This document shows, one piece after another, positions 1-64,000 of a stretch of 64,000 nt of DNA. Each line of letters opens with the position of its first letter. The stretch's first letter is position 1. The stretch lies in assembly GCA_905178155.1 (NCBI GenBank), contig CAJINV010000004.1:2932921-2996920 (forward strand), read 5' to 3'. The translations under genes and the position numbers were made by a program. Origin of the DNA: Amoebophrya sp. A120 (taxonomy: Eukaryota; Protista; Dinoflagellata). The notes under the pieces are model-generated. The model searched no databases. It was given only the letters and a program-made list of their open reading frames with translations, and was not told the origin of the DNA.

Positions 1-57
1 TGACTAAAATTCCAAATTCACATGCGGATCATATATACAACTTCTTCATCATTCATA

Positions 58-2464
58 GCAGAAACCGCTCGACAAACGTCGTCTTTCCGGCGTTCACCCG
101 GCCCGTCACGTAGATGTGCTTCTTGTTCTCGATTTCCATTTGCTGTTCGGGCGTTAAGAGCTGCAAACCGTTTTCTTTTTTACCGGATGACGACAATGTC
201 GTAGTACTGAAGATATCGTCCTGATGATCACTAACACCACCAGTGTTAATAGCGGTCTTTCCTGCCGACAGTTGGTACTTCTTGACACTTCTATTGCGGC
301 CCTGGTCATGCTCATGCTCATCTTCATCATTCCTCGTCCCACTTCTCTTCTCCTCTTCCTGGTCCAGTGCGTCTGCGATGTAGTACTTGAGGCGCTCTTC
401 CAGCTGGTCAAAATTCCGCTCCGTCGCGGCGGACACGAGCACGACATCGGCAGACTTCACGTTTCGCACCTGCCGTGCCATGTGCCGCACCCACAGCTTG
501 ATCCGCTGCTCGTTGGCTTTCGCGGGAAGTAAATCCAACTTGTTCAAGACGAACAAGACGGAGCAGTGGCGGTTCCGGCAGGCCACGTAGAGTTCCGGAC
601 AGAGACTCGCTTCGAAATCCAACAGGTCGACGACCTGCAGCACGACGGAGTGCGGCCGGATCTGCTGCACGATTTTGTCCACAATCTCGTTGGGGTGCTT
701 GTACAAAGCCCCCGTCTCCTCGTCGACCTTGTAAAAGGGATTTTGCAACATGGAAATTGGGGAAATCATCGCCGCAGTGGTTGTTTTCTTCCTGGCGCGT
801 TCTACTTGCGGAGGTTTCTCTTTCTTCATATTCTCGTTCAACTGTCGTGGTACATCGGAAGGGCCGCGGGCCGCACGAGTGGTGTCTGTTATGGTGCGAT
901 CTACTGCGACATCACTAGCATCATGCTGCCTCGTTTTTGATTCATTGTCATTTTCATTGCTTCTCTTGGTTTCCGCACACTCGGTGTTCTGGACCACTTC
1001 CTTTCCCTGACGACTTCCAGGCTCTTTCTCCTCATCTCCTAACAGTTCTTTATTCCCTCGGCATGTTGATGGCGTCGGCAGCGGCGGCAGGCACTTGTAC
1101 TGCTGCAGCCGCCAGCAGCGCTGACAGACCAGCAACCTGGTCACCTGGCGAAAGCGGTTCTGGTCGTTTCGCGTTACTTCGACGCCATAGGGGACGTCGT
1201 CCACGGGTAAGCCCCGCGGGTGCTTCAGAATCCGCTTCCGGCCGCCGTTGTACTGCGCGCGAATGTGCGCGTCCACGTATCCGGGCTCCGAGGGGCTGCT
1301 GGACTGAAACCTGGACCCGCATCCGAGACACCGCTTTGGCGTCGTGAGCGGCTGCTGCGACGCGAAGGACGCCGTGGCGAAGGGATGGGACGAGAAGGAA
1401 GTTGTGGAGCTTCCGGAAGTCGCAGTCAGATCCGCAGCACCCTGACACTGTCCATCTTCCGTTCGTTCATCACTTTGGTCAACAGCAGCACGACGATGCA
1501 TCGACATACTTAAATCTCTGTTTCTGATAATTTCCTCGGTCGTGCTGGCACTTGCACGAGAGGAAAAATCGCCTCCGCAAGATGTTGAAGTACTAGACGA
1601 GCTTGTGGTGCCTATCCCGTAACTTTCGCCGGTAGCAAAGTCCTCCTCGTACCGCTGGAGCTGTTCGGGATCAACAACTTCCTCATCTTCAGTGCGCTTT
1701 TTCCCTTTACTATTCCAAAGACCTCCATGGGAATCCTTGTTCCTATTTCTACGGAGAAGGTAAGGATCTTCATCTTCCGCAACGGCAATAGTTCTGCCCT
1801 GACCGCTCCGCAAATAACGGTCGTATCCGTGTTTAGGTCCTCGCACGTTGGAGGTTCTTGCATCTGCAGGAGTAGAACTAGACTCTTCGACATATGGTTG
1901 ATCGTGCTGCTGCAATGGCGGCGGATTTATCCTGCTGCTGCTGCTGCTTGCTTTTTCATATGTAAACATCGCTCTTCCATGATCTCTCCCTTCATCGTTC
2001 GAAACTCGTGATCGTCCTCCGCTACTTCCACGAGCTTCTTGTCCAGCATGTGCAGCAACATGATGTCCAGTGCTGCCGGACGAGGACCCCCCGCTATTAC
2101 GAAGAAGACCACTTGTAGCTACAGGTGTGTCCAATGCGGAGAGCGCGTCACCCTCGTGCTCACAACCGGGTTGTTGAGCGAGTGAAGAGACCGCGCGACA
2201 AGACCTGTGCACCACCAGATGGGAGGGGCTAGTTGTAGTGCAGCAAGATGGACACGAAACTGGTGCGACACGACAGGTCGAATACGACGACGAAGAGGTA
2301 GAGGAGGAGCTGCTAGAAGATGTTGAAGTAACCCCAGCCACAACTCCGTTCGACGCAATGCTGCAGCATACGGAAGATGCCCGACGACTCAGCGGAGGTC
2401 GTCCTAATGATCCAGGAAAATTTCTCGGAATCGCGGCTCCTGCTCTCATCGTTACCACGTTCAT
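58..2464 (-). CDS. YqeH/NOA1-family circularly permuted GTPase (3' part runs off the left edge)
   Basis: Zn-finger pairs CLGC and CQRC, VVDLLDF, G4 NKLDLLP, G5 LVSA, then G1 GRVNAGKT in permuted order. G2/G3 are missing, so the gene must continue after an intron near 57. Long S/T-rich N-terminus. First ATG at 2464. Confidence 0.85.
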
Positions 2465-3229
2465 CAAGAGAAAGGAAAAGAGCGCCCCTGCAGTTTACCC
2501 TGTGGCGGTACCTTTTTTATCGAAACATAGATGGCTAAGTTGATGTACCATCAAGAAGCGCGATAAATGCAGACATGGATGGTCGTACAGAATCAACTAC
2601 AACTTCTATTCGTAAACAGATTGCGCCAAATCAGAGCCACACCCAGAACAACTACAACGAAGAGACCCAGAAATAGATCCGTATTTCTCTCTCTGCGTGC
2701 CTCGGCTTCCGGTGGAGGCAGTCTCGATGGACAATTTCAAAATTCGCTTGTCCACCTGCTTACGATGATCGGCGGATAAAACGCGAAGGACCACTGAGAT
2801 GATCGCTTTCTCGAAAGGCCACGATCCACTGCTTCCAATCTGACAACTTCATTGAACGTACAAGATCGCTTCATTGCTCTTTACAAAAGAGCTGAGCAGC
2901 TGTAGATCTGAATATCTACTGCTGTTCGGCCGAAGATCACGCGGATCACAAAACAAAACGAGAGATGAAAAAAGAAAACGAATGATCGCAGCCAGGAGCT
3001 TTCCGTCTGTACTTTGGAATTTCTGTTTTCCTTTTCCACGAAAATGCTGGCGAACAGGAGAAATTTTCATTTTGTTCCAGCCGCGGTGCAGCCCGCTGGT
3101 AGGAGTAGTGTGCTATCCTTCCTTTGCTAGAGAGGAACATGTACGACCATCACACCACGGTCTCTCTGTCTTGCAGAAATTCTTGACGCTGCATCATGGA
3201 AAAGAAAAACTCAAAAGTAAACCCCCGCC

Positions 3230-4057
3230 TTACGGCATTTCCAGGTCCTTTTTCTGTACGCACATGCCCTCCACGTAGTCTGGTTCATACGGCTTGGTGC
3301 TTTCAAAAATCCGCACCCGCCCGATGCACTGCGGTACGCAGGAATTGCAGGGGAGCTGCAGCATCTGCTTCTTCTCGCCGCCACCGTGCCACACGCACAA
3401 GCACTGCCCGTCGTTGATCTCGACATTGGTTCCCGCACAGGCTAAGCTGTGTCGCTCGCACTCTGCGCAGGAGGAAACGTAGGCTTTCGTCGTGTCCAGC
3501 AGAACGCCCTGACTGATAAACGCGGTCTTGCGGACGCCGAGTAACAGCTGGTCCTTCTCTGTCACCGTGCACTGGTCGGCGACGAGAATCTCGCTTTTCG
3601 TCGCGCTGCGCGTGTTTGTCTCCGAACGCGGACAGCCGCAAGCGCGTTTCTGCCGCTGGAGGGAAGATGTGCGCAGTTTTTTGGTGGAGGTAGAGGTGGA
3701 GGATAAGCCCGAAGCAGTTTGCAGCAGGGAAAGAGGAGATTTCGATTTCTTTCCGTCTGCATCTTCTTCTAAAACATCATCGTGTTGTATTACTTCACTC
3801 GTGCTGCTGCACACTTGTCCGCAGAAGTCCGCCCCAGAATCTTTATGTGCTGGCTCCAACCGTTTCAAGAGACGACGCAAATACCCGAAGCTCTTATCGT
3901 TTTTCGATTGGTCACCAACGTCGAGAGCGGCAACGAAAGGCGTCGTGCCCGGGAGGGTGTGGGTCGTGGCGCTCCACCAGTTCCAGTTGTAGGCACAGAT
4001 GGCCAAATAAAGCCGCGGTGGAAGGACGAAAAACATTTTTCGACAAGAGAGTGTCAT
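3230..4057 (-). CDS. Hypothetical Cys-rich protein, possibly secreted
   Basis: Open frame with a hydrophobic N-terminus and a Cys-rich C-terminal ~110 aa with coding-like codon usage; no family recognised. Confidence 0.55.
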   Translation of the reverse strand: MTLSCRKMFFVLPPRLYLAICAYNWNWWSATTHTLPGTTPFVAALDVGDQSKNDKSFGYLRRLLKRLEPAHKDSGADFCGQVCSSTSEVIQHDDVLEEDADGKKSKSPLSLLQTASGLSSTSTSTKKLRTSSLQRQKRACGCPRSETNTRSATKSEILVADQCTVTEKDQLLLGVRKTAFISQGVLLDTTKAYVSSCAECERHSLACAGTNVEINDGQCLCVWHGGGEKKQMLQLPCNSCVPQCIGRVRIFESTKPYEPDYVEGMCVQKKDLEMP

Positions 4058-4742
4058 ACTCACCTTCTCCGGCCCCGACACCCCGTAAGAACGGGTCGAC
4101 TTCTGACGAGTCAGGTGTCAGGATCTCGACCTCAGAAACGCGGACCTGGTGCACATTTTGACTAGTGCGGACCGAACTCGGACGCCGAGCTGGCGCCGCG
4201 GCCGCCAGGGTGTCCACTACAGTAACTGGGACGACTACTTACAGGGGGTTTTATGAAGCCAATGGAGAGATGAAACGGTGAAAGGGGTTTCAACAGCTGA
4301 CTTTCACTTTTCTTCAGATGCGGAAGGCAAAAGTTCTTGTGCGCACTTCTTATGTTCTTGTAGAGAACACGCCACGGACAAGGCACTTGCGCAGTCTACC
4401 AATCAGCAGGTGCAGGGTAGGTAGTATTTCAGCTGCGACTGCCACGACTAGCTTACTTCCGTTTGCGGCGCTGACAACCACGACATTGAGTGCAGTTCAT
4501 GTTGAACTGATTGCAGTTGCTGTATGATCCGCATCGCCCTGCTCGCTCCAGAACCACAGACGAGTTTCTCTTGCGATTCGCGATTTTTGCAAAATCGAAA
4601 ATGTGGATCACCACGGCCACCTCAATCATCCATGTGGTTTCCGCTTCATTCCAGTTGCGTCGTCGAAAACACAGCTGGGATTTTCAGCGTTGGAACTACT
4701 AACGACCTTGACCCTCTTTCAACAGCTGATGAAGTAAGCACG

Positions 4743-7395
4743 TTACGCTGCACTCGTCGGCGTCGTGTAGTCGGCCTGCTCGTGGTCCTCTCCTCTTCCC
4801 GTCAACCCACCACCTAAAAAACCCGCACTTTTACTCCGCTGCTCACTCGCGAGCCGCTCTAGAATCTTCGACGGCGGCAAATTCGCGTCGACCCGGAGTT
4901 CCACACACAGCGTCTTCCAGAAGTTTTTCAGCTCATGTAGCCGAGCGAAGACCGTGTTCATCGCGGGCAACACCCCTTCGAGTTCCTTCACGTCAAACAG
5001 CTGCATGAAGTGCCGCACAATCTTCATGACCAAATCCTGGCTGCTCTGCAAGTCCACGTCGACCTCCGCGAAAAACTTCTTCGTTTGCAGAATTCGGTTT
5101 TCGAACTCCACCAATCCCTGCACTGCGAGCAGGATCTCGTCCCGCGTCTTCTCCGTCTGTATTTTGTCTTTGCGCATCCTCTCCAGCGCGGTCAGGGTTG
5201 CAGAAGGCATGTTGGGGTTGTTCTCGCTGGAAGATAGAGATGATTTCAGATTTTTATCGCCGGTTGTCAGTAAGTTCTTCCTGACCTTCTCTCCCCCGAT
5301 CAAACCGTCGATCGCCTCGTCAACAAGCTGGGCGTTCCGCACCAGCGACGGCCCGCCGAGAACCTTGCCGCCAGTGGACCGTCGGGTGGCCAGGGCGGCG
5401 AGAAGATCTGATAAAAATGCCGTAATATGACACCAAAAACGAAATAAAACTGCTAAATGACGTGAACGTGATTGGAATTTGGCATGCACGCATGCGCGGG
5501 AAACGAAGATGCCCAAATTTGTATTGCATAGCATGCATGATAGAGAAAATTTGTTACTTATGCATCATGATGATGGGCATGCGTTATACCTTCGAAGAAT
5601 TTGAACCAGTGTTCCAGGCTCATGGCATCGAGCTTCCACTTGCGGATTTTCTTTACCAGCATGTCTTGGTCGACGTAGTCGTTTTCCTCGTCCAGACAGT
5701 CCCCGAAATCGCGAAAGCGCGCCCGAAACGCGGCGACGCCGCTGCCCCCCGCGCCGCCGCCCGTCGAGCCGCCGGACCCGAGCCCGGCGCCCGCGTAGAT
5801 GCGGTAGATTTCCTCGGCAAACGCCCGGAGGTTGGGAAGATATCCTGTGCAAAAGTATCGCACTCGTAGTAATCCCAGTCATGCATTACAAATCTCCATC
5901 CCAAGGCAAAACAGCATGACAAATTCCATTTGCCATGCTGGGCCAACTTGTAATGCAATTACTACTAGTACGAGGACTACGATACTTTTGCAATGCATAG
6001 AAGACTTCGCTCCACCATCTTGCACATCATCTCGATCGCCTTCTCGCCCTCCTGCAGGTCGGCCAGCTTCAGCTGCATCAGCACCGCGGTACAGAACCGC
6101 CGCAGTTCGATCGGGTCCAGGTGCTCCAGCTCCGGCAGATTCTTCATTTTGCGCCGCCGGTTCAGCGAATGCAGCTTGCGGTCGGCGTCCATCATGGTTC
6201 GCGGGTCCGCCTTCTTCCACGTCTGTTTCACCTGCCCGGAGGGGTCGCGCGCTCGCTGCAGCTCGGCACCTAGGGGGAGATGCGAGGTAGATGCAGTAGA
6301 GTAGAGCTAGATTCTGCAGAACAGAATATGAACATACAAGAAGAGAAGACCGAAAGCTTTAGCTTGTGATAAGTCAGCTAGTACATGTACAACATGTTGA
6401 CTACAGCAAAACATGACTAGTACGCATGGTCGCGATGTCCCGATGCGAGGGTCGCTCGATCAATTCCTGCTCGAGCTGGTGGATAATCCGGTCCTTGGTC
6501 CGGATCTCCTCCAAAAACGTCGTGCGTTCCTCTTCCCACTGCTTCAGTCCGCGCAAATACTGCTCCCGCTCGTCCTGCAGCTGTCGGCGCAACGTAGCCA
6601 TCGTCGTATCGCGGTCCCGTTGCGGCCAATCGTCGCGGCTGGACGTTGCGGGAACGAAACCAGAGGAACATCCGGATGCCGTTTGGGTCGGAAGTTGTAC
6701 GGGGCCTTCTGTCACGTACACAGGGGCCGGGTTTGTTCGAGGAAGGGCTGATGTGTCGTAGGCGGTATACGCTGCTCCTGCGGTACGACCTTCATGGGCA
6801 TGGGTTTAAACTACACAATTTTTAGCGGCAGCCGCAACATTTATTTGGTCGAGACAGGCAATTCTTGCCACTTTTTTCGTGTCATGGAGACTGCACTGAA
6901 ATCGCTCCACCTTTTTTTGCTCTACTGTACTTGATGAACATACACATGGATGACATAAGTACCTGAAGCACCGCCGCCCCCAGATCCTAGGCCTGTTTGA
7001 AGGTAAGACCCTCCTTGTGCCATAGCTGCACTTCCCGACGACATGGTGTAACCCCTGGTCGGAGCAGCGCCGGCACTCGCAGCAGAAAGCGGCACAGCTG
7101 CCCCCGCCTCCCCACCTCCGGCCGGAAGTGCAGTGCCTGTAGCTCCTCCAGCACCCTGTGGTATTTCTTGCCCTAGAAGTTGCTGGCGCAATTCGAATTC
7201 AGGCGTGATTTGTGTGAACTCCGTGCCCCGGTGGGCGTATTCCTTGGCGTACCGAAGCCGCTGCCGCTCCAGCACCGCGGCGATTTCGGGGTCATCGCGA
7301 AACGAGGACTCATCACTCGACGAACTACTGCTGGATGGCGAAGAGCGGTCGCTTTGAGTCGGCGCGGGTTGTCGTTCTTGCGGTGCAGTAGACAT
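4743..7395 (-). CDS. CEP70-like centrosomal coiled-coil protein (multi-exon)
   Basis: C-terminal IVRHFMQLFDVKELEGVLPAMNTVFARLHEL resembles the CEP70 C-terminus. In-frame joins across GT-AG introns 6778-6962, 6270-6423 and 5408-5589 and introner 5841-5999 (VERS-LPNLRAF). Confidence 0.75.
5841..5999. mobile_element. Introner, family A (159 bp)
   Basis: tatcctgtgcaaaagtatcg...cgatacttttgcaatgcata inverted ends; direct repeat gaaga at 5836-5840 and 6000-6004; removal restores the CEP70-like frame. Confidence 0.93.
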
Positions 7396-8168
7396 GGTGC
7401 AGACAGCAGCTGCACTGGTATACTTTTCCGCGATGGAGGATTCTTTGCCGTGAAGATGTAGGTGCTTTATTTCGTTAATGTCTAAAAACACTTGCTGGAC
7501 ACATTGGAGATTCTAATGTAATAGTAAACAGACTTGGTGGATTTCCTAATCCTCAACACCCTCAGGTAGCGGAACCGCTAGACAAGGTGCAGCCCGTTAA
7601 TCCATCTCCTGCTGCCCTCCGCTTGGTTGCGCCCTGGTCGTGCCCCTCCCTCCCTCAAGGAAGCTCCATTTCTTTCACTCAGTGCCCAACCTCTCTGCTG
7701 CACCTGCAAGCATGCAAGGCCTGTTGATGGTAGTTGTACGGGAAGGTAAGGTAGTGTATCTTGTTCATCTACTGAACAGCGCTGTACATACAAGTACAAC
7801 ATGTTACAGACTTTAGCAGGTGCAGCTGGTGTGCCGGGGATTCCCTATGATCCCTCGCAGAGCCCTCGCCTCGTCAGCCGAGTGAGTATACAGCGCCAGC
7901 GGCTGCCCAGTTGTAACTAACAGGAGTAGCGCTGAGATCTGGTGTACTAGTTAGAGTTACGTAAACAAGGTTTGCTTTGGTTTATTTTCCGCCGTTTTAT
8001 AAATTCGGCGTGATTTATTGCCTTCGCTTCGTCCTTACTTCCATCAACTCTAAACACTCATCCTCATGTTAAGCAGCTTCGCCGAAGTATGAGTAGAGCG
8101 CCAGAATCGGGCGCTCTGAAAAGATAAACTGGCACATCAACGTCTCTACTCGTCCTGTTGCTACTTTG

Positions 8169-10118
8169 TCAATAGCTCAAGGAGAAGGGAAATGCGTACT
8201 TCCCTCCTGTATTCGTCAAAGAGTGCTTCACCATATGCTTGAAAATTTCCGCGTGTGCGTTCTCCACGGGTAAGCGGTAGAACCAGTCCCGCGTTTGCCT
8301 GATCAGAATTCCGTTCATGGTGATGAAGGCCTTGTGAAAACAGTCGAATTCGTCGTACGGTGCCTTGAAGTTGTAGATTTCGCGATAACGGTGATTCACA
8401 AAATACGCGTCGTGATACCCAAACGTGACGAAATCGTACCCCGCAGTGGCCATCACGCTCACCGCGTAGCTGAGGCTCATACCACGTAACGGCCAGTTGT
8501 GCATCTTATACACGACAGGAGCTGCATCATCATCGACGTCGTTTCTTGAAGATATTTCGGGTTCATCTTCGGAGTTGCTCTTCACGACTTCTTTGCTGTG
8601 GTCTACGTCGCTGTCATGATCCGCCTCTTCGTAATATGTCGACGTGAGCAAGTCATTTTGTTTTTGCGGACTAGTTTTGGTTCTTTTGCTTTTACTTTTA
8701 GAGTCCCTTTTCCCTACAATTTCATCCTCCGGCTGCAGCATTGCATCGAACAGCTTAGGGTGAAAGCGCGTCGCGAACTTGTGCGGAGGGGGAATCCCTG
8801 GGTTCACTTCCAAGAGAAAGTGTTTTGCGGAGAAGCCGTGGCGAAGCAGGGCATCCAAAAGGTCAGCGTCGTAGGAATCAATGTCGATCTTGATCAAGTC
8901 AAAGTGCAGGCCATCCAAACCAGCACTGGTACTACTTGTTGAGAGTACAGGGTTACTTGACAGGCCTTCTAAAGCAGCTGTTGTTGTCTTTGAAGCACTA
9001 ATATTCAGCACTTCTTCTTCGTGCACGATGCGCAGCGATTTGTCCTTGCTTTCTCCCGGAGCAGAGGTGGTTTGCGTTTCCTCTTCAAACAGCACCCTCG
9101 CCCCCATTTTGACTACCGGCACGACGTTGCGGGGCGTCAGGCCCACACAGAGAACTACGCTTTGCGGCGTTGTGGGGAACAGATTCCGCGCCGCGAGTTT
9201 GCACATTTCCGGGTCTTTTTCCACGTAGAGGCCACGCATTTTCTTCGGGAACTTTTTCACCACCGGGTACACGGGATCTTCGGACACTCCATCGTACGCG
9301 CCAATGTTGAGAAAAGTCCAAGTAAGCAGGCGAGACGAGGACGTAGTGGCAACGGCATCTTCGTTTTCGCTGTGGTTGTCGTCCCCTAGGTCGTGGTCCT
9401 CAACCACATCACCGGCTGACGATATTGCAGCTGCTGCCTTGGATGATTTCGCGCTCGCAGCTCCTTTATTCGCGGCTGTGTCTTTAGACGCTGACGCACC
9501 CCCGCCGCGTCCTCCTCTCCGTCTTTTCCCCGTATTCTTTTTACCACTTCTACCGCGGCCAGTGTTACCTGTCATCACTGTCGAGTTCAGAAGCAACTCA
9601 AAATGCGGTAAATACTCCGTGGTGCTGAGTCCGAGGTCGCAGTCCGTGGCCCCGACCAGGCTTCTCTGTCGGTTTTCCACCAGGTTTACCCGCCACAGGT
9701 GTTCTGCCTCGGCGTGGCTTTGGATTGCGGCTTCGACCTGATGGACATTTTCTCCGTCGTTCAGGTTGGGGAACAGCGAGAGTATCTGCTCGCCCGTCGC
9801 CGGGTCGAAAGATTGGTACTTCAGGGGGTTCACCCACCCGCGAAAGGAGCTGGCGAGTACTACACCCGGGGTTGATGTGCGGAGGAGGTCGTGGCCCGGC
9901 AGCAGGAGGAGAATGAAGATCTCCGTGAGTTGTAGATGAAACAGCGACCACCGGACGACGCTAGCAGCTATAGATCTTTTTCTTCGCATATGTGCATGAT
10001 GCATTTTTATTGAACAAGTTCGCGATGTAGTCATCATGGCGAGCTTTTCATCTATTGCTCTGCTTCTTGTGAATGTGATTATATTGCCATTGTCCTCGTT
10101 CGTCTGTTGAATAATCAT
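8169..10118 (-). CDS. FkbM-like SAM-dependent methyltransferase domain protein
   Basis: FLNIGAYDG motif I, DLIKIDIDSYD and LLEVNP; N-terminal hydrophobic segment; no intron seen. First ATG at 10118. Confidence 0.7.
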   Translation of the reverse strand: MIIQQTNEDNGNIITFTRSRAIDEKLAMMTTSRTCSIKMHHAHMRRKRSIAASVVRWSLFHLQLTEIFILLLLPGHDLLRTSTPGVVLASSFRGWVNPLKYQSFDPATGEQILSLFPNLNDGENVHQVEAAIQSHAEAEHLWRVNLVENRQRSLVGATDCDLGLSTTEYLPHFELLLNSTVMTGNTGRGRSGKKNTGKRRRGGRGGGASASKDTAANKGAASAKSSKAAAAISSAGDVVEDHDLGDDNHSENEDAVATTSSSRLLTWTFLNIGAYDGVSEDPVYPVVKKFPKKMRGLYVEKDPEMCKLAARNLFPTTPQSVVLCVGLTPRNVVPVVKMGARVLFEEETQTTSAPGESKDKSLRIVHEEEVLNISASKTTTAALEGLSSNPVLSTSSTSAGLDGLHFDLIKIDIDSYDADLLDALLRHGFSAKHFLLEVNPGIPPPHKFATRFHPKLFDAMLQPEDEIVGKRDSKSKSKRTKTSPQKQNDLLTSTYYEEADHDSDVDHSKEVVKSNSEDEPEISSRNDVDDDAAPVVYKMHNWPLRGMSLSYAVSVMATAGYDFVTFGYHDAYFVNHRYREIYNFKAPYDEFDCFHKAFITMNGILIRQTRDWFYRLPVENAHAEIFKHMVKHSLTNTGGKYAFPFSLSY

Positions 10119-12391
10119 CGCCGCCGATACGACACCTGCAGCTCCTGCGTAGTGCGGCGACTGGTTCGCGTGAAAAGATTTTTCCAGGTTACAAGGTAAT
10201 AAACTTGTTGCTCTCAACTACAAAAAAATTTTCAGGACACAACTATAGAAATAAAAACTGCAAATCGATACTGTACTACTGACTCAAAAACGACCGAAGA
10301 TGATAGCGATGACAAGATGGACACTCGCTGAATCGCTCTTCCACTTCCGGTGCTGAAGAATGAACGCTGGTGACAGCACGACCACAAGAACAACAGAAAC
10401 TCAAACCATATGTGAAGACAAGATCGAAAGCGAGGAACAACGGTGGACGCGACAGGCAGTGATCTAGATCTTCTGGAACTGCATGGAGTTCTTGGAACTC
10501 GCGATCTTCTCTACTTGGAATGGTTTTTGTTCTTTCAAGGATCGCAAGTTTTTGTTTTCTGTTTTTCTATTGACTTCTTCGAGGTTTCGTGTTCATCTTC
10601 TTGATTTCAAAACACGAATACCACAAGCCATTGCTGCATAAGCATACGTGAACACGAGAACGAGATGCTCGATCGCCTTCATGCCTTCTTCTGAGCCTTC
10701 GTCTTTTCATCGTTGTATCACAGTAGAAGAAAAAGATGCAGTTCATCACATCCATAAAAAGAAATCTGTATCTCGAGGAGAATAGCTGGCTCCATCTCAA
10801 CTCGGCGTCGTGTGGTATTTGTTTTTCATTTTCTTTTTCCCTAAATTAAAGTTCGTTGACTCGAGCAGAGGACGGGTCCGGTTTCATTGTCTTCCCTCGA
10901 AAGAGCTGCTGTGCCTACTTCTTAGCATCGGCTGCAACTACATCTGCTTGGATCAGGATCAACATCCGAAAGCGAAATCATGATAACTCGAGCTTTTATT
11001 GCGTTCGTCCATATCGTTCAATTTCTTTATTTTCATTGCTGCTCATCGTCATCTAGTTGGTTCCCGGCATGCACAGTATCATTATCTTGTGCTCTACTGT
11101 ACTCGTGCTCTCAATGAAGACACCTTTTCCATATTTCCAAAAAATCAATTCCCCTTGCTTAATTACTGAAGTTCGCCGAAAATGTTTTCATTACCACGAC
11201 CACGAGTTTGCATAGTCCCGCATGTAGTTGCTAAGCGCGCTTGCTACCGCTCTTTCGAACTGTAACTGAAGCGCCAGGAGCTATACTTCTCTGTGAAGAC
11301 TAGTAGTAGGTGGAGGCTGCGTGATGTCAGCTCAGTGTCAAGAAGCGTACCATTTATTTATACTAAATTTTCAACAACTTGATTTAGAACTTCGGTCATG
11401 TCGTGGGTTCTTTTGCTTATGTTATGATCTCCTCTTCATTCTCGTTTTGCTTGTTGTGCTTTGCAATAAAAGAGAGTTCACGACGGTACCAGCGTACCAC
11501 ACGACAACAACATGTGAAGCAGATATTAGTTTATCACAGCGCTCATCACACGGTCTGGAAGATGAAACAAGAATAAATGAAGACCGATGAGGACGACGTG
11601 CTGATGTTGAATTTTTCAAATATAGGTACTTATGTACAAATAACGTCTGCGCAGGTAGATCTAGGTCAAAACGACAAATAAGCGAAATGTGGAGAAGAAA
11701 ACGTCAAACTTTGTGATGTCTTGGTTGGAGTTCTTCCGGCTGACAGCGACGGTATGACTCGATGAGAAAACTATTTGTGATAGAAGGAAACTACCACCAG
11801 TCATCTCTACTCACCTGTCAGGGAAAATATAGAACAAACAAATAGTTCGCGATAGGAGGAAGCTGCCAATGAAACGGCGGGAAAACAAGTACAATTTACA
11901 GGGTGGGACAAAAAAGCATGTGGTGATAAAAAGAATGTCATACTCTTCATTTATCACTCGTATAAATATTTAGAAATCGTGGTAGTGCTGGATATAATCG
12001 ACTTCCGGTACGACAACTACTATTCTGCATACAGATACAAGCTGTGTGGCGATCGCCAGTTTTCAAATGTTCTTTGAGAGCTCAATATGACTCATAGTGG
12101 CTCAAGGAGGTTTATTTCGGGATAAATCACCACATAGGGGTGATTTTATTCAGCTTTCTAATGTACTAAAAAAGAAATCGTCGATCAGGGCGTCGATCGA
12201 AAAGCACGAGTCAACACGATAAGTAAATCGGAAAAACAAGGTCGAATGAAGGTCACAAGCGTGGTTTCGGTTCCTGTGCTACTGTTGGAGTTCATACAAT
12301 AAACAAAAATTCAACAATTTTTCACTATTGATTCTTCACATGATTCGTACTGTTGAGTACTTACAACCACGGCAAGATGAACTGACAGGTC

Positions 12392-15300
12392 CTACGAGGC
12401 CCCGGAGACCGGTTTCACCTTCGTCCCCGTCACCATCACTCTGGTCGGATCATTGTCCAAAACCGACAAATTCCCGTTCTAATATGCATTGCAAAAAGCA
12501 TCGTACTAGTACAAATTGCAATGCAAATTGGTCCAGGAGAAAATATCCAACTTGTGATGCTGATTTCCCTTCGGCGATAGATCTGTCATGCATGACCATG
12601 ACCGCGATTAGTACGACTACGATACAACTTTTGCACAGGATATCGAAATCGACTCGGCGATCTGCTTGGTCGCAGTGTGAATCATGGGGTTGTTCCAGTG
12701 GCAGAGAGTAGCGATGGAAGGATTGTTGCTGCAGTTCTTACTATCCAGTTTCGCACACAACCGCTCGTATTCCGCTGCAGTCATGGGCTCGCTTCCATGA
12801 TTCGCTCCTTCATTTGTTGAAGAACCACCCGAGGCCGTAGAGTGTTCTGCGAAGAGGGTCAAGCACCGCAGGAAGCCGCCACCATGCGCATAAGCCAGGT
12901 CCTGGACGACGGTGGTGTAACCTGTGATGGTCATGGTGCGTAAACAGCTTGCTCTAGTATGAGAAACAAATGTGGGATTATTACGCAGTAGTACTCCTGC
13001 ACCACAATTAGGCTGCCATGCAAGTGCAACAACTCGACGGCATAACAAACTTGCGAAGATATTCATATTCGGGTGTCATCCTAATCTTAGTATTCTCTTA
13101 TAGTCTTCTTGATGCACATGCAGCGTTTGCGTTGTAGTAGTTTGTGTATTTTCCTTTCCATTTATCCTTCATCTACTAAAGCACTATACCTTCCTTCTCC
13201 AAAATCCCCTGCAAGGTCGGGCACCGGGGCGGAATGATGGCCAACCGCTTTGCCTTTTCCAACAGGTTCGCGCAGTTGCGCTCGTCGACCAGAATGGAGT
13301 TCAGCGCAAACGCCATCCACTCCTGCTTGGGAATCAGAAACACCTCGTCGAAGATATAACCTGCTCAGCTGTTACAATTATCTCAAACGTTAGAATAGAA
13401 TATGAAAATCTATGATGCAAGAAGTGCATGATCTAGCGAAATCTACTGATAGGGTTGCGCATGACAAGTTCCGGAGCCCTAAACCCCACGACGATCTGGC
13501 GAAATTTGTATTGCAAAAGGTGGAACGCTGTGCGAATCTGTCATGCTCATCATGCAACACAAATCTCAGATTCTATTGTAACGTTTGAGATTGTAACGTT
13601 TGAGGAGGTCATAGAACACCTCGCTCCGCAGTTTCTGCAGCGACGCGTCGGTGAGAACCTGATCGCCCACACACGCTTTCCCGTATGAAAGTGCACGACT
13701 CCCCTTCCCCCTCATTTGTATTGCATGAACAGCAACTCAAGCGTCAGCAAGAATACAGGTTTTGCATGACAAATTTGGGTAGGCGTGTAGTGCTATTTGG
13801 GGCCGCCAGAACTTATCATGCAAACAGTGCCAAGAGCCCAGGCGTAAATTAGGCATTTTGCATGACAAATGAGGCCGAGGCGGAGTTGTGCACTCTCATA
13901 TCCCGTTGAACAGGGAAAGAATCGCCAGGTCTTGGTGGTAGCCGTGGGCCTTGTCCTTGGCCTCCACGATGATCACCTCGTCCGGAAAAGAATCGATTTT
14001 CAGCACGTCCTTCGCCAAGGTGATCACGTCTTGGTACGCGTTCTTGTCCGACCGACTGCTGTCAAACCCGAGTAACACGTTCTTCTTTTTCTCCGAAGAA
14101 GTTGTCACTTTCACCGACACCAGGTCCGCCATCCCCTCGAAGGTCTTCGCCAATTCGAGCGGAAACCAGCCGAGCTGCAACGCTACCGCCCGCATGAACG
14201 GGTTCTCCAGTTGCCGCTCGAGCATGCGCGGGGATTGCACGATGAAAACCTCCTTGTTGTCCAAAACGGGGGATTTCCCGAGGTACAGCCCAAGATTCGC
14301 CAAGTAAACGGCGTCCGCCATGCTGCTGATCAGGGAGTCAAACACAGACTTCACTTTCTTCTCGATAAACGGCTTCTGGATTCTTGCGTCGTCGTCGGAT
14401 ATTAACACTGCGAGGGACGTGCGGTTCTCGATCTTATTTTCAAGAACATCCTCATCTGCGATATTAGAAGTCGAGTAGTTCTTCGTCTTCGTCACGAGGG
14501 AGTCCGTCTTGGCCCGTTTGCGCGGCGGCTCCTCAAGAAGCAGAGCAGAAGTCATCACTTCGTCCGAGCTCGGTGAAGAACTGCTGGACAGAAACGCAGC
14601 GGCATGGTCACGTTTGGTGGAGGACGCGCGGGAGCTGCAGCTGGTCGTCGAGCGCGTTGAGGTGGAGAAGGAAGCCTTCCGGAACGTGTCGGCGTCTGTT
14701 GCGTTTTGGTTAGTGCCGGACGACGAGAGACCGCCCTGTAACTGCTCCTGGTTTTCCTTTTCCTCCTGCTCATCGTAGTTGTGCTTCTCGTTCAGCCGCA
14801 GAATCGCTTCGACCACCTGCTTTTCCAGTTCCGGACGCGCCTTTTTCAGCTTAGAAGTAGTGGACGAAGCCATGCTGGGAGAAGAATTTGAATTCATCTT
14901 TGGCGAAATAGCAGTAGAGCCTCCGGATGAAACACCACTGTTCTTGTTCGAAGACATCCAGTGCGCTCCCAGCGTTTTCACAATCTCGGCCTTTGCACCC
15001 TCCGAAAAGTAGTTGCCCCGAATCCCGGCCAGAATCAGGTCCAGGGGGAAACAGGTCTGCATCGGCTGGATTGCCTTAACGGTGATCGATGAAGCTCCTC
15101 CTTCGCCGCAACTAAAGCCTCCGCTTGATGTTAACGTCGCGCTGTCATTTTCACCATTGGCGTTGTTCTTCATCTTCTTTGGGCTTTTTGCGCTTGATGC
15201 AGTCGTGGCGGTGCCCTTGACCTTGTCCTGCATGGAAGAAGTAGAAGTAGAACTTTTAGTACTATCCAGCGCGAAATGGCGACTGATCGTGCGGTGCAGT

Positions 15301-15605
15301 TTGATGAGCTCCGACGAGAATTTGCTCCGCACGTTTTTCGGCACGTGCCCCGCCTGCATGAAGGGGTTAATGGAGTACTCCATGGTGTTGATCACCTCCC
15401 CAAAGGCCGGAGACGGGAGCACGATGGTCGAACCGTAGGTGGGCCAAGCGGTGGACGACGAATTCTTCTTGGATGGCGAGTTGACAGTACTACGAAGGTC
15501 TCCCTTCTCCTGCTCCTCTCCAGTGCGCTTCATGCCGCTCTTCTTCGGCGAAATAACCGCGCCAGGCGGCGGCGCAGTAAACTTTTGGTGTTGTTGTTGC
15601 GACAT
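12392..15605 (-). CDS. Pentein-superfamily guanidino hydrolase (ArgZ/DDAH/amidinotransferase-like)
   Basis: After removing introners 13684-13900, 13355-13613 and 12483-12642 and GT-AG intron 12922-13189, the motifs appear in order: EYSINPFM, DAVYLAN, ERQLE, FEGMAD, YHQD, FALN, GGGFLRCLTL. Confidence 0.8.
12483..12642. mobile_element. Introner, family A, reverse orientation (160 bp)
   Basis: tatgcattgcaaaaagcatcg...cttttgcacaggata; imperfect direct repeat tctaa/tcgaa. Confidence 0.88.
13355..13613. mobile_element. Introner, family E (259 bp)
   Basis: ~50-bp imperfect inverted ends (tataacctgctc.../...gaggaggtcata); direct repeat gaaga/gaaca; the join gives EVF-DEVF. Confidence 0.88.
13684..13900. 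mobile_element. Introner, family C (217 bp)
   Basis: tatgaaagtgcacgactcc...ggagttgtgcactctcata; direct repeat tcccg; the join gives LFNG-KACV. Confidence 0.93.
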
Positions 15606-17270
15606 TTTTTTTCTCTTTCTGACGCGGCCTGTGTAGTAACAGGCTGTGGTGGAAAAAGGTAAAGCAAAGCTCGTTCTTTTCCAGTTCAGATTTGTGACTA
15701 GTTCCACACGACACGGCTGCTAATACTTCACCTCCAGGCCTATTATGTTTGGAAGGCGAAGTTACAAGTTCGTGAAACTTCGAATTCCGCTCACATTTGT
15801 CTCTCTCGATGGATATAGAATATCGTTTGCCCCCTCACAATTCGTTAATGCGTCGACTTAGTTTTTGCCTTTATTTTCTTTCTCTCAATAAATAGTTTTA
15901 GGTCGTTTGTTTACTACACCAAGTTCAAGGTAGAACTACGCTAAACTATGGATACACAAATGGAATTGTGCTGAGGATATTATCAACTCGACTCAACACT
16001 TGAAGTAGCTGACGCGGCAAAGAGTATGACTTACCTTATCGAAGATGCTTGACGCCTATACGAAACTTAGGCTCAATAGTAGATTGTGATTGTGTCAGTC
16101 TCAGTGCAAGAGAAAGCAACAATTACCAGCACCTGTTAATACATGCGAGTAGCACATAAATACCTTATGCGAAAAGAGTCAGAGCACGGATATTAATAGA
16201 GCAAACTGTAACTACTGAAGCACTTACTTGGTTGTAGCTCCGAGAAAAAAGTGAAACGTTTTTCCGTTCTTGTGTTGGGTGCCTGGAAGATGATTGCATT
16301 AGGTAACGATTTGATTAAAAAACTAGATGCAGAATATTATTTGTGCACGGATATGAGCCAACATCGCAAGTTTTTGTGTCTCACAAGTACAACTTGAGGA
16401 AGGGCATGGCTTTGTTTCTATTTTCTCTCTGGCACGATTTCGATTCCCTCGCATCTTCACCGCATGATCTGGCTGTCAATTTAGCTCTCGTCAGCGTCGC
16501 TCCTTTGCCCTCGTCTGGTCACGTGAGTGGCAGTAGTATGTGCTATTCCGATTGTTTTACTGACTCGAGGAGCAGGAAGAAAGAGATATCGACCGCTGCA
16601 AAAAAACTCATCGTCGAAGTCTGCAATCCAGCACGCACGTAGGGATGAATGCCTCGTACTACCTGCTGGAGAGATTTTCAAAGCGAGGCAACGAGATAAA
16701 GGGAGCCCGATGAAGTGAAGTGACTATAGACTTGTCCAACAGAAACTACAGTGGTCTACATCTATGTTCTTGTTCTCCTAGTCTGTAGATAGAAATCCAC
16801 ACACTGACACATTACGACACCAACAGCAACAAGTTTGAAGGACGCATAGAATTATTGGAGACAGGAACAATGCTAATTTCACGTAGTTAAGTAGTCCAGA
16901 CGCTGCTGGTGTTCGTGGTTATTCTGAAACAAAGCATCCGCTGCGAAGATTTCAACAGGCCAATAAAACAGAAACAATTGAAGTGTGTGAGTGCTTTAGG
17001 AAACGCAAAAAAATGTCATATCGTGAATGAGCAGGAAAGTAACACTTAACCTTCCATAGAAACGTCCGCGACTTCAGAAAGTGTAAAAAGTTGAAACTCA
17101 AATTGAAATTCTTTTTCTGTGCGGTGTGAAATATATTTTGTAGAAGATACAGCAATCCGACGTCGGTCATCAGTTCCTCTTGCATTTTTTCGGTTGTAGT
17201 ACAAGACCCTCATGTCCGTAGTTCTTCATCCCGCTCACCTCTTCATATCTTCCTCCTCCAGTCTTTGTCT

Positions 17271-17869
17271 TCAGTTGTACTTGCAGAGGCACCCCGGAAT
17301 CCCGCGATTGCAACCCGCCGGCCCCGTTCCGCACGCGTTAATGTTCAGAGCGGGCATGAGGACCATGGGAAACAACAAAAAGCACAACACCGACCCCGCG
17401 CAGATGAGGAGCAGCATGGAGGCGCTGCTGTTCCCGTGCAGGAGGCCGCAACAGAAATAGCCGCGGTGGTCGTCGTCATCGTAGGTGGTGTAGGCATACC
17501 TATCCACAGGAAATTTTCCGCACACGTAGAAATGCAGTCTCTGCATGAGAAAACTTGACTTCGATCCTAGTTTAGCATGGCAAGTTTTACGCTCCAAATT
17601 GGTGAAATTTGTGATGCATTTCGTACATGTAAGGGAAATTTGTATTGCATAGTACCCATAGTCGTCGTACACCACACGCGGCCCTCCCCCGCTTTTCCAA
17701 TGCCCGTGCTGGCAATCGTGGATCAAGCACATGAGGCACAAGAGCATCGTGACCAGGAAAATCAGAAAAATGGACATCATGCAGCACTGGTGTTGCAGCC
17801 ACCAACCGTAGTAGCCACCCAAGGTCACCACACCGCTACTGGGGTTGGAGACGCGCTTGCCATTTTCAT
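17271..17869 (-). CDS. Small membrane protein with two hydrophobic segments, Cys-rich
   Basis: Two TM-like stretches in ORF 17271..17831, extendable to ATGs at 17863 and 17869; contains introner 17501-17651. Confidence 0.6.
17501..17651. mobile_element. Introner, divergent family A-like (151 bp)
   Basis: tatccacaggaaattttcc...ggaaatttgtattgcata; direct repeat atacc/gtacc; internal tgtgatgc and gcatggca motifs. Confidence 0.8.
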
Positions 17870-18021
17870 CGACCTGCGACGTCAGATGAGGCGGCGTGCC
17901 ACAGCACCTGTTAGAAGATCAAGATTTGGGTGGGCATCTTCGTGCAATAAAGTCGTGGTGGTCTTTATCATGACAACTAAGTATATTCATTCACATTACC
18001 CTTCTTGAATCTTTTTAATCT

Positions 18022-18696
18022 TTAGCGTGATATTTCTAAAAAGTACCCTTGCGCAACCACCGCCTGGTGGTTCGCATGCGCTTCGACGGCTGTGGTCAGC
18101 ACATCGCGCGCGGCACTGACCACGTGGTGCCCGAGCCCCACCTTGTGGGTCGACGTCTCGTCAGTTTCATCAGTGCTGGTCTCCGCCGTGGCTTCGGCTT
18201 CTTCGTGTGCACCAGCCCCGGCCGCTGCCGTGCCGGAACCGCTCGACGTTTTTTGCTCCGTGGTCTTTTCCTCAGCTGATGTGGTGCTGGTGGCAGCGTC
18301 AGTCTTCTCTTGATCTTGTTCCACCTCGTCCGCGAATCTCACTTTTTTGACCTTTTTCTCAGAAGCGGCGGCAGCCCCAACCTTCTCGGCAGGCTTGGAA
18401 GACGGCAGCTGCTTGTCCTCCGTTTCAACAGATGCCAAGTCTTCTCCTGATGGTGGACCGGTGGAATCGTGACCATCTTCCTCGTCTCCATCTTTTTCCG
18501 CAAAAGAAGCCGCATTTTTGACGTTGTCCTTTTGCGCGCCGGCAACCTTGCTCATTTCCCGACCGACGCTCTGCATGTTGCTCACGCTCAGAAAAGAGTT
18601 GGCCTCCGCATCCAGGACAACAACGGAGCTAGCGGCTCGCTCGACGACGCCTGCGAGGTGAAACCACATCAGCACGGAGAGAATCATCTTCAACAT
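18022..18696 (-). CDS. Hypothetical secreted low-complexity (E/T/A-rich) protein
   Basis: Signal-peptide-like MLKMILSVLMWFHLAG followed by an acidic low-complexity body. Confidence 0.6.
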   Translation of the reverse strand: MLKMILSVLMWFHLAGVVERAASSVVVLDAEANSFLSVSNMQSVGREMSKVAGAQKDNVKNAASFAEKDGDEEDGHDSTGPPSGEDLASVETEDKQLPSSKPAEKVGAAAASEKKVKKVRFADEVEQDQEKTDAATSTTSAEEKTTEQKTSSGSGTAAAGAGAHEEAEATAETSTDETDETSTHKVGLGHHVVSAARDVLTTAVEAHANHQAVVAQGYFLEISR

Positions 18697-19970
18697 CTTC
18701 GCGACTAAAAGAAGCAGGAGATGAGGGAAAAAAAAAGATTTTGGGTGTTCTGCTTCTGTGTGGAACAAGTGTAGCGCGAACTTTGTTGATGTGTATAGTA
18801 CAACGAACTACAATAGAAACAAAAAAAAACTACTGCTCCGAGGATAATCATAATTTTCTTTTCTTTATCCGCGGCGCATAAAAGAGTCAGAATGAAAAAC
18901 TCTACTCGATCTTGTGTTGTCGTCTTGCATGAGATGGGACAGACACCACGACCATGCTGTCGGACCTTTACACAACAACAACCAGAAAGCAGCTCACTAC
19001 TTTCACGAAACGAGATCCACCACGTGATTGAGTCGAAGGCAACGAAGATAGAAATTCGTGACGTACAACGACAGATTGACCAGCAGGACAAATACTCGAG
19101 CCACAAGGTGCAGCGCGTGGTTGTATACCGGTGTATTTTGCAACAAAACGACGTCGATTCGATTTACGTACGACCCAAACGAACGCCTTCTATCCAGGAT
19201 GATTCCCACATTCCTCGTGCTAATACACGACCAATGGAATTCGTATGGATGACGACAACACATCAGGACAAAAATAGATAGGTGCATATTGGCGGCAAGA
19301 CGGCATACAAAGACACACCGCAACGAATTGCTAATATGGTGGCGATCCTGATCCTGATTCAACCGATTCAACAGAAGGTTTCTAGGAGCAGTAATACTAC
19401 ACGATCATCATATGTTGACGAAGATAACGATTCCATGATAATTAGAAATAATTTTGATTTCTTGCAATACCACGACCGCAAAGAACTGAAAAGGAAAACA
19501 ACAGGAGACACTGCAAGCATCAGATCAAAGTAGTATGAGTTGTTGCGTGGTTTACTTCCGAAAAATTTTTGATTTATCATTCTGTATCGAAGTCGCACCA
19601 TTCGCAATCGAAATTTTTCGGTCGATTCGCACCGTGGGTGGTGACGGTTTTTTTGAAGATATTAATGCTCTTTGCGCACTGGCACGCATCCATGTGGTGC
19701 GAGTCATAACTGCTTGTTGTACTATTACGGTGCGAGGACTCCTCGCGCAGAGGAACACATAGCACGCTGTTGTAGTAATTTCGGTGAGTCGCCAGACGAT
19801 AAGTAGTTGTATGTTGATGAAGAGGTTTTACTTATTTTGTTGTTATGATCACTACCTGCTCTTGCTGGTTCTCTTTATTCTTATTCGCTGTTTCTTGTTT
19901 CCGCTACTTTCATATAATTCCAGATGAAACAAGGCGGCCATAATTTTCGATGAAGCCTGGATGAACTTTT

Positions 19971-22900
19971 CTATCGTCGCTTTTTCTTAGCGGGCCTGGA
20001 AGATGCCTCCACGAGCTCCTCATCGTCATCGCTTCGGTCTTGCCGACGACGCCCTCGCTCCCGATCGCGGTCTCGTCGGTTCGTAACGTCCTCTATCTCG
20101 TCGTCGTCGTTGTCTTTATTTTCGTCGGCTGAGCCGCCTCTAGTTCGGCCACGGTCCCGCTCTGATCTGGTGCCGTTATTCCTTCTACTGCTCTTGTCTC
20201 GGCGTTCTCGTTTGGAGGTTGTCGTGTTTCTGTCCTTTTCGTCCTCTCCACCGCTTACTATTTCATCTGGCCTGTCCTGTGTCGACCGCCGGTCTCGCCT
20301 GTCTGCTCGCTCTCGTCTTTCTTCACGAGGGGAAACCTTATCACCTCCGCCCCGACGCTTGTTGTCCTTTTCGTCCCTACTTCGTGGACGAGATCTCCGG
20401 TCTTCAGCAGCGTCACCCCGACCACCCCGTCTTTCCCGGTCCCTGTCACGCCGATCGTCGCGCCGAGATCGCGAAGGGGCACGTGGTCTTTCCCGGTCGT
20501 GGTTCTCTCCACCTGCTCGTGGCGACCTTCTATCGCGGTTCTTGTTCTCTCTTTGTTCCCGATCGCGGTCTTGATTTCTTCGTTCTTTCTCCTTCATGTC
20601 TCGTGGTCGTTCGACAAGAACTTCATCTTCGCCTTGTTCCTCGTCCGTTGAACGTTTATTTTCTCCGGTCTTGTTTTCTGGGGTACTACGGTCGTCCCTA
20701 CGACCCCCTCCCCGTCGCGCCTCCCGGTCCCGCTCCCGCTCCCTCTCCCGCTCCTTTTCCCGCTCGCTTCTACTCACCGCCTCCTGAATTTTCCTCACGC
20801 GCTCCTCGACCTGCTCCTTGAACCGCGTCGGCCACGGCGCAATCACTGCGGGGAGAAACATCTCGGACTCTTTCTGGAGGAGCAGTTCGTAGTTGTGTTT
20901 CCCCAGTCGCCGAAGTAGCTTTTTGGTCAACGTCTTCCAGAAAGATTTTTCCACCTGGGGTATCTCGTTGGAGGTGGTCCCATCCTCGGCGGAGGAGTTG
21001 TCGTTTTGGTTTTTGTCGTTAATGTTCATACTTTCCTGTCGCTGCAGTTGCTCGTCCTGGAGAAAGTTTCCCACGATCATACCGAGTTCCAGCATTTGCT
21101 TCATGGACAGCTGGTTCTGCTCCCGCTCGAGTTCCAACCGCTTCCTCGTAACTTCGTCAACTTGTTGGTCCTTGTCCGCCTTCCGTTCCTTCCTGTCTTC
21201 CTCCTGCAGCAAAGACCAGCTGGATTTCATCTCCGTCAGCATCTGGTCCCAGAACGCCAGCAATTGGTTCAATTCCTTGCGTATTCTGTGCAAAAGTATC
21301 GCACTCGTAGTAATTATCGCAGTCATGCATTACAAATCTCCATCCCAAGGCAAAACAGCATCACAAATTCCAATTATCATTTTGAGGTAATCGTAATTTG
21401 TATTGCAGTTACTACTAGTACGATACTTTTGCAGTTCATATTGCGCAGATCCGCGGACCGCATTTGGAAGTTTATCGTGGAAGACAAAAGCCCTTCCGTG
21501 TAGCAAAGGAGCTGCGGAAGCGGTAGGGACGAAACCCGGTTTTGCACGTCCTGGCTGGCGGCCTCGAAAAATTGCACCACTTCCAGGGGCATGTCGTCCA
21601 GGGAAAGCGCGCCACAAACACTGTTGCAAGCGAGCAGCACCTTGGTCAGGTCCCTGAGAGGAGTGAGGAGGAAGGTTAGAGGTAGTGCTAGATGTTTTTG
21701 ATGGTCGTGACAGATTTTTTTGAGGGAACAAGGCAAAGAATTCACACAAAAAAAGCTATAAGCCTATCATAAAGGCGACGACGTTCTTCTTGACTTGTTT
21801 GTTCTACTTCATCCAGCGGCGCAAGAAGGAATGATAAATAATCAAGCCAAAAAAACCGTAATCTCAAGTACTTTCCCGATGAAAAGTCGGCGACTTTGAC
21901 TTTCCCAAACGCGGTCACGAACGCGCTTGTCAAATGCGGTCGCACCTCCGTGTCCAACAGCGCCTCACTCTCCGGGTCGGTCGCCAACCGCGCGAAGGCC
22001 TTGGCCAGAAGGAACAGGAGCTGACTCACCTCGTTGGTCTTCAGCGTGCTTTTGATGTGCATTGGTGCCGCTTTCGCGATGTCGGTTAACCGTACCCGAC
22101 TTAACCGCACCGACTGGCTGGCGGCCTGCGCCAGGTGAATCAGCGCGGGCGGCGTGGCAAGGAAGGGTGAGACGTCGTTCAGAATATTTGCCGTCGCTTC
22201 CTCGGGCGCCGTTTCGCGATCCAGGTGGGCGGCGACCCCCAGGGCAAGGACTTCGGCAAAATCGTCCTTATGCAGCTGGCCACGTGAAAACTCCACGATG
22301 CAAGCGTCGACTAGGGTGGGGATCTGTCAAGGGTAGTAGTTTCGTGGAGATGTTTATTTTCAATTTTATCATCGATTATGCACAAAATCGAACTCGAAGT
22401 AGTCAAAGAAAAGATTAGCATTAGTTTCGATCGTGCAAAAAATTGAAGTCCAAATTCATTATTCATCGGGTGAAAAGCAAACATCCATCGTATAAAGTAC
22501 CTCAGCCACGCAGAGCAGGATGTCTCGCTTTTTCGGGCTTAGCGTTTCTTTGGGAAGCTTCTGCAGCAGCGCCCGGCCGACCGTCTCGACAAAGAGCGGC
22601 ATCTCCATTTTCCTTGCGGTTTTCACCACCCCTAGTAGCTTTTCCGTCGAGCTGCCACTAATCGCGTCCGCGCACAACACGCTCAACTGCGTGTCCACGT
22701 CCGCGGCCTTCAATGGCAGAGTGAGCAGCACTTCCAGCTCCTCAATGCTCGCAATCCGCCAGTACTTGAGCAAGGTGGTCGACACCGTGTCACTACTGCC
22801 GTTCGAAAACGCTTGATACGCCCCGTCTAGCTTTTTCGCAAACAGCTCCGCGAGCTTCTCCCGCACTTTCAGTTTCGCCTGACTCAGGTTCTTATCCTCG

Positions 22901-25106
22901 ATGCTGTTGATCAGTAAATCGAGGGTGACAAACCGGTGCAACTCCAAACTCGGATCGTGGAAGCAGCTGTCAACGATCATCGGCAGAGCGGTGAGTAATT
23001 TCTTCTGCGCCGTCAGTTTGTCCACCGCGTACTGAATGTTGTCGCTGCTGGAGGTAGATGTTGCAGAAGTAGATACTGGTCCTCCTGCTTCGTTAGAAGT
23101 TGTGCCGCTAGTACTAGCACTACTCCCCGTATCCTTCCACAGCACCATCAAGCACCGCTCGACAGTTTCCAAGTGCAGCTTTTCCAGCCCGCTTGGATCC
23201 GCCTCGGCGATCGGGCCCGCTAGGTCGGTGCCCTTCTTCGCTTTTCGCAGCGCGTGGGCGAGCTGCTCGTCCCGGGTACGGAGCTTCACCTTCCCGTTGC
23301 TGTAGTACCACTGTTGCCAGTGCGCGTCGAAGTAGGTCTCGAAATCCTCCACGTCCCACACGGACGTGCCCAGGATGTTCCGGAAGTACATCGCAACCGA
23401 CTCGTGGGTCCGCAACCGGTCGAGCTCCACGTAGCCGTGTTCGTCCTTGGAGAGGTCCTTCATGCTATCGCGAGGAAAAATCCCCCCGCACCATATTGAA
23501 ACGGAAATTTGTGATGCTGATTTGTGACCACAAATCAGCTTTGTCTTGCGTACAAGGCAAACGGCACCCATGTGCCGCATTGTGCAGCCAGTCTGTCATG
23601 CGTTTTCGCCTATGTCAGACTTGTTTCTCATGCGCAGCTGCAAGCCGGATGCGTGTCCAAAATGGCCTTAGAATATGCCGACAAGCTCTTGCTGCAATAC
23701 AAAGCTCATTTGTGTACACAAATCCAACAACACAAATTGTCTTTTGCGTATGGGGTGGGGGCTTTTTTCACTTTGATACATGCTGGGAACCAGGACCTCC
23801 TCCATAGTCACATACTTGAACATCGTGTCGTATTTTACCTGATAGTGGACCAACATATAACTTTGATGAAGATCATGTGGCAATGCTAATGGCAGCTCCT
23901 ACATGATGTTGAAATTGGTTTTGTAACTACAACTACAGGCTCAAGATCTACAAGTAGAGAAGCACTACTTATTTCAGCGCAATTTATACAAAAATCGAAA
24001 TTTATACCAGCATGAAATCGACGCTGGTTTTCTCCGCGTCTTCCATCTGTTTGATGACCCGCAGATGGTTGGGCTCTTTGTACGCTAAATACGCCCCCGG
24101 GTAGTAGGCGGCCTCAAAGCGGAAGGCGTTGGTCATGGTCGGGGAGGGTACCGCGATGAAGTTGATCAGGTTCCCGAGTTGCGAGCTCGTCAGCTGCAGT
24201 TCGGATTCGAGAACCTCATCCGTCAATTCGCTAAAGGTGAGGTTCATTCCGCCGGAAAATCCCACCGCCGCGGTCGCGGCCGGGCGGATGCGGCACATGT
24301 TGTTCACCTCGGGCAGCCAGTACAGATTGAATTTTGTTTTTTCGAAAAAGGGGAGAAATTCCGCCTTCACATCCTCCCGGGACTGAACGAACAGGTTGCT
24401 GCCCTGGTAACGGATGAATTTCTGCGAATTCCCCAGCGGACAGAGCATGAACTCCTTCGGGATGGCCATCCGCGGCGCGATGCCGGAGGTGGGGAGGGAG
24501 ACGCCATTGCGCTTACGCTCCAACGCAGCGATCTGCTCGTCGTAACTGTAGTTTTTTTCGTTGTGGGGAGGGAATGAGGAAATAGGATTTTTTTGGACAT
24601 TCTTTTCGACGCGTTGAAACGTTCTTGATATCCGCGCTCATCTTGCATAAATCACCATGTGCCAACAGTATCACCAGAACACGGTCACAGAGAGATGTAG
24701 TCTCGATCAGGATTCAGGTCACGTTTATGATCAAAACAGATTTATGCAACAAAAATACAGAACAAATGTATCAGTTGTATAAGTAGTACGCCTGCTTCTT
24801 GGCCGGGTTGCTGAGTGTTTCGTACGCGTTGTTGATATCTCGGATCATTTCATCCGCCTTTTCCCTCTCCGTGGGGTGTTTGTCCGGGTGCCACTTGATG
24901 ACCAATTTTCGGTAGCTCTTCTTGATGACCTCCGGCGTAGTGGACTTGTCCACGCCGAGGACCGCGTAAAAGTCCAGCATTTCGCTGTTTTCCGTTTTCG
25001 GCTTGTTTTTTTGCTCGTCTTGCTGGGATGAAGCCCCCGCCGCGTCTGGGTCTTGGTCATTTGACCCGGTCGTGGCAGGCTTCTGTTGATCTGCTGTTGT
25101 GCTCAT
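19971..25106 (-). CDS. DnaJ-domain protein with AbfB/CBM42-like region, helical region and R/D/E/S-rich tail
   Basis: J-domain (DFYAVLGV...WHPDKH...INNAYETLS) and FRFEAAYYPGAYL. In-frame joins across GT-AG introns 24546-24789, 23839-24007, 22324-22500 and 21654-21871 and introners 23466-23778 and 21282-21440. Confidence 0.72.
21282..21440. mobile_element. Introner, family A (159 bp)
   Basis: tattctgtgcaaaagtatcg...cgatacttttgcagttcata; direct repeat ttgcg; close in sequence to 5841-5999; the join gives DLR-KELNQ. Confidence 0.93.
23466..23778. mobile_element. Introner, family F (313 bp)
   Basis: tatcgcgaggaaaaatcccc...ggggcttttttcactttgata with ~90-bp imperfect inverted arms; direct repeat catgc; the join gives VPSM-KDLS. 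Confidence 0.88.
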
Positions 25107-26446
25107 CTTGTTGGACGAGGGAGTTGCGAAGGCGAGTCGTGAAAAATAAGTGCGAACAGGAACAAACCGCTTAGGCGGGCGGGTTTTTGCACAAACTCCG
25201 TACTATCGATACAAACCGACGTCGTCCACTCGTTCCTCCGCTCAGGGTCGCTTGATGGCGGTGGGCGTGGTGTTGCCGCAAGTGATGTCGCCGTCGCTTC
25301 TGAGGAGGATAATGCGATTGATCATGTGCAGCCGAAGATGACACGACTAGGACTACAGGAACAGACTACGATCACAATGGTCCATCTACAAGAACTTAAG
25401 GGAAGAGAGTCACGGACTAGAGCGCTCTATCACTAGGCTCCACTTGTTGTTGCGAATCATAGTTCTCATTCTGTATATTGTAGGCACACTATGAATGCTC
25501 TTGTCAGTCCTTGTTGTAGAAGTGGCAGAAATAAAAGAAGATGAAGCGCGATTTTGATTTTCTTCGCCATCAAAATTGCTAGAATTTCAGGAGCTGGGTG
25601 GAGATCCGCTTACTCAAAGTGTCAAGACGGTACTGCGGTGGCGCTGCAAGCCACCCCTGATACAGACACACGTATATAGAAGTTTGCGGCTATAGACAAT
25701 TTATCGATCTTTTCAAATGAGACACTTCAATCAAGAAATGAAACGCACTTGCATTGGGTGTTCAGCAACATGATCTACAATGCAAAAGACAAATTTGAAT
25801 TTCGCTGACCTCATCTTCGTTCTACTTGAATCCTCATTTTCTGATACTTATCACCCTAAGTACAATCAGTGATCGTGTGTCTGTTTCTGTGCAAATACGC
25901 ACACTGTCAATACTACTTACGCCTAAAAATTTGCATTTTGTTTGTTTTGATGATATATTGTGAACAACTAATGCAGTTTGTGGATTGACTCCACTTCTGA
26001 CGCAGGTCCAGATCCATCAAAAAATCACAAGTGAAAAACTAAAAGACAATCGATCTACTTACGCGGCTGGTCGCAGGACGTAAATCTAAGTCAACATGTA
26101 GTCTTCTGGCAGAGAAATACGTCATTCATTTCATACAACACCGGCCTCTCAAGGTGTGATCTTGCACTAGTGTGCCCCCCCAGTGCTAAAATCCCGCAAC
26201 TTCATGATCGGTCTCCTTCTCCGGGATGGTGCTTCTAGTGTTGTATGTTCTTACGCCGCCGAGGGCCAAAATGAGAAAAAAAAAACTAAAACTAGAACTT
26301 GAACTACAACTGCCGCCAAGGAGTATAATGCAAGACCACGAAGTCACAGCATCAAAAAGATCTGACCAATGAACACCAGCATGGGGGCGGAACCTTGCGT
26401 GCGCAGTTGTCAGGCGGGTCGGAAAATCGGACAAATAAACATGTCT

Positions 26447-28100
26447 CATCTATATCGCCCAGGGCGAAATTTGCCCGAAGCACATGTTGCGCAATTCAGA
26501 ACGGCAATTCGACCCGAAGTCCCTCTGCCACAGGCCGCGCCCACCCCGGGCGCGCGCGGCGACCGGGGTAAGTCAGTTGACTCACTCCTCTCCCGCGCGC
26601 GCCGGCCACAACTAGGTAGCCCGCTGACCATCCAGCAGGATGGGCGCGGCAGGATCGGGTTGGTGGGCGAACATCTGGCCGCCCCCACCGCCCACGCAAA
26701 TTTAACTGCTGCCACCCACCCCTCCCTCAGAGTGAGAGAGACGCCCACGCCCGCCACGCCCCTACCGTGGCTGGCAGGGCGGGGGCGCAAGAATGCAGCC
26801 GCCTATAGGCGACCGCGCCGGGGCCTACCGGGCGCGAGGAAGGGGCGGGCGCTAGCTAACGCGGCGCGCGAAGGCCCGCCCGCCGCGCGCCCCCCCCGCC
26901 GTCCGGCCCAAATACCCGCCAAGAGGGCCGCCCAGCCCGGGCAATCAACAACAGCACGGACCGCGCTCCCTCTGTCTCCTGGTCCTTCTTGGCGGCGCGC
27001 CATCGGCCGCGACCAGTTTCCAACCGGAAGAGCGCGCTTTGCTCCTTCCGGGCCCGCCGGCCCGCCGGGGCACCCAAAGCGGCCGCCTTCGGGGCCGGAA
27101 ATATTCCCCCGGAAGGCGGGCCGCCCGAAGCCCCGCGCATTTCCCTAGGTGGCCGCGCCGAAGAGGTCCCTACCTTCGGGAAGGCGCGGCCGTTTGGCGG
27201 TGTTGCTGCCTGGGCCCCCGCTTCGCACCAACCGAAAAGCACAAAACGCAAAGCCCAAGGGGGCAGATGCTTTGCGCTCCTAGCAAGCCGAGCGGCGCGG
27301 CCGGCCTCTTCCCACTGGTGTACATGGCGACGAAATCCAACAAACGCGGCAAGGGTTACGACAGAACACAACTCGCCGCGCTATGCCTATGCGCCACCCG
27401 CGGGCGCGCGGGGCTTCGTTCGTGGTGGCTGTGGGAACGTGGGGCGCAACATGCTGGAACACCCGGGGCGGGCGGGCGCGCCTAAGGCACCGACCCGGGC
27501 CGGCCCTTGGGGGGCACAGGCAGCGGGGGGCCCAAGGGGGAAGGGCCCACCACACCCTGTCCCGCAAACGCGTGCGCCTGCCCGGGAGCGCGCGGGGCCC
27601 GCCTGCGCGCGTTCGCTCCCCCTGTGGCGCATGCTTAGCGGGCTGCGCCTTGCGCTTCGCGCACAATAGTAACTAGGCCCAAGTCCGGCGCCCGCTGTTT
27701 TCTGAGGCGTAGCGGCCTGCTTTGTCGAAAGGGGCCGCAAGAACTTCGCCAAGCTCTGCGCGCTGATCATCGCACGGACGCCCGGCGCCTCCCGCGGCGG
27801 AGCGGGCGCCCGCTGCGCCTCTCGCCTTGGGCCGACTGGAAAAACCTGCGCGCCCACCCAAGCAGCGCCGTGCCGCGGCTGTGTCTGTTCGCGCGAACTA
27901 TGTCACGCGCGGCATCCTTTCCACACAACGCACCAGCCGGAAGCCCATGCCACGCACTGCCGCGGCCCCCGCCGGGGGGCTTTATCGACGGCGCAACCGC
28001 CGCGACCTTTCTGCCCCGGCCCCTCGACGCCTTCACGGCCCTGGCAACGGCCTTCCTCTAGTTGGCCTTTGCGGTGGAGAAGCGCTCTAGGGACCCAGCC
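26447..28100 (+). pseudogene. GC-rich block, probable decayed tyrosine-recombinase element
   Basis: Abrupt GC rise. Plus-strand fragments across frameshifts: AVLL..LRTN (~27221), YMATKSNKRGKGYDR..CLC (27321), TPGASRGGAG (27778) and ANY (~27899), in R-K-HxxR-Y order. Confidence 0.4.
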
Positions 28101-28496
28101 TAAGGCTCTTTGACTTTGACATCGAGACCGCATGATGCAATTACAGAACTCCGAACACATCCTTTTCGGTATTATGCTTCAGTTCAGACATTGCAAAAGT
28201 GTCTGAGGAACGTTCTAGCTCTAGGGCTTTTGAAATTTTAATACTTATTTCGCGAAATAGCAAACATCCCGGCATCTTGTTCGATGCGCGCTACATTCTT
28301 TCACTTCTTAGTAAGTACCAAGGTAGTGCCACCTATAATGAACGAGCATGATCACAACTACTCGCTAACAGCCAAGTCACTAGAGCCGCCTTCTCGAAAC
28401 GCATTCCACGACAATGTCAACGATCATTTCATACGGTCCACCACCTTTCCATCCAAAAAACACATCAATTCCACACCAACTCCACACTAAAACTCT

Positions 28497-31400
28497 TCAA
28501 CACCACCTGCCCAAATCCGCTTCCGTCTTGACCCCGTACCCCTTCAGCGGGATGTTCATCAACGGTTGAAAATCCGCGAACACGTCCCCGACGTAACTCG
28601 CGTACGGATCTTCTTGCTTCCAGTTCATCCGCACCAGCAGCGGCTCCACCACCGCTGCGACTTGTGGGAACGCCGAGCGCAAAACCGTTTCGAACTTGAC
28701 GCGGTCCGTAACCTCGCGGTCGTGCTGGTCGGTTGCCAGGTACACGTTGTTGCTCAAACACCAGTGCACCGGCGAGCGTTTGCGGACGTAGCTGATCAAC
28801 TTCGCCGCGGTGGCTTTGTCATTCTCAAAGTTGTCCTTCAGACTCACGTATCAAATGCAAAAATGTCTGGGTCTGGAAGACTACGAGATTTGTCATGCTT
28901 GTCTGGGATGACCAAAAAGTTTGTGATGCGTGTCCTAGAAGAGACGATTTTGCCTGTCATGCAAAAACGCAGTTTGTCATGCGAAAAACGCAACACAAAG
29001 AAGCGCAGATATTTCTCATGCTTGACTGTGCATGACAGAGCATTCCCTAGTCCCAACGCAGCATCACAAGTTTCCAGACCCAGACATTTTTACATTTGAT
29101 ATCACGGCGACGTCGCACAGCAGCCGCTGGTTCGCATGGTGCCGCCAGTCGTAGGGGGCGTGGAGGATCGTGTGCACCGCCTCACGGGACTTCTCCGGAT
29201 TTTGCACGGAGAGATCCAGGTAGTTCAAATACTCCCCCGCCATCATGGCATTCATCGAGGGAGGTGGGAGGTAAGAGTCTGACTTCGACGAGGACCACCT
29301 CGATGTCGTCGTCGTATCGTTATTGTTCCCCCCGCCGTTATTTTGTACTATATCCCTACTTCCAAACACCGGCAGTGGCACCGCGATGTCGTTCACAATC
29401 CGTGCCACTTGCTTCTTCACTTCACTGTGCTGCTGCTTTTTTGATAACCGCGAGCTAGATTTGCTGCGGTGGTGTGCTGTTTTTTCCAAAAGTCCGCTTC
29501 TTTGTTGATGTATCATCTCAAACGCCTCCCCGTACTTTTTCTCAGCCTGTTTCTGGTTTTTGAAGTTGTAATCTAGATACCGACCTTTCATAAACACGAC
29601 GAGCGGATCTCTCCCACAAGTACTCGCGAATTGCTTCTCCAAGGCGTCCATCAACGCAATACCGATCTGCTTCAAGTGCGGACTTTTCTCCCGTGAGTCG
29701 GGGCTGAACCACATCTGCGCCAGCTCCGCGAAGCTGGCACAATCGGCATCCGACTCCTGAATAATCGCGGCCCAGTAATCTTCGGAGAGCAGGGACTCCT
29801 CTAAACTCAGGGTAGAAGTGAAGGAGTCGAGAAAAAAAGGGAAGGTGGAGGAGTCTGCCAATACGCCACCGCTCGTGGAGGTGCTCTTTTTTGCTTGTTT
29901 TCGTCGTTTCTCCCTCTTCTTCTCATACTTGAGCCGCTCTTTGCGCTCACGAACCAACTGCTTCTCGATGAACTTCTGCATCCGCGGCCCGCGGGTTGTT
30001 GTAATTGTCTGCGTAGTTCGTGTCGGAGGCGCTGCTCGTCGTGTAGTTCCCCCGCTCGATGACGGCGCGTCATTATTCCGGCTTGTCTTGACATTTTCCA
30101 CCTCACCGTCGATCGCACTGCCATCGAGAGCACTACTGGAGCGCGGTGGACTTTCAGTCGCAATAGACGTCATCTCTTCGTCAACTCCCGCTGAGTCCCA
30201 GCCGAGATCATCGTCGTCCTCCCTGCCACCTCCAGAAGCAGAGGACCTTGTCGTAACAACCCGCCGATACGACCGGTAGTTCCGCTGGGAAGTTGTGCTT
30301 GCAGCACTTGTTGAGGAAGTAGTTGTGGAGCTGGTTGCGGAGGGTTGCGGAACCGGTATTGATCCACCGGAAGGAGCTCCGACTTCACTACTTGGATTGT
30401 TCACAGTCTGCACGCCCTCGTCCGGGGAAACCCGTTCAAAAAGCGAATACGCCGTGTTCGCAAAGCGGAACCGGAAGTGGAGGGGATTGAAGAACAGGCT
30501 TCGGCAGACCAGGGCAAACTTATGACAGGGCACAACTCCCCATCCCCTTCCCCCTCATTTGTGTTGCATGAACAGCAACACAAGAAACAGCAGAAAAGCG
30601 GCTTTCGCATGACAAATCTGCATGCGGATTGTAGTACTATTTGAGGTTTCAAAATTTGTCATGCTAGCAGCGCTTACGAGCAAGGCGCGAGTTTGGTATT
30701 TTGCAAGACAAAGGAGGGGGAGGGGGGGTTGTGCACTGTCATAAAACTGGTCCACTTTCTCCCTTTCCCCCGTTTCCGCGTCTAGTACTTTCCCAAACTG
30801 CTTTTCCGTGTTCCTGTCACAATTCGAGCCTTTGATTTTCGAGGAATACTCCTCGTCGACGAGGAAGGGCGTGAAGAAGCACCGCCGGTTGTCAATCACC
30901 ACGAAGCGCGCGTGCAGCGGTTTCATGATTTGGTAGGAAAACACCTCCGGGGTGGTGCAGTGGTACAGACCGGAGTAGAGAAACTGCACCCGGCGCCGCA
31001 ACTCCTCCGACTCGTAGTGGGGGTGCACGATGAGGGGCGCCTTGGTGAACTGCCGTAGGGCGCCCAGAGTGCTCATCGAACCGGCTATGGAAGTAGAAGG
31101 CCTTGGGCTCGACGGTAGAGCGATGGATGTGGTAGCGGGAGAGGGCCGCGGTACTATGTTCGCGCTTCTGCTTGTCCTTGCTGGCTGCAACGCAGTTGAA
31201 GTGCTTGGAATCACGAAATCAAACCCGTTCTGATTCCACATGATTCGCTTTATTTTCCCAGAGGTCGTGTGAGTGTGCAGACGATTGACATGCGCGTGCT
31301 CCTGTGCAGCTGCAGCCTCAAGAGCAGGAGAACCAACATTAATACCTTCAAGCTCTTCACGACTATCGACAATGCGCTGATTAATGTACCCAGCGAGTTC

Positions 31401-34400
31401 TAAAATGTCTTTGCTGCCGCTGAAGACGTAGCTCACAGCCCTTCCACAAACGTGGTTTTCGTTTTTGTCCGTGGGTAGGCCGCAGGGCAGCCAGGAAAGC
31501 GTGAGCTTTGCGTAGAGAAAGAACCCGTAGCAAGAGGCCGCAAGCAGGACGAAGGAAACCAGGCGTCGAATCTTACTTAGTAAGGCTGCTAAGGTGCAGA
31601 GTGTGGCTCTACTATTTTTCGGCACAAGGAAGTTGCTGTTATTTTCATCACCTCCGTTACCGTTTTTGCTGCAGAGGATGCTGGCTATCCTTCCGCCAAA
31701 CGCGGCGCGCCTTACCCGCGAGGCGCAACAACTTACAGATTCGGTCACCGGGTCGGTTTGGCAATAGACAGTTATTTTTCTGGACAGTGGACCCTGATGT
31801 TGCGCTTGCGCAGCAGAAGTGTCCTTTCTTGTATTTTTCATCGGAGGTGGAGGTCCACCTCGCAGCAAAGGTTGCTGGCGCGCCGTTTTGTTCACAGTCG
31901 GCGTACTTACCCGATTTTTCTTGGTGGTTGTGTTACAAGAACCTGTCGTCTCACTCGCCGAGTTTTTAGCCGCTGCCACTACCTTGTCCCTGTCCTCGTC
32001 ACGAGTAGATAAAAATGCCAAACAACTCAGTTCCCCAACCGGACACCGTTGCAAAAACCTCCAGGCTGTCGGCGCAGCGTTTATACAGGCGAAGACAATT
32101 GCGAACGGGGCGGCGAGTGACCTTAGCCTAGCGATCTGGTATCCAAGAAACGAGAACAGCACAAGCTGCAGGCAGAAAAAGTTCCGCATGTGTATCCCCG
32201 GACCGTAGGCGTTTGTCGTGAAGAGGTCCCTTCGCAAATTGCGCGCCAAGACTTTCACAGACGGACTCATCTGCAGAAGTGCGGTGTACTTCGTGTGGTC
32301 TACTGTTTGAAGATGTTGAAGTTCGTTAGACCACCCTTCTTCTTCTTCATATTCGCTGCCGCTGGAAATTTCTGCACCACCGGTTTTAGTACAGCCATGT
32401 CCTCCAGCTGGCGAGGAGGAAGAGGATGCTACAAATTTTGTGTCCTCTTCATGGTTCCACATCGTCCCGCTTTTATTTTTCTTGAAGAACAGCAATACTC
32501 TCAGTACCGGGTCCACGAAAAAGTGCCACAAATTTTGCAGAAGCAACAAAGTTGCCCCCGCTAAACAAAGTTGCACAGTGTAGGTAGTGTGAAAAAAATC
32601 CACCACGTCCTGCGCGACCTTGTGGAAGACGCCCATGACAAGATACAGTCGCGCGTTGAACGTTCGCGTTGCCGGACAGGGCCAGGCCTCGTACTCCGCT
32701 TTCGCGCAAAAAATCTCCAGAATGTGCGCGTCCCCGGTGAAACTCTTGCTGATGAAAAATCGCAGCACGCAAAAAACGAAAACCGCAAGCAACCCCTCCT
32801 TGAAAAACTGGAAGAAGCGAAAGCGGAATTTCGTAACGTAGTCGGCGCAAGAAGTGGAACTACTGCGATCCTCGCCGGCTGTGGGCGGTGTTGAAGTTGT
32901 GTAGTAATTCGCTTTGTTCTTGCTCCTCGACCCGTCGTCCCTGAAAACCCAGACCACCACTCTGAACGCCAGTAACTGCGACAGAAACAGGCTGCTGAGA
33001 ATCAGTTCACTCCCCGAGAAGAGCACGATCGCGGAAGCGTAGGCGAGAAAGTAGAGGTTCAATAATTTCGCAAAAGTCTCGAAGGAAATGCCACGGCAGA
33101 TGTACACAAAATACACCGCTGCGCCCTGCAGTGTGAGCACAAACGGGGTAAACTGCCACACGAGCAAGGAAGCGAGCGTCGTGGTTGCGAAGAGGAGTTG
33201 TGTGGTCTTGAAGGAGGTGGTGTGTGCGAGGTTAATCCTGACGGGATTTTTCTCCTCCTGATCGTGTCGGCCAGCGGCACCACAACTTTTCTCCACGACA
33301 CGTTGCAGCTCCGACTGCCAAAAGAACCGTAGCAGAAAGAAGATCTGCATGGCCAGCACCGGCTGCGCCCAGTTTTCACGCAGATTCATGCCGGTCGGGA
33401 GGAGCAAACGGGAAATTTGCGCTCGTTGTGTGTACAGGCAAACTAGGATCAAAAAACCTGCGCAAAGAGAAGAAATGCAGGCCTGCTGCAGGACGAAAAC
33501 TTGAACTACGCCGGCCGCGGGGGTGCGACAACTACGTCGCGGGGAGAAATTATTGCTATGTCGCGACAAATTTCCGGTTCCTTTCTCAGTTGCACCTTCT
33601 TTGTCAAGTGGGTCCTGCTGCTCGTCAACCTTTTTGTGTGACGTCATTCCGGGACGTCGATCCACGACGACCTGCTGATCCTCCATGTCACAGTCGTCTC
33701 CTCCTTGAAGTGAAAACCCACTTCCTGCCCTGCGATTTCGAGCGTCAACACTACTAGTATCCTGTAGTTGTACCCCTCCTTGCTCCTCTTGCTGTGCGGA
33801 GGTGAACACGACCTCGCCATCATCGCTTGTCTCTTCTTGTTCTTCACCACGCGTCACCATTATCTTCACCCTCGGCACGAACTCGAACGCCATTGCCACC
33901 AGTGCTCCCTGTCCCAGGGCGTTGATCAGGAACAACACCAATTGGTAGAAATGCCAGGAGTACAGCGTGACTTCTTCCACCGACCAGCGTCTAGTGCTGG
34001 AGGTTGTAGTGGAAGTTGACTGCTCGTCTTCAAGCGCCATAAACGCAACCCACAGCTCGTGGCAGTCATGCACCGCGCGGAACAAAACCCCGCATGACAC
34101 CTCTGCGTAAATGTTGAAGCGCGACAACGCGTTGATATTGTTCGGATATTCCGACCTCTCGTCAAACAGCAGCTGCCTCCACGCGTCGGCCCAGCTCTCC
34201 GCGCGGATAAATTCTTCGTAGAACGAGTAGTAGAAACCAGACTCCGTGGTCAACGCCGAGGCCTGCACGACCAAAGTCGGGTGCTGGCTCCCCAGCTGCG
34301 AGTGGTAGGCAGCGAGGGTCTCGACTAGTAGCGCGAAAGAGGAGAGAGAGATCAGAAGCAGCTTGGCAGAGTAGAGGAAATGGTCCGACCAGGTGGGAAG

Positions 34401-34931
34401 GAAAGACGTCATCAACTTGGTTGACGAAGAGGATCTTGTTTTGCTGTCGTGAAGATTCCATGCTGGTACTGCAGTTCCAGTTGTTGTTCTTGTGCCGCAA
34501 TCGTAACTTGTTTTCCTGGACAAAAATGAGGCGCCACCACAACTGCTGAAGAAACTCTTGAAGAGCGTCGTCCTTCTCTTGCTACTTCCATCCACATCGA
34601 GAGGATGACCCGGCGAGTGCGTTCTGGCTTTGAAGATTTTTGTGCCGAAAAGCCCAAAGTTGTGACCTCCCTCGTCTTGTAGATCGTGACACTGGAGGTT
34701 CTGGCTCTGTTCGTCTTTCTCTCCTCCGCCTTCACTCGCTCCGTCCACGCGCGCAGACGGCTTCCTGAGTTTCGCAGCCTGCTTGTAGTTCTCTTTTTTC
34801 TTGGCTAAATTCTGGCATGTGCTAGCGCCTCCATCTGCGCGTTGCTCGAAAGCAGACACGTCGGCTTCGGCGTTTTTGTTGTGATTGCCGAGGACGCCAC
34901 GTCTGCGAGGACCTGTGTTGCTGGTAACCAT
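28497..34931 (-). CDS. DPY19: DPY19-family tryptophan C-mannosyltransferase with C-terminal helical/TPR-like extension
   Basis: TESGFYYSFY, SEYPNNINALSRFNIYAEV, LRENWAQP, WQFTPFVLTLQ and AGSMSTLG..HPHYES. Joined in frame across introners 30521-30743 and 28849-29101. Confidence 0.85.
28849..29101. mobile_element. Introner, family B (253 bp)
   Basis: tatcaaatgcaaaaatgtctgggtctgg...ccagacccagacatttttacatttgata; direct repeat tcacg; the join gives DVAV-SLKD. Confidence 0.93.
30521..30743. mobile_element. Introner, family C (223 bp)
   Basis: tatgacagggcacaactccc...ggttgtgcactgtcata; direct repeat aaact; the join gives VDQF-ALVC. Confidence 0.93.
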
Positions 34932-36038
34932 TACCTTTATTCTTTTTGTAAAAGGTCAATCAAAATCACACGGATGCAAATCGTCACACAGAGACAGACA
35001 TCAAAACGACTGCTGAACGGAGCCACCGCAATAAACTGGTCTTGGTTGTTCTTTTTGGTGCTGCCTCGTTCAAAAATAATCGTGACCCACAGTGGACGAT
35101 GAGGTCTCACACTTGGCTTCATGATCGTGAACATACGACCTGCAAATACAAAAATCATTTTTATTCAGAGGGGCTGGCTGCGAACAGCAAAAAGGGATCT
35201 TTTTCGCGCTGGCACCGGGCAGGACAACAAAAAATAGTGTTGCAGGGATCGAAAGATAACAAGGAAAGCGAGAGCAAGAGGATCCTCATATCAGCTCAGC
35301 GCATCATCACGACCGACCTCTTTGTCGACCCGACATGATGTTGCAACAGAGCTAAGATCACGTCCGTTGTCCTTACACGCAAGAAATACAAGACAAAACA
35401 CGAAACCTCCAGAGAAGGCGAACAAACCATACTATCTTCTAAGAAGATATCACATCCTTTTAATCATGATCGGCACACACACCGACACGCGAGTGTGCGA
35501 GATGCACGACATCTTGGAGTCTTATCTTTTTGAAGTACGTCTGCATCTGATGAGGTGAAGGTGACACAATTCAAAAGCGAAAGCCAAATGCAAATCACTA
35601 TCACATTCTTCATGCTATTGGCAATTTTAGACGACGTTCATTTAAGATTCAAGGTCTGAGCCAGGTAAGGGCAAACGGGAGGTTATTTACGACTACAACT
35701 ACAGGTTCATTTTCATCTTGTAATGGCCGCGACACTTACTTTGCGTCATGTTGGACACAGTTTATTTTTGCATATTCATCATACTTCCTATGTTACGTAT
35801 TGTCCATTTTTGCTTTTGATTTTTCATTATCAAAGGGATAAAGACATAAGTACGCTTCCCCTTTTTCTTCGTCTTATTCTGCTTACATCACGACGTAGAA
35901 GTCGTGTACTTGTACAAGAACGCGGCATTTGTTTGAAAACGAATAGCACTGTTTCACTGTAGAATTCAGATGGATATTAAGAAAGTCGTACAAGAAGAAA
36001 CCACCCAGCGCAACTTCTCAGGTGGAAGTGCATTGTAG

Positions 36039-36120
36039 CTGATCGTGACGAGTTTTTGTGTCGCTGCTACGATGCCGATGGTGTCTGATCGTGACGAGTT
36101 TTTGTGTCGCTGCTACGATG
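36039..36120. repeat. 36-bp perfect direct repeat, period 46 bp
   Basis: ctgatcgtgacgagtttttgtgtcgctgctacgatg at 36039-36074 and 36085-36120. Confidence 0.9.
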
Positions 36121-38034
36121 GTTCTCGCTGACGTTCTTGCTCGCGGATGTTGACAGACCACTACCGCAAGAAGTTTCTCCACCGCCTCCCCCTTGGACAC
36201 GCGCGGCGATGCTGGGCCGACGTCTTGCCCGACTAATTTTCTCATTCCTCCTCGGAGCACAGGCAATCAGTGAAAACTTGCACTGTTTTTTCTCGTTGTT
36301 CTTTCTCATCATTTTCATTGTCGTCTTGGCCGAAGCTGCTGTATCTGCTGTATCTGCAGCGTAATGTTGTAGTAGTGCTGCTCGTTCAACATCTACTGTC
36401 CCTCCCGCACGACGATCTTCGCCTTTCTTTTCTCGTCGACTCTCCTGCTCCCGTCTGTCCCTCCGTTCCTGGAGCGCGGCCATTTGGTCCATTTTCGCGT
36501 AAAGCTTCCAGTTGTTCTTCCAGGTATTGCTTTTCTTTTTCATGCTTTTGGTTGGTTTTTTATGCCCGCCACCGGGGGCCGAAGATCTTTTCATTTTCTT
36601 GTTCTTAGTAACCGGAGACGAGCTTTTGCTTTTGCTTGCCTGGTTCACGAAGGTGTCGTACGTGAAAACCAACGGTCTGTTGACGCTGTCGTTGTTGTCG
36701 GTGCGCGGAATGCTGAAGAGGTTGCTAATCTCCATCATCTTTCTTCTTCTTTCCAGCGCGATTTGTGCTTTTTGTTCCCACGACTCGGTGGGGCTATAAT
36801 TGAAGTATTGTTCCGAGGGTTCATCTACTTTACGGGGGCGTGGCGGGGGTTTGAAGGAGAAGTAGCTGGGAAGATAATTCTTTCCATCATGATGATCTAC
36901 TCGACGGTGGTGGTCTTGTTCGTAGTCCTGCTCCTGCTTATTCAGCATCCAGCTCATCTTCATCAAACTGTGGCGGGCGGTACTAGTAGGAGTTGATGTC
37001 CTGAGAGTTGCAAGTAGTTGTGCCCGTTCATGATCTGCTTTATCGTCTTCAGCGACCTCCGGGTCACGACGAAATAAACCACGAGCAGGCCGCCCCGGCT
37101 CCTCATCTTCAGGATCTGGTGTTGCAGCCAGTAGTGGATCTTCGTCATCATCGTCTTGAAGATCATCTTCTACCTGCAGCTCGTCGACCACTGCCGTGCT
37201 GCTCTCAAAGGCTCGCCGCGCGTCCATCAGATCTTGCATTCGGCGCTCGACAAAATCTTCCAGCTTTGTTTTACGTGCTTCATTTTTGACCTCGACCAGC
37301 ACTGGATGTTGAACAAGCTGCTCCGAAGCAGGTTTAGTGTTTTTAACACTGCCTGTTGTTCTACTGGTCGCACCGGTGGTACTGCCGCTGGTGGTGTGTT
37401 GAAGATTATCATCTACTTTCCGACTGCTCGTTGTAGGTTTTGATTTGGACCGCTGCTTGGCGATTTCTTTTACTTTTTGCCTTGCTTTTAGGTACGTCGC
37501 CTTTTGTGTGGAAGATGTTTTTATCCTCGCCTTCGAAGCAGAGGTGGCATCATTCTCGTCCTGTTTCTTGTTCTTTGCAACAGAAGGCGGCCGTGAAGAG
37601 GAGCCCTCCTTCGTCGGGAAGTCACCAGGCTGTTCGGATTTGATGGAGGTTCTTGCACTTGCTTTTGCATTTGCATTCGCGGGAGTTTTCTTGGCTGGCG
37701 TCGCTTTTCGACTGCCCTTGTTACTTTTTGACGGGTTGGTGGGAGTTGTCAACGCTTTTTTTCCAGAAGAGGCCGTGCTGCGTAGTGTCGTCGACGAGAA
37801 GGCTGGTGCGGCGGAATTAGAATTTTCAATTTTACCTCTACTTCTGTGCTGCTCCTTGTTCGGTTCGTTCTCATTGTCGTTCTTCATCCCCTTTTTTTTA
37901 CTTGCTGCAGGAACAGTTCCACGTCCACTTCGCTTCTTTGGGTCTTCTGGCTTCTTTACGGCCGCGACCCGAAAAACTACGCTCCAGCTGGCAAGTTCTG
38001 CCGCGGCGAGGACATGAACAAAGAGGCCCTTCAT
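36067..38034 (-). CDS. Hypothetical K/S/T-rich protein with signal-peptide-like N-terminus
   Basis: 655-aa uninterrupted ORF starting at ATG; hydrophobic first ~25 aa. Confidence 0.65.
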   Translation of the reverse strand: MKGLFVHVLAAAELASWSVVFRVAAVKKPEDPKKRSGRGTVPAASKKKGMKNDNENEPNKEQHRSRGKIENSNSAAPAFSSTTLRSTASSGKKALTTPTNPSKSNKGSRKATPAKKTPANANAKASARTSIKSEQPGDFPTKEGSSSRPPSVAKNKKQDENDATSASKARIKTSSTQKATYLKARQKVKEIAKQRSKSKPTTSSRKVDDNLQHTTSGSTTGATSRTTGSVKNTKPASEQLVQHPVLVEVKNEARKTKLEDFVERRMQDLMDARRAFESSTAVVDELQVEDDLQDDDDEDPLLAATPDPEDEEPGRPARGLFRRDPEVAEDDKADHERAQLLATLRTSTPTSTARHSLMKMSWMLNKQEQDYEQDHHRRVDHHDGKNYLPSYFSFKPPPRPRKVDEPSEQYFNYSPTESWEQKAQIALERRRKMMEISNLFSIPRTDNNDSVNRPLVFTYDTFVNQASKSKSSSPVTKNKKMKRSSAPGGGHKKPTKSMKKKSNTWKNNWKLYAKMDQMAALQERRDRREQESRREKKGEDRRAGGTVDVERAALLQHYAADTADTAASAKTTMKMMRKNNEKKQCKFSLIACAPRRNEKISRARRRPSIAARVQGGGGGETSCGSGLSTSASKNVSENHRSSDTKTRHDQTPSAS

Positions 38035-38780
38035 TTTTTTGGGCTACTCCCTGTGTAGAAATTTCTCGGTCGTATTTTTTTTTCTGACTGCGAGTTATTT
38101 CTGAAACCGATCAAGACGCAAAGTCTCAAGCTTTTTCCTACCTAGCGACGGGGCGGCTCTCGGTCAACATTTTAGTGCGCCTGTTCAAAAGTGTAAAAAT
38201 ACTCTCGTCCAAATACTTTATCTTCCGAGGTTGTAGCGAATTGGTGACGACGATAGTTGCTCCGAGTATGATGCTGATGGAACAATCGAATCGATCCCGA
38301 TCGCGACTCCTCTGCCATGTTGAAAATAATGCACTTTCGGGCAGCAAGACATCCACAACCTAATTGACATGATCTTGTTCCGGGCGAGCAAATCCAAATT
38401 GACACAGAAAATACCAGTACTGCAACATAATACAAACAGAATCTGAAGACGGAAGAATATTCGCGCAAGAAAAAAACTCCAGAAAGACCAAACACAAGGC
38501 CGCCAACCACCAGTGGCTCTGGCTGGGGCTGCCGACGAACTACTTAGGTACATGGCTAGTACCCGCAGTTTTTGTAGCAGTTTTTCTATGTTAGTACTAC
38601 CAAGATGACTAGTTGAATGATGACACCTGAGGAGTGCCGTCGTGGTCTCTCTTTTCGAGAAACCCACTTCTCACCCGGCAAGAAGAGGAGGCGTTTACGT
38701 CTCTTCCACCAGGATAGTTTTTTTCTTCATTTCACATTCACTACAAGAATCTAAGTACTCCACCGAGGAATTATATTAAT

Positions 38781-41700
38781 TTAGAAACGGTTCATCTCTA
38801 CACTGCCAACTGAACAAATGGTGCCGGGGTCTTTCTTGTTCGTACTACTCATCTGCTCGAGTTGCGGTCGTTCTCCTTGTTCTTCATCTAGCAAGAACCC
38901 GTCTATGTCGACCGTTTCTTGGGAATTGATCCTGGTAAAAATATTCAGCTGGCTTCTACTTCGGGCTGCTCCTGCACTGTGTACTAGCTCCTCCAACGAA
39001 GCAGATCGTGCAGGCACCACCCGGCCCGAAACGTGCGACATCACCGTGGCCGACTCAGCAAGATCCTCAAGAACAGGATCATGCTCGTCCACTATTGTGC
39101 TGCCTTGCATCTGGATTTGCTGTTGATCTACTAATCCCGTCGGGTAGAAGTAGTTTCCGTTCCTCTGCAGTTCTCCTTCTTCCACCTCCGCCGAGCTTTT
39201 TTTCTTCCCTTCCAGTTTTTCCAGCCGCTGGCGCAGTTCGTCTACCTCGGCCTGCAAGTCATCGACGGGGTCCCCGAAAAACTCCGTCACAAACTCCCCG
39301 ACGCAGGACGCCCGACGGATGCCCATGAACAGCAGAATGCAGGCGTAGACCACCATCACCTCCACATAGGGAAACGTCGCCAAGACGTTCGGCAAGGCGG
39401 TCTCCCAGGTCGGGCACTTCACCTTCTGCACCAGCCCAATGCCGTGGCAGTCTGGCATGCGGGTCCTGCGGGGTTCTTGTTGTGGGTTGGAAGAACTAGT
39501 ACCTGAAGCAGAAGCTGGAGATAAAGTCGAAAATGAATCATCTCCATTTGAAGATGACTGTCGCCCCTGCTCCCCATGGTCTAGCCGCCTGCTTGTCGTA
39601 CTACTAGAAGAAGTACTAGTTGAGGGGTAGACATAGGTTGTTGTAGCAGGTGGCACCCCGAGCAGCTTTTGCATTTCATAGGACTTGAATTCGTTCAGCA
39701 CGTGGGTTGGTAGCCGCTCGGAGAAACAATCCTTCCCTTCGTTATACCAGGAATCGATCGCCCCATAAGACTCGCACGTCGGGCTCGGAACGGCGTTGAT
39801 TATATCATCAACTCCCGGCGTCAACACATTGTTCTCGGAAAGAACAACAAAATCTTCTTGTGCCGTATTTTCTGTTTGATATCGGTCGGTATGCAGCTCG
39901 TGTTCGAACGGTTCCTCAGAAGGTGCGAAGGTGGTGCTGGTGGTCGCGGAGACTTTATTGTCTTGTTTGCTACCTTCGCTACTCGCCTCCGCCTCGTCGG
40001 TGATCCCCGAATAATTGGAGGCTCCGCCCAGCACTCCCGCCCTGCTTTCCCGTGCCTGTCGCGCCTCTGCATCCGTGGTGCAGTGAATTTGACAGAACAG
40101 CGTGCGATATCGAGCGCAAATACATATCTGGAGCAGGAAAAATGGAAAATTTGCTTTGCAATTCGCGGACCACGCACATCATGGTCATCTCGTCTGGAAT
40201 GCACAAAAAATTTTGCGAGACCTTCTTGTTCATGATGCCTCTCCAGCAAGAGCAGCCTGCCTTTAAAAGCCTAGAAGAAATAAACGGACAGCAACTTTTG
40301 GGATTCGTGCAATACAGATCATGTGCTTTTTGTGAAGATCGGAACTACTTCGGATGACAAGCCGCATCCTTCCAGACCCAGATCGATTTTTGCAGCGCAT
40401 ATGCGGAAATGCGTTTCGTCGTCGCCTTCGAACCAGAAAGGTTCCAGCATCCGCACCGAGCAAATGCTCCAGCCTTCGTGCGCCTGGCGGAAGTTGCCGT
40501 AATCTCCCGCGTTCATGCCACAGGCGCGGCCGACGTGGCTGTGCGGCGGGAGGTCACCGTGATCTACTTGTGGATTATTTTCATTTTCCGGAGGACCGTC
40601 TGTGTCTGTCGTGCTTGTATTGTCGATAGAAGTACTTGTTCTCTCAGACTGCTCTGTCTCGCCGCTACTAGTACCACCTGCAAGATCATTATCATTTTGC
40701 AAGGCCGCTGCATCAAGAACCAGTCGTGCGTCGATCGCGGAAGTGGTCGTGCTCGTGCTGGATGAGCTGGCTTGTTTCCCTACGGCGGAGGAGGGTAATT
40801 CAGCATGATGTAGCTGAGGATGGACACCAACATGATCATGCGCTGTTGCACTTTCTACACTTTTGCTCGTGTGGTCCTCCGCGAGAATCCGCCTCCTGGT
40901 TCTGTGCCGAGTAAGAACCTGGCTTCTCGTTGCTTGCGCATCTACTGCTTCGGCAGTCGTGGTACCAGGAACCGCCGAGGAACCCGGAGCCGGCGTCGTG
41001 CTACTACCGATGGAGAGCGTGCTGCTGCTCCCGTGGTATCCGTAGATGGAAGAAGCGGTGGTGGTTCCCAAGAAAGCCAGTCCCGCCTCCATCTGGCAGG
41101 TTTGCATGTTCTGCATTGCAAAGCTATCGCACTAGCATAAATTGCATTACAAATTTTGGCAAGAAGACAAGCGGAATTTGTAATGGTGTTTTACCTTAGA
41201 AGGGAGATTGCAACTCGTACGAGCTGCACGATATTTTTGCACAGGATACATGTAGTGGCGGAACAAAACCAATACGCTCGAGCCGAGCGCGCCAACCAAC
41301 GTGATCGCGAACGGCGCTAATTGCCACCACTTCAGAATTTTCGCCGCTTTCTGCTGCTTCAGTTGGTGGTGCATCCGGTAGGGCAGAAACGTCCCGAGCA
41401 CCGAGAGAAACAGCCGGCTCAAGCATCCGATCGGCTTTTTCTGTTTTTTTCGTGTGGTTGATTTTGATGCATTTCTAGAGGTCGTCATATCGTCGTCGTG
41501 TTTTGCGTCCGAGGCTGCAGACGGGCCTTCCTCTATGATCATACTGGAAGTGCTGGACCGTGAAAGGCCACGGCGCGGCCGCACAGAAAGCTGGCGACCT
41601 TTATCGGGGGATAATGATAAATTCTGGCAGTTTCTCCTATTTTTACTGCTGCCTGAGCCTCGCTCGTCAACATCTGCAGGCGGTCTGCTGCTGGGTGGAA

Positions 41701-41842
41701 TAGAGTGAAAAGACGACGCGGCAAGAGCCGTGTGCTGGAAACTAGCGCTGCGACTGGGTACGGCAGAGGCGAAAGATGCTGCGCCACCACTATTCGGTCG
41801 TCCCGAATTAGCGTTGGTTCTTGACCTCGACGATGACAACAT
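38781..41842 (-). CDS. Hypothetical two-TM protein with a large Cys-containing loop and C-terminal coiled coil
   Basis: TM-like WWQLAPFAITLVGALGSSVLVLF and FPYVEVMVVYACILLFMGI. Joined across introner 41110-41248 (HYM-QTCQ) and GT-AG intron 40128-40348 (LSSE-ICIC). Confidence 0.62.
41110..41248. mobile_element. Introner, family A, reverse orientation (139 bp)
   Basis: tctgcattgcaaagctatcg...cgatatttttgcacaggata; direct repeat catgt. Confidence 0.9.
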
Positions 41843-44535
41843 CTTTTTCTTTGCCAAGTTCCTCTAATTAGGTGAAAGACTCAACAAAAGGATCCGCCTG
41901 ATGAAGATGTAGATGATTGCAGATCGGTCTTCACGGAACACCGGGCACTGAAGAAGATGACCGAGGGTCATTTTTTTTCCTGGACGATGCAACAACTGGA
42001 CGTCGAACGATGACTGTCATTTCCATTTCCACCGAACAGCCCACAAACTAATAGGTAGCCAGAAGGAACCGGAGGATCAGGATGTGGATGAACTACATCA
42101 AAAAGAAAAACAAAGTGGTTGACCACACACACGAAACCGATCCAGGACCAATGCGTACACTACCGATGGAAAGCTCAGTCGTTGTCGTAAGCCTTCTGTT
42201 ACACTCTTCGTCTTCCACGGTCAAAGCCAGTTTCAGCTTCAGGCCGCATAGCTGCGTCTTGCTTTCGTTTTTGTTTTTTACTTCTACTGAAAAAGATAAA
42301 ATATCTGCGCGTGCGTCGGTAGTACTTTTTTTGGTAAACATAGGTTTCAAAGTCTGCGACTGCAACTTTAGCGTGAGAAGTGCCGATCCGATGGCGATGT
42401 CCTTCCCTCCATACTCGTAGCCGGCTCCCGCTCCGGCACCAAAAATTACTATATTTTCCCTATCCACAACATCCTTGTTAAGGTTATTTCACCAGCAGGA
42501 GCATGCTACCACAAACGGTCTACTCATCGCCTGTTCGCTCGTTGCAACGACAACAGGAAGTTGTAGATCACGCTTGTAATAACACCTGCAACATTTTTGT
42601 TTCACCACAATTTCAAGGCCTTAACAACTGGCGCTGTTGAAAATGATGCGTCGCGCAGGCTGACGCTGAGCATTCTCGACGAATGGACGAGAAAGCTGCA
42701 GCGTCAAGCACAAAACAAAAGGTCAAAGTAGAGTGACTAGAAAAGGAGTTCGAGGTTTGATCTGAATTAAATCAGATCGCTTTGCTTTTGGTCGTCGTGG
42801 TCTAAAAAAAGCATTGGCTGCTTCACAGCAAGAAATACTTCTAGGTTGCGGTCTTGTGTTTCCTTGTTCCATTACACAAATGGTCCCTGCTACACAATAT
42901 ACTTTTTTGGACTATACTTTTTTACGTTCGTTTTCACAAACATCTTCCCTGTTGCAAATGATCCTCTGTACGAGGCGGCTCAAAATATCTTGCTTTTCTT
43001 GTTGACCAATACAAGCTTTTATTTTTGAGCCAACGTCGTCGGGATAGCGCTGACGTTCTTACCTGGTGCAATTTGAGTTTGTTCTTGTTGTGCTGTTCTA
43101 CTTCGAATTATTTATTGTTACTTTCATCTGACAGCTCCCGCACCAAATACAAGCGATTTTGGATAAATCATCTGGCCCGTTTCTGTCTGTGCAATGGCGC
43201 GCTTAAATTTCAATGAAGTGGATCAGTGGCCACAAATAGAAATTTTACTTTTTAGTTTACAACCCCTTGCGTCGTCCTCCGAGTGGAAAACCGATCACAA
43301 AGAGGAAAGTTAAATACGGCCATAATTCCTGTGCATTTGCCACATTTTTGCTCAATGCTCCTGTACAACAGAAATTCTTTGCTGCAGTACAGAGCGCCGC
43401 GCGCAGACGCGCTGGCGCCATCAAAAAACAAAATGAAAACAAACAGATACTATCAAGATATTGAAAACAAATCTGATACAAGAAGATTAGAAGCGTTACC
43501 TGCCAGATTCGATACCAAAACTGTACTTTTTTTCTTGTTCATCCCATGCCCATCGACAGAGTTGTGAGCTAATCATATGACAAGGTTATTGGTCGTTCTT
43601 AACGTAAGAAAGACGCACTACCCGTTTCAATAGAGCGGTATAATCCTCGAAGTGACATTCGTTCCAACACTTCGAGCCGTGTTTATACTGCTATTCTTGT
43701 TGACCCATTGTGATTGTTCGAACTGCAATATTAAAGCTCGCGGACTAGTTAAACATCTCCCTTCTATACTGTACTTCTATTTCTAATAACCTGTGCAAAC
43801 TGATAAAGGTTTTTTTCGTGTTCGTTCGAGTTTTTGTTCAGCGTAATAAGCGAAAGCGAAACGGAAACATGATATTCTTCAACACTGGCGACAGCACGAC
43901 TTCCCACCGCTGCTACAATTGCCGACGTGCTCGCCTATTTTTGCTGTTTGCTAGTCTGGAAAAAGTATTCTTCAAATTTTTGCAATTGGTAGAATGAAGT
44001 TCAAATGTACTGGAAAAAAGGTTCATCTTCTCCCGCGAAAGTGTAACAGTTCAAGTTGAAGTTTTATTTCATCCGAACAAGAAGTTTCAAAACAATAAAG
44101 AAGCTCAGCTGCGGGTTGTGCTTTAGATATTTACGAAAAGTTTATTGGCCTGACGTAAGTAAAGCTCTCATACTGGTTGAAGATTTGTGTCCTTGCGTAA
44201 ATTTTTCTACTGTAGCGACTTGTTTTGGTCGTGTTGCAAATTTTAGTTCAAGCTGCGCGATCAGCTATAGCTTTTTCTTTGAGTTCTTCTCTTCCAGCTT
44301 CTAAACTGTCTACTCATCAGGTTTGATGTTTGCTGTAGTTGTTTTCTTAATTTGTTGTGTTTCTCTGCCATAAAGTAGATGGTGCTTTTTCTAGTATGCG
44401 ATTTTTACGCCTTCATCTGGATTGATTGATGAGTTGTTATTTTTGTTGCGTAATTTTTATCTCCTATTGAAACTCCTTCTGAAGCCTTTAGTCTATAATC
44501 TGCCGTCGATGTGCGACGGCACCTTCCTGGAACGG

Positions 44536-47500
44536 CTACGCAGTGACCTCCATACTAGCGCCGTGCCCATTAGCTGTGGCGCCAGCGTCGGAATGCCCGT
44601 AATTGTCTTGTAGCCAGCGACGCATCTCCTCGGTTTTGTACCGGAATTGACCTGTTCAGAATCATTTTGGAAATACTTATAGAAGCGCCCTGCAATGTTT
44701 CGTCTTTAGTTGTCATGCATTTCTTATTAGTACTATACCTATGCGTATGCGTTAAACCTAAAGGGCACTGCTGGAGAATATGAATAAGTAAATTTGTATT
44801 CATTGCCTACAAGAACCAACCTCTTCCAAAACAAAGCATGATCAATCTATACGATTCGAGTCTTTCATTGTGGGTGTGGACGGATGGTGGCCTTCCTCGC
44901 GCCGTTCCTTGGGTACGTCAGCCAGGTAGAGCTTGTACTCCGGGAGGTTTTTCAGGGTCTTTGCGAGCCTCTCCGTGCGCTTTTTGTCTTGCGCTTCTTG
45001 GTTCAGTTTCTGCTGTTCCTCATCGATCGGCTCAGATACGGAGGACGCGGAAGAACGGGGATAATTGCCTGATTTGTATAAATAAATTTTCGATCATACC
45101 ATAACCATACGGCTACGGTTCCAGCACATTCAAGAACTTCATATCGCACTTGAATGAAGTAGCAACATCACGTTCACGGTGACAACATAACAAGAGAACA
45201 AATAAAAAGCGTTGGTCCACCAAGTTACTTGGACTTGCACCACCAGATCTAGACTGAATGTCTACGTCAACACAATCAACTACGAGTGCAGCTGGCATCG
45301 TGGCTACAACACGCGCAGCGCAAATTATGTCAATATAGTACCTTCGTCCGCGTTTTTCTTTCTCTCCTTGGTCCCTGAAGTACTGCTGCCTCCTGACCCC
45401 GGTCTTTCCACCTGCTCCCCTAAAAGGTTCAGCTTTGGCGAGGCTTTCAGCCTATTATTCCTATTTCCGTTTTTGATGTCTGGTGTGTCTCCCCCGTTGT
45501 TCATCATAGGTGGTACTGCGACTGCGTTGTTCAGATACAGATTCAGCTTTTTCTTCTGTCGCTGCTTCCCGTAGTTCCCCTCGACCGGAGTCCACCCGAC
45601 CACGTAGGGCGCCATGATGAAATCGCCGGAAAGCACACTCATCGTCGCATCGCCGTTGCTGGTTGGCGTGTCCATGCCCGACATTGTGGAGGCGATCAGC
45701 ATGTTGTTGTTTGTACCATGTACCCCGGACGAGTTCCCCCGATTTACAACTGCTCCCGCACCTACGCTGGGTGGATTCATCGGTGTGATGATGGTCGTTC
45801 CTACTTGATGATGTTGGCCGCCTACGGAGACAGACGATGTTCGAGACACGCCTGCCGCTGCGTTGAGGTTGCCGTTGTTCACAACATCCCCTGTCGTGCC
45901 AGAAGTTGCTGCACCACCATTGGCCTGTGGCTGTGGTCTGTTTTCCCCCTCAGGAGCTGCCCGGACTTTGCTACTGGGCCCCGCGGAGGAAGAAGTCGAC
46001 GTGGAGGTCGAGGTGGAGTTGGTCGGCTGGAAAAGGATTCCGTTGCTCCCCGTCAGATCGATCTTCTGCATCTTCTGCAGGTACCCCGCGTGCGCGCTGC
46101 TTGCCGGCGTGAGGCAGTCGCGGGTGCGCTTGATGCCCTGTCCGGCGGGTACCGTTTGGAAGCAGGTCACCTGCGTGCCGCCCGGAAAACCACCTGATTT
46201 TTATAATGAATTTCTTTTCGTGCTGACACTATATTTGACTTGTGCATGTTGGATTGTTGATTGTACAACAAACAAATAACTAAAAAATCGGTCGTCGTCG
46301 TTCTCGTAATGCTAATGAAGCCTACTTCACGTCAACGTCTTCCTTCATGTTCTCGAACTCGACAACGTACGCCAGTAGGATGAAGAATGTAAACATCATG
46401 GGGAACGCCGGGAACAAGCAGTCCGTTATCTTCATGCACAAAAAAAGACCAGCAACCACCTGTTCTTTCACTTTCGAGTTTTACCTGGTATGAACGCCGG
46501 CGCGCTTGCGTTTAACGTGCTATTCGCCACGGTTTCGCTGACCGACGGGACTTTTTTCTGCACGACCTGCGACTTTTCCTTGTCCTCCTCCGTCAGCGTC
46601 TTGCCGAAGGCCGCTGCCCAGTTCGCGGGCGCGGGTCGCTCCTCAAAAATTTTCTTCGGCGACGGAGCAGCTGCTTCGTCCACGCTCATCTTGTCGTCGT
46701 CTTCCTGTATCGGATCCCCTGAGTCCGCGGCTTTCCCGCCCTTGGACACGCCTTTCTTGCCGCCTGAGAGTGGAAGTAGAAATGAATCTGCACAAGCACA
46801 ACGCTTTTACAGCGTACACACAAAAAATGTAATTGATGCGTTCTATCTTCAAATAAACCTAAGCGTAATCTGCCCAAAAGGTGGTATTATGATGGACCAC
46901 CACCGTGGTGGTCCATCTCCATCGCATCATAAATAAAGAAGAATCTCATCTCAAAATTACCTTTATGATCCGATGAGCCCTTCGTTCCTTTCTTGGAGCC
47001 CTTGTGGTCTACATGCGGCGAGTCGCCCCTGCTCTTTCCCGCACCCTTTGCTCCACCGGGCGTTATGTCCTCGGACACCTCGGCACTTTTTCGCGGGCCG
47101 CGTTCTGTCGTGTTTTTTGGAAAAAAATTCAATTTGATTGATTGTCTCCATACATTTTCATTTTGATTTTCACAATTACAGGTCTTTGAAGAAAAAAAAA
47201 TGAAAGATAATTTTCATCCAAAAAAAAACAGTACCACGCTCCGTTCTTTTCGTGCTGCTGTAGCTGGAGTGTCCGAGCACGATTTTCGTCGTGGCCTTTT
47301 TCGCGCCACCATCCGCGACACTAGCTGTCCTGGTGGTCCTGTTTTGCTGTGAAACTGTATTTGCGCCGGCGGTCATTTCTTGTTCCTTACTGATGATCTC
47401 CATCAGCGAAGGGGCGTTCTTTCGCTTTGACCACGCGTCGCTATTTTTATCCTCGTCGTTGTCCTCATCATCGACTTTCCCCCATTTCTTCGTCGTCGGT

Positions 47501-49017
47501 GGTGGAGCGGTCGGTGCTGCAGCTGGTGGGGGCTTCGATGCATTCGAAGTCGAGGTATTTTTTTTGTTGCTTTGTCGTGTGTTGTTACTGTTCTTCAGAT
47601 CTTTTTGGTCCATTTCGTCTTCTTCATCGTCGCTGCGCATATCGGCCCAGCGCTTGCCCCCTGTGGACGGCTTATTGTTGTCTTTGGTCGTCGTGGTCTT
47701 CTGTGCGGATCCAGCAGTAGGAGCTGCAGTACTACTACCTCCGTTCCAGGTGCTGCTTTTCGCGCCGCCGCCGCCCGGACTGGGTTTACTCACCATTTTC
47801 GCGACTTTGTCGATGTCCGATTCGTCGACACCGGAGGTGATCCGCATCTTGGACGCCGACGCCGACTCGCTTTCCGGCTGTGTGGCCAGCCGCTTCGGCT
47901 GTTTTGGAGGAACAGCTGCTGTACCAGTAGTTCCACCGGCCGCAGTATTTGCTTTACTATTTGCTACAACCGTGGTGGAGCTGCTGCTACTGCTTGAGCT
48001 CGTCGCCGAGGCGACGCCCGATGCAGGTTGTTGTTGACCAGTCCCACCTATCAAATGCAAAAATGTCTGCGTCTGGAAGAGTGCAAGATTTGTCATGCAT
48101 ATTTCTCATGACCCATGATGTCTGTAATGCATGACCTAGCATCGCAGACTTTTAGAGGGCTTCCTGATGCACGTTCCGCATGAGAAATGCCCTGTCCGCG
48201 TCGTGCAAATTGTCCCGCTCTTGGTGGTCATGCAATACAGATTTTTTTAGAGTCCAAAAACAGCATCACAAGTTCCAACCTTCCAGACCCAGACATTTTT
48301 ACATTTCATACCACCTATAACCTTCTTGTTCCCCGCAGCTTGTCCGAAGCTGCTCCGCGAGCTGCTCTTGCTGCCCGCCAGGCGATCGCTCTCCAGCTGC
48401 TCGTCATTCTGAAACCGCTCTTCCACGCCCCGAAAATTCAACGCTGCGTTGTTTAGCGACCGCTCCAGCTCCAGGTCGGCCGCGTCCAGATCGGTGCGCT
48501 TCTTGTAGGAGTAGCTGTCCGCATTGTCGCGGATCTGCAGCTGGGAAAGCCCGGGCGTGGGCTTGTTCAGGTTGATCTGGGCGGGTGCTGTTCCTGCAAC
48601 AGCTCCTCCAGCTGCAATTCTAGATGTTGACGTAATTCCGGACTTATTTGTTGCCCCTCCTGGTGCTCCGGGTCCCTTTTTGTTGTTCTCACCAGGATCG
48701 CGACGGACGCTGTTTTGATTTTTTTTATATCCGTTCGAGCTTTTTCTCCTTTTTGGATGGAGATTCAATCAATAATCCTTTGTTCTTTTCATTCATTGTT
48801 CTGACACTTTATCCCTTCTTCACGTTTTATTTCTCATTCTCACGCAGCGTGGCCGTGGCTTACTGCGCTTTACAACTTGTCATGCAGTTTGTAGTGCAAA
48901 AGCAGCATCGGAAGAAATAAAGTATTCGTTAACATGTCGAAAATAGAAGTACAAGAATCCATCCTCGTCGCTGTCTTCGTCACTGGTGTAGTCGGCCCAG
49001 TTCTTTTTCGCCGTCAT
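44536..49017 (-). CDS. Low-complexity protein with PAM2 motif and C-terminal SLBP-like RNA-binding domain
   Basis: Phase-compatible GT-AG introns 48710-48952, 47105-47234, 46764-46960, 46194-46484, 45069-45341 and 44652-44852, plus introner 48049-48310. PAM2 is STLNASAPAFIP; the SLBP-like stretch is KNLPEYKLYLADVPKERREEGHHPSTP..SNRQF..MRRWL. Confidence 0.68.
48049..48310. mobile_element. Introner, family B (262 bp)
   Basis: tatcaaatgcaaaaatgtctgcgtctgg...ccagacccagacatttttacatttcata; direct repeat ccacc; the join gives VIGG-TGQ. Confidence 0.93.
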
Positions 49018-50713
49018 TTTACCAAAATGCCTTCTGTTCAAAAACTAAACCGGTGTGGGTGCTGTGCCTTCAACTCCTCCACAGTCGTGCTGCGTTCTTG
49101 TAATGTACCAGAGAGATGATGTTTGCAGGAGGTGGGTGCGCCCGGACCGGACCCGGGGTTGCGAAGGCCACAAATTATATTTCTACTTTTTCGCGATGTT
49201 ATTTAATTGTATTTTATGGCACTTGATCGAGCGAAGCAGAGAAGTAACTCCTACTAGTGGTTTTTCTTTGAATTGTTTTTCAGCACCATGATGATTTCCG
49301 AGCGTCGGTCGCGAGGGCAGATGATAGGAGAAGCGCCGTCAGTTTTCAAAGCTTTGCTTTTATTAACCAACTTTCTTCCTACCTCTCGTTTGTTATTGTT
49401 TCGCTCGCACGTGCTGGCTCTTCTCATCGAAATGACCTAGTACGGCTTACTTTCCGCTCTGAGTACTTAGACGAGTCGTGACCTACGTGTCGTGCTTCTT
49501 TTGCAGCGCTCCTACTTTTTTACTCACGATATAATATCTTTCCCAACTCCACATCCACCACTCTTTTTTCAACGATTTTTCACTCCGGTCTAATCGCCCC
49601 TAATCTGAAAGAAAGATAACGTCTCAAGCAAGAAGATAGTTGCTCCACAAAAAATTCAGAACAAATTTGTAAATGGAAACTCACTGCACTTTTTCACTAT
49701 TACCTTCAACATCAGAAAATAAGTAAGTGGATATTTTTCACTACTCCCCGTGACACGTGGAAATCTGTAAGTAGCTTTCCGCACTTAGCAAGAGATGATG
49801 AAAACCAATCTCGATTGCTAGGACGGACCAAGCTGGAAAATGATATATGTGTCGAGAGAAGTACTTTGGTATGTGTGCGCAGTAAAAATATTATAGTGAG
49901 TGCTACTACTTAAAGTTAAAAATGCATATTCTTGTTGAGGAGCGATACTTATCAACGCGCGCGTCGCAGACGCGGGAGAAAAATGATAGAAGTAGAGATG
50001 TATGCTCCTTCTAGTGAAATAGGATGGGTAGCCACGGAAAATGAGGGACCTGGGGTGGTAGTTCAAGATTCGCAATGATGTTGATGACTCGAGTAATCCG
50101 AATGAAAATTTTGAGTGCAGTTTCGAAATCAGCCACATCTACGAAGCCGGCAGCGGCAATTCTTCGGTAAAATAAAACGATTTTTGTCGTGCTGAATGTA
50201 GTAACCAACACCGAAAAAGTAAAAAGAAAACCGACCGCAGAGTTTTTTTTGTTGTTACGGGCACGATGTTGAGGAAGCGCGTACTTCTGATATTCTTCCT
50301 GTTGTACGTGGTGCATGGTACGTGTGCGGTCTTGAAACCTGCTCTACGAAAAAATAAAACCATCTACGATAAAAGCTTTGTGTGTTGGTTGCGTCGCACG
50401 ATGTTGCCATAATTCTACTTGCTTTATTTCGCACGAAAACGAAGGACAGAACATGAAAAAAGTCAAAACCGAATCTCTTTGTGTTGCAGAAAAAGTACAA
50501 TAAATCGACCGAGCCAATCTCCACACTGAGCTGAATAATATAAATGGAAAAACAAGGGATTGAATTTCAACCGACATAATCGGAAAAAAAGGGAGAGTCC
50601 GTTGATGCTTGCGCGCCATGTGGAAAAGCCATCGATATACGAAAAGATTTTCATTTCCGATGGTACGATGGATATTTCTTCGATTAGGTGATTCTTGTTC
50701 TTCTCTTATGCAG

Positions 50714-53563
50714 CTAAATTTCGTACTGGGTGCTCCTTCTCGTGCTCGACGCGATCGCGTTCTTTCGCTGTTCCAATTCTTCATCCAAAGCAGCTAGGAG
50801 CCGGTCGCGTAAATTCATCACTCGCGCCGGCGCGCCTCTTTTGATATCTTCTATGTAGTAGTTGGCCACACTGGCCGCGGCCCCACAATCTGAGTTGCGG
50901 CCAGGGCCAGCTCTTCTCGAGTTGCTTGTGTCACTTCGATTTCCCCCGCTGGAATAAATCTTCGGAACTTCTACCGCTCCTGATGTAGTTGTCAGTGTCT
51001 CCATTTCTCTCCAGTTGCTTACCGCATCGTAAAGCCTCCGAGCCAAGTCGTCTTCCATGGTCTGCAGCACGCGGCGCATTGCTGCGGAAAAGAACGGAAG
51101 CAGGTTCTTGTTGCAGACACCGAAAAGATGATGGAAACGAGTAGTGGAGCTACAACGGGTTTCGCTTTCCAACTCCACCTGTGCAACATAAGCTCCTTCT
51201 GCCGGTGGTGGCAATGTTTCTCCCAATTCATTCCTGACGCAGCTGGGTTTTTCTTCTTTCCTGTCGTCCTGCACAAGTCCTAGTTCCAAGATTCCATCCT
51301 GTTCTGCGTGCAACGGTGGCGATGAAACAGATGTGACGCGTTTATCATCGTCTCCAGGATGACGATGAAGTTGAAGAGCAGGAGCGGCATAAAGATCTTC
51401 AGGTGCTGGTTGCAGTGAAACTGTCTTTCGCACAGAAGACGCGCAGCCATTGCCGAGTCTGTCAGATGTTGACGAGGAATCTTCAGAACATGAGCCTTCA
51501 GCTTCAGCTTCACATCGGTCCCACATAGAGTAGTTCTCTTTCAAGAACGAAATTAGCGCTACCAAATCCTCAAACGCGCATACCATGTTCTCGGCGTCCA
51601 GATGAACCGCAGAGGCGCCCAAGTGGTAGGAAAGAGCGGGTAATTGGTGCTGCTCGATCTGTTGGAAAAATTCTGGTAGAAATTGATGAACCTCTTCTGC
51701 TTTTTTTAGGTTGTCGAGGTCATGGTCATCTTCATCCACCTGTCTGTTCCCATGTAGTTGAACAAGACTTTTTCGTCGACGACCTAAATGCGCCACATAG
51801 GCTGCCAGTAGGGCGAGACGATCACAACAGACGGAAGGGGCCATGTAGTGCCCGTACCCCGCAGCTCTTCCAGCACGGCCACTTCGTAAAGAACCGCGAG
51901 CGTCGCGGCCGCTTGCAGCTCCTATTTCCAGCACAATCACTCGGAAAAAGTTTTGCAGCAAATGCGACGGCAGCAGCATCTTATCTTTCGAGAGATGAGG
52001 TTCTAGTACTTCTTCAGTTGTATTCGTACAGCTGCGCGTCGGACTTCGACCCAAGGCCAAAACTGCAGTTGCCAATCGGTTCACCAAGTCAGGGCATGAT
52101 GGAGACAAGGGCGTCTTGTGTTCTTGTTGCAAGAGCACAACGTGCTCCACAATAGCGCGAATCAAAAGCTCGTCGATTTGTAGTACGTTTTCCTGTGTTG
52201 AAGACGACGAGGACGCCGATCCCAAAGAACTACCGACCAGCTGGCAGCAACTGGACAAAATTTCGCAAGCGTCGTGCGCGGTCACGTGCTCCAACTGGTT
52301 CCCAATCTGATCGAACAGCGGCTGCAGGTCAATATTTCTTGGTGGCGTGCGGGTACTTCTGTCGTGCTCGTGTGTCGCCGTCGATGTTGTACCATTCATA
52401 TTTATCCGGTCGTTCCCGTTCAGGCTAGAACTGTGCACTAGAAACCTGGTAACTCCTTTCAACAGAACCACGGCGTCGTTCACCCTCGGAAACTTCGACT
52501 TGTCTTGGAAAAAGAGAGACAGCTCTTCAGTAAAGAAGCTGCTGGTGCTGCTGGGCGTCATTTGTTTAATTGGTGGCGCTTGTCGCGGCCGGCGTCCTGT
52601 CTTTGGCCCTAGTTGTGCATGTGGAGCTCCAGATGAGAATAGCTTACGAGCGCATTCATCTGGATCATTGTCCAACATATGAGAAGTGAGAGAGTTACTG
52701 CACATCGGGTTTTCATCTCGAAAATTTGAATTTGTTTCTGGCTCCTGCCCGCCGTCACTTTCTCGTCTCGCCGGCGGCAGCAGGGTTCTTGTCCTAGCCT
52801 GCGGCACAACAACGTCAGGTCCCTTCGCCGCAAAGAGAAAAAGCAGCTTGGCGAGTTCCACAGCGGAGAAGTGTGGTAACAAGGTAGCCGCCCGCAGTTG
52901 GAACTTCGTAAACGCGGTCTCGGACAGATTTTCGACGTGCGCCAAAGCGTCGAACAGCGCGGGAATGTCCATTTCTTTCAAAGGCACAAGATTTCGCTGC
53001 TTCACCAAAACCCCTCGCGGAGGGGGGTGTTGGTGATATGTCGACTGTCGGGTCGTGTTGTGTGCGGCGGACGAAAAGCAAGAGGCTGACACTCTTCCTG
53101 CTGCACAACTAGCAGTCATTCTGTTGCTTGTAGTTTTCCGGCCTGTTCCGGCAATGTCCTGCGCTGTCTCGATCGCGGAAAATCCAAGCCTTCGCACGCC
53201 TATAGCCCCGCCCGTTCTTGTGGCCTCCCGAGCGTTTGTTTTGCTTAGAACAGACAGGAGCTTCACCGCCACCGGCGCACCTTCGCTTCCCCTTCCTCGC
53301 AAAAATTCTACAAATGTCAGTGCTGCTGGAACAAGCACTGGCTTGCTCGCATCGGCGCGTTGCGTCGGCGAGAAAAAGAGTCCACCTCGGGGCTCCTTCA
53401 TGGTAATTTCGCCCTGCGCCACTGTCTTCGAGCGGGTCGTGGCGGGGGCAGATCTTCTCCTGTACTGTGTCGTCAAAAGGTGACCTTGTGCGCGAAGTTG
53501 AAGAGGATGCGGCACCCCAGCACCTCCCCGTCGTGGCATTGGCATTGCCGTCGTCAACATCAT
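50714..53563 (-). CDS. Hypothetical ~950-aa protein, possibly organelle-targeted helical-repeat type
   Basis: Uninterrupted ORF, first ATG at 53563; R/T-rich N-terminus; FSAVELAKLLFLFA resembles helical RNA-binding repeats (weak). Confidence 0.6.
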   Translation of the reverse strand: MMLTTAMPMPRRGGAGVPHPLQLRAQGHLLTTQYRRRSAPATTRSKTVAQGEITMKEPRGGLFFSPTQRADASKPVLVPAALTFVEFLRGRGSEGAPVAVKLLSVLSKTNAREATRTGGAIGVRRLGFSAIETAQDIAGTGRKTTSNRMTASCAAGRVSASCFSSAAHNTTRQSTYHQHPPPRGVLVKQRNLVPLKEMDIPALFDALAHVENLSETAFTKFQLRAATLLPHFSAVELAKLLFLFAAKGPDVVVPQARTRTLLPPARRESDGGQEPETNSNFRDENPMCSNSLTSHMLDNDPDECARKLFSSGAPHAQLGPKTGRRPRQAPPIKQMTPSSTSSFFTEELSLFFQDKSKFPRVNDAVVLLKGVTRFLVHSSSLNGNDRINMNGTTSTATHEHDRSTRTPPRNIDLQPLFDQIGNQLEHVTAHDACEILSSCCQLVGSSLGSASSSSSTQENVLQIDELLIRAIVEHVVLLQQEHKTPLSPSCPDLVNRLATAVLALGRSPTRSCTNTTEEVLEPHLSKDKMLLPSHLLQNFFRVIVLEIGAASGRDARGSLRSGRAGRAAGYGHYMAPSVCCDRLALLAAYVAHLGRRRKSLVQLHGNRQVDEDDHDLDNLKKAEEVHQFLPEFFQQIEQHQLPALSYHLGASAVHLDAENMVCAFEDLVALISFLKENYSMWDRCEAEAEGSCSEDSSSTSDRLGNGCASSVRKTVSLQPAPEDLYAAPALQLHRHPGDDDKRVTSVSSPPLHAEQDGILELGLVQDDRKEEKPSCVRNELGETLPPPAEGAYVAQVELESETRCSSTTRFHHLFGVCNKNLLPFFSAAMRRVLQTMEDDLARRLYDAVSNWREMETLTTTSGAVEVPKIYSSGGNRSDTSNSRRAGPGRNSDCGAAASVANYYIEDIKRGAPARVMNLRDRLLAALDEELEQRKNAIASSTRRSTQYEI

Positions 53564-54268
53564 GCCAGTCAAGATGCTGCATAATTTTCGGACGAAGAAA
53601 CGGACCAAGCTCGCAAGTGCGGTTTGATTCACAGATGATGATGAACCAGGTCAAAGCTTTTGCGTTTATTGCCAAGATCTACTTTGGGAAGGCGTGGAAA
53701 GGTACTGCAAACGCAATTTTTCTTTTTCTAACACGAAAATCGAAGATGGAAACCGAAAAAACAAAGAAGAACTGTTGAGCGCATGATCCTGTGCGGGTGT
53801 GACCTCCGGGCGACATGAAATTGCGACCTAGGTAGTGATGAACGGGAACAAAGCATCAATACTAAGACCGTCTCAAGACACAATGTAGAACAGGTAGGCG
53901 GCATATTAATGCTGGTGCTCAGAGAAGTAGTGCAATAGCAATAGTGTTCTCCATCATGCTCTTTGCTCAGCAAGCTTGCGCTGTTCTCATTTTCAAGATC
54001 AATTAAATCAGGCGAGACCACAGTCACACAACATAGAAGTCGAGATACTAAGGATGGCCGTTTTGTAGTTTCTTGGGTCGTTTTGGCTCCTCGTCGGGGA
54101 GGACGGACGAGCAGCTGCACAAGAAGCTTGCTACTTCTTGCAATCATTTCTCTGGTTTGAAATTTTTGCACTGCGAAATGAAATCGGGGTTAATATTTTT
54201 CTGTGCGCGTGGTCGTGATGCTGACCACGAACACTAGCAAGACCAATCTTCAATGACAATTATAATTC

Positions 54269-56299
54269 TCAGTACAGAAACCCTTTTTCCGCCGCTGCTT
54301 GCGCGAGAAAATCCCGAACCAGTTGCATGTTTTTGTCGTTCAAAATCGAGACACAGCAGGTCGCGGTGGATCCCATCGGCGCGTGGTCCTTCAATTTGAA
54401 CTTTTCCCCCTCGACGCCCAAGTACTGGTCCGCGGCGTCTTGGTTCTCTAACGCGCACGCGCGCGACTGTCGCATCCGCTCGATCTCCCGCTCGAGTTCC
54501 TCGAGCACCATTCGTTCCGGCCGCGTCATCTTGTCCATCTTGTTCACGACGAGCAGCAGTTTCGCAGTGCTGAAGACCTGGGTGATCAGCTCCTTGTCCG
54601 TGAACAGGTCGTACAAAAATTCCGCGGCGTTCTTCAACTCCACCTTGTCCGTCATGAGAGTGCACAACTCCCGCTCCCCCTCATTTGTCACGCATACCCG
54701 ACTGCACCACATCGAAAACCTTTGCACCGTCGCTGCAAGCAGCTACGGCCGCAGGAGATCTAGGGTCAGAACCGCGAAAAGTATCGCGAGTATATCTTCA
54801 TTCCCGGGCACTAATATTATGATTATCTTTTCCTTACTTCTCGCTTACCGCAAATCGATTTGCTGCCCTCTGGCACTGTTTGCATGACAAATTACGGAAG
54901 ACCAAACAGTACTACTTTCGGCAGGTGAGCTTGTCATGCAAAGTCTCCAGGAGTGCTGGCGTTTGTATTGCAGCTTGTTCATGCCATACAAATGAGGGGG
55001 CCGGGGAGTAGTTGTGCACTCTCATATCCGTCCCGTCGATGACAAACAGGACGCAGTGCAGAGGCTGACTCCGATTCAACAGCTCCTGGCGGACGGCCGT
55101 GCGCATCCGCGGGTGGCCCGGACACTCGGTCAGCGAGATCGGAAAAGTTGGCTTCGTGTAGGAGGTTGTGATTTCATCTTTGTCCTCTGCGCGTGCTGTT
55201 TGTGTTTGTTCTGGTTTGCGACTGTTCGTTGGGCTCGTTTTATCTATTCCCGCGGTCGTGGTGGTCTCACTTGTGGCTCTATCCTGTGCAAAAGTATCGC
55301 ATTCGTATAAATGCAAGTCTTGCATTACAAATATTTTTCTTAAGGTAAATTAGCATGGCAAATTTCATTTCTCATGCTGAGAAAATTTGCATTGCATTCA
55401 TACGAGTACGATACTTTTGCAGTTCATAGGCTCCTCCTTGCCGGTGTTCGAGCTCGAAGCTCGCACTGGTGATTTTCAGACTGCTACCCACTGCAAATAT
55501 GTCTGGGTCTGGAAGAGTGCAAACTTGTCATGCATATTTTCCATGCCCCATGAGGTCTGCAATGAAGGACCTAGCATGACAGGTTCTGCGAAGTCTCTAT
55601 CAGGTCTATCCTGCATGACAAACTGCCTCTATCTAAACTTGTTCAAAAGTGGACACCTTTTGGTAACCATGCAACACAAATTTTTGCACGATCCAGACTT
55701 AGCATGACAAGTTCGCGTCCTTCCAGACCCGGACATATTTGCAATGCATAACTGCTCACCAGCTTCATTTGCTTTTCGTCGTCCCGGAGGGCAAAGAGCA
55801 GCGCCGTTTTTCCCGCATTGTTCTGCCCCAGAATCGTGACTTGTAAGCCTTTGCTACTTTTCCCGCCCCGGATCTTCGAGCCTGACCCCACGAGCCCGAC
55901 CGCGTACGCACCAGCCACGCTCGCGACGGAGGTGGTCAGCAGAAGAAAGAAAAGTGTTGGTGTAATAAACGGGGTCGGCTCAGGCTCTTCCTGCTCAAGA
56001 TCCGGAGATGAACCTTCTTGCACTTTGGTCGTCGTGTGCTCATCATTTTTTATCGCAGCAGCTTTCTTACTACCTCCAGTGTTCGTGGCTGTCTTTTTTG
56101 ATTTGTTAATCCCATCTTCATTTGTTGATGTCGAAGCTGCTTTTTTCGCCGCTCCTTGTTTCTTTTCTTTCGCCGCGACAAAGAGGGTGGGAAGCTGCGC
56201 TGTAATAAGAGTCTGCGTCGACGTCGAGCAGCCAAACAGAAGCACCCCGGCTGCGGCCTTCGAGAGTCGCGAGGACTTCATCTGCAGTTGGAAGAACAT
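54269..56299 (-). CDS. SRPRB: Signal recognition particle receptor beta subunit (Arf-like GTPase)
   Basis: TM segment, P-loop GQNNAGKT, ECPGHPRMR, FVIDGTD, AEFLYDL, NKMD and LEREIERMR. Reconstituted by removing three introners. Confidence 0.85.
54653..55026. mobile_element. Introner, family C, reverse orientation, with internal insertion (374 bp)
   Basis: catgagagtgcacaactccc...agttgtgcactctcata; direct repeat tccgt; the join gives DGTD-KVEL. Confidence 0.92.
55280..55428. mobile_element. Introner, family A (149 bp)
   Basis: tatcctgtgcaaaagtatcg...cgatacttttgcagttcata; direct repeat ggctc. Confidence 0.92.
55485..55750. mobile_element. Introner, family B (266 bp)
   Basis: tacccactgcaaatatgtctgggtctgg...ccagacccggacatatttgcaatgcata; direct repeat actgc; the join gives LVSS-LKIT. 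Confidence 0.92.
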
Positions 56300-57268
56300 C
56301 TTCTTTTAGGGCTCGCGACGATTTAGATTTTCCGAAAGGTGAAGAAAAACTTAGGTCGCTTTGATGTTGTGCTAGTAGCTGCGTTCGAAAACGTGGAGCG
56401 TACTATTCGAAGCCGATTTTGTTGTATAGGGTTAGGGGCGAGGGCGCAATTGCTGCAAAAGTTTTAAAAGATGTTAGTGGGTTGTGGAGTGACATAGCTA
56501 CGTGCTTGTGATACATCTCAATGTTTTCTACTTGTTACTACACCTCGCTGTGCATGTGTTACTAACAAGTTGTGCTTGAAGAAAAAGTGTTTCTGCCGGT
56601 GGTGAGATATACCAGGCCAAACTGCGGAGAACCATCAATACAAACACAGATCCTCAAAGTTTCTCGTCGTTGTGAAAAATTTACTTTTCGGATCCTACTC
56701 TTGGGACTCATGGAGTTGTCTAAAAACCATGACATAATTAAGTAAATGGATGTGCAGCTCGAACTCGATCTTTTCTCAACTTTGATCGACGATGTTCATG
56801 TTGATGCGGTCGGTCGCTGACTTATAGAGTAGACTTGCACTGCTGCTTGTGCTTCAAGTAGATTCATCGCCAACCACGAACAGAACGCGAGATATTTTGC
56901 AGTAGAACTTCGCCGTCGAGAAACAAGAGCTCTTCTGCTTAGATAGTGCATCACTCAGCCTCAGGCCTGTTCATCGTCGGTCTTCGCCTTAAACACAATT
57001 CGGAATGGGGGAGTGTCCACGACTGATGTCTTCTCTTTGCAACATTCTTTGTCGCGATCGTGGCCGAGAAGATATATCAGAATGACAATACTGTGCCGGG
57101 GGTCACTGGCTGCTTTCTGAAGGGGAAAACATCGAAAATGTAAAAAAAAAAAGAGAGATAGAGTAGGCGGGCAGTTGAGATGAGTCCGCAAGTAAGTACT
57201 TACGCATGAAGATGTCGTGAACGCCAAGCAGCTAGCAGAAGGATCACGCCTGTACTGGACTCCGCCCC

Positions 57269-60200
57269 TCAAAGTGCGAGATATTGCGACGCCGCCACCG
57301 GTGGCCCGACATCATCAACATCCTCCGTAGGAAGTAAATCTTGACCTTCACCGGTCGAAGCAAAACCTTCTTCCCTGGCCCGCTCCTCCCCCTCGTCTAC
57401 CACCTCCGCAAAAGACGCGGACTTTTCTTGCGCCGGCGCGTCGCCGTCTCCCCGCGGACGAGTCACCACTTGATGTTCCCCGAACGCGCGGAGCGAGTGC
57501 GCGTGCTGCACAGAGTCGCAGGTTTCTGCACTGTCCAGCAGAAAGCGAATTTCCCGTTTAAACGCGAGCATGCGCGAGGAGTCACTTCCCGCGAAGGAGA
57601 ACAGCGGAATCTGCGACTTTTTACTCACATACAGCACGTGCGCCGCCGTGTTGGTTATTTCTTGAGTTTTTGTTTCTTCAACAGCTTGTTCATTCTCGGC
57701 GTCTGATTTGAAGTCAGCTGCTTGTGCTTCCCCCTCCAAAAGTTCGGTTTCAAATTGCCAAAAACGGAGTTTCGTCCATGTTGCGCTGTTGGTGCTGCTA
57801 GAAGTGGTTCTTGCGCCAAGTTGAACTTCTTTCTTGATGTTCACGGTCACCCTCTCGTAGCCGGGCTTAACCACGCCGGTTTCTGGGTGTCCGAAGATCT
57901 GGTTTTGTAGTTCTTCCGCGTTTTCTATCAGGTGGCTCTCGATCTGGTACTTCAAATAGAACATGCCCAGCGGCGTTACGTCCCCGTAAATCTCGGCCCG
58001 CGGAAAGGTTCTAGAAGTTTTGGAAGTAGAAAGAACACCAGCAGCAGTGCTAGCCCCGCCGATTTCGATAACGGGATGACCTTCAAGTTTCTCACACACC
58101 CACGCACTCTTTGCCCCTCCGGACGATGTATCCTCGTCTTCGTTCTCAACTCGTGTACGACCTAAATTATCGTGTGCAGGATTTCCAGCACCAGCTCCAA
58201 CGTAGCGCAACACCCACATCGCCGCCTTTCCTGTCGGAAACACACTCTTCGTTGCGTGCGCGACGCGCGCGCCCTGGGTATCGTAATCGACAGCGCCATC
58301 GGGAGACACAAGGTCGCACTTCTCGGCGATGGTGTTTGTGTTTTCATCTGACATAGCACCGTGGTAGTGTTCGTGCAGCTCCCGCAGCATTTCCTTGTCT
58401 TCTTCAACCATTTGCAGCACTTCTTTGTTCTCCGGGTCTTTCGCTGCCATTTTTGCCAGTTTCTGCTTCAAGAATTCCAAATAACAACCATCCACCAGAT
58501 CCTCCTCCGGCGGCTGCCGCCACAAAGCGAGTTCTCGCTGCATGTTTTCCAGAAACGGAAGATTGGCGAGATTTTCCTTTTCGCCATCGGAGCCGGAGGC
58601 TTTTTTAGAAGAAGTTTGCTGCTGCATATTTGTAAACCACGTGAAGTGCCGCGTGTGCTTTTCAAGGAAGGAGCTTGAGCTACTACTAGCACTACTAGAA
58701 GCTGATGCACTGCTTTTTTCCACAAACTTCGGCTCGATTCCCAGTGCCTTTAACGCTTGGTCGCAGGGAGCCACCCAGAGATGCTTTTTGCAGTAGACCG
58801 ACAGGTGTAGATCCTTGGGCCCGTCTGTGAATTTTTTACAGTACTCCGGTTCGTAGTCATCGAACACTGCGTCCCACTTGCAGCAGGTGATCCGTTCGTT
58901 CTGAATGCCAAAGTCCGGGTACTGGAAGCCTTGGGTAAGCTGTTCCACCGTGTTCTGTACCGCCTTGTAGCTCTTCATCAGGGAAGATTCTTGCGCGGCG
59001 TAGTATAAGCCCCCAGCGCAGTAGCCGACCGGCAAGGGTTCTGCGTCCTCTTCATCCTTGGTCGGGTCGACCCACCCCCTCCCGACGCACTGTGCTAGTT
59101 CCGCCTTAATCAAGTCCTGCCACTTGGGGCAGCCGACGTTGTCGCAGTTCCCAAAATTTTTCGCGTCCACACTGTCGCCGCCCGGGTTCAAAGCGGTAAT
59201 GTACTCGTCCCCTAGCGCGTATGGAAGTGTCAGAATCGAAATTGACAAAATCGAAAAACTTGTGATGCATAAAATCAATACCAGTTGGAGCCTCAGTTTG
59301 CAAGCGGCGCATGACAAATTTCGGGAGCACCCAAATCCAGTCTGTCATGCTGTTTGGGCAAAGAATACTGCTCCTGTCGTGCTACTCTGGCATCGTATTG
59401 CATACCCCTAAACAGGCTTACAATCGGTCTCATTTCCCTGCTCCCCAATACAGGCCTCCAGTGCCCTACATTTTATGCATCAAAAATTTTTCGATTTTGT
59501 CGATTTCGATCCGGACACATCCATAGCGCGTACCAGGCGTGCGCCAGCTCGTGGCTCACCACCTCCTTCGCATCGGCGGAAATGGGCACGACGGCGAAGG
59601 TATCAACTGTAAAAATGTCTGGGTCTGGAAGATTCTGACACTTGTCATGCACGTTTTGCATGAGCGATGACGTCTGTGATGCATACCCCAGCAATACAGA
59701 TTTTCTGAGGGATTCGTGATGCCTATTCCGCATGACAAATTCAAATACCTCCTCAGCTTAGCAAAATTTGCATTCCGTTTGCTTCTCATGCAATACAGAT
59801 TTTTTTGGAATCTAAATACAGCATCACAAGTTGCATTCTTCCAGACCCAGACATTTTTACATTTGATAGAAGGCTCGGTCGGGCGCGGCCCGGCCGCCCT
59901 TGATGCTTTCGTCGTTGTGAAGCACCAGAATCGTCCATTGCTTCCAACCGTGGTTCGAGGGTCTGTGGTCGTGTGTAGTTGCGGTAGTATATCATTTTCA
60001 TTTTGATGATCGGATCTTTTATCATGATATTGTCATATTGAGAGCACTGATGCACATGCATTGAACAACAAGTCATAGTTTGGGTGCGCCGCAATGTCAA
60101 TTCAATACGAGGTTTTGACTTTCAAGCTACTTATCTTCATCTTTGAGTCTAGATCGAAAAGAGTCTGAACATAAAAATTACTCGCACGACGTCTTGACGT

Positions 60201-60472
60201 GATCGATTAACTTTTTCTCGTTTTCGAACGTCGCTGCACTGAGGTCCGTTTCCGCCGGGTCGCTGCACCAAAAAACCTGGTTTTGGTTCGGCGCGCTGCC
60301 AGAGGTGGTCCCTCCAACCGACCACAAGCGGCACAAGGCTCCGTTGTCGTTCTGCACGGCCGTATCCACCCACCAGTAGTTCAGTTTTGTATTTACACGC
60401 GGGTCGAAGGGCTTGAAGCCCGCGATCGTGTACTTGTAAACGTCCTCAACCCATTGCTTGAATTTCGCCGGT
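57269..60472 (-). CDS. Peptidase M64-like zinc metallopeptidase (5' exons outside the window or unresolved)
   Basis: The spliced product reads ILVLHNDESIKGG...VSHELAHAWYALGDEY...ESSLMK. GT-AG intron 59963-60181; introners 59601-59868 and 59220-59525. No start codon found. Confidence 0.75.
59220..59525. mobile_element. Introner, family D (306 bp)
   Basis: tatggaagtgtcagaatcgaaattgacaaaatcgaaaaa...tttttcgattttgtcgatttcgatccggacacatccata; direct repeat gcgcg; the join gives WYA-LGDEY. Confidence 0.93.
59601..59868. mobile_element. Introner, family B (268 bp)
   Basis: tatcaactgtaaaaatgtctgggtctgg...ccagacccagacatttttacatttgata; direct repeat gaagg. Confidence 0.93.
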
Positions 60473-60619
60473 TATGCAACGAAAAAAATAGTACTACCGT
60501 TCTCCAGTATTAAAATCAATTTTTTCTTCTCTTTTTTTGCGTTGCAATTCTTTTCCCTTTTTCCAAGAGAAAAATATAACAATTACTATTGAAACTGCAG
60601 CAACTAGCCAAAATTGGCA

Positions 60620-60925
60620 TTCCTACCCTGGTTCCAGGGTAGGTTCCAGGGTAGGTTCCGGGGTAGGTAACACGAGGGGACAGTGGATTTAAGAAGGGGG
60701 GGGGTACAGCCTACCCAGGAACCGACCCAGGAACCGACTCAACCCGACTCCTCAACCGACCGATACAGCTCGGGGAAAAAAACAAACACGAGCTGTGGAG
60801 TCGGGTGAAGAGTCGGGTAAAAGTCGGGTCCAGGGTAGGTTTTGAGTCGGGTAAAGTCGGGTAAATAGCTCGGGAAAGGCAAAGTGACCTTACCCGACTC
60901 GACCCGACTCTACCCGACTCCAGCC
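60620..60925. repeat. Foldback-like cluster of short inverted and tandem repeats
   Basis: Palindrome cctaccctgg-tt-ccagggtagg, 12-bp tandem ttccagggtagg, and alternating arrays of cccgact and agtcggg. Confidence 0.75.
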
Positions 60926-60932
60926 GATGCGA

Positions 60933-61184
60933 TATCCTTGGCCGATAGGTCTGGGTCTGGACGAGCCCAGGTCTGTCATGCATATTTGGCCTGATCCACT
61001 ATGATGCAGGCTACTTTGTCACGCATATTGTGCGTGGTCCACTTTTTTATGCATATTTTGCATGATCCACTTTGTCACGCATATTTTGCATGAGCCCAAT
61101 TTTGTTTGTCATGCATGTTTTGCATGAGCCGCCACAAATTAAAGCAGGACGCATCCAGACCCACACAAATCGAAGCAGCTGATC
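60933..61184. mobile_element. Decayed family-B-like element in non-coding DNA
   Basis: TAT start with gtctgggtctgg at the family-B offset (16 nt), ccagacccacac at 61155 and many tgtcaYgc motifs; right end and direct repeat not intact. Confidence 0.6.
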
Positions 61185-61199
61185 ACCAAATGCAAAGGC

Positions 61200-64000
61200 G
61201 ACGACAAAACGCAAAACAATGGGCGCAGCAAGGCGGCGCCCGGTTTCTCGCGGGGATTGGCATGGGGACACGAAGGGAGCAAAACCACGCCAAAAAGCTG
61301 CGCGGCCGGCTTTTCGGACGGAAGCAAGCGAAGCCGGCGCTCATTTTACCACGCTTTTCCGCATGGGGGCACGAAACAAAACCGCGCCAGAAAGCTTTGC
61401 CGCTGGCTTTCATTCAAGCAGCTAGCGAAGCCGGCGCCGGGTTTTTGCCGCTTTCCCGCATGTGCGCACGGAGCAAAACCACGCCGAAAAGCCTCGCGCC
61501 TGTCTTTTTGAAAGCAAGCGAACCCGGCGCCCATTTTTTCACGCTTTCCCGCATGGGGACACGGAGCAATCAAAGCCGCGCCGGAAAGCTTTGCCGCTGG
61601 CCTTCTAGCAGCTAGCGAATGAAGCCGGCGCCAGGTTTTTGCCGCTTTCCCGCATGGGGGCACGGAGCAAAGCCACGCCAAAAAGCTTCGCGCGTGGCTT
61701 TTTGGAAGCAAGCGAAGCCGACGCCCATGCTTTGGCGTTTTTCCGCATGGGGCACCAGAAAGCTTTGCGGCTGCCTGGCTTTCTACCAGCTAGCGAAGCC
61801 GCCGCCAGAATTTTTCCGCCTTCCCGCATGGGGGCACGGAGCAAAACCACACCACAAAGCGCCGCGGCTGGCTTTTTGGATGAGCGAAGCAAGCGAAGCC
61901 GGCGCCCATTTTGCCACGCTTTGCCGCATGGGGCCACGGAGCAAAGCCGCGCCAAAAAGCTTGGGGCCTCGCTCCCGGCTGGCTTTGTGAAAACAAGCGA
62001 AGCCGGCGCCCATTTTTTGGCGCTTTCCGCATGGGGGAACGAAGAAAAACCGCGCCGAGAAGCTTTGCGCTTAGCTTTCTAGCAACTGGCGAAACCGGCG
62101 CCAGGCTTTTACCACTTTCCCGCATGGGGGCACGGGGCAAAACCACGCCAAAAGGCTTCGCGGCCGGTTTTTGGTAGCAAGCGAAGCCGGCGCCCATTTT
62201 TTCACGCTTTACCGCATGGAGGCGCGGGGCATAACCGCGCAAAAAAGCGCTGCGGTTGGCTTTCTAGCAGCTAGCGAAGCCGGCGCCAGGTTTTTGCCGC
62301 TGCCCCGCATGGGGGCACGGAGCAAAACCACGCCAAAAAGCTTCCCGGCTGGCTTTTTGAAAGCAAGCGAAACTGCCGCCCATTTTTTGGCGCTTTTCCG
62401 CATGGGGGCACGGAACAAAACCGCGCCGCACGGCCTTGCGGTCGGCCTTCTAGCAGCTAGCGAAAACGGCGCCAGGTTTTTGCCGCTTTCCCGCATGGGG
62501 GCACGGAGCGGAACAACGCCAAAAAGCGTCGCGGCGGGCTGGCTTTTTGGAAGCAAGCGAAGCCGGCGGCTATCTTTTCCCGCCCTTTGTTTTCTGCATG
62601 GGGGACTTTATTTTTGTAAACAGCCGCTTGCCGCTTTGTTTTCCGCATGGGGGCACGGGGCAAAGCCGCGCGAAAAAGCTTTGCGGTTGGCCTTTCAGCA
62701 GCTAGCGAAACCGGCGCCAGGTTTTTGTCGCTTTCCCGCATGGGAGCACGGAGCAAAACCACGCTGAAAAGCCTCCCGGTTCACTTTTTGGAAGCAGGCG
62801 AAGCCTGCCGACGCCCATTTTTTGGCGCTTTTCCGCATGGGGGCAGGGAGAAAAACCGCGCCGAAAAGCTTTGCGGGTGGCTTTCTAGCAGCTAGCGAAA
62901 CCGGCGCCAGGTTTTTGCCGCTTCCTTTCCCGCATGGAGGCAAGGGGCAAAACCACGCCGAAAAGCCTCGCGGCAGGCTTCTTGGAAGCAAGCGAAGCCG
63001 GCGCCCATTTTTTTACGCTTTGCGGCATGGGGGCACGCAGCAAAACCGCGCAAGACAGCAGGCCGGCTTTCATCTAGCAGCTAGCGAAACCGGCGTCAGG
63101 TTTTTGCTGCTTCCCATATTTCATTGGGCGCAGGCGGTGCCCGGAATTCTCGCGCAAGCCGGCATGGGGACACAGAGCAAAGCCGCGGCCAGAGGCTTCG
63201 CGGAGTAAATCCACGCACCGGGCGAAGGTGGTGGCCGGTTTGTTTCTCGCGCAAATTGGCACGGGGGCACGAAGCAAAGCCGGGGCCGGAAGCTTTCCAG
63301 AAAAGGGCGAAGGCGGCGCCCGGTTAGTAAGTTTCTCGCGCAAAATGGCATGGGGGCACGGAGCAAAACCGCGGCCGGAAGCTCCCCAGAATTCACTGGG
63401 CGAAGGTGGCTGGTGCCCGGTTTCTCGCGCAGACTGGCACGGGGCCACCCACGGAGCAAAACCATGGCCAGAAGCTTCCCGGAGCGAGCGAGTACATACA
63501 AAAGGGCGAAGGCGGTGCCCGGTTTCTCGCTCAAGCTGGCACGTGGACACGGAGCAAAACCACGGCCAGAAGCTTCCCACAGTCTGTCAACTGGGCGAAG
63601 CAAGGCGCTGCTTGGTCGGTGGGGTCTCGCGCGGGAGCGGGCACGGAGACACGAAGCAAAATCGTGGCCCGAAGCATCGCAGAATCAACTGGGCGCGCGA
63701 AGGCGGTGCCCGGTTTGTTTCTCGCGCAAACTGGCACGGGGACACTCAGTCACGGAGCAAAGCCGCGGCCAGAACCGCTTCCGCCGCACTGGCACAGGGA
63801 GGGAGCAGAACCGCTCCCCCCCAGAATTGGGCGGGGGCGGTGCCCGGTTTCTCGCGCAAACTGGCACGGGGACACGGAGCAAAGCCGCGGCCAGAGCCAA
63901 CCCCTTTCCGCCGCACTGGCACACGGAGCAAAACCGCTCCCCCCCCAGAATTGGGCGAGGGCGGTGCCCGGTTTCTCGCGCAAACTGGCACGGGGACACG
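61200..64000. repeat. GC-rich satellite: ~190-bp dimer of ~95-bp monomers, changing to a ~100-120-bp variant after ~63120
   Basis: gcaagcgaaSccggcgc-type and gctagcgaaRccggcgccagg monomers alternate (A-type at 61324, 61514, 61708, 61889); shared core ccgcatgggggcacggagcaaa; runs off the window. Confidence 0.92.

Follow-up and report, generated by a model that had tools for sequence, protein, structure and literature searches.

Seventeen short inverted-repeat elements lie in minus-strand protein-coding frames of the 64,000-nt stretch of DNA analysed here (the window), and assembled transcript contigs lack the element together with exactly 5 nt at each of the 11 elements examined; nine of these 11 removals have no GT/GC-AG option among all equivalent cuts. 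The genome is that of Amoebophrya sp. A120 (100% protein matches), and the elements are, almost beyond doubt, A120 introners, as an earlier note on this DNA had proposed. PMC7789003 had reported the phenomenon itself from the A120 genome in 2021, 5-bp repeats and TAT ends included. The parts of that paper available to us describe 29,850 elements in A120 in many families, an average non-canonical intron of 240 nt, TAT starts, inverted arms, direct repeats of 3–5 nt (5 bp in the legend of Fig. S19), non-canonical ends and RNA-seq support; they leave the position of the intron border unknown and state both movement and removal as open. The window elements show no difference in kind from those described there.

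Scans, BLAST and reading together gave elements of 139–374 nt with TA..TA inverted ends, the termini being TA..TA in 15 of 17. TAT stands at one end in all 17 and at both ends in 14; the one-end variants, correctly given as three in the earlier note, are 41110 (TCT), 54653 (CAT) and 55485 (TAC). The flanking 5-bp repeat, claimed for every copy, is indeed present at all 17, being exact in 13 and carrying one mismatch in four (12483, 13355, 17501 and 40108). Under the criteria of TA..TA ends, 100–400 nt, an exact 5-bp repeat and arm pairing of at least 13/20, the window contains 11 elements, while 40 dinucleotide shuffles gave a mean of 0.075 and a maximum of 1; the elements are thus real and far above chance. 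The earlier count was 16, with 40108 probably the uncounted copy. BLAST separates seven families, in agreement with the ‘at least six’ proposed: A (five members), B (three), C (five) and four singletons. An Rfam search of the window found no family.

Family A comprises 5841..5999 (159 nt, exact repeat GAAGA), 12483..12642 (160 nt, one repeat mismatch, orientation opposite to 55280), 21282..21440 (159 nt, exact TTGCG), 41110..41248 (139 nt, exact CATGT) and 55280..55428 (149 nt). Family B comprises 13684..13900 (217 nt, exact TCCCG), 30521..30743 (223 nt, exact AAACT) and 54653..55026 (374 nt). To family C belong 28849..29101 (253 nt, exact TCACG), the decayed copy 40108..40401 (294 nt, synonymous mismatch in a Phe codon), 48049..48310 (262 nt, exact CCACC), 55485..55750 (266 nt) and 59601..59868 (268 nt). 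The elements that are singletons here are 13355..13613 (259 nt, one synonymous mismatch, Val), 17501..17651 (151 nt, synonymous mismatch, Tyr), 23466..23778 (313 nt, exact CATGC) and 59220..59525 (306 nt). The elements at 28849 and 30521 sit in the same gene, a 1,990-codon frame with a Dpy19 domain.

These sequences are repeated across the genome: summed depth of the DNA run was 640–41,500 over element bins versus ∼45 elsewhere, and 40–55 contigs carry other flanks at element ends. Orientations differ within family A (12483 versus 55280) and within family B (13684 versus 54653), with both members apparently removed in each pair. About 400 copies from a close relative, which served as a larger sample, likewise occur in both orientations, and 89–95% of their ends have A at positions 11–13. 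At 60933..64000 (plus strand) we found an unpaired family-C-like left end with TAT, the family C core in register and internal-motif repeats to about 61130, followed by a tandem array (unit 93–97 nt) that runs off the end of the window. The one ORF of this region scanned against Pfam had no match; the region is a candidate long relative of the elements.

Deleting an element plus 5 nt left the frame open in 16 of 16 cases tested, and the frame at 5841 was open as well, so that the claim that such deletions restore the frame was borne out. The deletion restores HELAHAWYALGDEY and FVIDGTDK, the latter interrupted as FVIDGT/DK by the element at 54653; the element at 59220 interrupts HELAHAWYA/LGDEY. 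Since deletions of the element plus 2 or plus 8 nt also pass in 16 of 16, an open frame cannot by itself tell 5 nt from these lengths; the register is fixed by the transcript joints. Retention would bring an in-frame stop in 15 of 16 elements, 17501 being the only one that reads through. The gene for SRP receptor beta (54269..56305, minus strand) contains three elements (54653, 55280 and 55485), and once these are removed it encodes a 408-aa protein identical to one named Amoebophrya sp. A120. The SRPRB profile matches residues 29–83 and then 88–172 on the two exons around the 54653 element. In protein-level alignments orthologs show no gap at two element junctions and align straight across the site of 55485.

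The transcript evidence covers 11 of the 17 elements and consists of assembled contigs from two samples of one study (runs flagged ‘RNA?’). Joints lacking the element and exactly 5 nt were seen for seven elements: 17496>17653 (17501), 48043>48311 (48049), 54647>55027 (54653), 55274>55429 (55280) and 55479>55751 (55485), the last four in 4/4 runs, as well as 59212>59524 (59220) and 59595>59869 (59601), each in 2/4 runs. For four more, removal follows from length arithmetic. One contig, with 504 nt both predicted and seen, implies removal of 12483 and 13355; a contig piece that begins at 13901 does so for 13684; and for 40108 a contig starts at 40402 with 82 nt left (bin depth 1.98 = 347 × 3.8/667). 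Several joint-bearing contigs, those at 48049 among them, also lack the GT-AG introns. The earlier note had named transcripts retaining the elements as evidence against precise removal; at all 11 elements the contigs drop the element and 5 nt. Element sequence itself does occur in the transcript runs. In the contigs both orientations of families A and B appear to be removed.

Sliding the cut within the repeat allows a GT-AG reading for 17501 and 48049 and an AT-AC reading for 41110, while the other 14 of 17, among them 5841, 54653, 55280, 55485 and 59220, have no canonical reading. The GT..AG printed by the tool for 59601 belongs to the strand opposite to the gene. Among 202 related copies 14 have GT/GC-AG in some register versus ∼15.4 expected; in no register do splice dinucleotides depart from chance, and the nearby GT/GC-AG sites that the earlier note had set as the alternative are no more frequent than that. 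A GT at repeat positions 2–3 (5 of 17 elements) was considered as a splice signal and rejected, as the 202 copies gave 10 versus 10.7 expected. No one-strand branch-point mark was found within the elements. An ordinary spliceosome that recognises GT/GC-AG sites within the repeats or close by is scarcely credible and is refuted as a general rule: the chance-level count in related copies and the nine removals with no such option speak against it. It could draw on 17501 and 48049, and 17501 would begin with GTA, a start it would share with the 11 GT-AG introns of the window that we examined; however, both would end with TAG, while all 11 introns end with CAG. Single copies such as 17501 may still be spliced in this way.

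Where the two repeat copies differ, the letter kept in the transcript limits the cut. With k the number of upstream-repeat letters removed, and with one contig per locus, we obtained k ≤ 2 for 12483, k ≥ 1 for 17501 and k ≤ 4 for 40108. At 12483 the contig piece ends at 12477 and thus keeps the upstream letter; the downstream letter would create a TAG stop. With a fixed cut, the mismatched repeats imply 1 or 2 nt removed on the upstream side of the stem and, correspondingly, 4 or 3 nt on the downstream side. Mismatches, present in 68 of 401 copies of the relative and 4 of 17 in the window, were synonymous in 33 cases and not in 30 among 266 framed copies, with 40 of 63 at codon position 3 in the masked-frame set (25 of 32 in a narrower hand count, which overstated the effect). 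The pS/pN of mismatches was 2.6–6.3 versus a ceiling of 2 for a fixed cut. With an estimated transition bias the synonymous excess had P-values of 0.08, 0.03 and 0.005 in three subsets, the full set (0.08) not being significant. Together with three of four synonymous mismatches in the window, this synonymous bias weakly suggests that the cut slides. As to folding, 15 of 17 elements have z ≤ −3.4 with ends joined, the exceptions being 12483 (z −1.4) and 40108 (z +1.2). Because the arms show no excess of G-U over A-C on the sense strand (150 versus 146) and the two weak folders are apparently removed, RNA pairing is at most a putative removal signal; that the removal system reads structure and repeats, as the earlier note had it, is likewise something we infer.

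Detection without use of the repeat gave 345 related elements. An exact 5-bp repeat flanks 254 of them, another 47 agree in 4 of 5 letters, and none has an exact repeat of 6–8 bp; the duplication length is strictly 5 bp. Over 746 half-sites, T occurs at −13 in 52% (background 23%) and G at −11 in 46% (background 27%). The T is equally frequent on both sides of the gene sense (upstream 126, downstream 129 of 257), and T-N-G on both sides is found at 11 sites versus ∼33 if the sides were independent. In the window 10 of 17 insertion sites carry the motif (null 0.119, P = 5e-6). Insertion sites thus have a one-sided T-N-G motif 13–11 bp outside the duplication. Such a motif predicts a codon-phase bias: phases in the relative were 134/71/61 for 266 framed copies, a bias with no counterpart among the 16 copies framed in the window (5/8/3). 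Pairing of exon-flank RNA as a source of the −13/+17 symmetry was rejected, there being no pairing covariation, and the side of the motif had no link to element orientation (family C, 54 versus 43). For retroviral integrase the target motif lies at or next to the duplication, whereas here it is 11–13 bp outside. Retroviral integration resembles our case in that a palindromic-looking consensus arises from a one-sided motif, according to the part of bioRxiv 10.1101/034991 at hand.

Inside the elements we observed a 9-mer that is common to unrelated families, occurring in 137 of 141 related elements outside family C, with 366 matches in 33 kb versus 5 in 31 kb of exon and a commonest spacing of 31 nt. 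The target motif resembles the start of this 9-mer over only ∼6 positions, and any connection is speculation. In viral contigs three element patterns gave 0, 1 and 0 matches, the single match lacking the TAT end; locus L064, with no TAT end, was excluded from counts. The T-N-G motif, the 9-mer, the strict 5-bp length and the register limits do not appear in the available parts of the published A120 account.

Because all families have common ends, the internal motif and the target motif, it is likely, judging from sequence, that one integrase-like DDE transposase acting in trans inserted them all, and the T-N-G signal 11–13 bases from the repeat likely points to the spreading enzyme. A 5-bp staggered cut would produce the duplication, and the 9-mers, three helical turns apart, would be putative transposase binding sites. 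We found no transposase among the 134 related ORFs of at least 250 aa, the one element ORF and the window ORFs scanned, and no autonomous partner with the same ends in ∼0.6 Mb of the relative; the longest ORF of a 1,104-nt element at locus L022 had no Pfam match. PMC7789003, in the part available, reports no transposase found in A120 and argues against general mobilisation by transposase.

Annotations of A120 introner families in PMC12130899 class most of them, among the rows examined, as TIR DNA of unknown superfamily. Family 38 is annotated there ‘5-bp TSD, TA/TA Termini’ with integrase-like homology and is labelled Ginger though without Ginger ends; the consulted part of the supplement has no mention of IS3EU. 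IS3EU/GingerRoot (PMC10045372, PMC6839031) is similar in its TA..TA termini, inverted repeats and absence of base preference in the duplication, and an integrase-related transposase would be expected. Their duplication is, however, usually 6 bp (6–8), which counts against the transposase reading; 0 of 345 related elements had exactly 6 bp. We regard the elements, by their ends, as candidate members.

As for removal, the elements are likely excised from pre-mRNA, and the candidate for the chemistry, taken over from the literature, is a spliceosome without U1 that would measure from the paired ends rather than from GT-AG. With less support, the arms would pair in the pre-mRNA and two cuts would be made at distances from the stem base that sum to 5, which would restore the original message. 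The A120 spliceosome is described as nearly complete with U1 not detected (PMC7789003, in part), and tunicates offer a precedent for an adapted spliceosome (PMC11282704, in the part consulted). We give the mechanism as a whole, transposase insertion plus spliceosomal removal, an even chance. A non-spliceosomal endonuclease and ligase that cut at the stem base, join the exons and release the element as a line or circle are possible, if rather doubtful. The absence of a dinucleotide signal in any register, removal in both orientations and the strong folding of 15 of 17 elements with joined ends would suit such enzymes, while apparent removal of weakly folding copies and the nearly complete spliceosome would not. 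They are suspected also for euglenid non-conventional introns; similar euglenid introns leave as full-length circles by a route described as unknown (PMC11282704, in part). These introns (PMC12501133, PMC11282704) are likewise transposon-like, with paired ends, repeat-like junctions and no GT-AG, and in Euglena the distance to a paired motif defines the cut. There, however, a CAG/CTG pair is required and the exon must start with a purine, whereas the Amoebophrya elements have no preference for junction bases and the extra length removed is always 5.

A repeat-guided jump over the folded element by RNA polymerase or in a later copying step, crossing over anywhere in the repeat and leaving no excised RNA, seems improbable. 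It agrees with the synonymous excess in the relative and in the window and with the missing dinucleotide and G-U signals; yet that excess falls short of significance in the full set, gene conversion from element-free alleles could yield it too, the 12483 contig bears the upstream letter where the downstream one means a stop, and element sequence occurs in transcript runs. Unlikely as well, in our estimate, is the joint reading in which all families are mobilised by a single undescribed integrase-like transposase and then taken out by the host through a repeat-guided join, without any use of splice-site sequence; it would include TA..TA ends, a 5-bp stagger, internal binding sites 31 bp apart, one-sided target contact a helical turn from the cut, a join crossing anywhere in the 5-nt duplication and the long relative starting at 60933. 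Excision from DNA in an expressing life stage, like that of ciliate internal eliminated sequences, is very unlikely: short terminal direct repeats and TA termini fit it, and one DNA run was examined, but in that run a 7.6-kb contig spans the 12483 element at background depth, no element-plus-5 joint occurs among the matches listed, and the elements have stayed in place for long enough that their repeats have diverged. Hardly any weight falls on template switching by reverse transcriptase with real transcripts keeping the elements. A hairpin with short repeats is its classic trigger (PMC8240250, in part) and our contigs derive from cDNA; however, a retained element would end translation in 15 of 16 cases, thrice in SRP receptor beta, the exons of that gene are conserved against orthologs, and weakly folding copies are skipped too.

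The target motif, the fixed 5-bp duplication and the shared 9-mer together amount to a fingerprint by which the missing transposase could be recognised, and the one-enzyme argument runs against the conclusion of PMC7789003 on transposase mobilisation. At mismatched repeats one can read off which of the two copies ends up in the mRNA; raw RNA reads from such sites could thereby locate the cut and decide between a fixed ruler and a sliding join. Clean removal of any such insertion by a machinery of this kind would explain how a genome tolerates tens of thousands of insertions in exons.

When scanned without bias for inverted arms flanked by 5-bp direct repeats, the window yielded 29 candidates, of which 12 were elements of the TAT..ATA kind; a stricter scan gave 12 candidates. 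We added one-mismatch copies by BLAST with the scan elements, from the inverted-repeat list and by reading. The total in the window came to 17 elements of 139–374 nt spanning 5841 to 59868 (each named below by its start position), 13 with exact repeats and four with one mismatch; three of the 17 have one variant end. BLAST grouped them into families of five, three and five members and four singletons. The strict class numbered 11, as against a mean of 0.075 over 40 shuffles; the class described in the earlier note is real and far in excess of shuffled sequence, though its count is 17, not 16. The host frames are all on the minus strand. Deletion of an element plus 5 nt opened frames as long as about 1,990 codons, while retention placed a stop in frame in 15 of 16 cases. 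Frame restoration, as claimed earlier, does occur, but this test alone cannot select +5, as all 16 frames pass equally with +5, +2 or +8.

One exon of the SRP receptor beta gene matched at 100% a 408-aa protein bearing the name Amoebophrya sp. A120, and the translation of the gene across its transcript joints is the same as that protein; in a second gene the match is to a 1,036-aa A120 protein containing HELAHAWYALGDEY. According to the accessible parts of PMC7789003, the same elements, with TAT starts, inverted arms and short repeats, are present in the A120 genome in 29,850 copies; no transposase was found there, U1 was not detected and the position of the element border was left open. The assignment to Amoebophrya introners is borne out; the observation is real, correctly identified and already known. 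As far as its accessible parts go, PMC12130899 classes most A120 rows, among 41 of 58 in supplement 8, as TIR DNA, with family 38 having a 5-bp duplication and TA ends.

Transcript evidence was taken from four contig runs flagged 'RNA?', from two samples of one study, which may not be independent of the annotation. GT-AG introns are skipped in these runs, two intergenic bins have zero depth and a poly-T end is present; the runs thus behave as transcripts. They cover 11 of the 17 elements. Joints lacking exactly the element plus 5 nt were observed at seven (17501, 48049, 54653, 55280, 55485, 59220 and 59601). Around 12483, 13355 and 13684, two pieces of one contig have 504 nt between them, exactly the length predicted if these three elements and one 268-nt GT-AG intron are removed, so that their removal is likely; at 40108 a contig piece begins at the first base past the element and bin depth fits a skip. 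The element plus 5 nt is absent from the transcript contigs at these 11 elements, by seven joints and four less direct cases. The junctions of 55485 and 54653 fall in a gap-free alignment of the A25 ortholog and two others, and that of 55280 lies within a variable loop of the SRP receptor beta alignment. In one DNA run 12483 was kept, at background depth; in the same run the summed depth over elements was very high.

A 17-nt tandem duplication (13571–13605) close to the right end of 13355 makes one arm longer; this element is apparently removed all the same. Elsewhere, at 42263–50051, transcript contigs run about 2 kb beyond the last coding exon of the gene, whose 3′ untranslated region is thus long; an intron at 44650–44850, near the gene's end, is skipped in them.

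Among all equivalent cuts a GT-AG option exists for 17501 and 48049 only, and an AT-AC option for 41110, outside the transcript-covered set; the GT..AG given for 59601 falls on the opposite strand to its gene. The non-GT-AG character claimed earlier holds for most elements; 17501 and 48049 are GT-AG compatible. Element 17501–17651, the sole one that reads through in frame when retained, is a candidate case of a copy taken over by ordinary splicing. The 11 GT-AG introns examined in the window (nine established by transcript joints or length, two putative) all start with GTA and end with CAG, tighter than the usual consensus, which is of note with U1 undetected in this organism. One putative GT-AG intron (5408–5589) contains 81 nt that match a related element (E 4e-20); it is possibly a decayed element inside a canonical intron or an element turned canonical intron.

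A larger sample came from a pattern of family C, scanned in 12 of 64 parts of a metagenome collection and favouring that family: 143 of 144 loci were in assembly JACKZZ01 (about 0.66 Mb including overlaps). This is a close relative with a different genome, one protein being 92% identical to its A120 ortholog; none of the window's exons was covered by its contigs. Of 345 TAT..ATA elements detected there without use of the repeat, 254 had an exact 5-bp repeat, 47 matched at four of five positions and 44 at three or fewer, many of the latter with visibly mispaired ends; an exact 6–8-bp repeat was seen in none. Of the 301 with at least four matches, 293 were flanked and 202 oriented; GT/GC-AG cuts were possible in 14 of these 202, versus about 15.4 by chance, with no register enriched, which argues against junctions at such sites. 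Elements occur in both orientations relative to genes. One, of 1,104 nt (505–1608 of contig L022), has TAT..ATA ends, an exact 5-bp repeat, internal motifs, short GC-rich repeats in the middle and a longest ORF with no Pfam match.

We found no base preference within the duplication. Outside it, T was elevated at 13 nt (52% versus 23% background) and G at 11 nt (46% versus 27%; 746 half-sites, 373 elements). This T is equally frequent upstream and downstream in the gene sense, indicating a DNA signal; the motif persists when each codon phase is taken by itself (11 of 12 tests) and at sites clear of neighbouring elements. T-N-G is one-sided (left 120, right 104, both 11, about 33 expected if independent) and is present at 10 of 17 sites in the window, which was not used for discovery (null 0.119). 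The motif matrix predicts phase shares of 0.22/0.31/0.46, observed 0.23/0.27/0.49, and thus accounts for the codon-phase bias in the relative; no such bias was seen in the window's own 16 framed copies. An internal 9-mer, picked out by eye in the window, matches 44 times in 3,952 nt of element sequence and six times in the other 60,048 nt, and is present in 137 of 141 related elements outside family C; its commonest spacing in the relative is 31 nt. We infer that one transposase acting in trans moves the elements, though none was found among 134 related ORFs of at least 250 aa. The TA..TA ends match those of IS3EU/GingerRoot, but the duplication there is usually 6 bp (PMC10045372 and PMC6839031, accessible parts) and here 5 bp, so we did not file the elements under that group.

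Other repeats were seen in the window. At 60933–64000 an unpaired family-C-like end with several internal-motif repeats is followed by a GC-rich tandem array (more than 20 units of 93–97 nt) extending beyond the window's edge; immediately upstream, at about 60620–60930, is a short-repeat block of a different kind. A roughly 35-nt intergenic stretch occurs in two copies about 45 nt apart (36040–36120). The GC-rich (65%) stretch at 26300–28100, with no Rfam match and no Pfam match in two long ORFs, is possibly another repeat element.

Mismatched repeats reveal which repeat copy is kept. The contigs, one per limit, imply that no more than two upstream letters are lost at 12483, one or more at 17501 and no more than four at 40108; a fixed cut would thus remove one or two. 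Four nucleotides upstream, reportedly the commonest A120 arrangement (PMC7789003, accessible parts), conflicts as a fixed cut with 12483. With a fixed cut, one copy of each letter stays free, which sets a pS/pN ceiling of 2. In the relative (401 elements, 387 flanked, 266 framed, repeat masked) 33 repeat mismatches were synonymous and 30 were not; pS/pN was 2.6–3.6 overall and 4.6–6.3 in the cleanest subset, and at the estimated transition bias p for the excess ranged from 0.08 to 0.005. This weakly hints that both repeat copies can reach mRNA, against which the other letter at 12483 would create a stop; another reading of the synonymous excess is gene conversion from empty alleles.

Folding is strong in 15 of 17 elements, and two apparently removed ones fold weakly; in the relative, G-U (150) and A-C (146) opposites in the arms are equally common among 3,855. 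Removal could well occur at the RNA level, and we put at about even the chance that a putative U1-less spliceosome, measuring from paired ends, would carry it out. A putative nuclease-ligase is the second candidate, a good deal less probable, and a putative repeat-guided skip ranks third and appears improbable.

In the accessible Amoebophrya and introner literature (including PMC7789003, PMC12130899, PMC9860276, PMC10045372, PMC6839031, PMC12005148, PMC11282704 and PMC12501133) we found neither the distal target motif nor the shared internal motif nor the mismatch approach; figures, supplements or subscription papers outside that literature could contain them. These added features make both open questions, how the elements move and how they leave, testable.

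Follow-up and report, generated by a model that had tools for sequence, protein, structure and literature searches.

The window, a 64-kb stretch of the Amoebophrya sp. A120 genome, contains 17 elements with TAT...ATA-type ends and a 5-bp target-site duplication (TSD), 16 of which carry two co-oriented copies of the motif GCAWNACA (complement TGTNWTGC) 31 or 32 bp apart if one mismatch per pair is allowed. Family 1 lies at 5841..5999 (A1; TSD GAAGA, pair 5883/5914), 21282..21440 (A3; TTGCG, 21327/21358) and 55280..55428 (A5; GGCTC, 55322/55353), and in the opposite orientation at 12483..12642 (A2; one mismatch in its TSD, pair 12553/12584, no confident call of the coding context) and 41110..41248 (A4; CATGT, 41113/41144). 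Family 0 is represented at 28849..29101 (B1; TCACG), with one outward-facing pair per end (28891/28922 and 29030/29061), at 48049..48310 (B3; CCACC, 48091/48123 and 48232/48263), at 55485..55750 (B4; ACTGC, 55671/55702) and at 59601..59868 (B5; GAAGG, 59643/59675 and 59790/59821). Family 5 elements occur at 13684..13900 (C1; TCCCG, inverted site 13717, pair 13732/13764), at 30521..30743 within a Dpy19-domain gene (C2; AAACT, inverted site 30560, pair 30575/30607) and at 54653..55026 (C3; TCCGT, 54932/54964). The remaining families are family 4 at 23466..23778 (F1; CATGC, pairs 23510/23542 and 23594/23626), family 6 at 59220..59525 (D1; GCGCG, 59343/59375), family 9 at 17501..17651 (G1; 17610/17641) and family 10 at 13355..13613 (E1; 13507/13539, inverted partner 13554). 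The only window element without a 31–32 bp pair is a divergent one with a family-0-like end (B2, 40108..40401), in which degenerate sites lie 43 bp apart at both ends. In a further family-0-like left end at 60933..61130, with its first site at offset 41 and no right end within the window, motif-bearing sequence shows a 28-bp tandem expansion that leads into a 93–97-bp satellite. A decayed family-13 remnant (5474..5554, 86% identity) retains one exact site (5520) and lies in an intron whose boundaries are GT...AG when read on the minus strand.

Three of these elements sit in the gene for the signal recognition particle (SRP) receptor beta subunit (54269..56299, minus strand), where B4, A5 and C3 form the predicted first, second and third non-canonical introns. 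When all three were removed together with one 5-bp duplication each, the reading frame was restored across three non-GT-AG junctions and the product was identical at 408 of 408 positions to the annotated A120 protein P0003. As computed on genes, the predicted removal is exact, comprising the element and one TSD, whatever the junction sequence or strand. Among 264 coding-site elements of the larger set described below there was no orientation bias, and both orientations occur in genes; family 3, in which almost every site points in the same direction, was likewise unbiased (7:10). Only 18 of the 264 show the GT-AG register of canonical spliceosomal introns, and their lengths are spread over all three frames (87/76/101), so that a bias towards multiples of three seen in the window (10/17) disappeared.

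All 14 motif pairs listed in an earlier, sequence-only reading of the window were recovered, 12 as two exact sites and 2 with one mismatch (at 55353 and 23626), and each sits within one delimited element. Beyond that list, we found exact pairs at 12553/12584, 17610/17641 and 54932/54964, and pairs with one mismatch at 13732/13764, 59343/59375 and 41113/41144 (in the sites at 13732, 59375 and 41113, respectively). Exact GCAWNACA occurs 59 times in the 3,952 bp of the 17 elements (14.9/kb) vs 16 times in the remaining 56.9 kb of positions 1–60900 (0.28/kb), an enrichment of about 50-fold. Within elements, 15 of 44 co-oriented exact pairs are spaced at 31 or 32 bp, spread over 12 of the 17 elements (16 if one mismatch per pair is allowed), and none of 5,000 random placements came up to this level at any 2-bp bin, the best bin averaging 3.2 and 5.2. 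The earlier reading knew of no description of such a spaced motif, and the literature searched contained no account of the motif; Rfam gave no matches in the window.

The analysis was extended to 612 kb of fetched loci, including 433 elements from a second assembly that were called without use of the motif and fall into 15 families, with a median element length of 258 bp. The spacing peak across families, whose genome-wide absence would have counted against the earlier reading, was recovered in these loci: 13 of the 15 families have a recurrent 31/32 bp pair, and with one member taken per family 7.7 of 15 carried such a pair, compared with a best bin of 2.8 in the null. Exact pairs, defined as two co-oriented sites without mismatch, were present in 228 of 417 elements, about half being without one; family 7 has none (0/13), and family 11 prefers 33 bp. 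The pair belongs to a larger grammar in which an inverted partner lies 6 or 15–16 bp upstream. Families 0, 4, 6 and 7 have outward-facing sites at both ends, and sites are also found mid-element.

The families share more than the motif. Among TIR pairs identified without the motif, an exact 5-bp TSD was found in 59 of 69, and none at 3, 4 or 6–9 bp (lengths of 2–9 bp were tested), with no target preference at insertion. A terminal block of TATS followed by TGYAAAA opens a TIR of about 30 bp, of which positions 15–30 are family-specific; this terminal consensus and the 5-bp duplication are common to all families, while their interiors do not align. Because ends and duplication length are shared, the families are not unrelated, as the sequence-only reading had called them, but make up a single clan. 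Its members are non-autonomous TIR transposons and resemble the integrase-type group (IS3EU/GingerRoot, IS481EU, Ginger2). Being short and multi-copy, with TIRs, a TSD and no coding capacity, the elements have the structural features of MITEs.

The geometry of the sites points to a helical arrangement. The recurrent gaps are best fitted by a period of 10.5 bp, and end-facing sites cluster 32–34, 41–44 and 52–55 bp from the element end (about 33, 42 and 53; R=0.69 at 10.5 bp, 22 family-end units), whereas inward-facing sites are not in phase with the end (R=0.25). The proposal that a three-turn spacing places sites on one DNA face would fit the recurrent gaps and the end-facing sites. We do not claim a general 10.5-bp lattice, because the signal, although it looked strong when every pairwise distance was counted, was not significant (P=0.07) for gaps between neighboring sites after removal of the 31–33, 6, 15–16 and 45–49 bp modules. 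A strict alternating 15.75-bp lattice was present in some families only, and element length showed no clear 10.5-bp periodicity.

The motif is also under constraint. Between nearest-neighbour copies, substitutions per site were 0.058 for motif bases vs 0.153 for other interior bases, 0.18 for the N base and 0.157 for the spacer. Motif bases thus change 2.6 times less than others, and neither the N base nor the spacer sequence is held back. The motif/other ratio was 0.22–0.50 in every one of the 8 largest families. Constraint on spacer length is modest, with 0.47 indels of at least 2 bp per 100 bp in spacers vs 0.83. Taken together, the constrained motif and spacing, the clustering at ends and the use of both gene orientations indicate that the motif most likely acts on DNA.

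No protein was found that could account for this action. None of the 225 ORFs of at least 180 aa in the fetched loci matched a transposase or integrase family in Pfam, the hits being to host genes only, and 24 ORFs taken from long elements or from odd parts of the window gave no such match either; long members gave no Pfam hit. The long, motif-bearing, ORF-carrying elements suggested by the earlier reading did not materialize, as neither orphan ends nor the longest elements held a transposase ORF, and the 612 kb of loci contained no autonomous element. Viral contigs scanned with the end or motif patterns gave no matches, and the prokaryote genomes scanned gave two isolated matches without arrays, which we take as chance.

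We favor, with a probability of about 0.63, the reading that the non-canonical introners of A120 are one clan and that their conserved subterminal GCAWNACA sites, 31–32 bp apart, are the likely binding site of one transposase supplied in trans. This reading draws on the ends, the duplication, the motif enrichment and spacing, the selection on motif bases with a free spacer, the presence in both orientations and the restored frames. The enzyme would read the TATS–TGYAAAA block and tile subterminal sites on one helix face, at a distance of about 33, 42 or 53 bp from the cut and once more three turns deeper; in this way the two ends would be brought together for insertion with a stagger of 5 bp. 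Judged by ends and TSD only, it would most likely be an integrase-type DDE enzyme (IS3/IS481/Ginger-like). The families may then be lineages that diverged or captured new interiors, selection for mobility having retained ends, motif and spacing, and a separate step, blind to orientation and directed by the terminal repeats, would take the element out of the message. The single trans-acting DNA-binding factor of the sequence-only reading is supported by the cross-family peak, motif-base selection, 10.5-bp period, end phasing and lack of strand bias; on the other side, its protein was not found, and the families being one clan with common termini and TSD, shared ancestry and a shared transposase provide a simple account.

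Other functions of the motif on DNA can be weighed against the same data. A host or domesticated factor might bind it after insertion and mark the element during transcription for exact removal, whether or not the motif also acts in mobility. A special recognition step must exist, since the GT-AG register is rare and lengths fall in all three frames, and Farhat et al. detected no U1 and found no transposase in A120 (PMC7789003). The constraint ratio is still 0.40 in the shortest-branch quartile, and motif number is equal in elements with and without a TSD mismatch. However, the mutability of motif bases implied for the time after insertion, 0.014 (interval 0.004–0.024), overlaps a TSD-based neutral estimate of about 0.017–0.019 per copy, and private motif changes rise from 0.031 to 0.043 in TSD-mismatched elements. 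Elements with a canonical-like register show no motif depletion (29 vs 235, p=0.72), coding and other elements are equally constrained, and about half of all elements do without the exact pair, so that we consider such a mark unlikely. It seems distinctly improbable that the motif serves a host protein, architectural or accessory, whose bending or wrapping of the element helps a separate transposase reading only the terminal repeats, as IHF does in Tn7-like ends (PMC13632737). All families have the motif in common but differ at TIR positions 15–30, which could mean several transposases with one helper, and mid-element sites exist. Outside elements, however, the isolated motif is about as frequent as chance predicts (149 occurrences in about 500 kb) and therefore not a general host site, and the uniform TSD and terminal block suggest one type of enzyme.

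Three further readings carry very little probability. Shared ends and TSD do reflect common descent, and a pair inherited from one ancestral element without present function would agree with short BLAST hits in 49 of 105 family pairs and with a small excess of spacer identity between families (0.34 vs 0.288). Yet with ends and exact motifs masked, only 7 of 105 pairs still match, a further inverted site in the spacer accounts for part of the excess identity, and the 2.6-fold slower change of motif bases beside a drifting N base and spacer already largely refutes it, leaving it very improbable. Excision of the elements from DNA in some nuclei or at some life stage by a motif-reading excisase, as for the internal eliminated sequences of ciliates, would suit the DNA-like geometry and a removal that is exact (element and one TSD) and independent of junction and strand, but the elements are retained in both assemblies, their lengths lack a clear periodicity, and we know of no germline/soma split in this parasite. 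Published A120 introns are moreover defined by RNA-seq against the genome (PMC7789003), and we give excision very little weight. Action at the RNA level, with the motif bound by protein or lengthening the terminal hairpin, is also highly unlikely. The outward-facing end sites of families 0, 4, 6 and 7 could pair in a fold-back, but the two strands are used equally (451 vs 517 sense-strand sites, and 7:10 in family 3), the proportion of family-0 elements with complementary mirrored N bases is 0.29 vs 0.45 when shuffled, and pairing would not hold the sequence constant from family to family.

Finally, one transposase-derived protein might read the phased GCAWNACA array in tens of thousands of A120 introners both to spread them and to mark them for exact removal, a combination that we regard as conceivable but rather unlikely. 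Such removal could act on the message or, in some nuclei, on the DNA, irrespective of junction sequence and strand.

A120 carries tens of thousands of non-canonical introners, whose spread has been published as unexplained. With the duplication uniformly 5 bp, the end block shared and a constrained, spaced motif present across families, about two thousand ‘families’ become one likely clan with one machine, and the enzyme search narrows to integrase-type proteins. The motif pair is a defined bait with clear mutations (motif, N base, and 5-bp and 10-bp spacer shifts), which opens the way to the protein and to the question of whether these sites also have a part in splicing. A dual role, if true, would put a transposon protein in the place of splice-site recognition in a genome with no U1 snRNA detected. 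Subterminal binding sites as such are ordinary transposon biology.

The window elements are the A120 introners of Farhat et al. 2021 (PMC7789003) and Gozashti et al. 2025 (PMC12130899), from the same strain, sharing with the available descriptions an inverted repeat that starts with TAT, seven looser bases and then at least three A, as well as short flanking direct repeats and, as predicted from the restored frames, non-canonical junctions. Those accounts, as far as available, give inverted repeats of 8–20 nt, variable direct repeats of 3–5 nt, about 1,954 families and no internal motif, unlike the uniform 5-bp duplication and the constrained, spaced subterminal motif found here across families. 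Farhat et al. rejected mobilization by a transposase on the ground that none was found in A120. One A120 family that contains pieces of integrase-like ORFs carries the annotation ‘5-bp TSD, TA/TA termini’ (PMC12130899, file sd07). Among integrase-type groups, no single definition fits the clan. IS3EU/GingerRoot (PMC10045372, PMC6839031) shares the TA...TA termini, TIR structure and lack of a target consensus, but its TSD is usually 6 bp, a length seen in 0 of our 69 cases (59 at 5 bp), and GingerRoot TIRs measure 100–150 bp vs about 30 bp here. IS481EU of Trichomonas (PMC10045372) has TNT...AYA ends, which TAT...ATA fits, and TIRs under 50 bp, but TSDs of about 4, 15 or 25 bp. Ginger2/TDD (PMC2836005) makes 4- or 5-bp TSDs (5 bp in TDD-4 and TDD-5), but its ends are TGTNR rather than TATS. 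Subterminal repeats of Muta1 (PMC5499845) and spaced TnsB sites in Tn7-like ends (PMC13632737) bind transposase; these Muta1 foldback repeats and TnsB sites combine a terminal catalytic block with internal sites whose number, orientation and spacing matter, as here. Both belong to other superfamilies in which binding has been shown, whereas here it is inferred; and unlike either, the A120 clan uses one motif across many families with unalignable interiors, in elements that are also introns.

All 14 pairs of co-oriented GCAWNACA sites that a sequence-only reading had listed in the window were recovered at their positions, 12 exactly and two with one mismatch, each inside a single introner. Seventeen such elements (139-374 bp) were delimited without the motif, through their inverted ends and the 5-bp duplication flanking them; these criteria called 16, and the remaining one, picked by eye, was also retrieved by later motif-blind calling. 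They hold 59 exact motifs in 3,952 bp, vs 16 in the other 56.9 kb. Within them, 15 of 44 co-oriented exact pairs, distributed over 12 elements, lie 31 or 32 bp apart, an excess matched in any 2-bp bin by none of 5,000 random placements. With one mismatch allowed per pair, 16 of the 17 carry a 31-32 bp pair; the one that does not (40108-40401) shows, at each of its ends, degenerate sites separated by 43 bp.

A metagenome scan using only the terminal repeat of family B (family 0 below), without the motif, returned 161 loci (612 kb once merged), all from one assembly, JACKZZ01, which represents a close relative since copies there are up to 93% identical to those of the window; this query skews the sample toward family 0. 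Motif-blind calling yielded 448 elements vs 12 decoys with shifted duplications, and an end score of at least 10 retained 433 (15 discarded), forming 15 families with at least three copies plus a few singles. TATS-N3-TGYAAAA-like ends are common to all families, their TAT being partly imposed by the caller, and no target preference was seen at JACKZZ01 insertion sites. Among 69 pairs defined by repeat alone, 59 showed an exact 5-bp duplication and none one of 3, 4 or 6-9 bp. These elements carry 14.8 motifs per kb, vs ~0.3 per kb for isolated sites outside. Exact pairs occur in 228 of 417 elements (up to 345 bp, 15 families), with counts of 5, 175, 70, 50 and 6 at 30, 31, 32, 33 and 34 bp, and of 63, 38 and 13 at 31, 32 and 33 bp without family 0. 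A cross-family 31-32 bp peak, which the sequence-only reading had asked for genome-wide, is present in this second set: counting window copies and tolerating one mismatch, 13 of 15 families have either distance in 25% or more of their members; family 7 lacks such a pair and family 11 prefers 33 bp. Drawing one member per family gave 7.7 of 15, vs 2.8 in the best null bin, and none of 3,000 nulls reached 8.

Common descent could also produce a shared spacing, and the same reading had named alignment of families across the spacer as evidence against its claim. Spacer cores are 34% identical across families vs 28.8% when shuffled, and part of this excess stems from an extra inverted site, common in families 0, 2, 4, 5 and 6, that lies upstream of one or other pair member at a distance of 14-17 bp, and from a palindromic overlap at 6 bp. 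Short blast matches link 49 of 105 family pairs, and seven once ends and exact motifs are masked. The description of the families as unrelated therefore suits their nearly unalignable interiors and not the elements as wholes, which, judged by shared ends and 5-bp duplication, are one clan. Of 354 nearest-neighbour pairs, with sites annotated from a third copy, 12 fell below 75% identity and were set aside; across the other 342, differences per site were 0.058 in the motif vs 0.153 in other interior sequence, 0.157 in spacers and 0.18 at the N base, with p-values that are too small because pairs are not independent; the motif contrast is present in each of the eight largest families. Indels of at least 2 bp per 100 bp number 0.47 in spacers vs 0.83. 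In these alignments, the substitution and indel pattern is that of putative protein-binding positions joined by a linker whose length is set but whose sequence is free, indicating function and not just descent. If mismatched duplications mark older elements, private changes rise with age from 0.087 to 0.107 at other bases and from 0.031 to 0.043 at motif bases; in a split-half fit, motif bases have a mutability after insertion of 0.014 (0.004-0.024), and duplication mismatches give about 0.017-0.019. These figures lean toward selection at transposition followed by decay, with continued constraint as the less likely case.

The coding strand was confident for 264 of 379 elements, and orientation bias is absent in every family, even in family 3, where almost all sites point in the same direction. 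Complementarity is lacking between mirrored N bases and is not above chance at terminal positions 4-7 of families 0, 1 and 4. End-facing sites cluster 32-34, 41-44 and 52-55 bp from the nearer end in 20 of 22 family-end units, with R=0.69 for a 10.5-bp period, although both ends of one family are not independent units; inward-pointing sites have no phase relative to the end. Over 66 recurrent adjacent gaps, a 7-16 bp period scan peaks at 10.5 bp, with opposite sites offset by half a turn. This peak fits the proposed three-turn (3 x 10.5 bp), one-face spacing and is significant without the 31-33 class, but no longer so (P=0.07) when classes 6, 15-16 and 45-49 are left out as well. Two-turn and four-turn peaks are small, and 31-32 bp thus resembles a three-turn ruler more than a free phase.

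Removing three elements, with one 5-bp duplication each, from the SRP receptor beta gene (54269-56299, minus strand) restores the annotated A120 protein P0003 at 408/408 residues; P0003 also matches a window exon at 100%. GT-AG is absent in any register at all three junctions, two of which the A25 orthologue crosses in gap-free alignment, and the element ends match those published for A120 introners (PMC7789003). Of 361 testable elements, 85% are flanked on each side by an open frame once element plus 5 nt is deleted, vs 68-70% for other lengths. Since just 18 of 264 elements offer a GT-AG register and lengths span all frames, removal needs a non-canonical step, which the motif analysis leaves unexplained; motif count is not lower in elements with a canonical-like register. 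A GT-AG intron at 5407-5588 (minus strand) contains the decayed copy of a family-13 element, in which one motif remains, and four other canonical-looking introns, picked by eye and without blast match to the element library, have one exact motif each (6406, 13040, 44711, 48878); such remnants may record introners becoming ordinary introns. Host genes called at 1-60000 of the window lie on the minus strand, fitting co-oriented gene blocks reported for this parasite, and Pfam names were confident for only Dpy19 and SRP receptor beta among 27 ORFs.

The suggested search for long elements with motif pairs and an ORF recovered long members of 457-1,104 bp in JACKZZ01 (L021:505-1608, L016:1535-2347, L030:632-1465, L032:10314-10770 and L061:3862-4492) that keep ends and motif sites, and no transposase in them. 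Their unrelated interior DNA resembles Pack-type capture. Elsewhere in that assembly, a 111-bp element with TAT...ATA ends is nested in the end of a family-6 element (L017:1601-2032), and a C-5 cytosine DNA methylase domain is split across two adjacent frames (L018:2635-6090; profile 1-78, 81-322). Terminal repeat units are internally repeated in families 7 and 10, and the right terminal repeat of E1, the window copy of family 10, contains a 15-bp tandem duplication (13575-13604). The stretch 60933-64000 opens with a left end resembling that of family 0 and continues with 28-bp tandem repeats bearing degenerate motif copies and a 93-97-bp satellite reaching the window end, with no Pfam match in three ORFs checked; it may be a long element or a satellite seeded by an introner. 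Directly ahead lie GC-rich short repeats (12-, 11- and 10-bp units) arranged in inverted blocks (60620-60930). Another mobile element or repeat likely occupies 26380-28100 (~1.7 kb, intergenic, 65% GC), where five ORFs gave no Pfam match; the region has no counterpart in the JACKZZ01 loci.

Neither motif nor spacing is described in the portions consulted of PMC7789003, PMC12130899 and PMC11282704 or in the literature searched, and three motif words gave no match to such a description in the supplement text of PMC7789003; this covers text, and supplementary figures S19-S25 (Farhat) and S9 (Gozashti), as well as Roy et al. 2023 (Polarella), may qualify it. The elements have been described before, and subterminal sites belong to familiar transposon biology; what seems new is a motif common to the families, together with its spacing and its phase relative to the end.

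We propose that the motif array would serve as the subterminal binding platform of one putative trans-acting transposase (probability roughly 0.63). The constrained motif, spacing and end phase favour the single DNA-binding factor for all families that the sequence-only reading had suggested; against a transposase, none was found in ORFs of JACKZZ01 loci, long elements or odd window regions, nor by Farhat et al. when they searched A120 (PMC7789003). Among 50 of 58 A120 rows of sd07, Gozashti et al. annotate an 808-bp family that has pieces of integrase-like ORFs as '5-bp TSD, TA/TA termini' and most other A120 families as unknown TIR elements (PMC12130899). Those pieces could also be captured retrotransposon sequence, given the unrelated DNA inside the long members found here.

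Subterminal repeats form the transposase binding platform in Muta1 (PMC5499845), and TnsB sites play the same part in Tn7-like ends (PMC13632737). TA...TA ends with a random 5-bp duplication point to the integrase-type group. IS3EU/GingerRoot shares the TA..TA ends but duplicates 6 bp rather than 5, whereas IS481EU (TNT..AYA) duplicates 4, 15 or 25 bp (PMC10045372, PMC6839031); the 4-5 bp duplication of Ginger2/TDD fits, but its TGTNR ends do not (PMC2836005). As no group definition matches in full, the A120 elements are classed as working like these, not as members.
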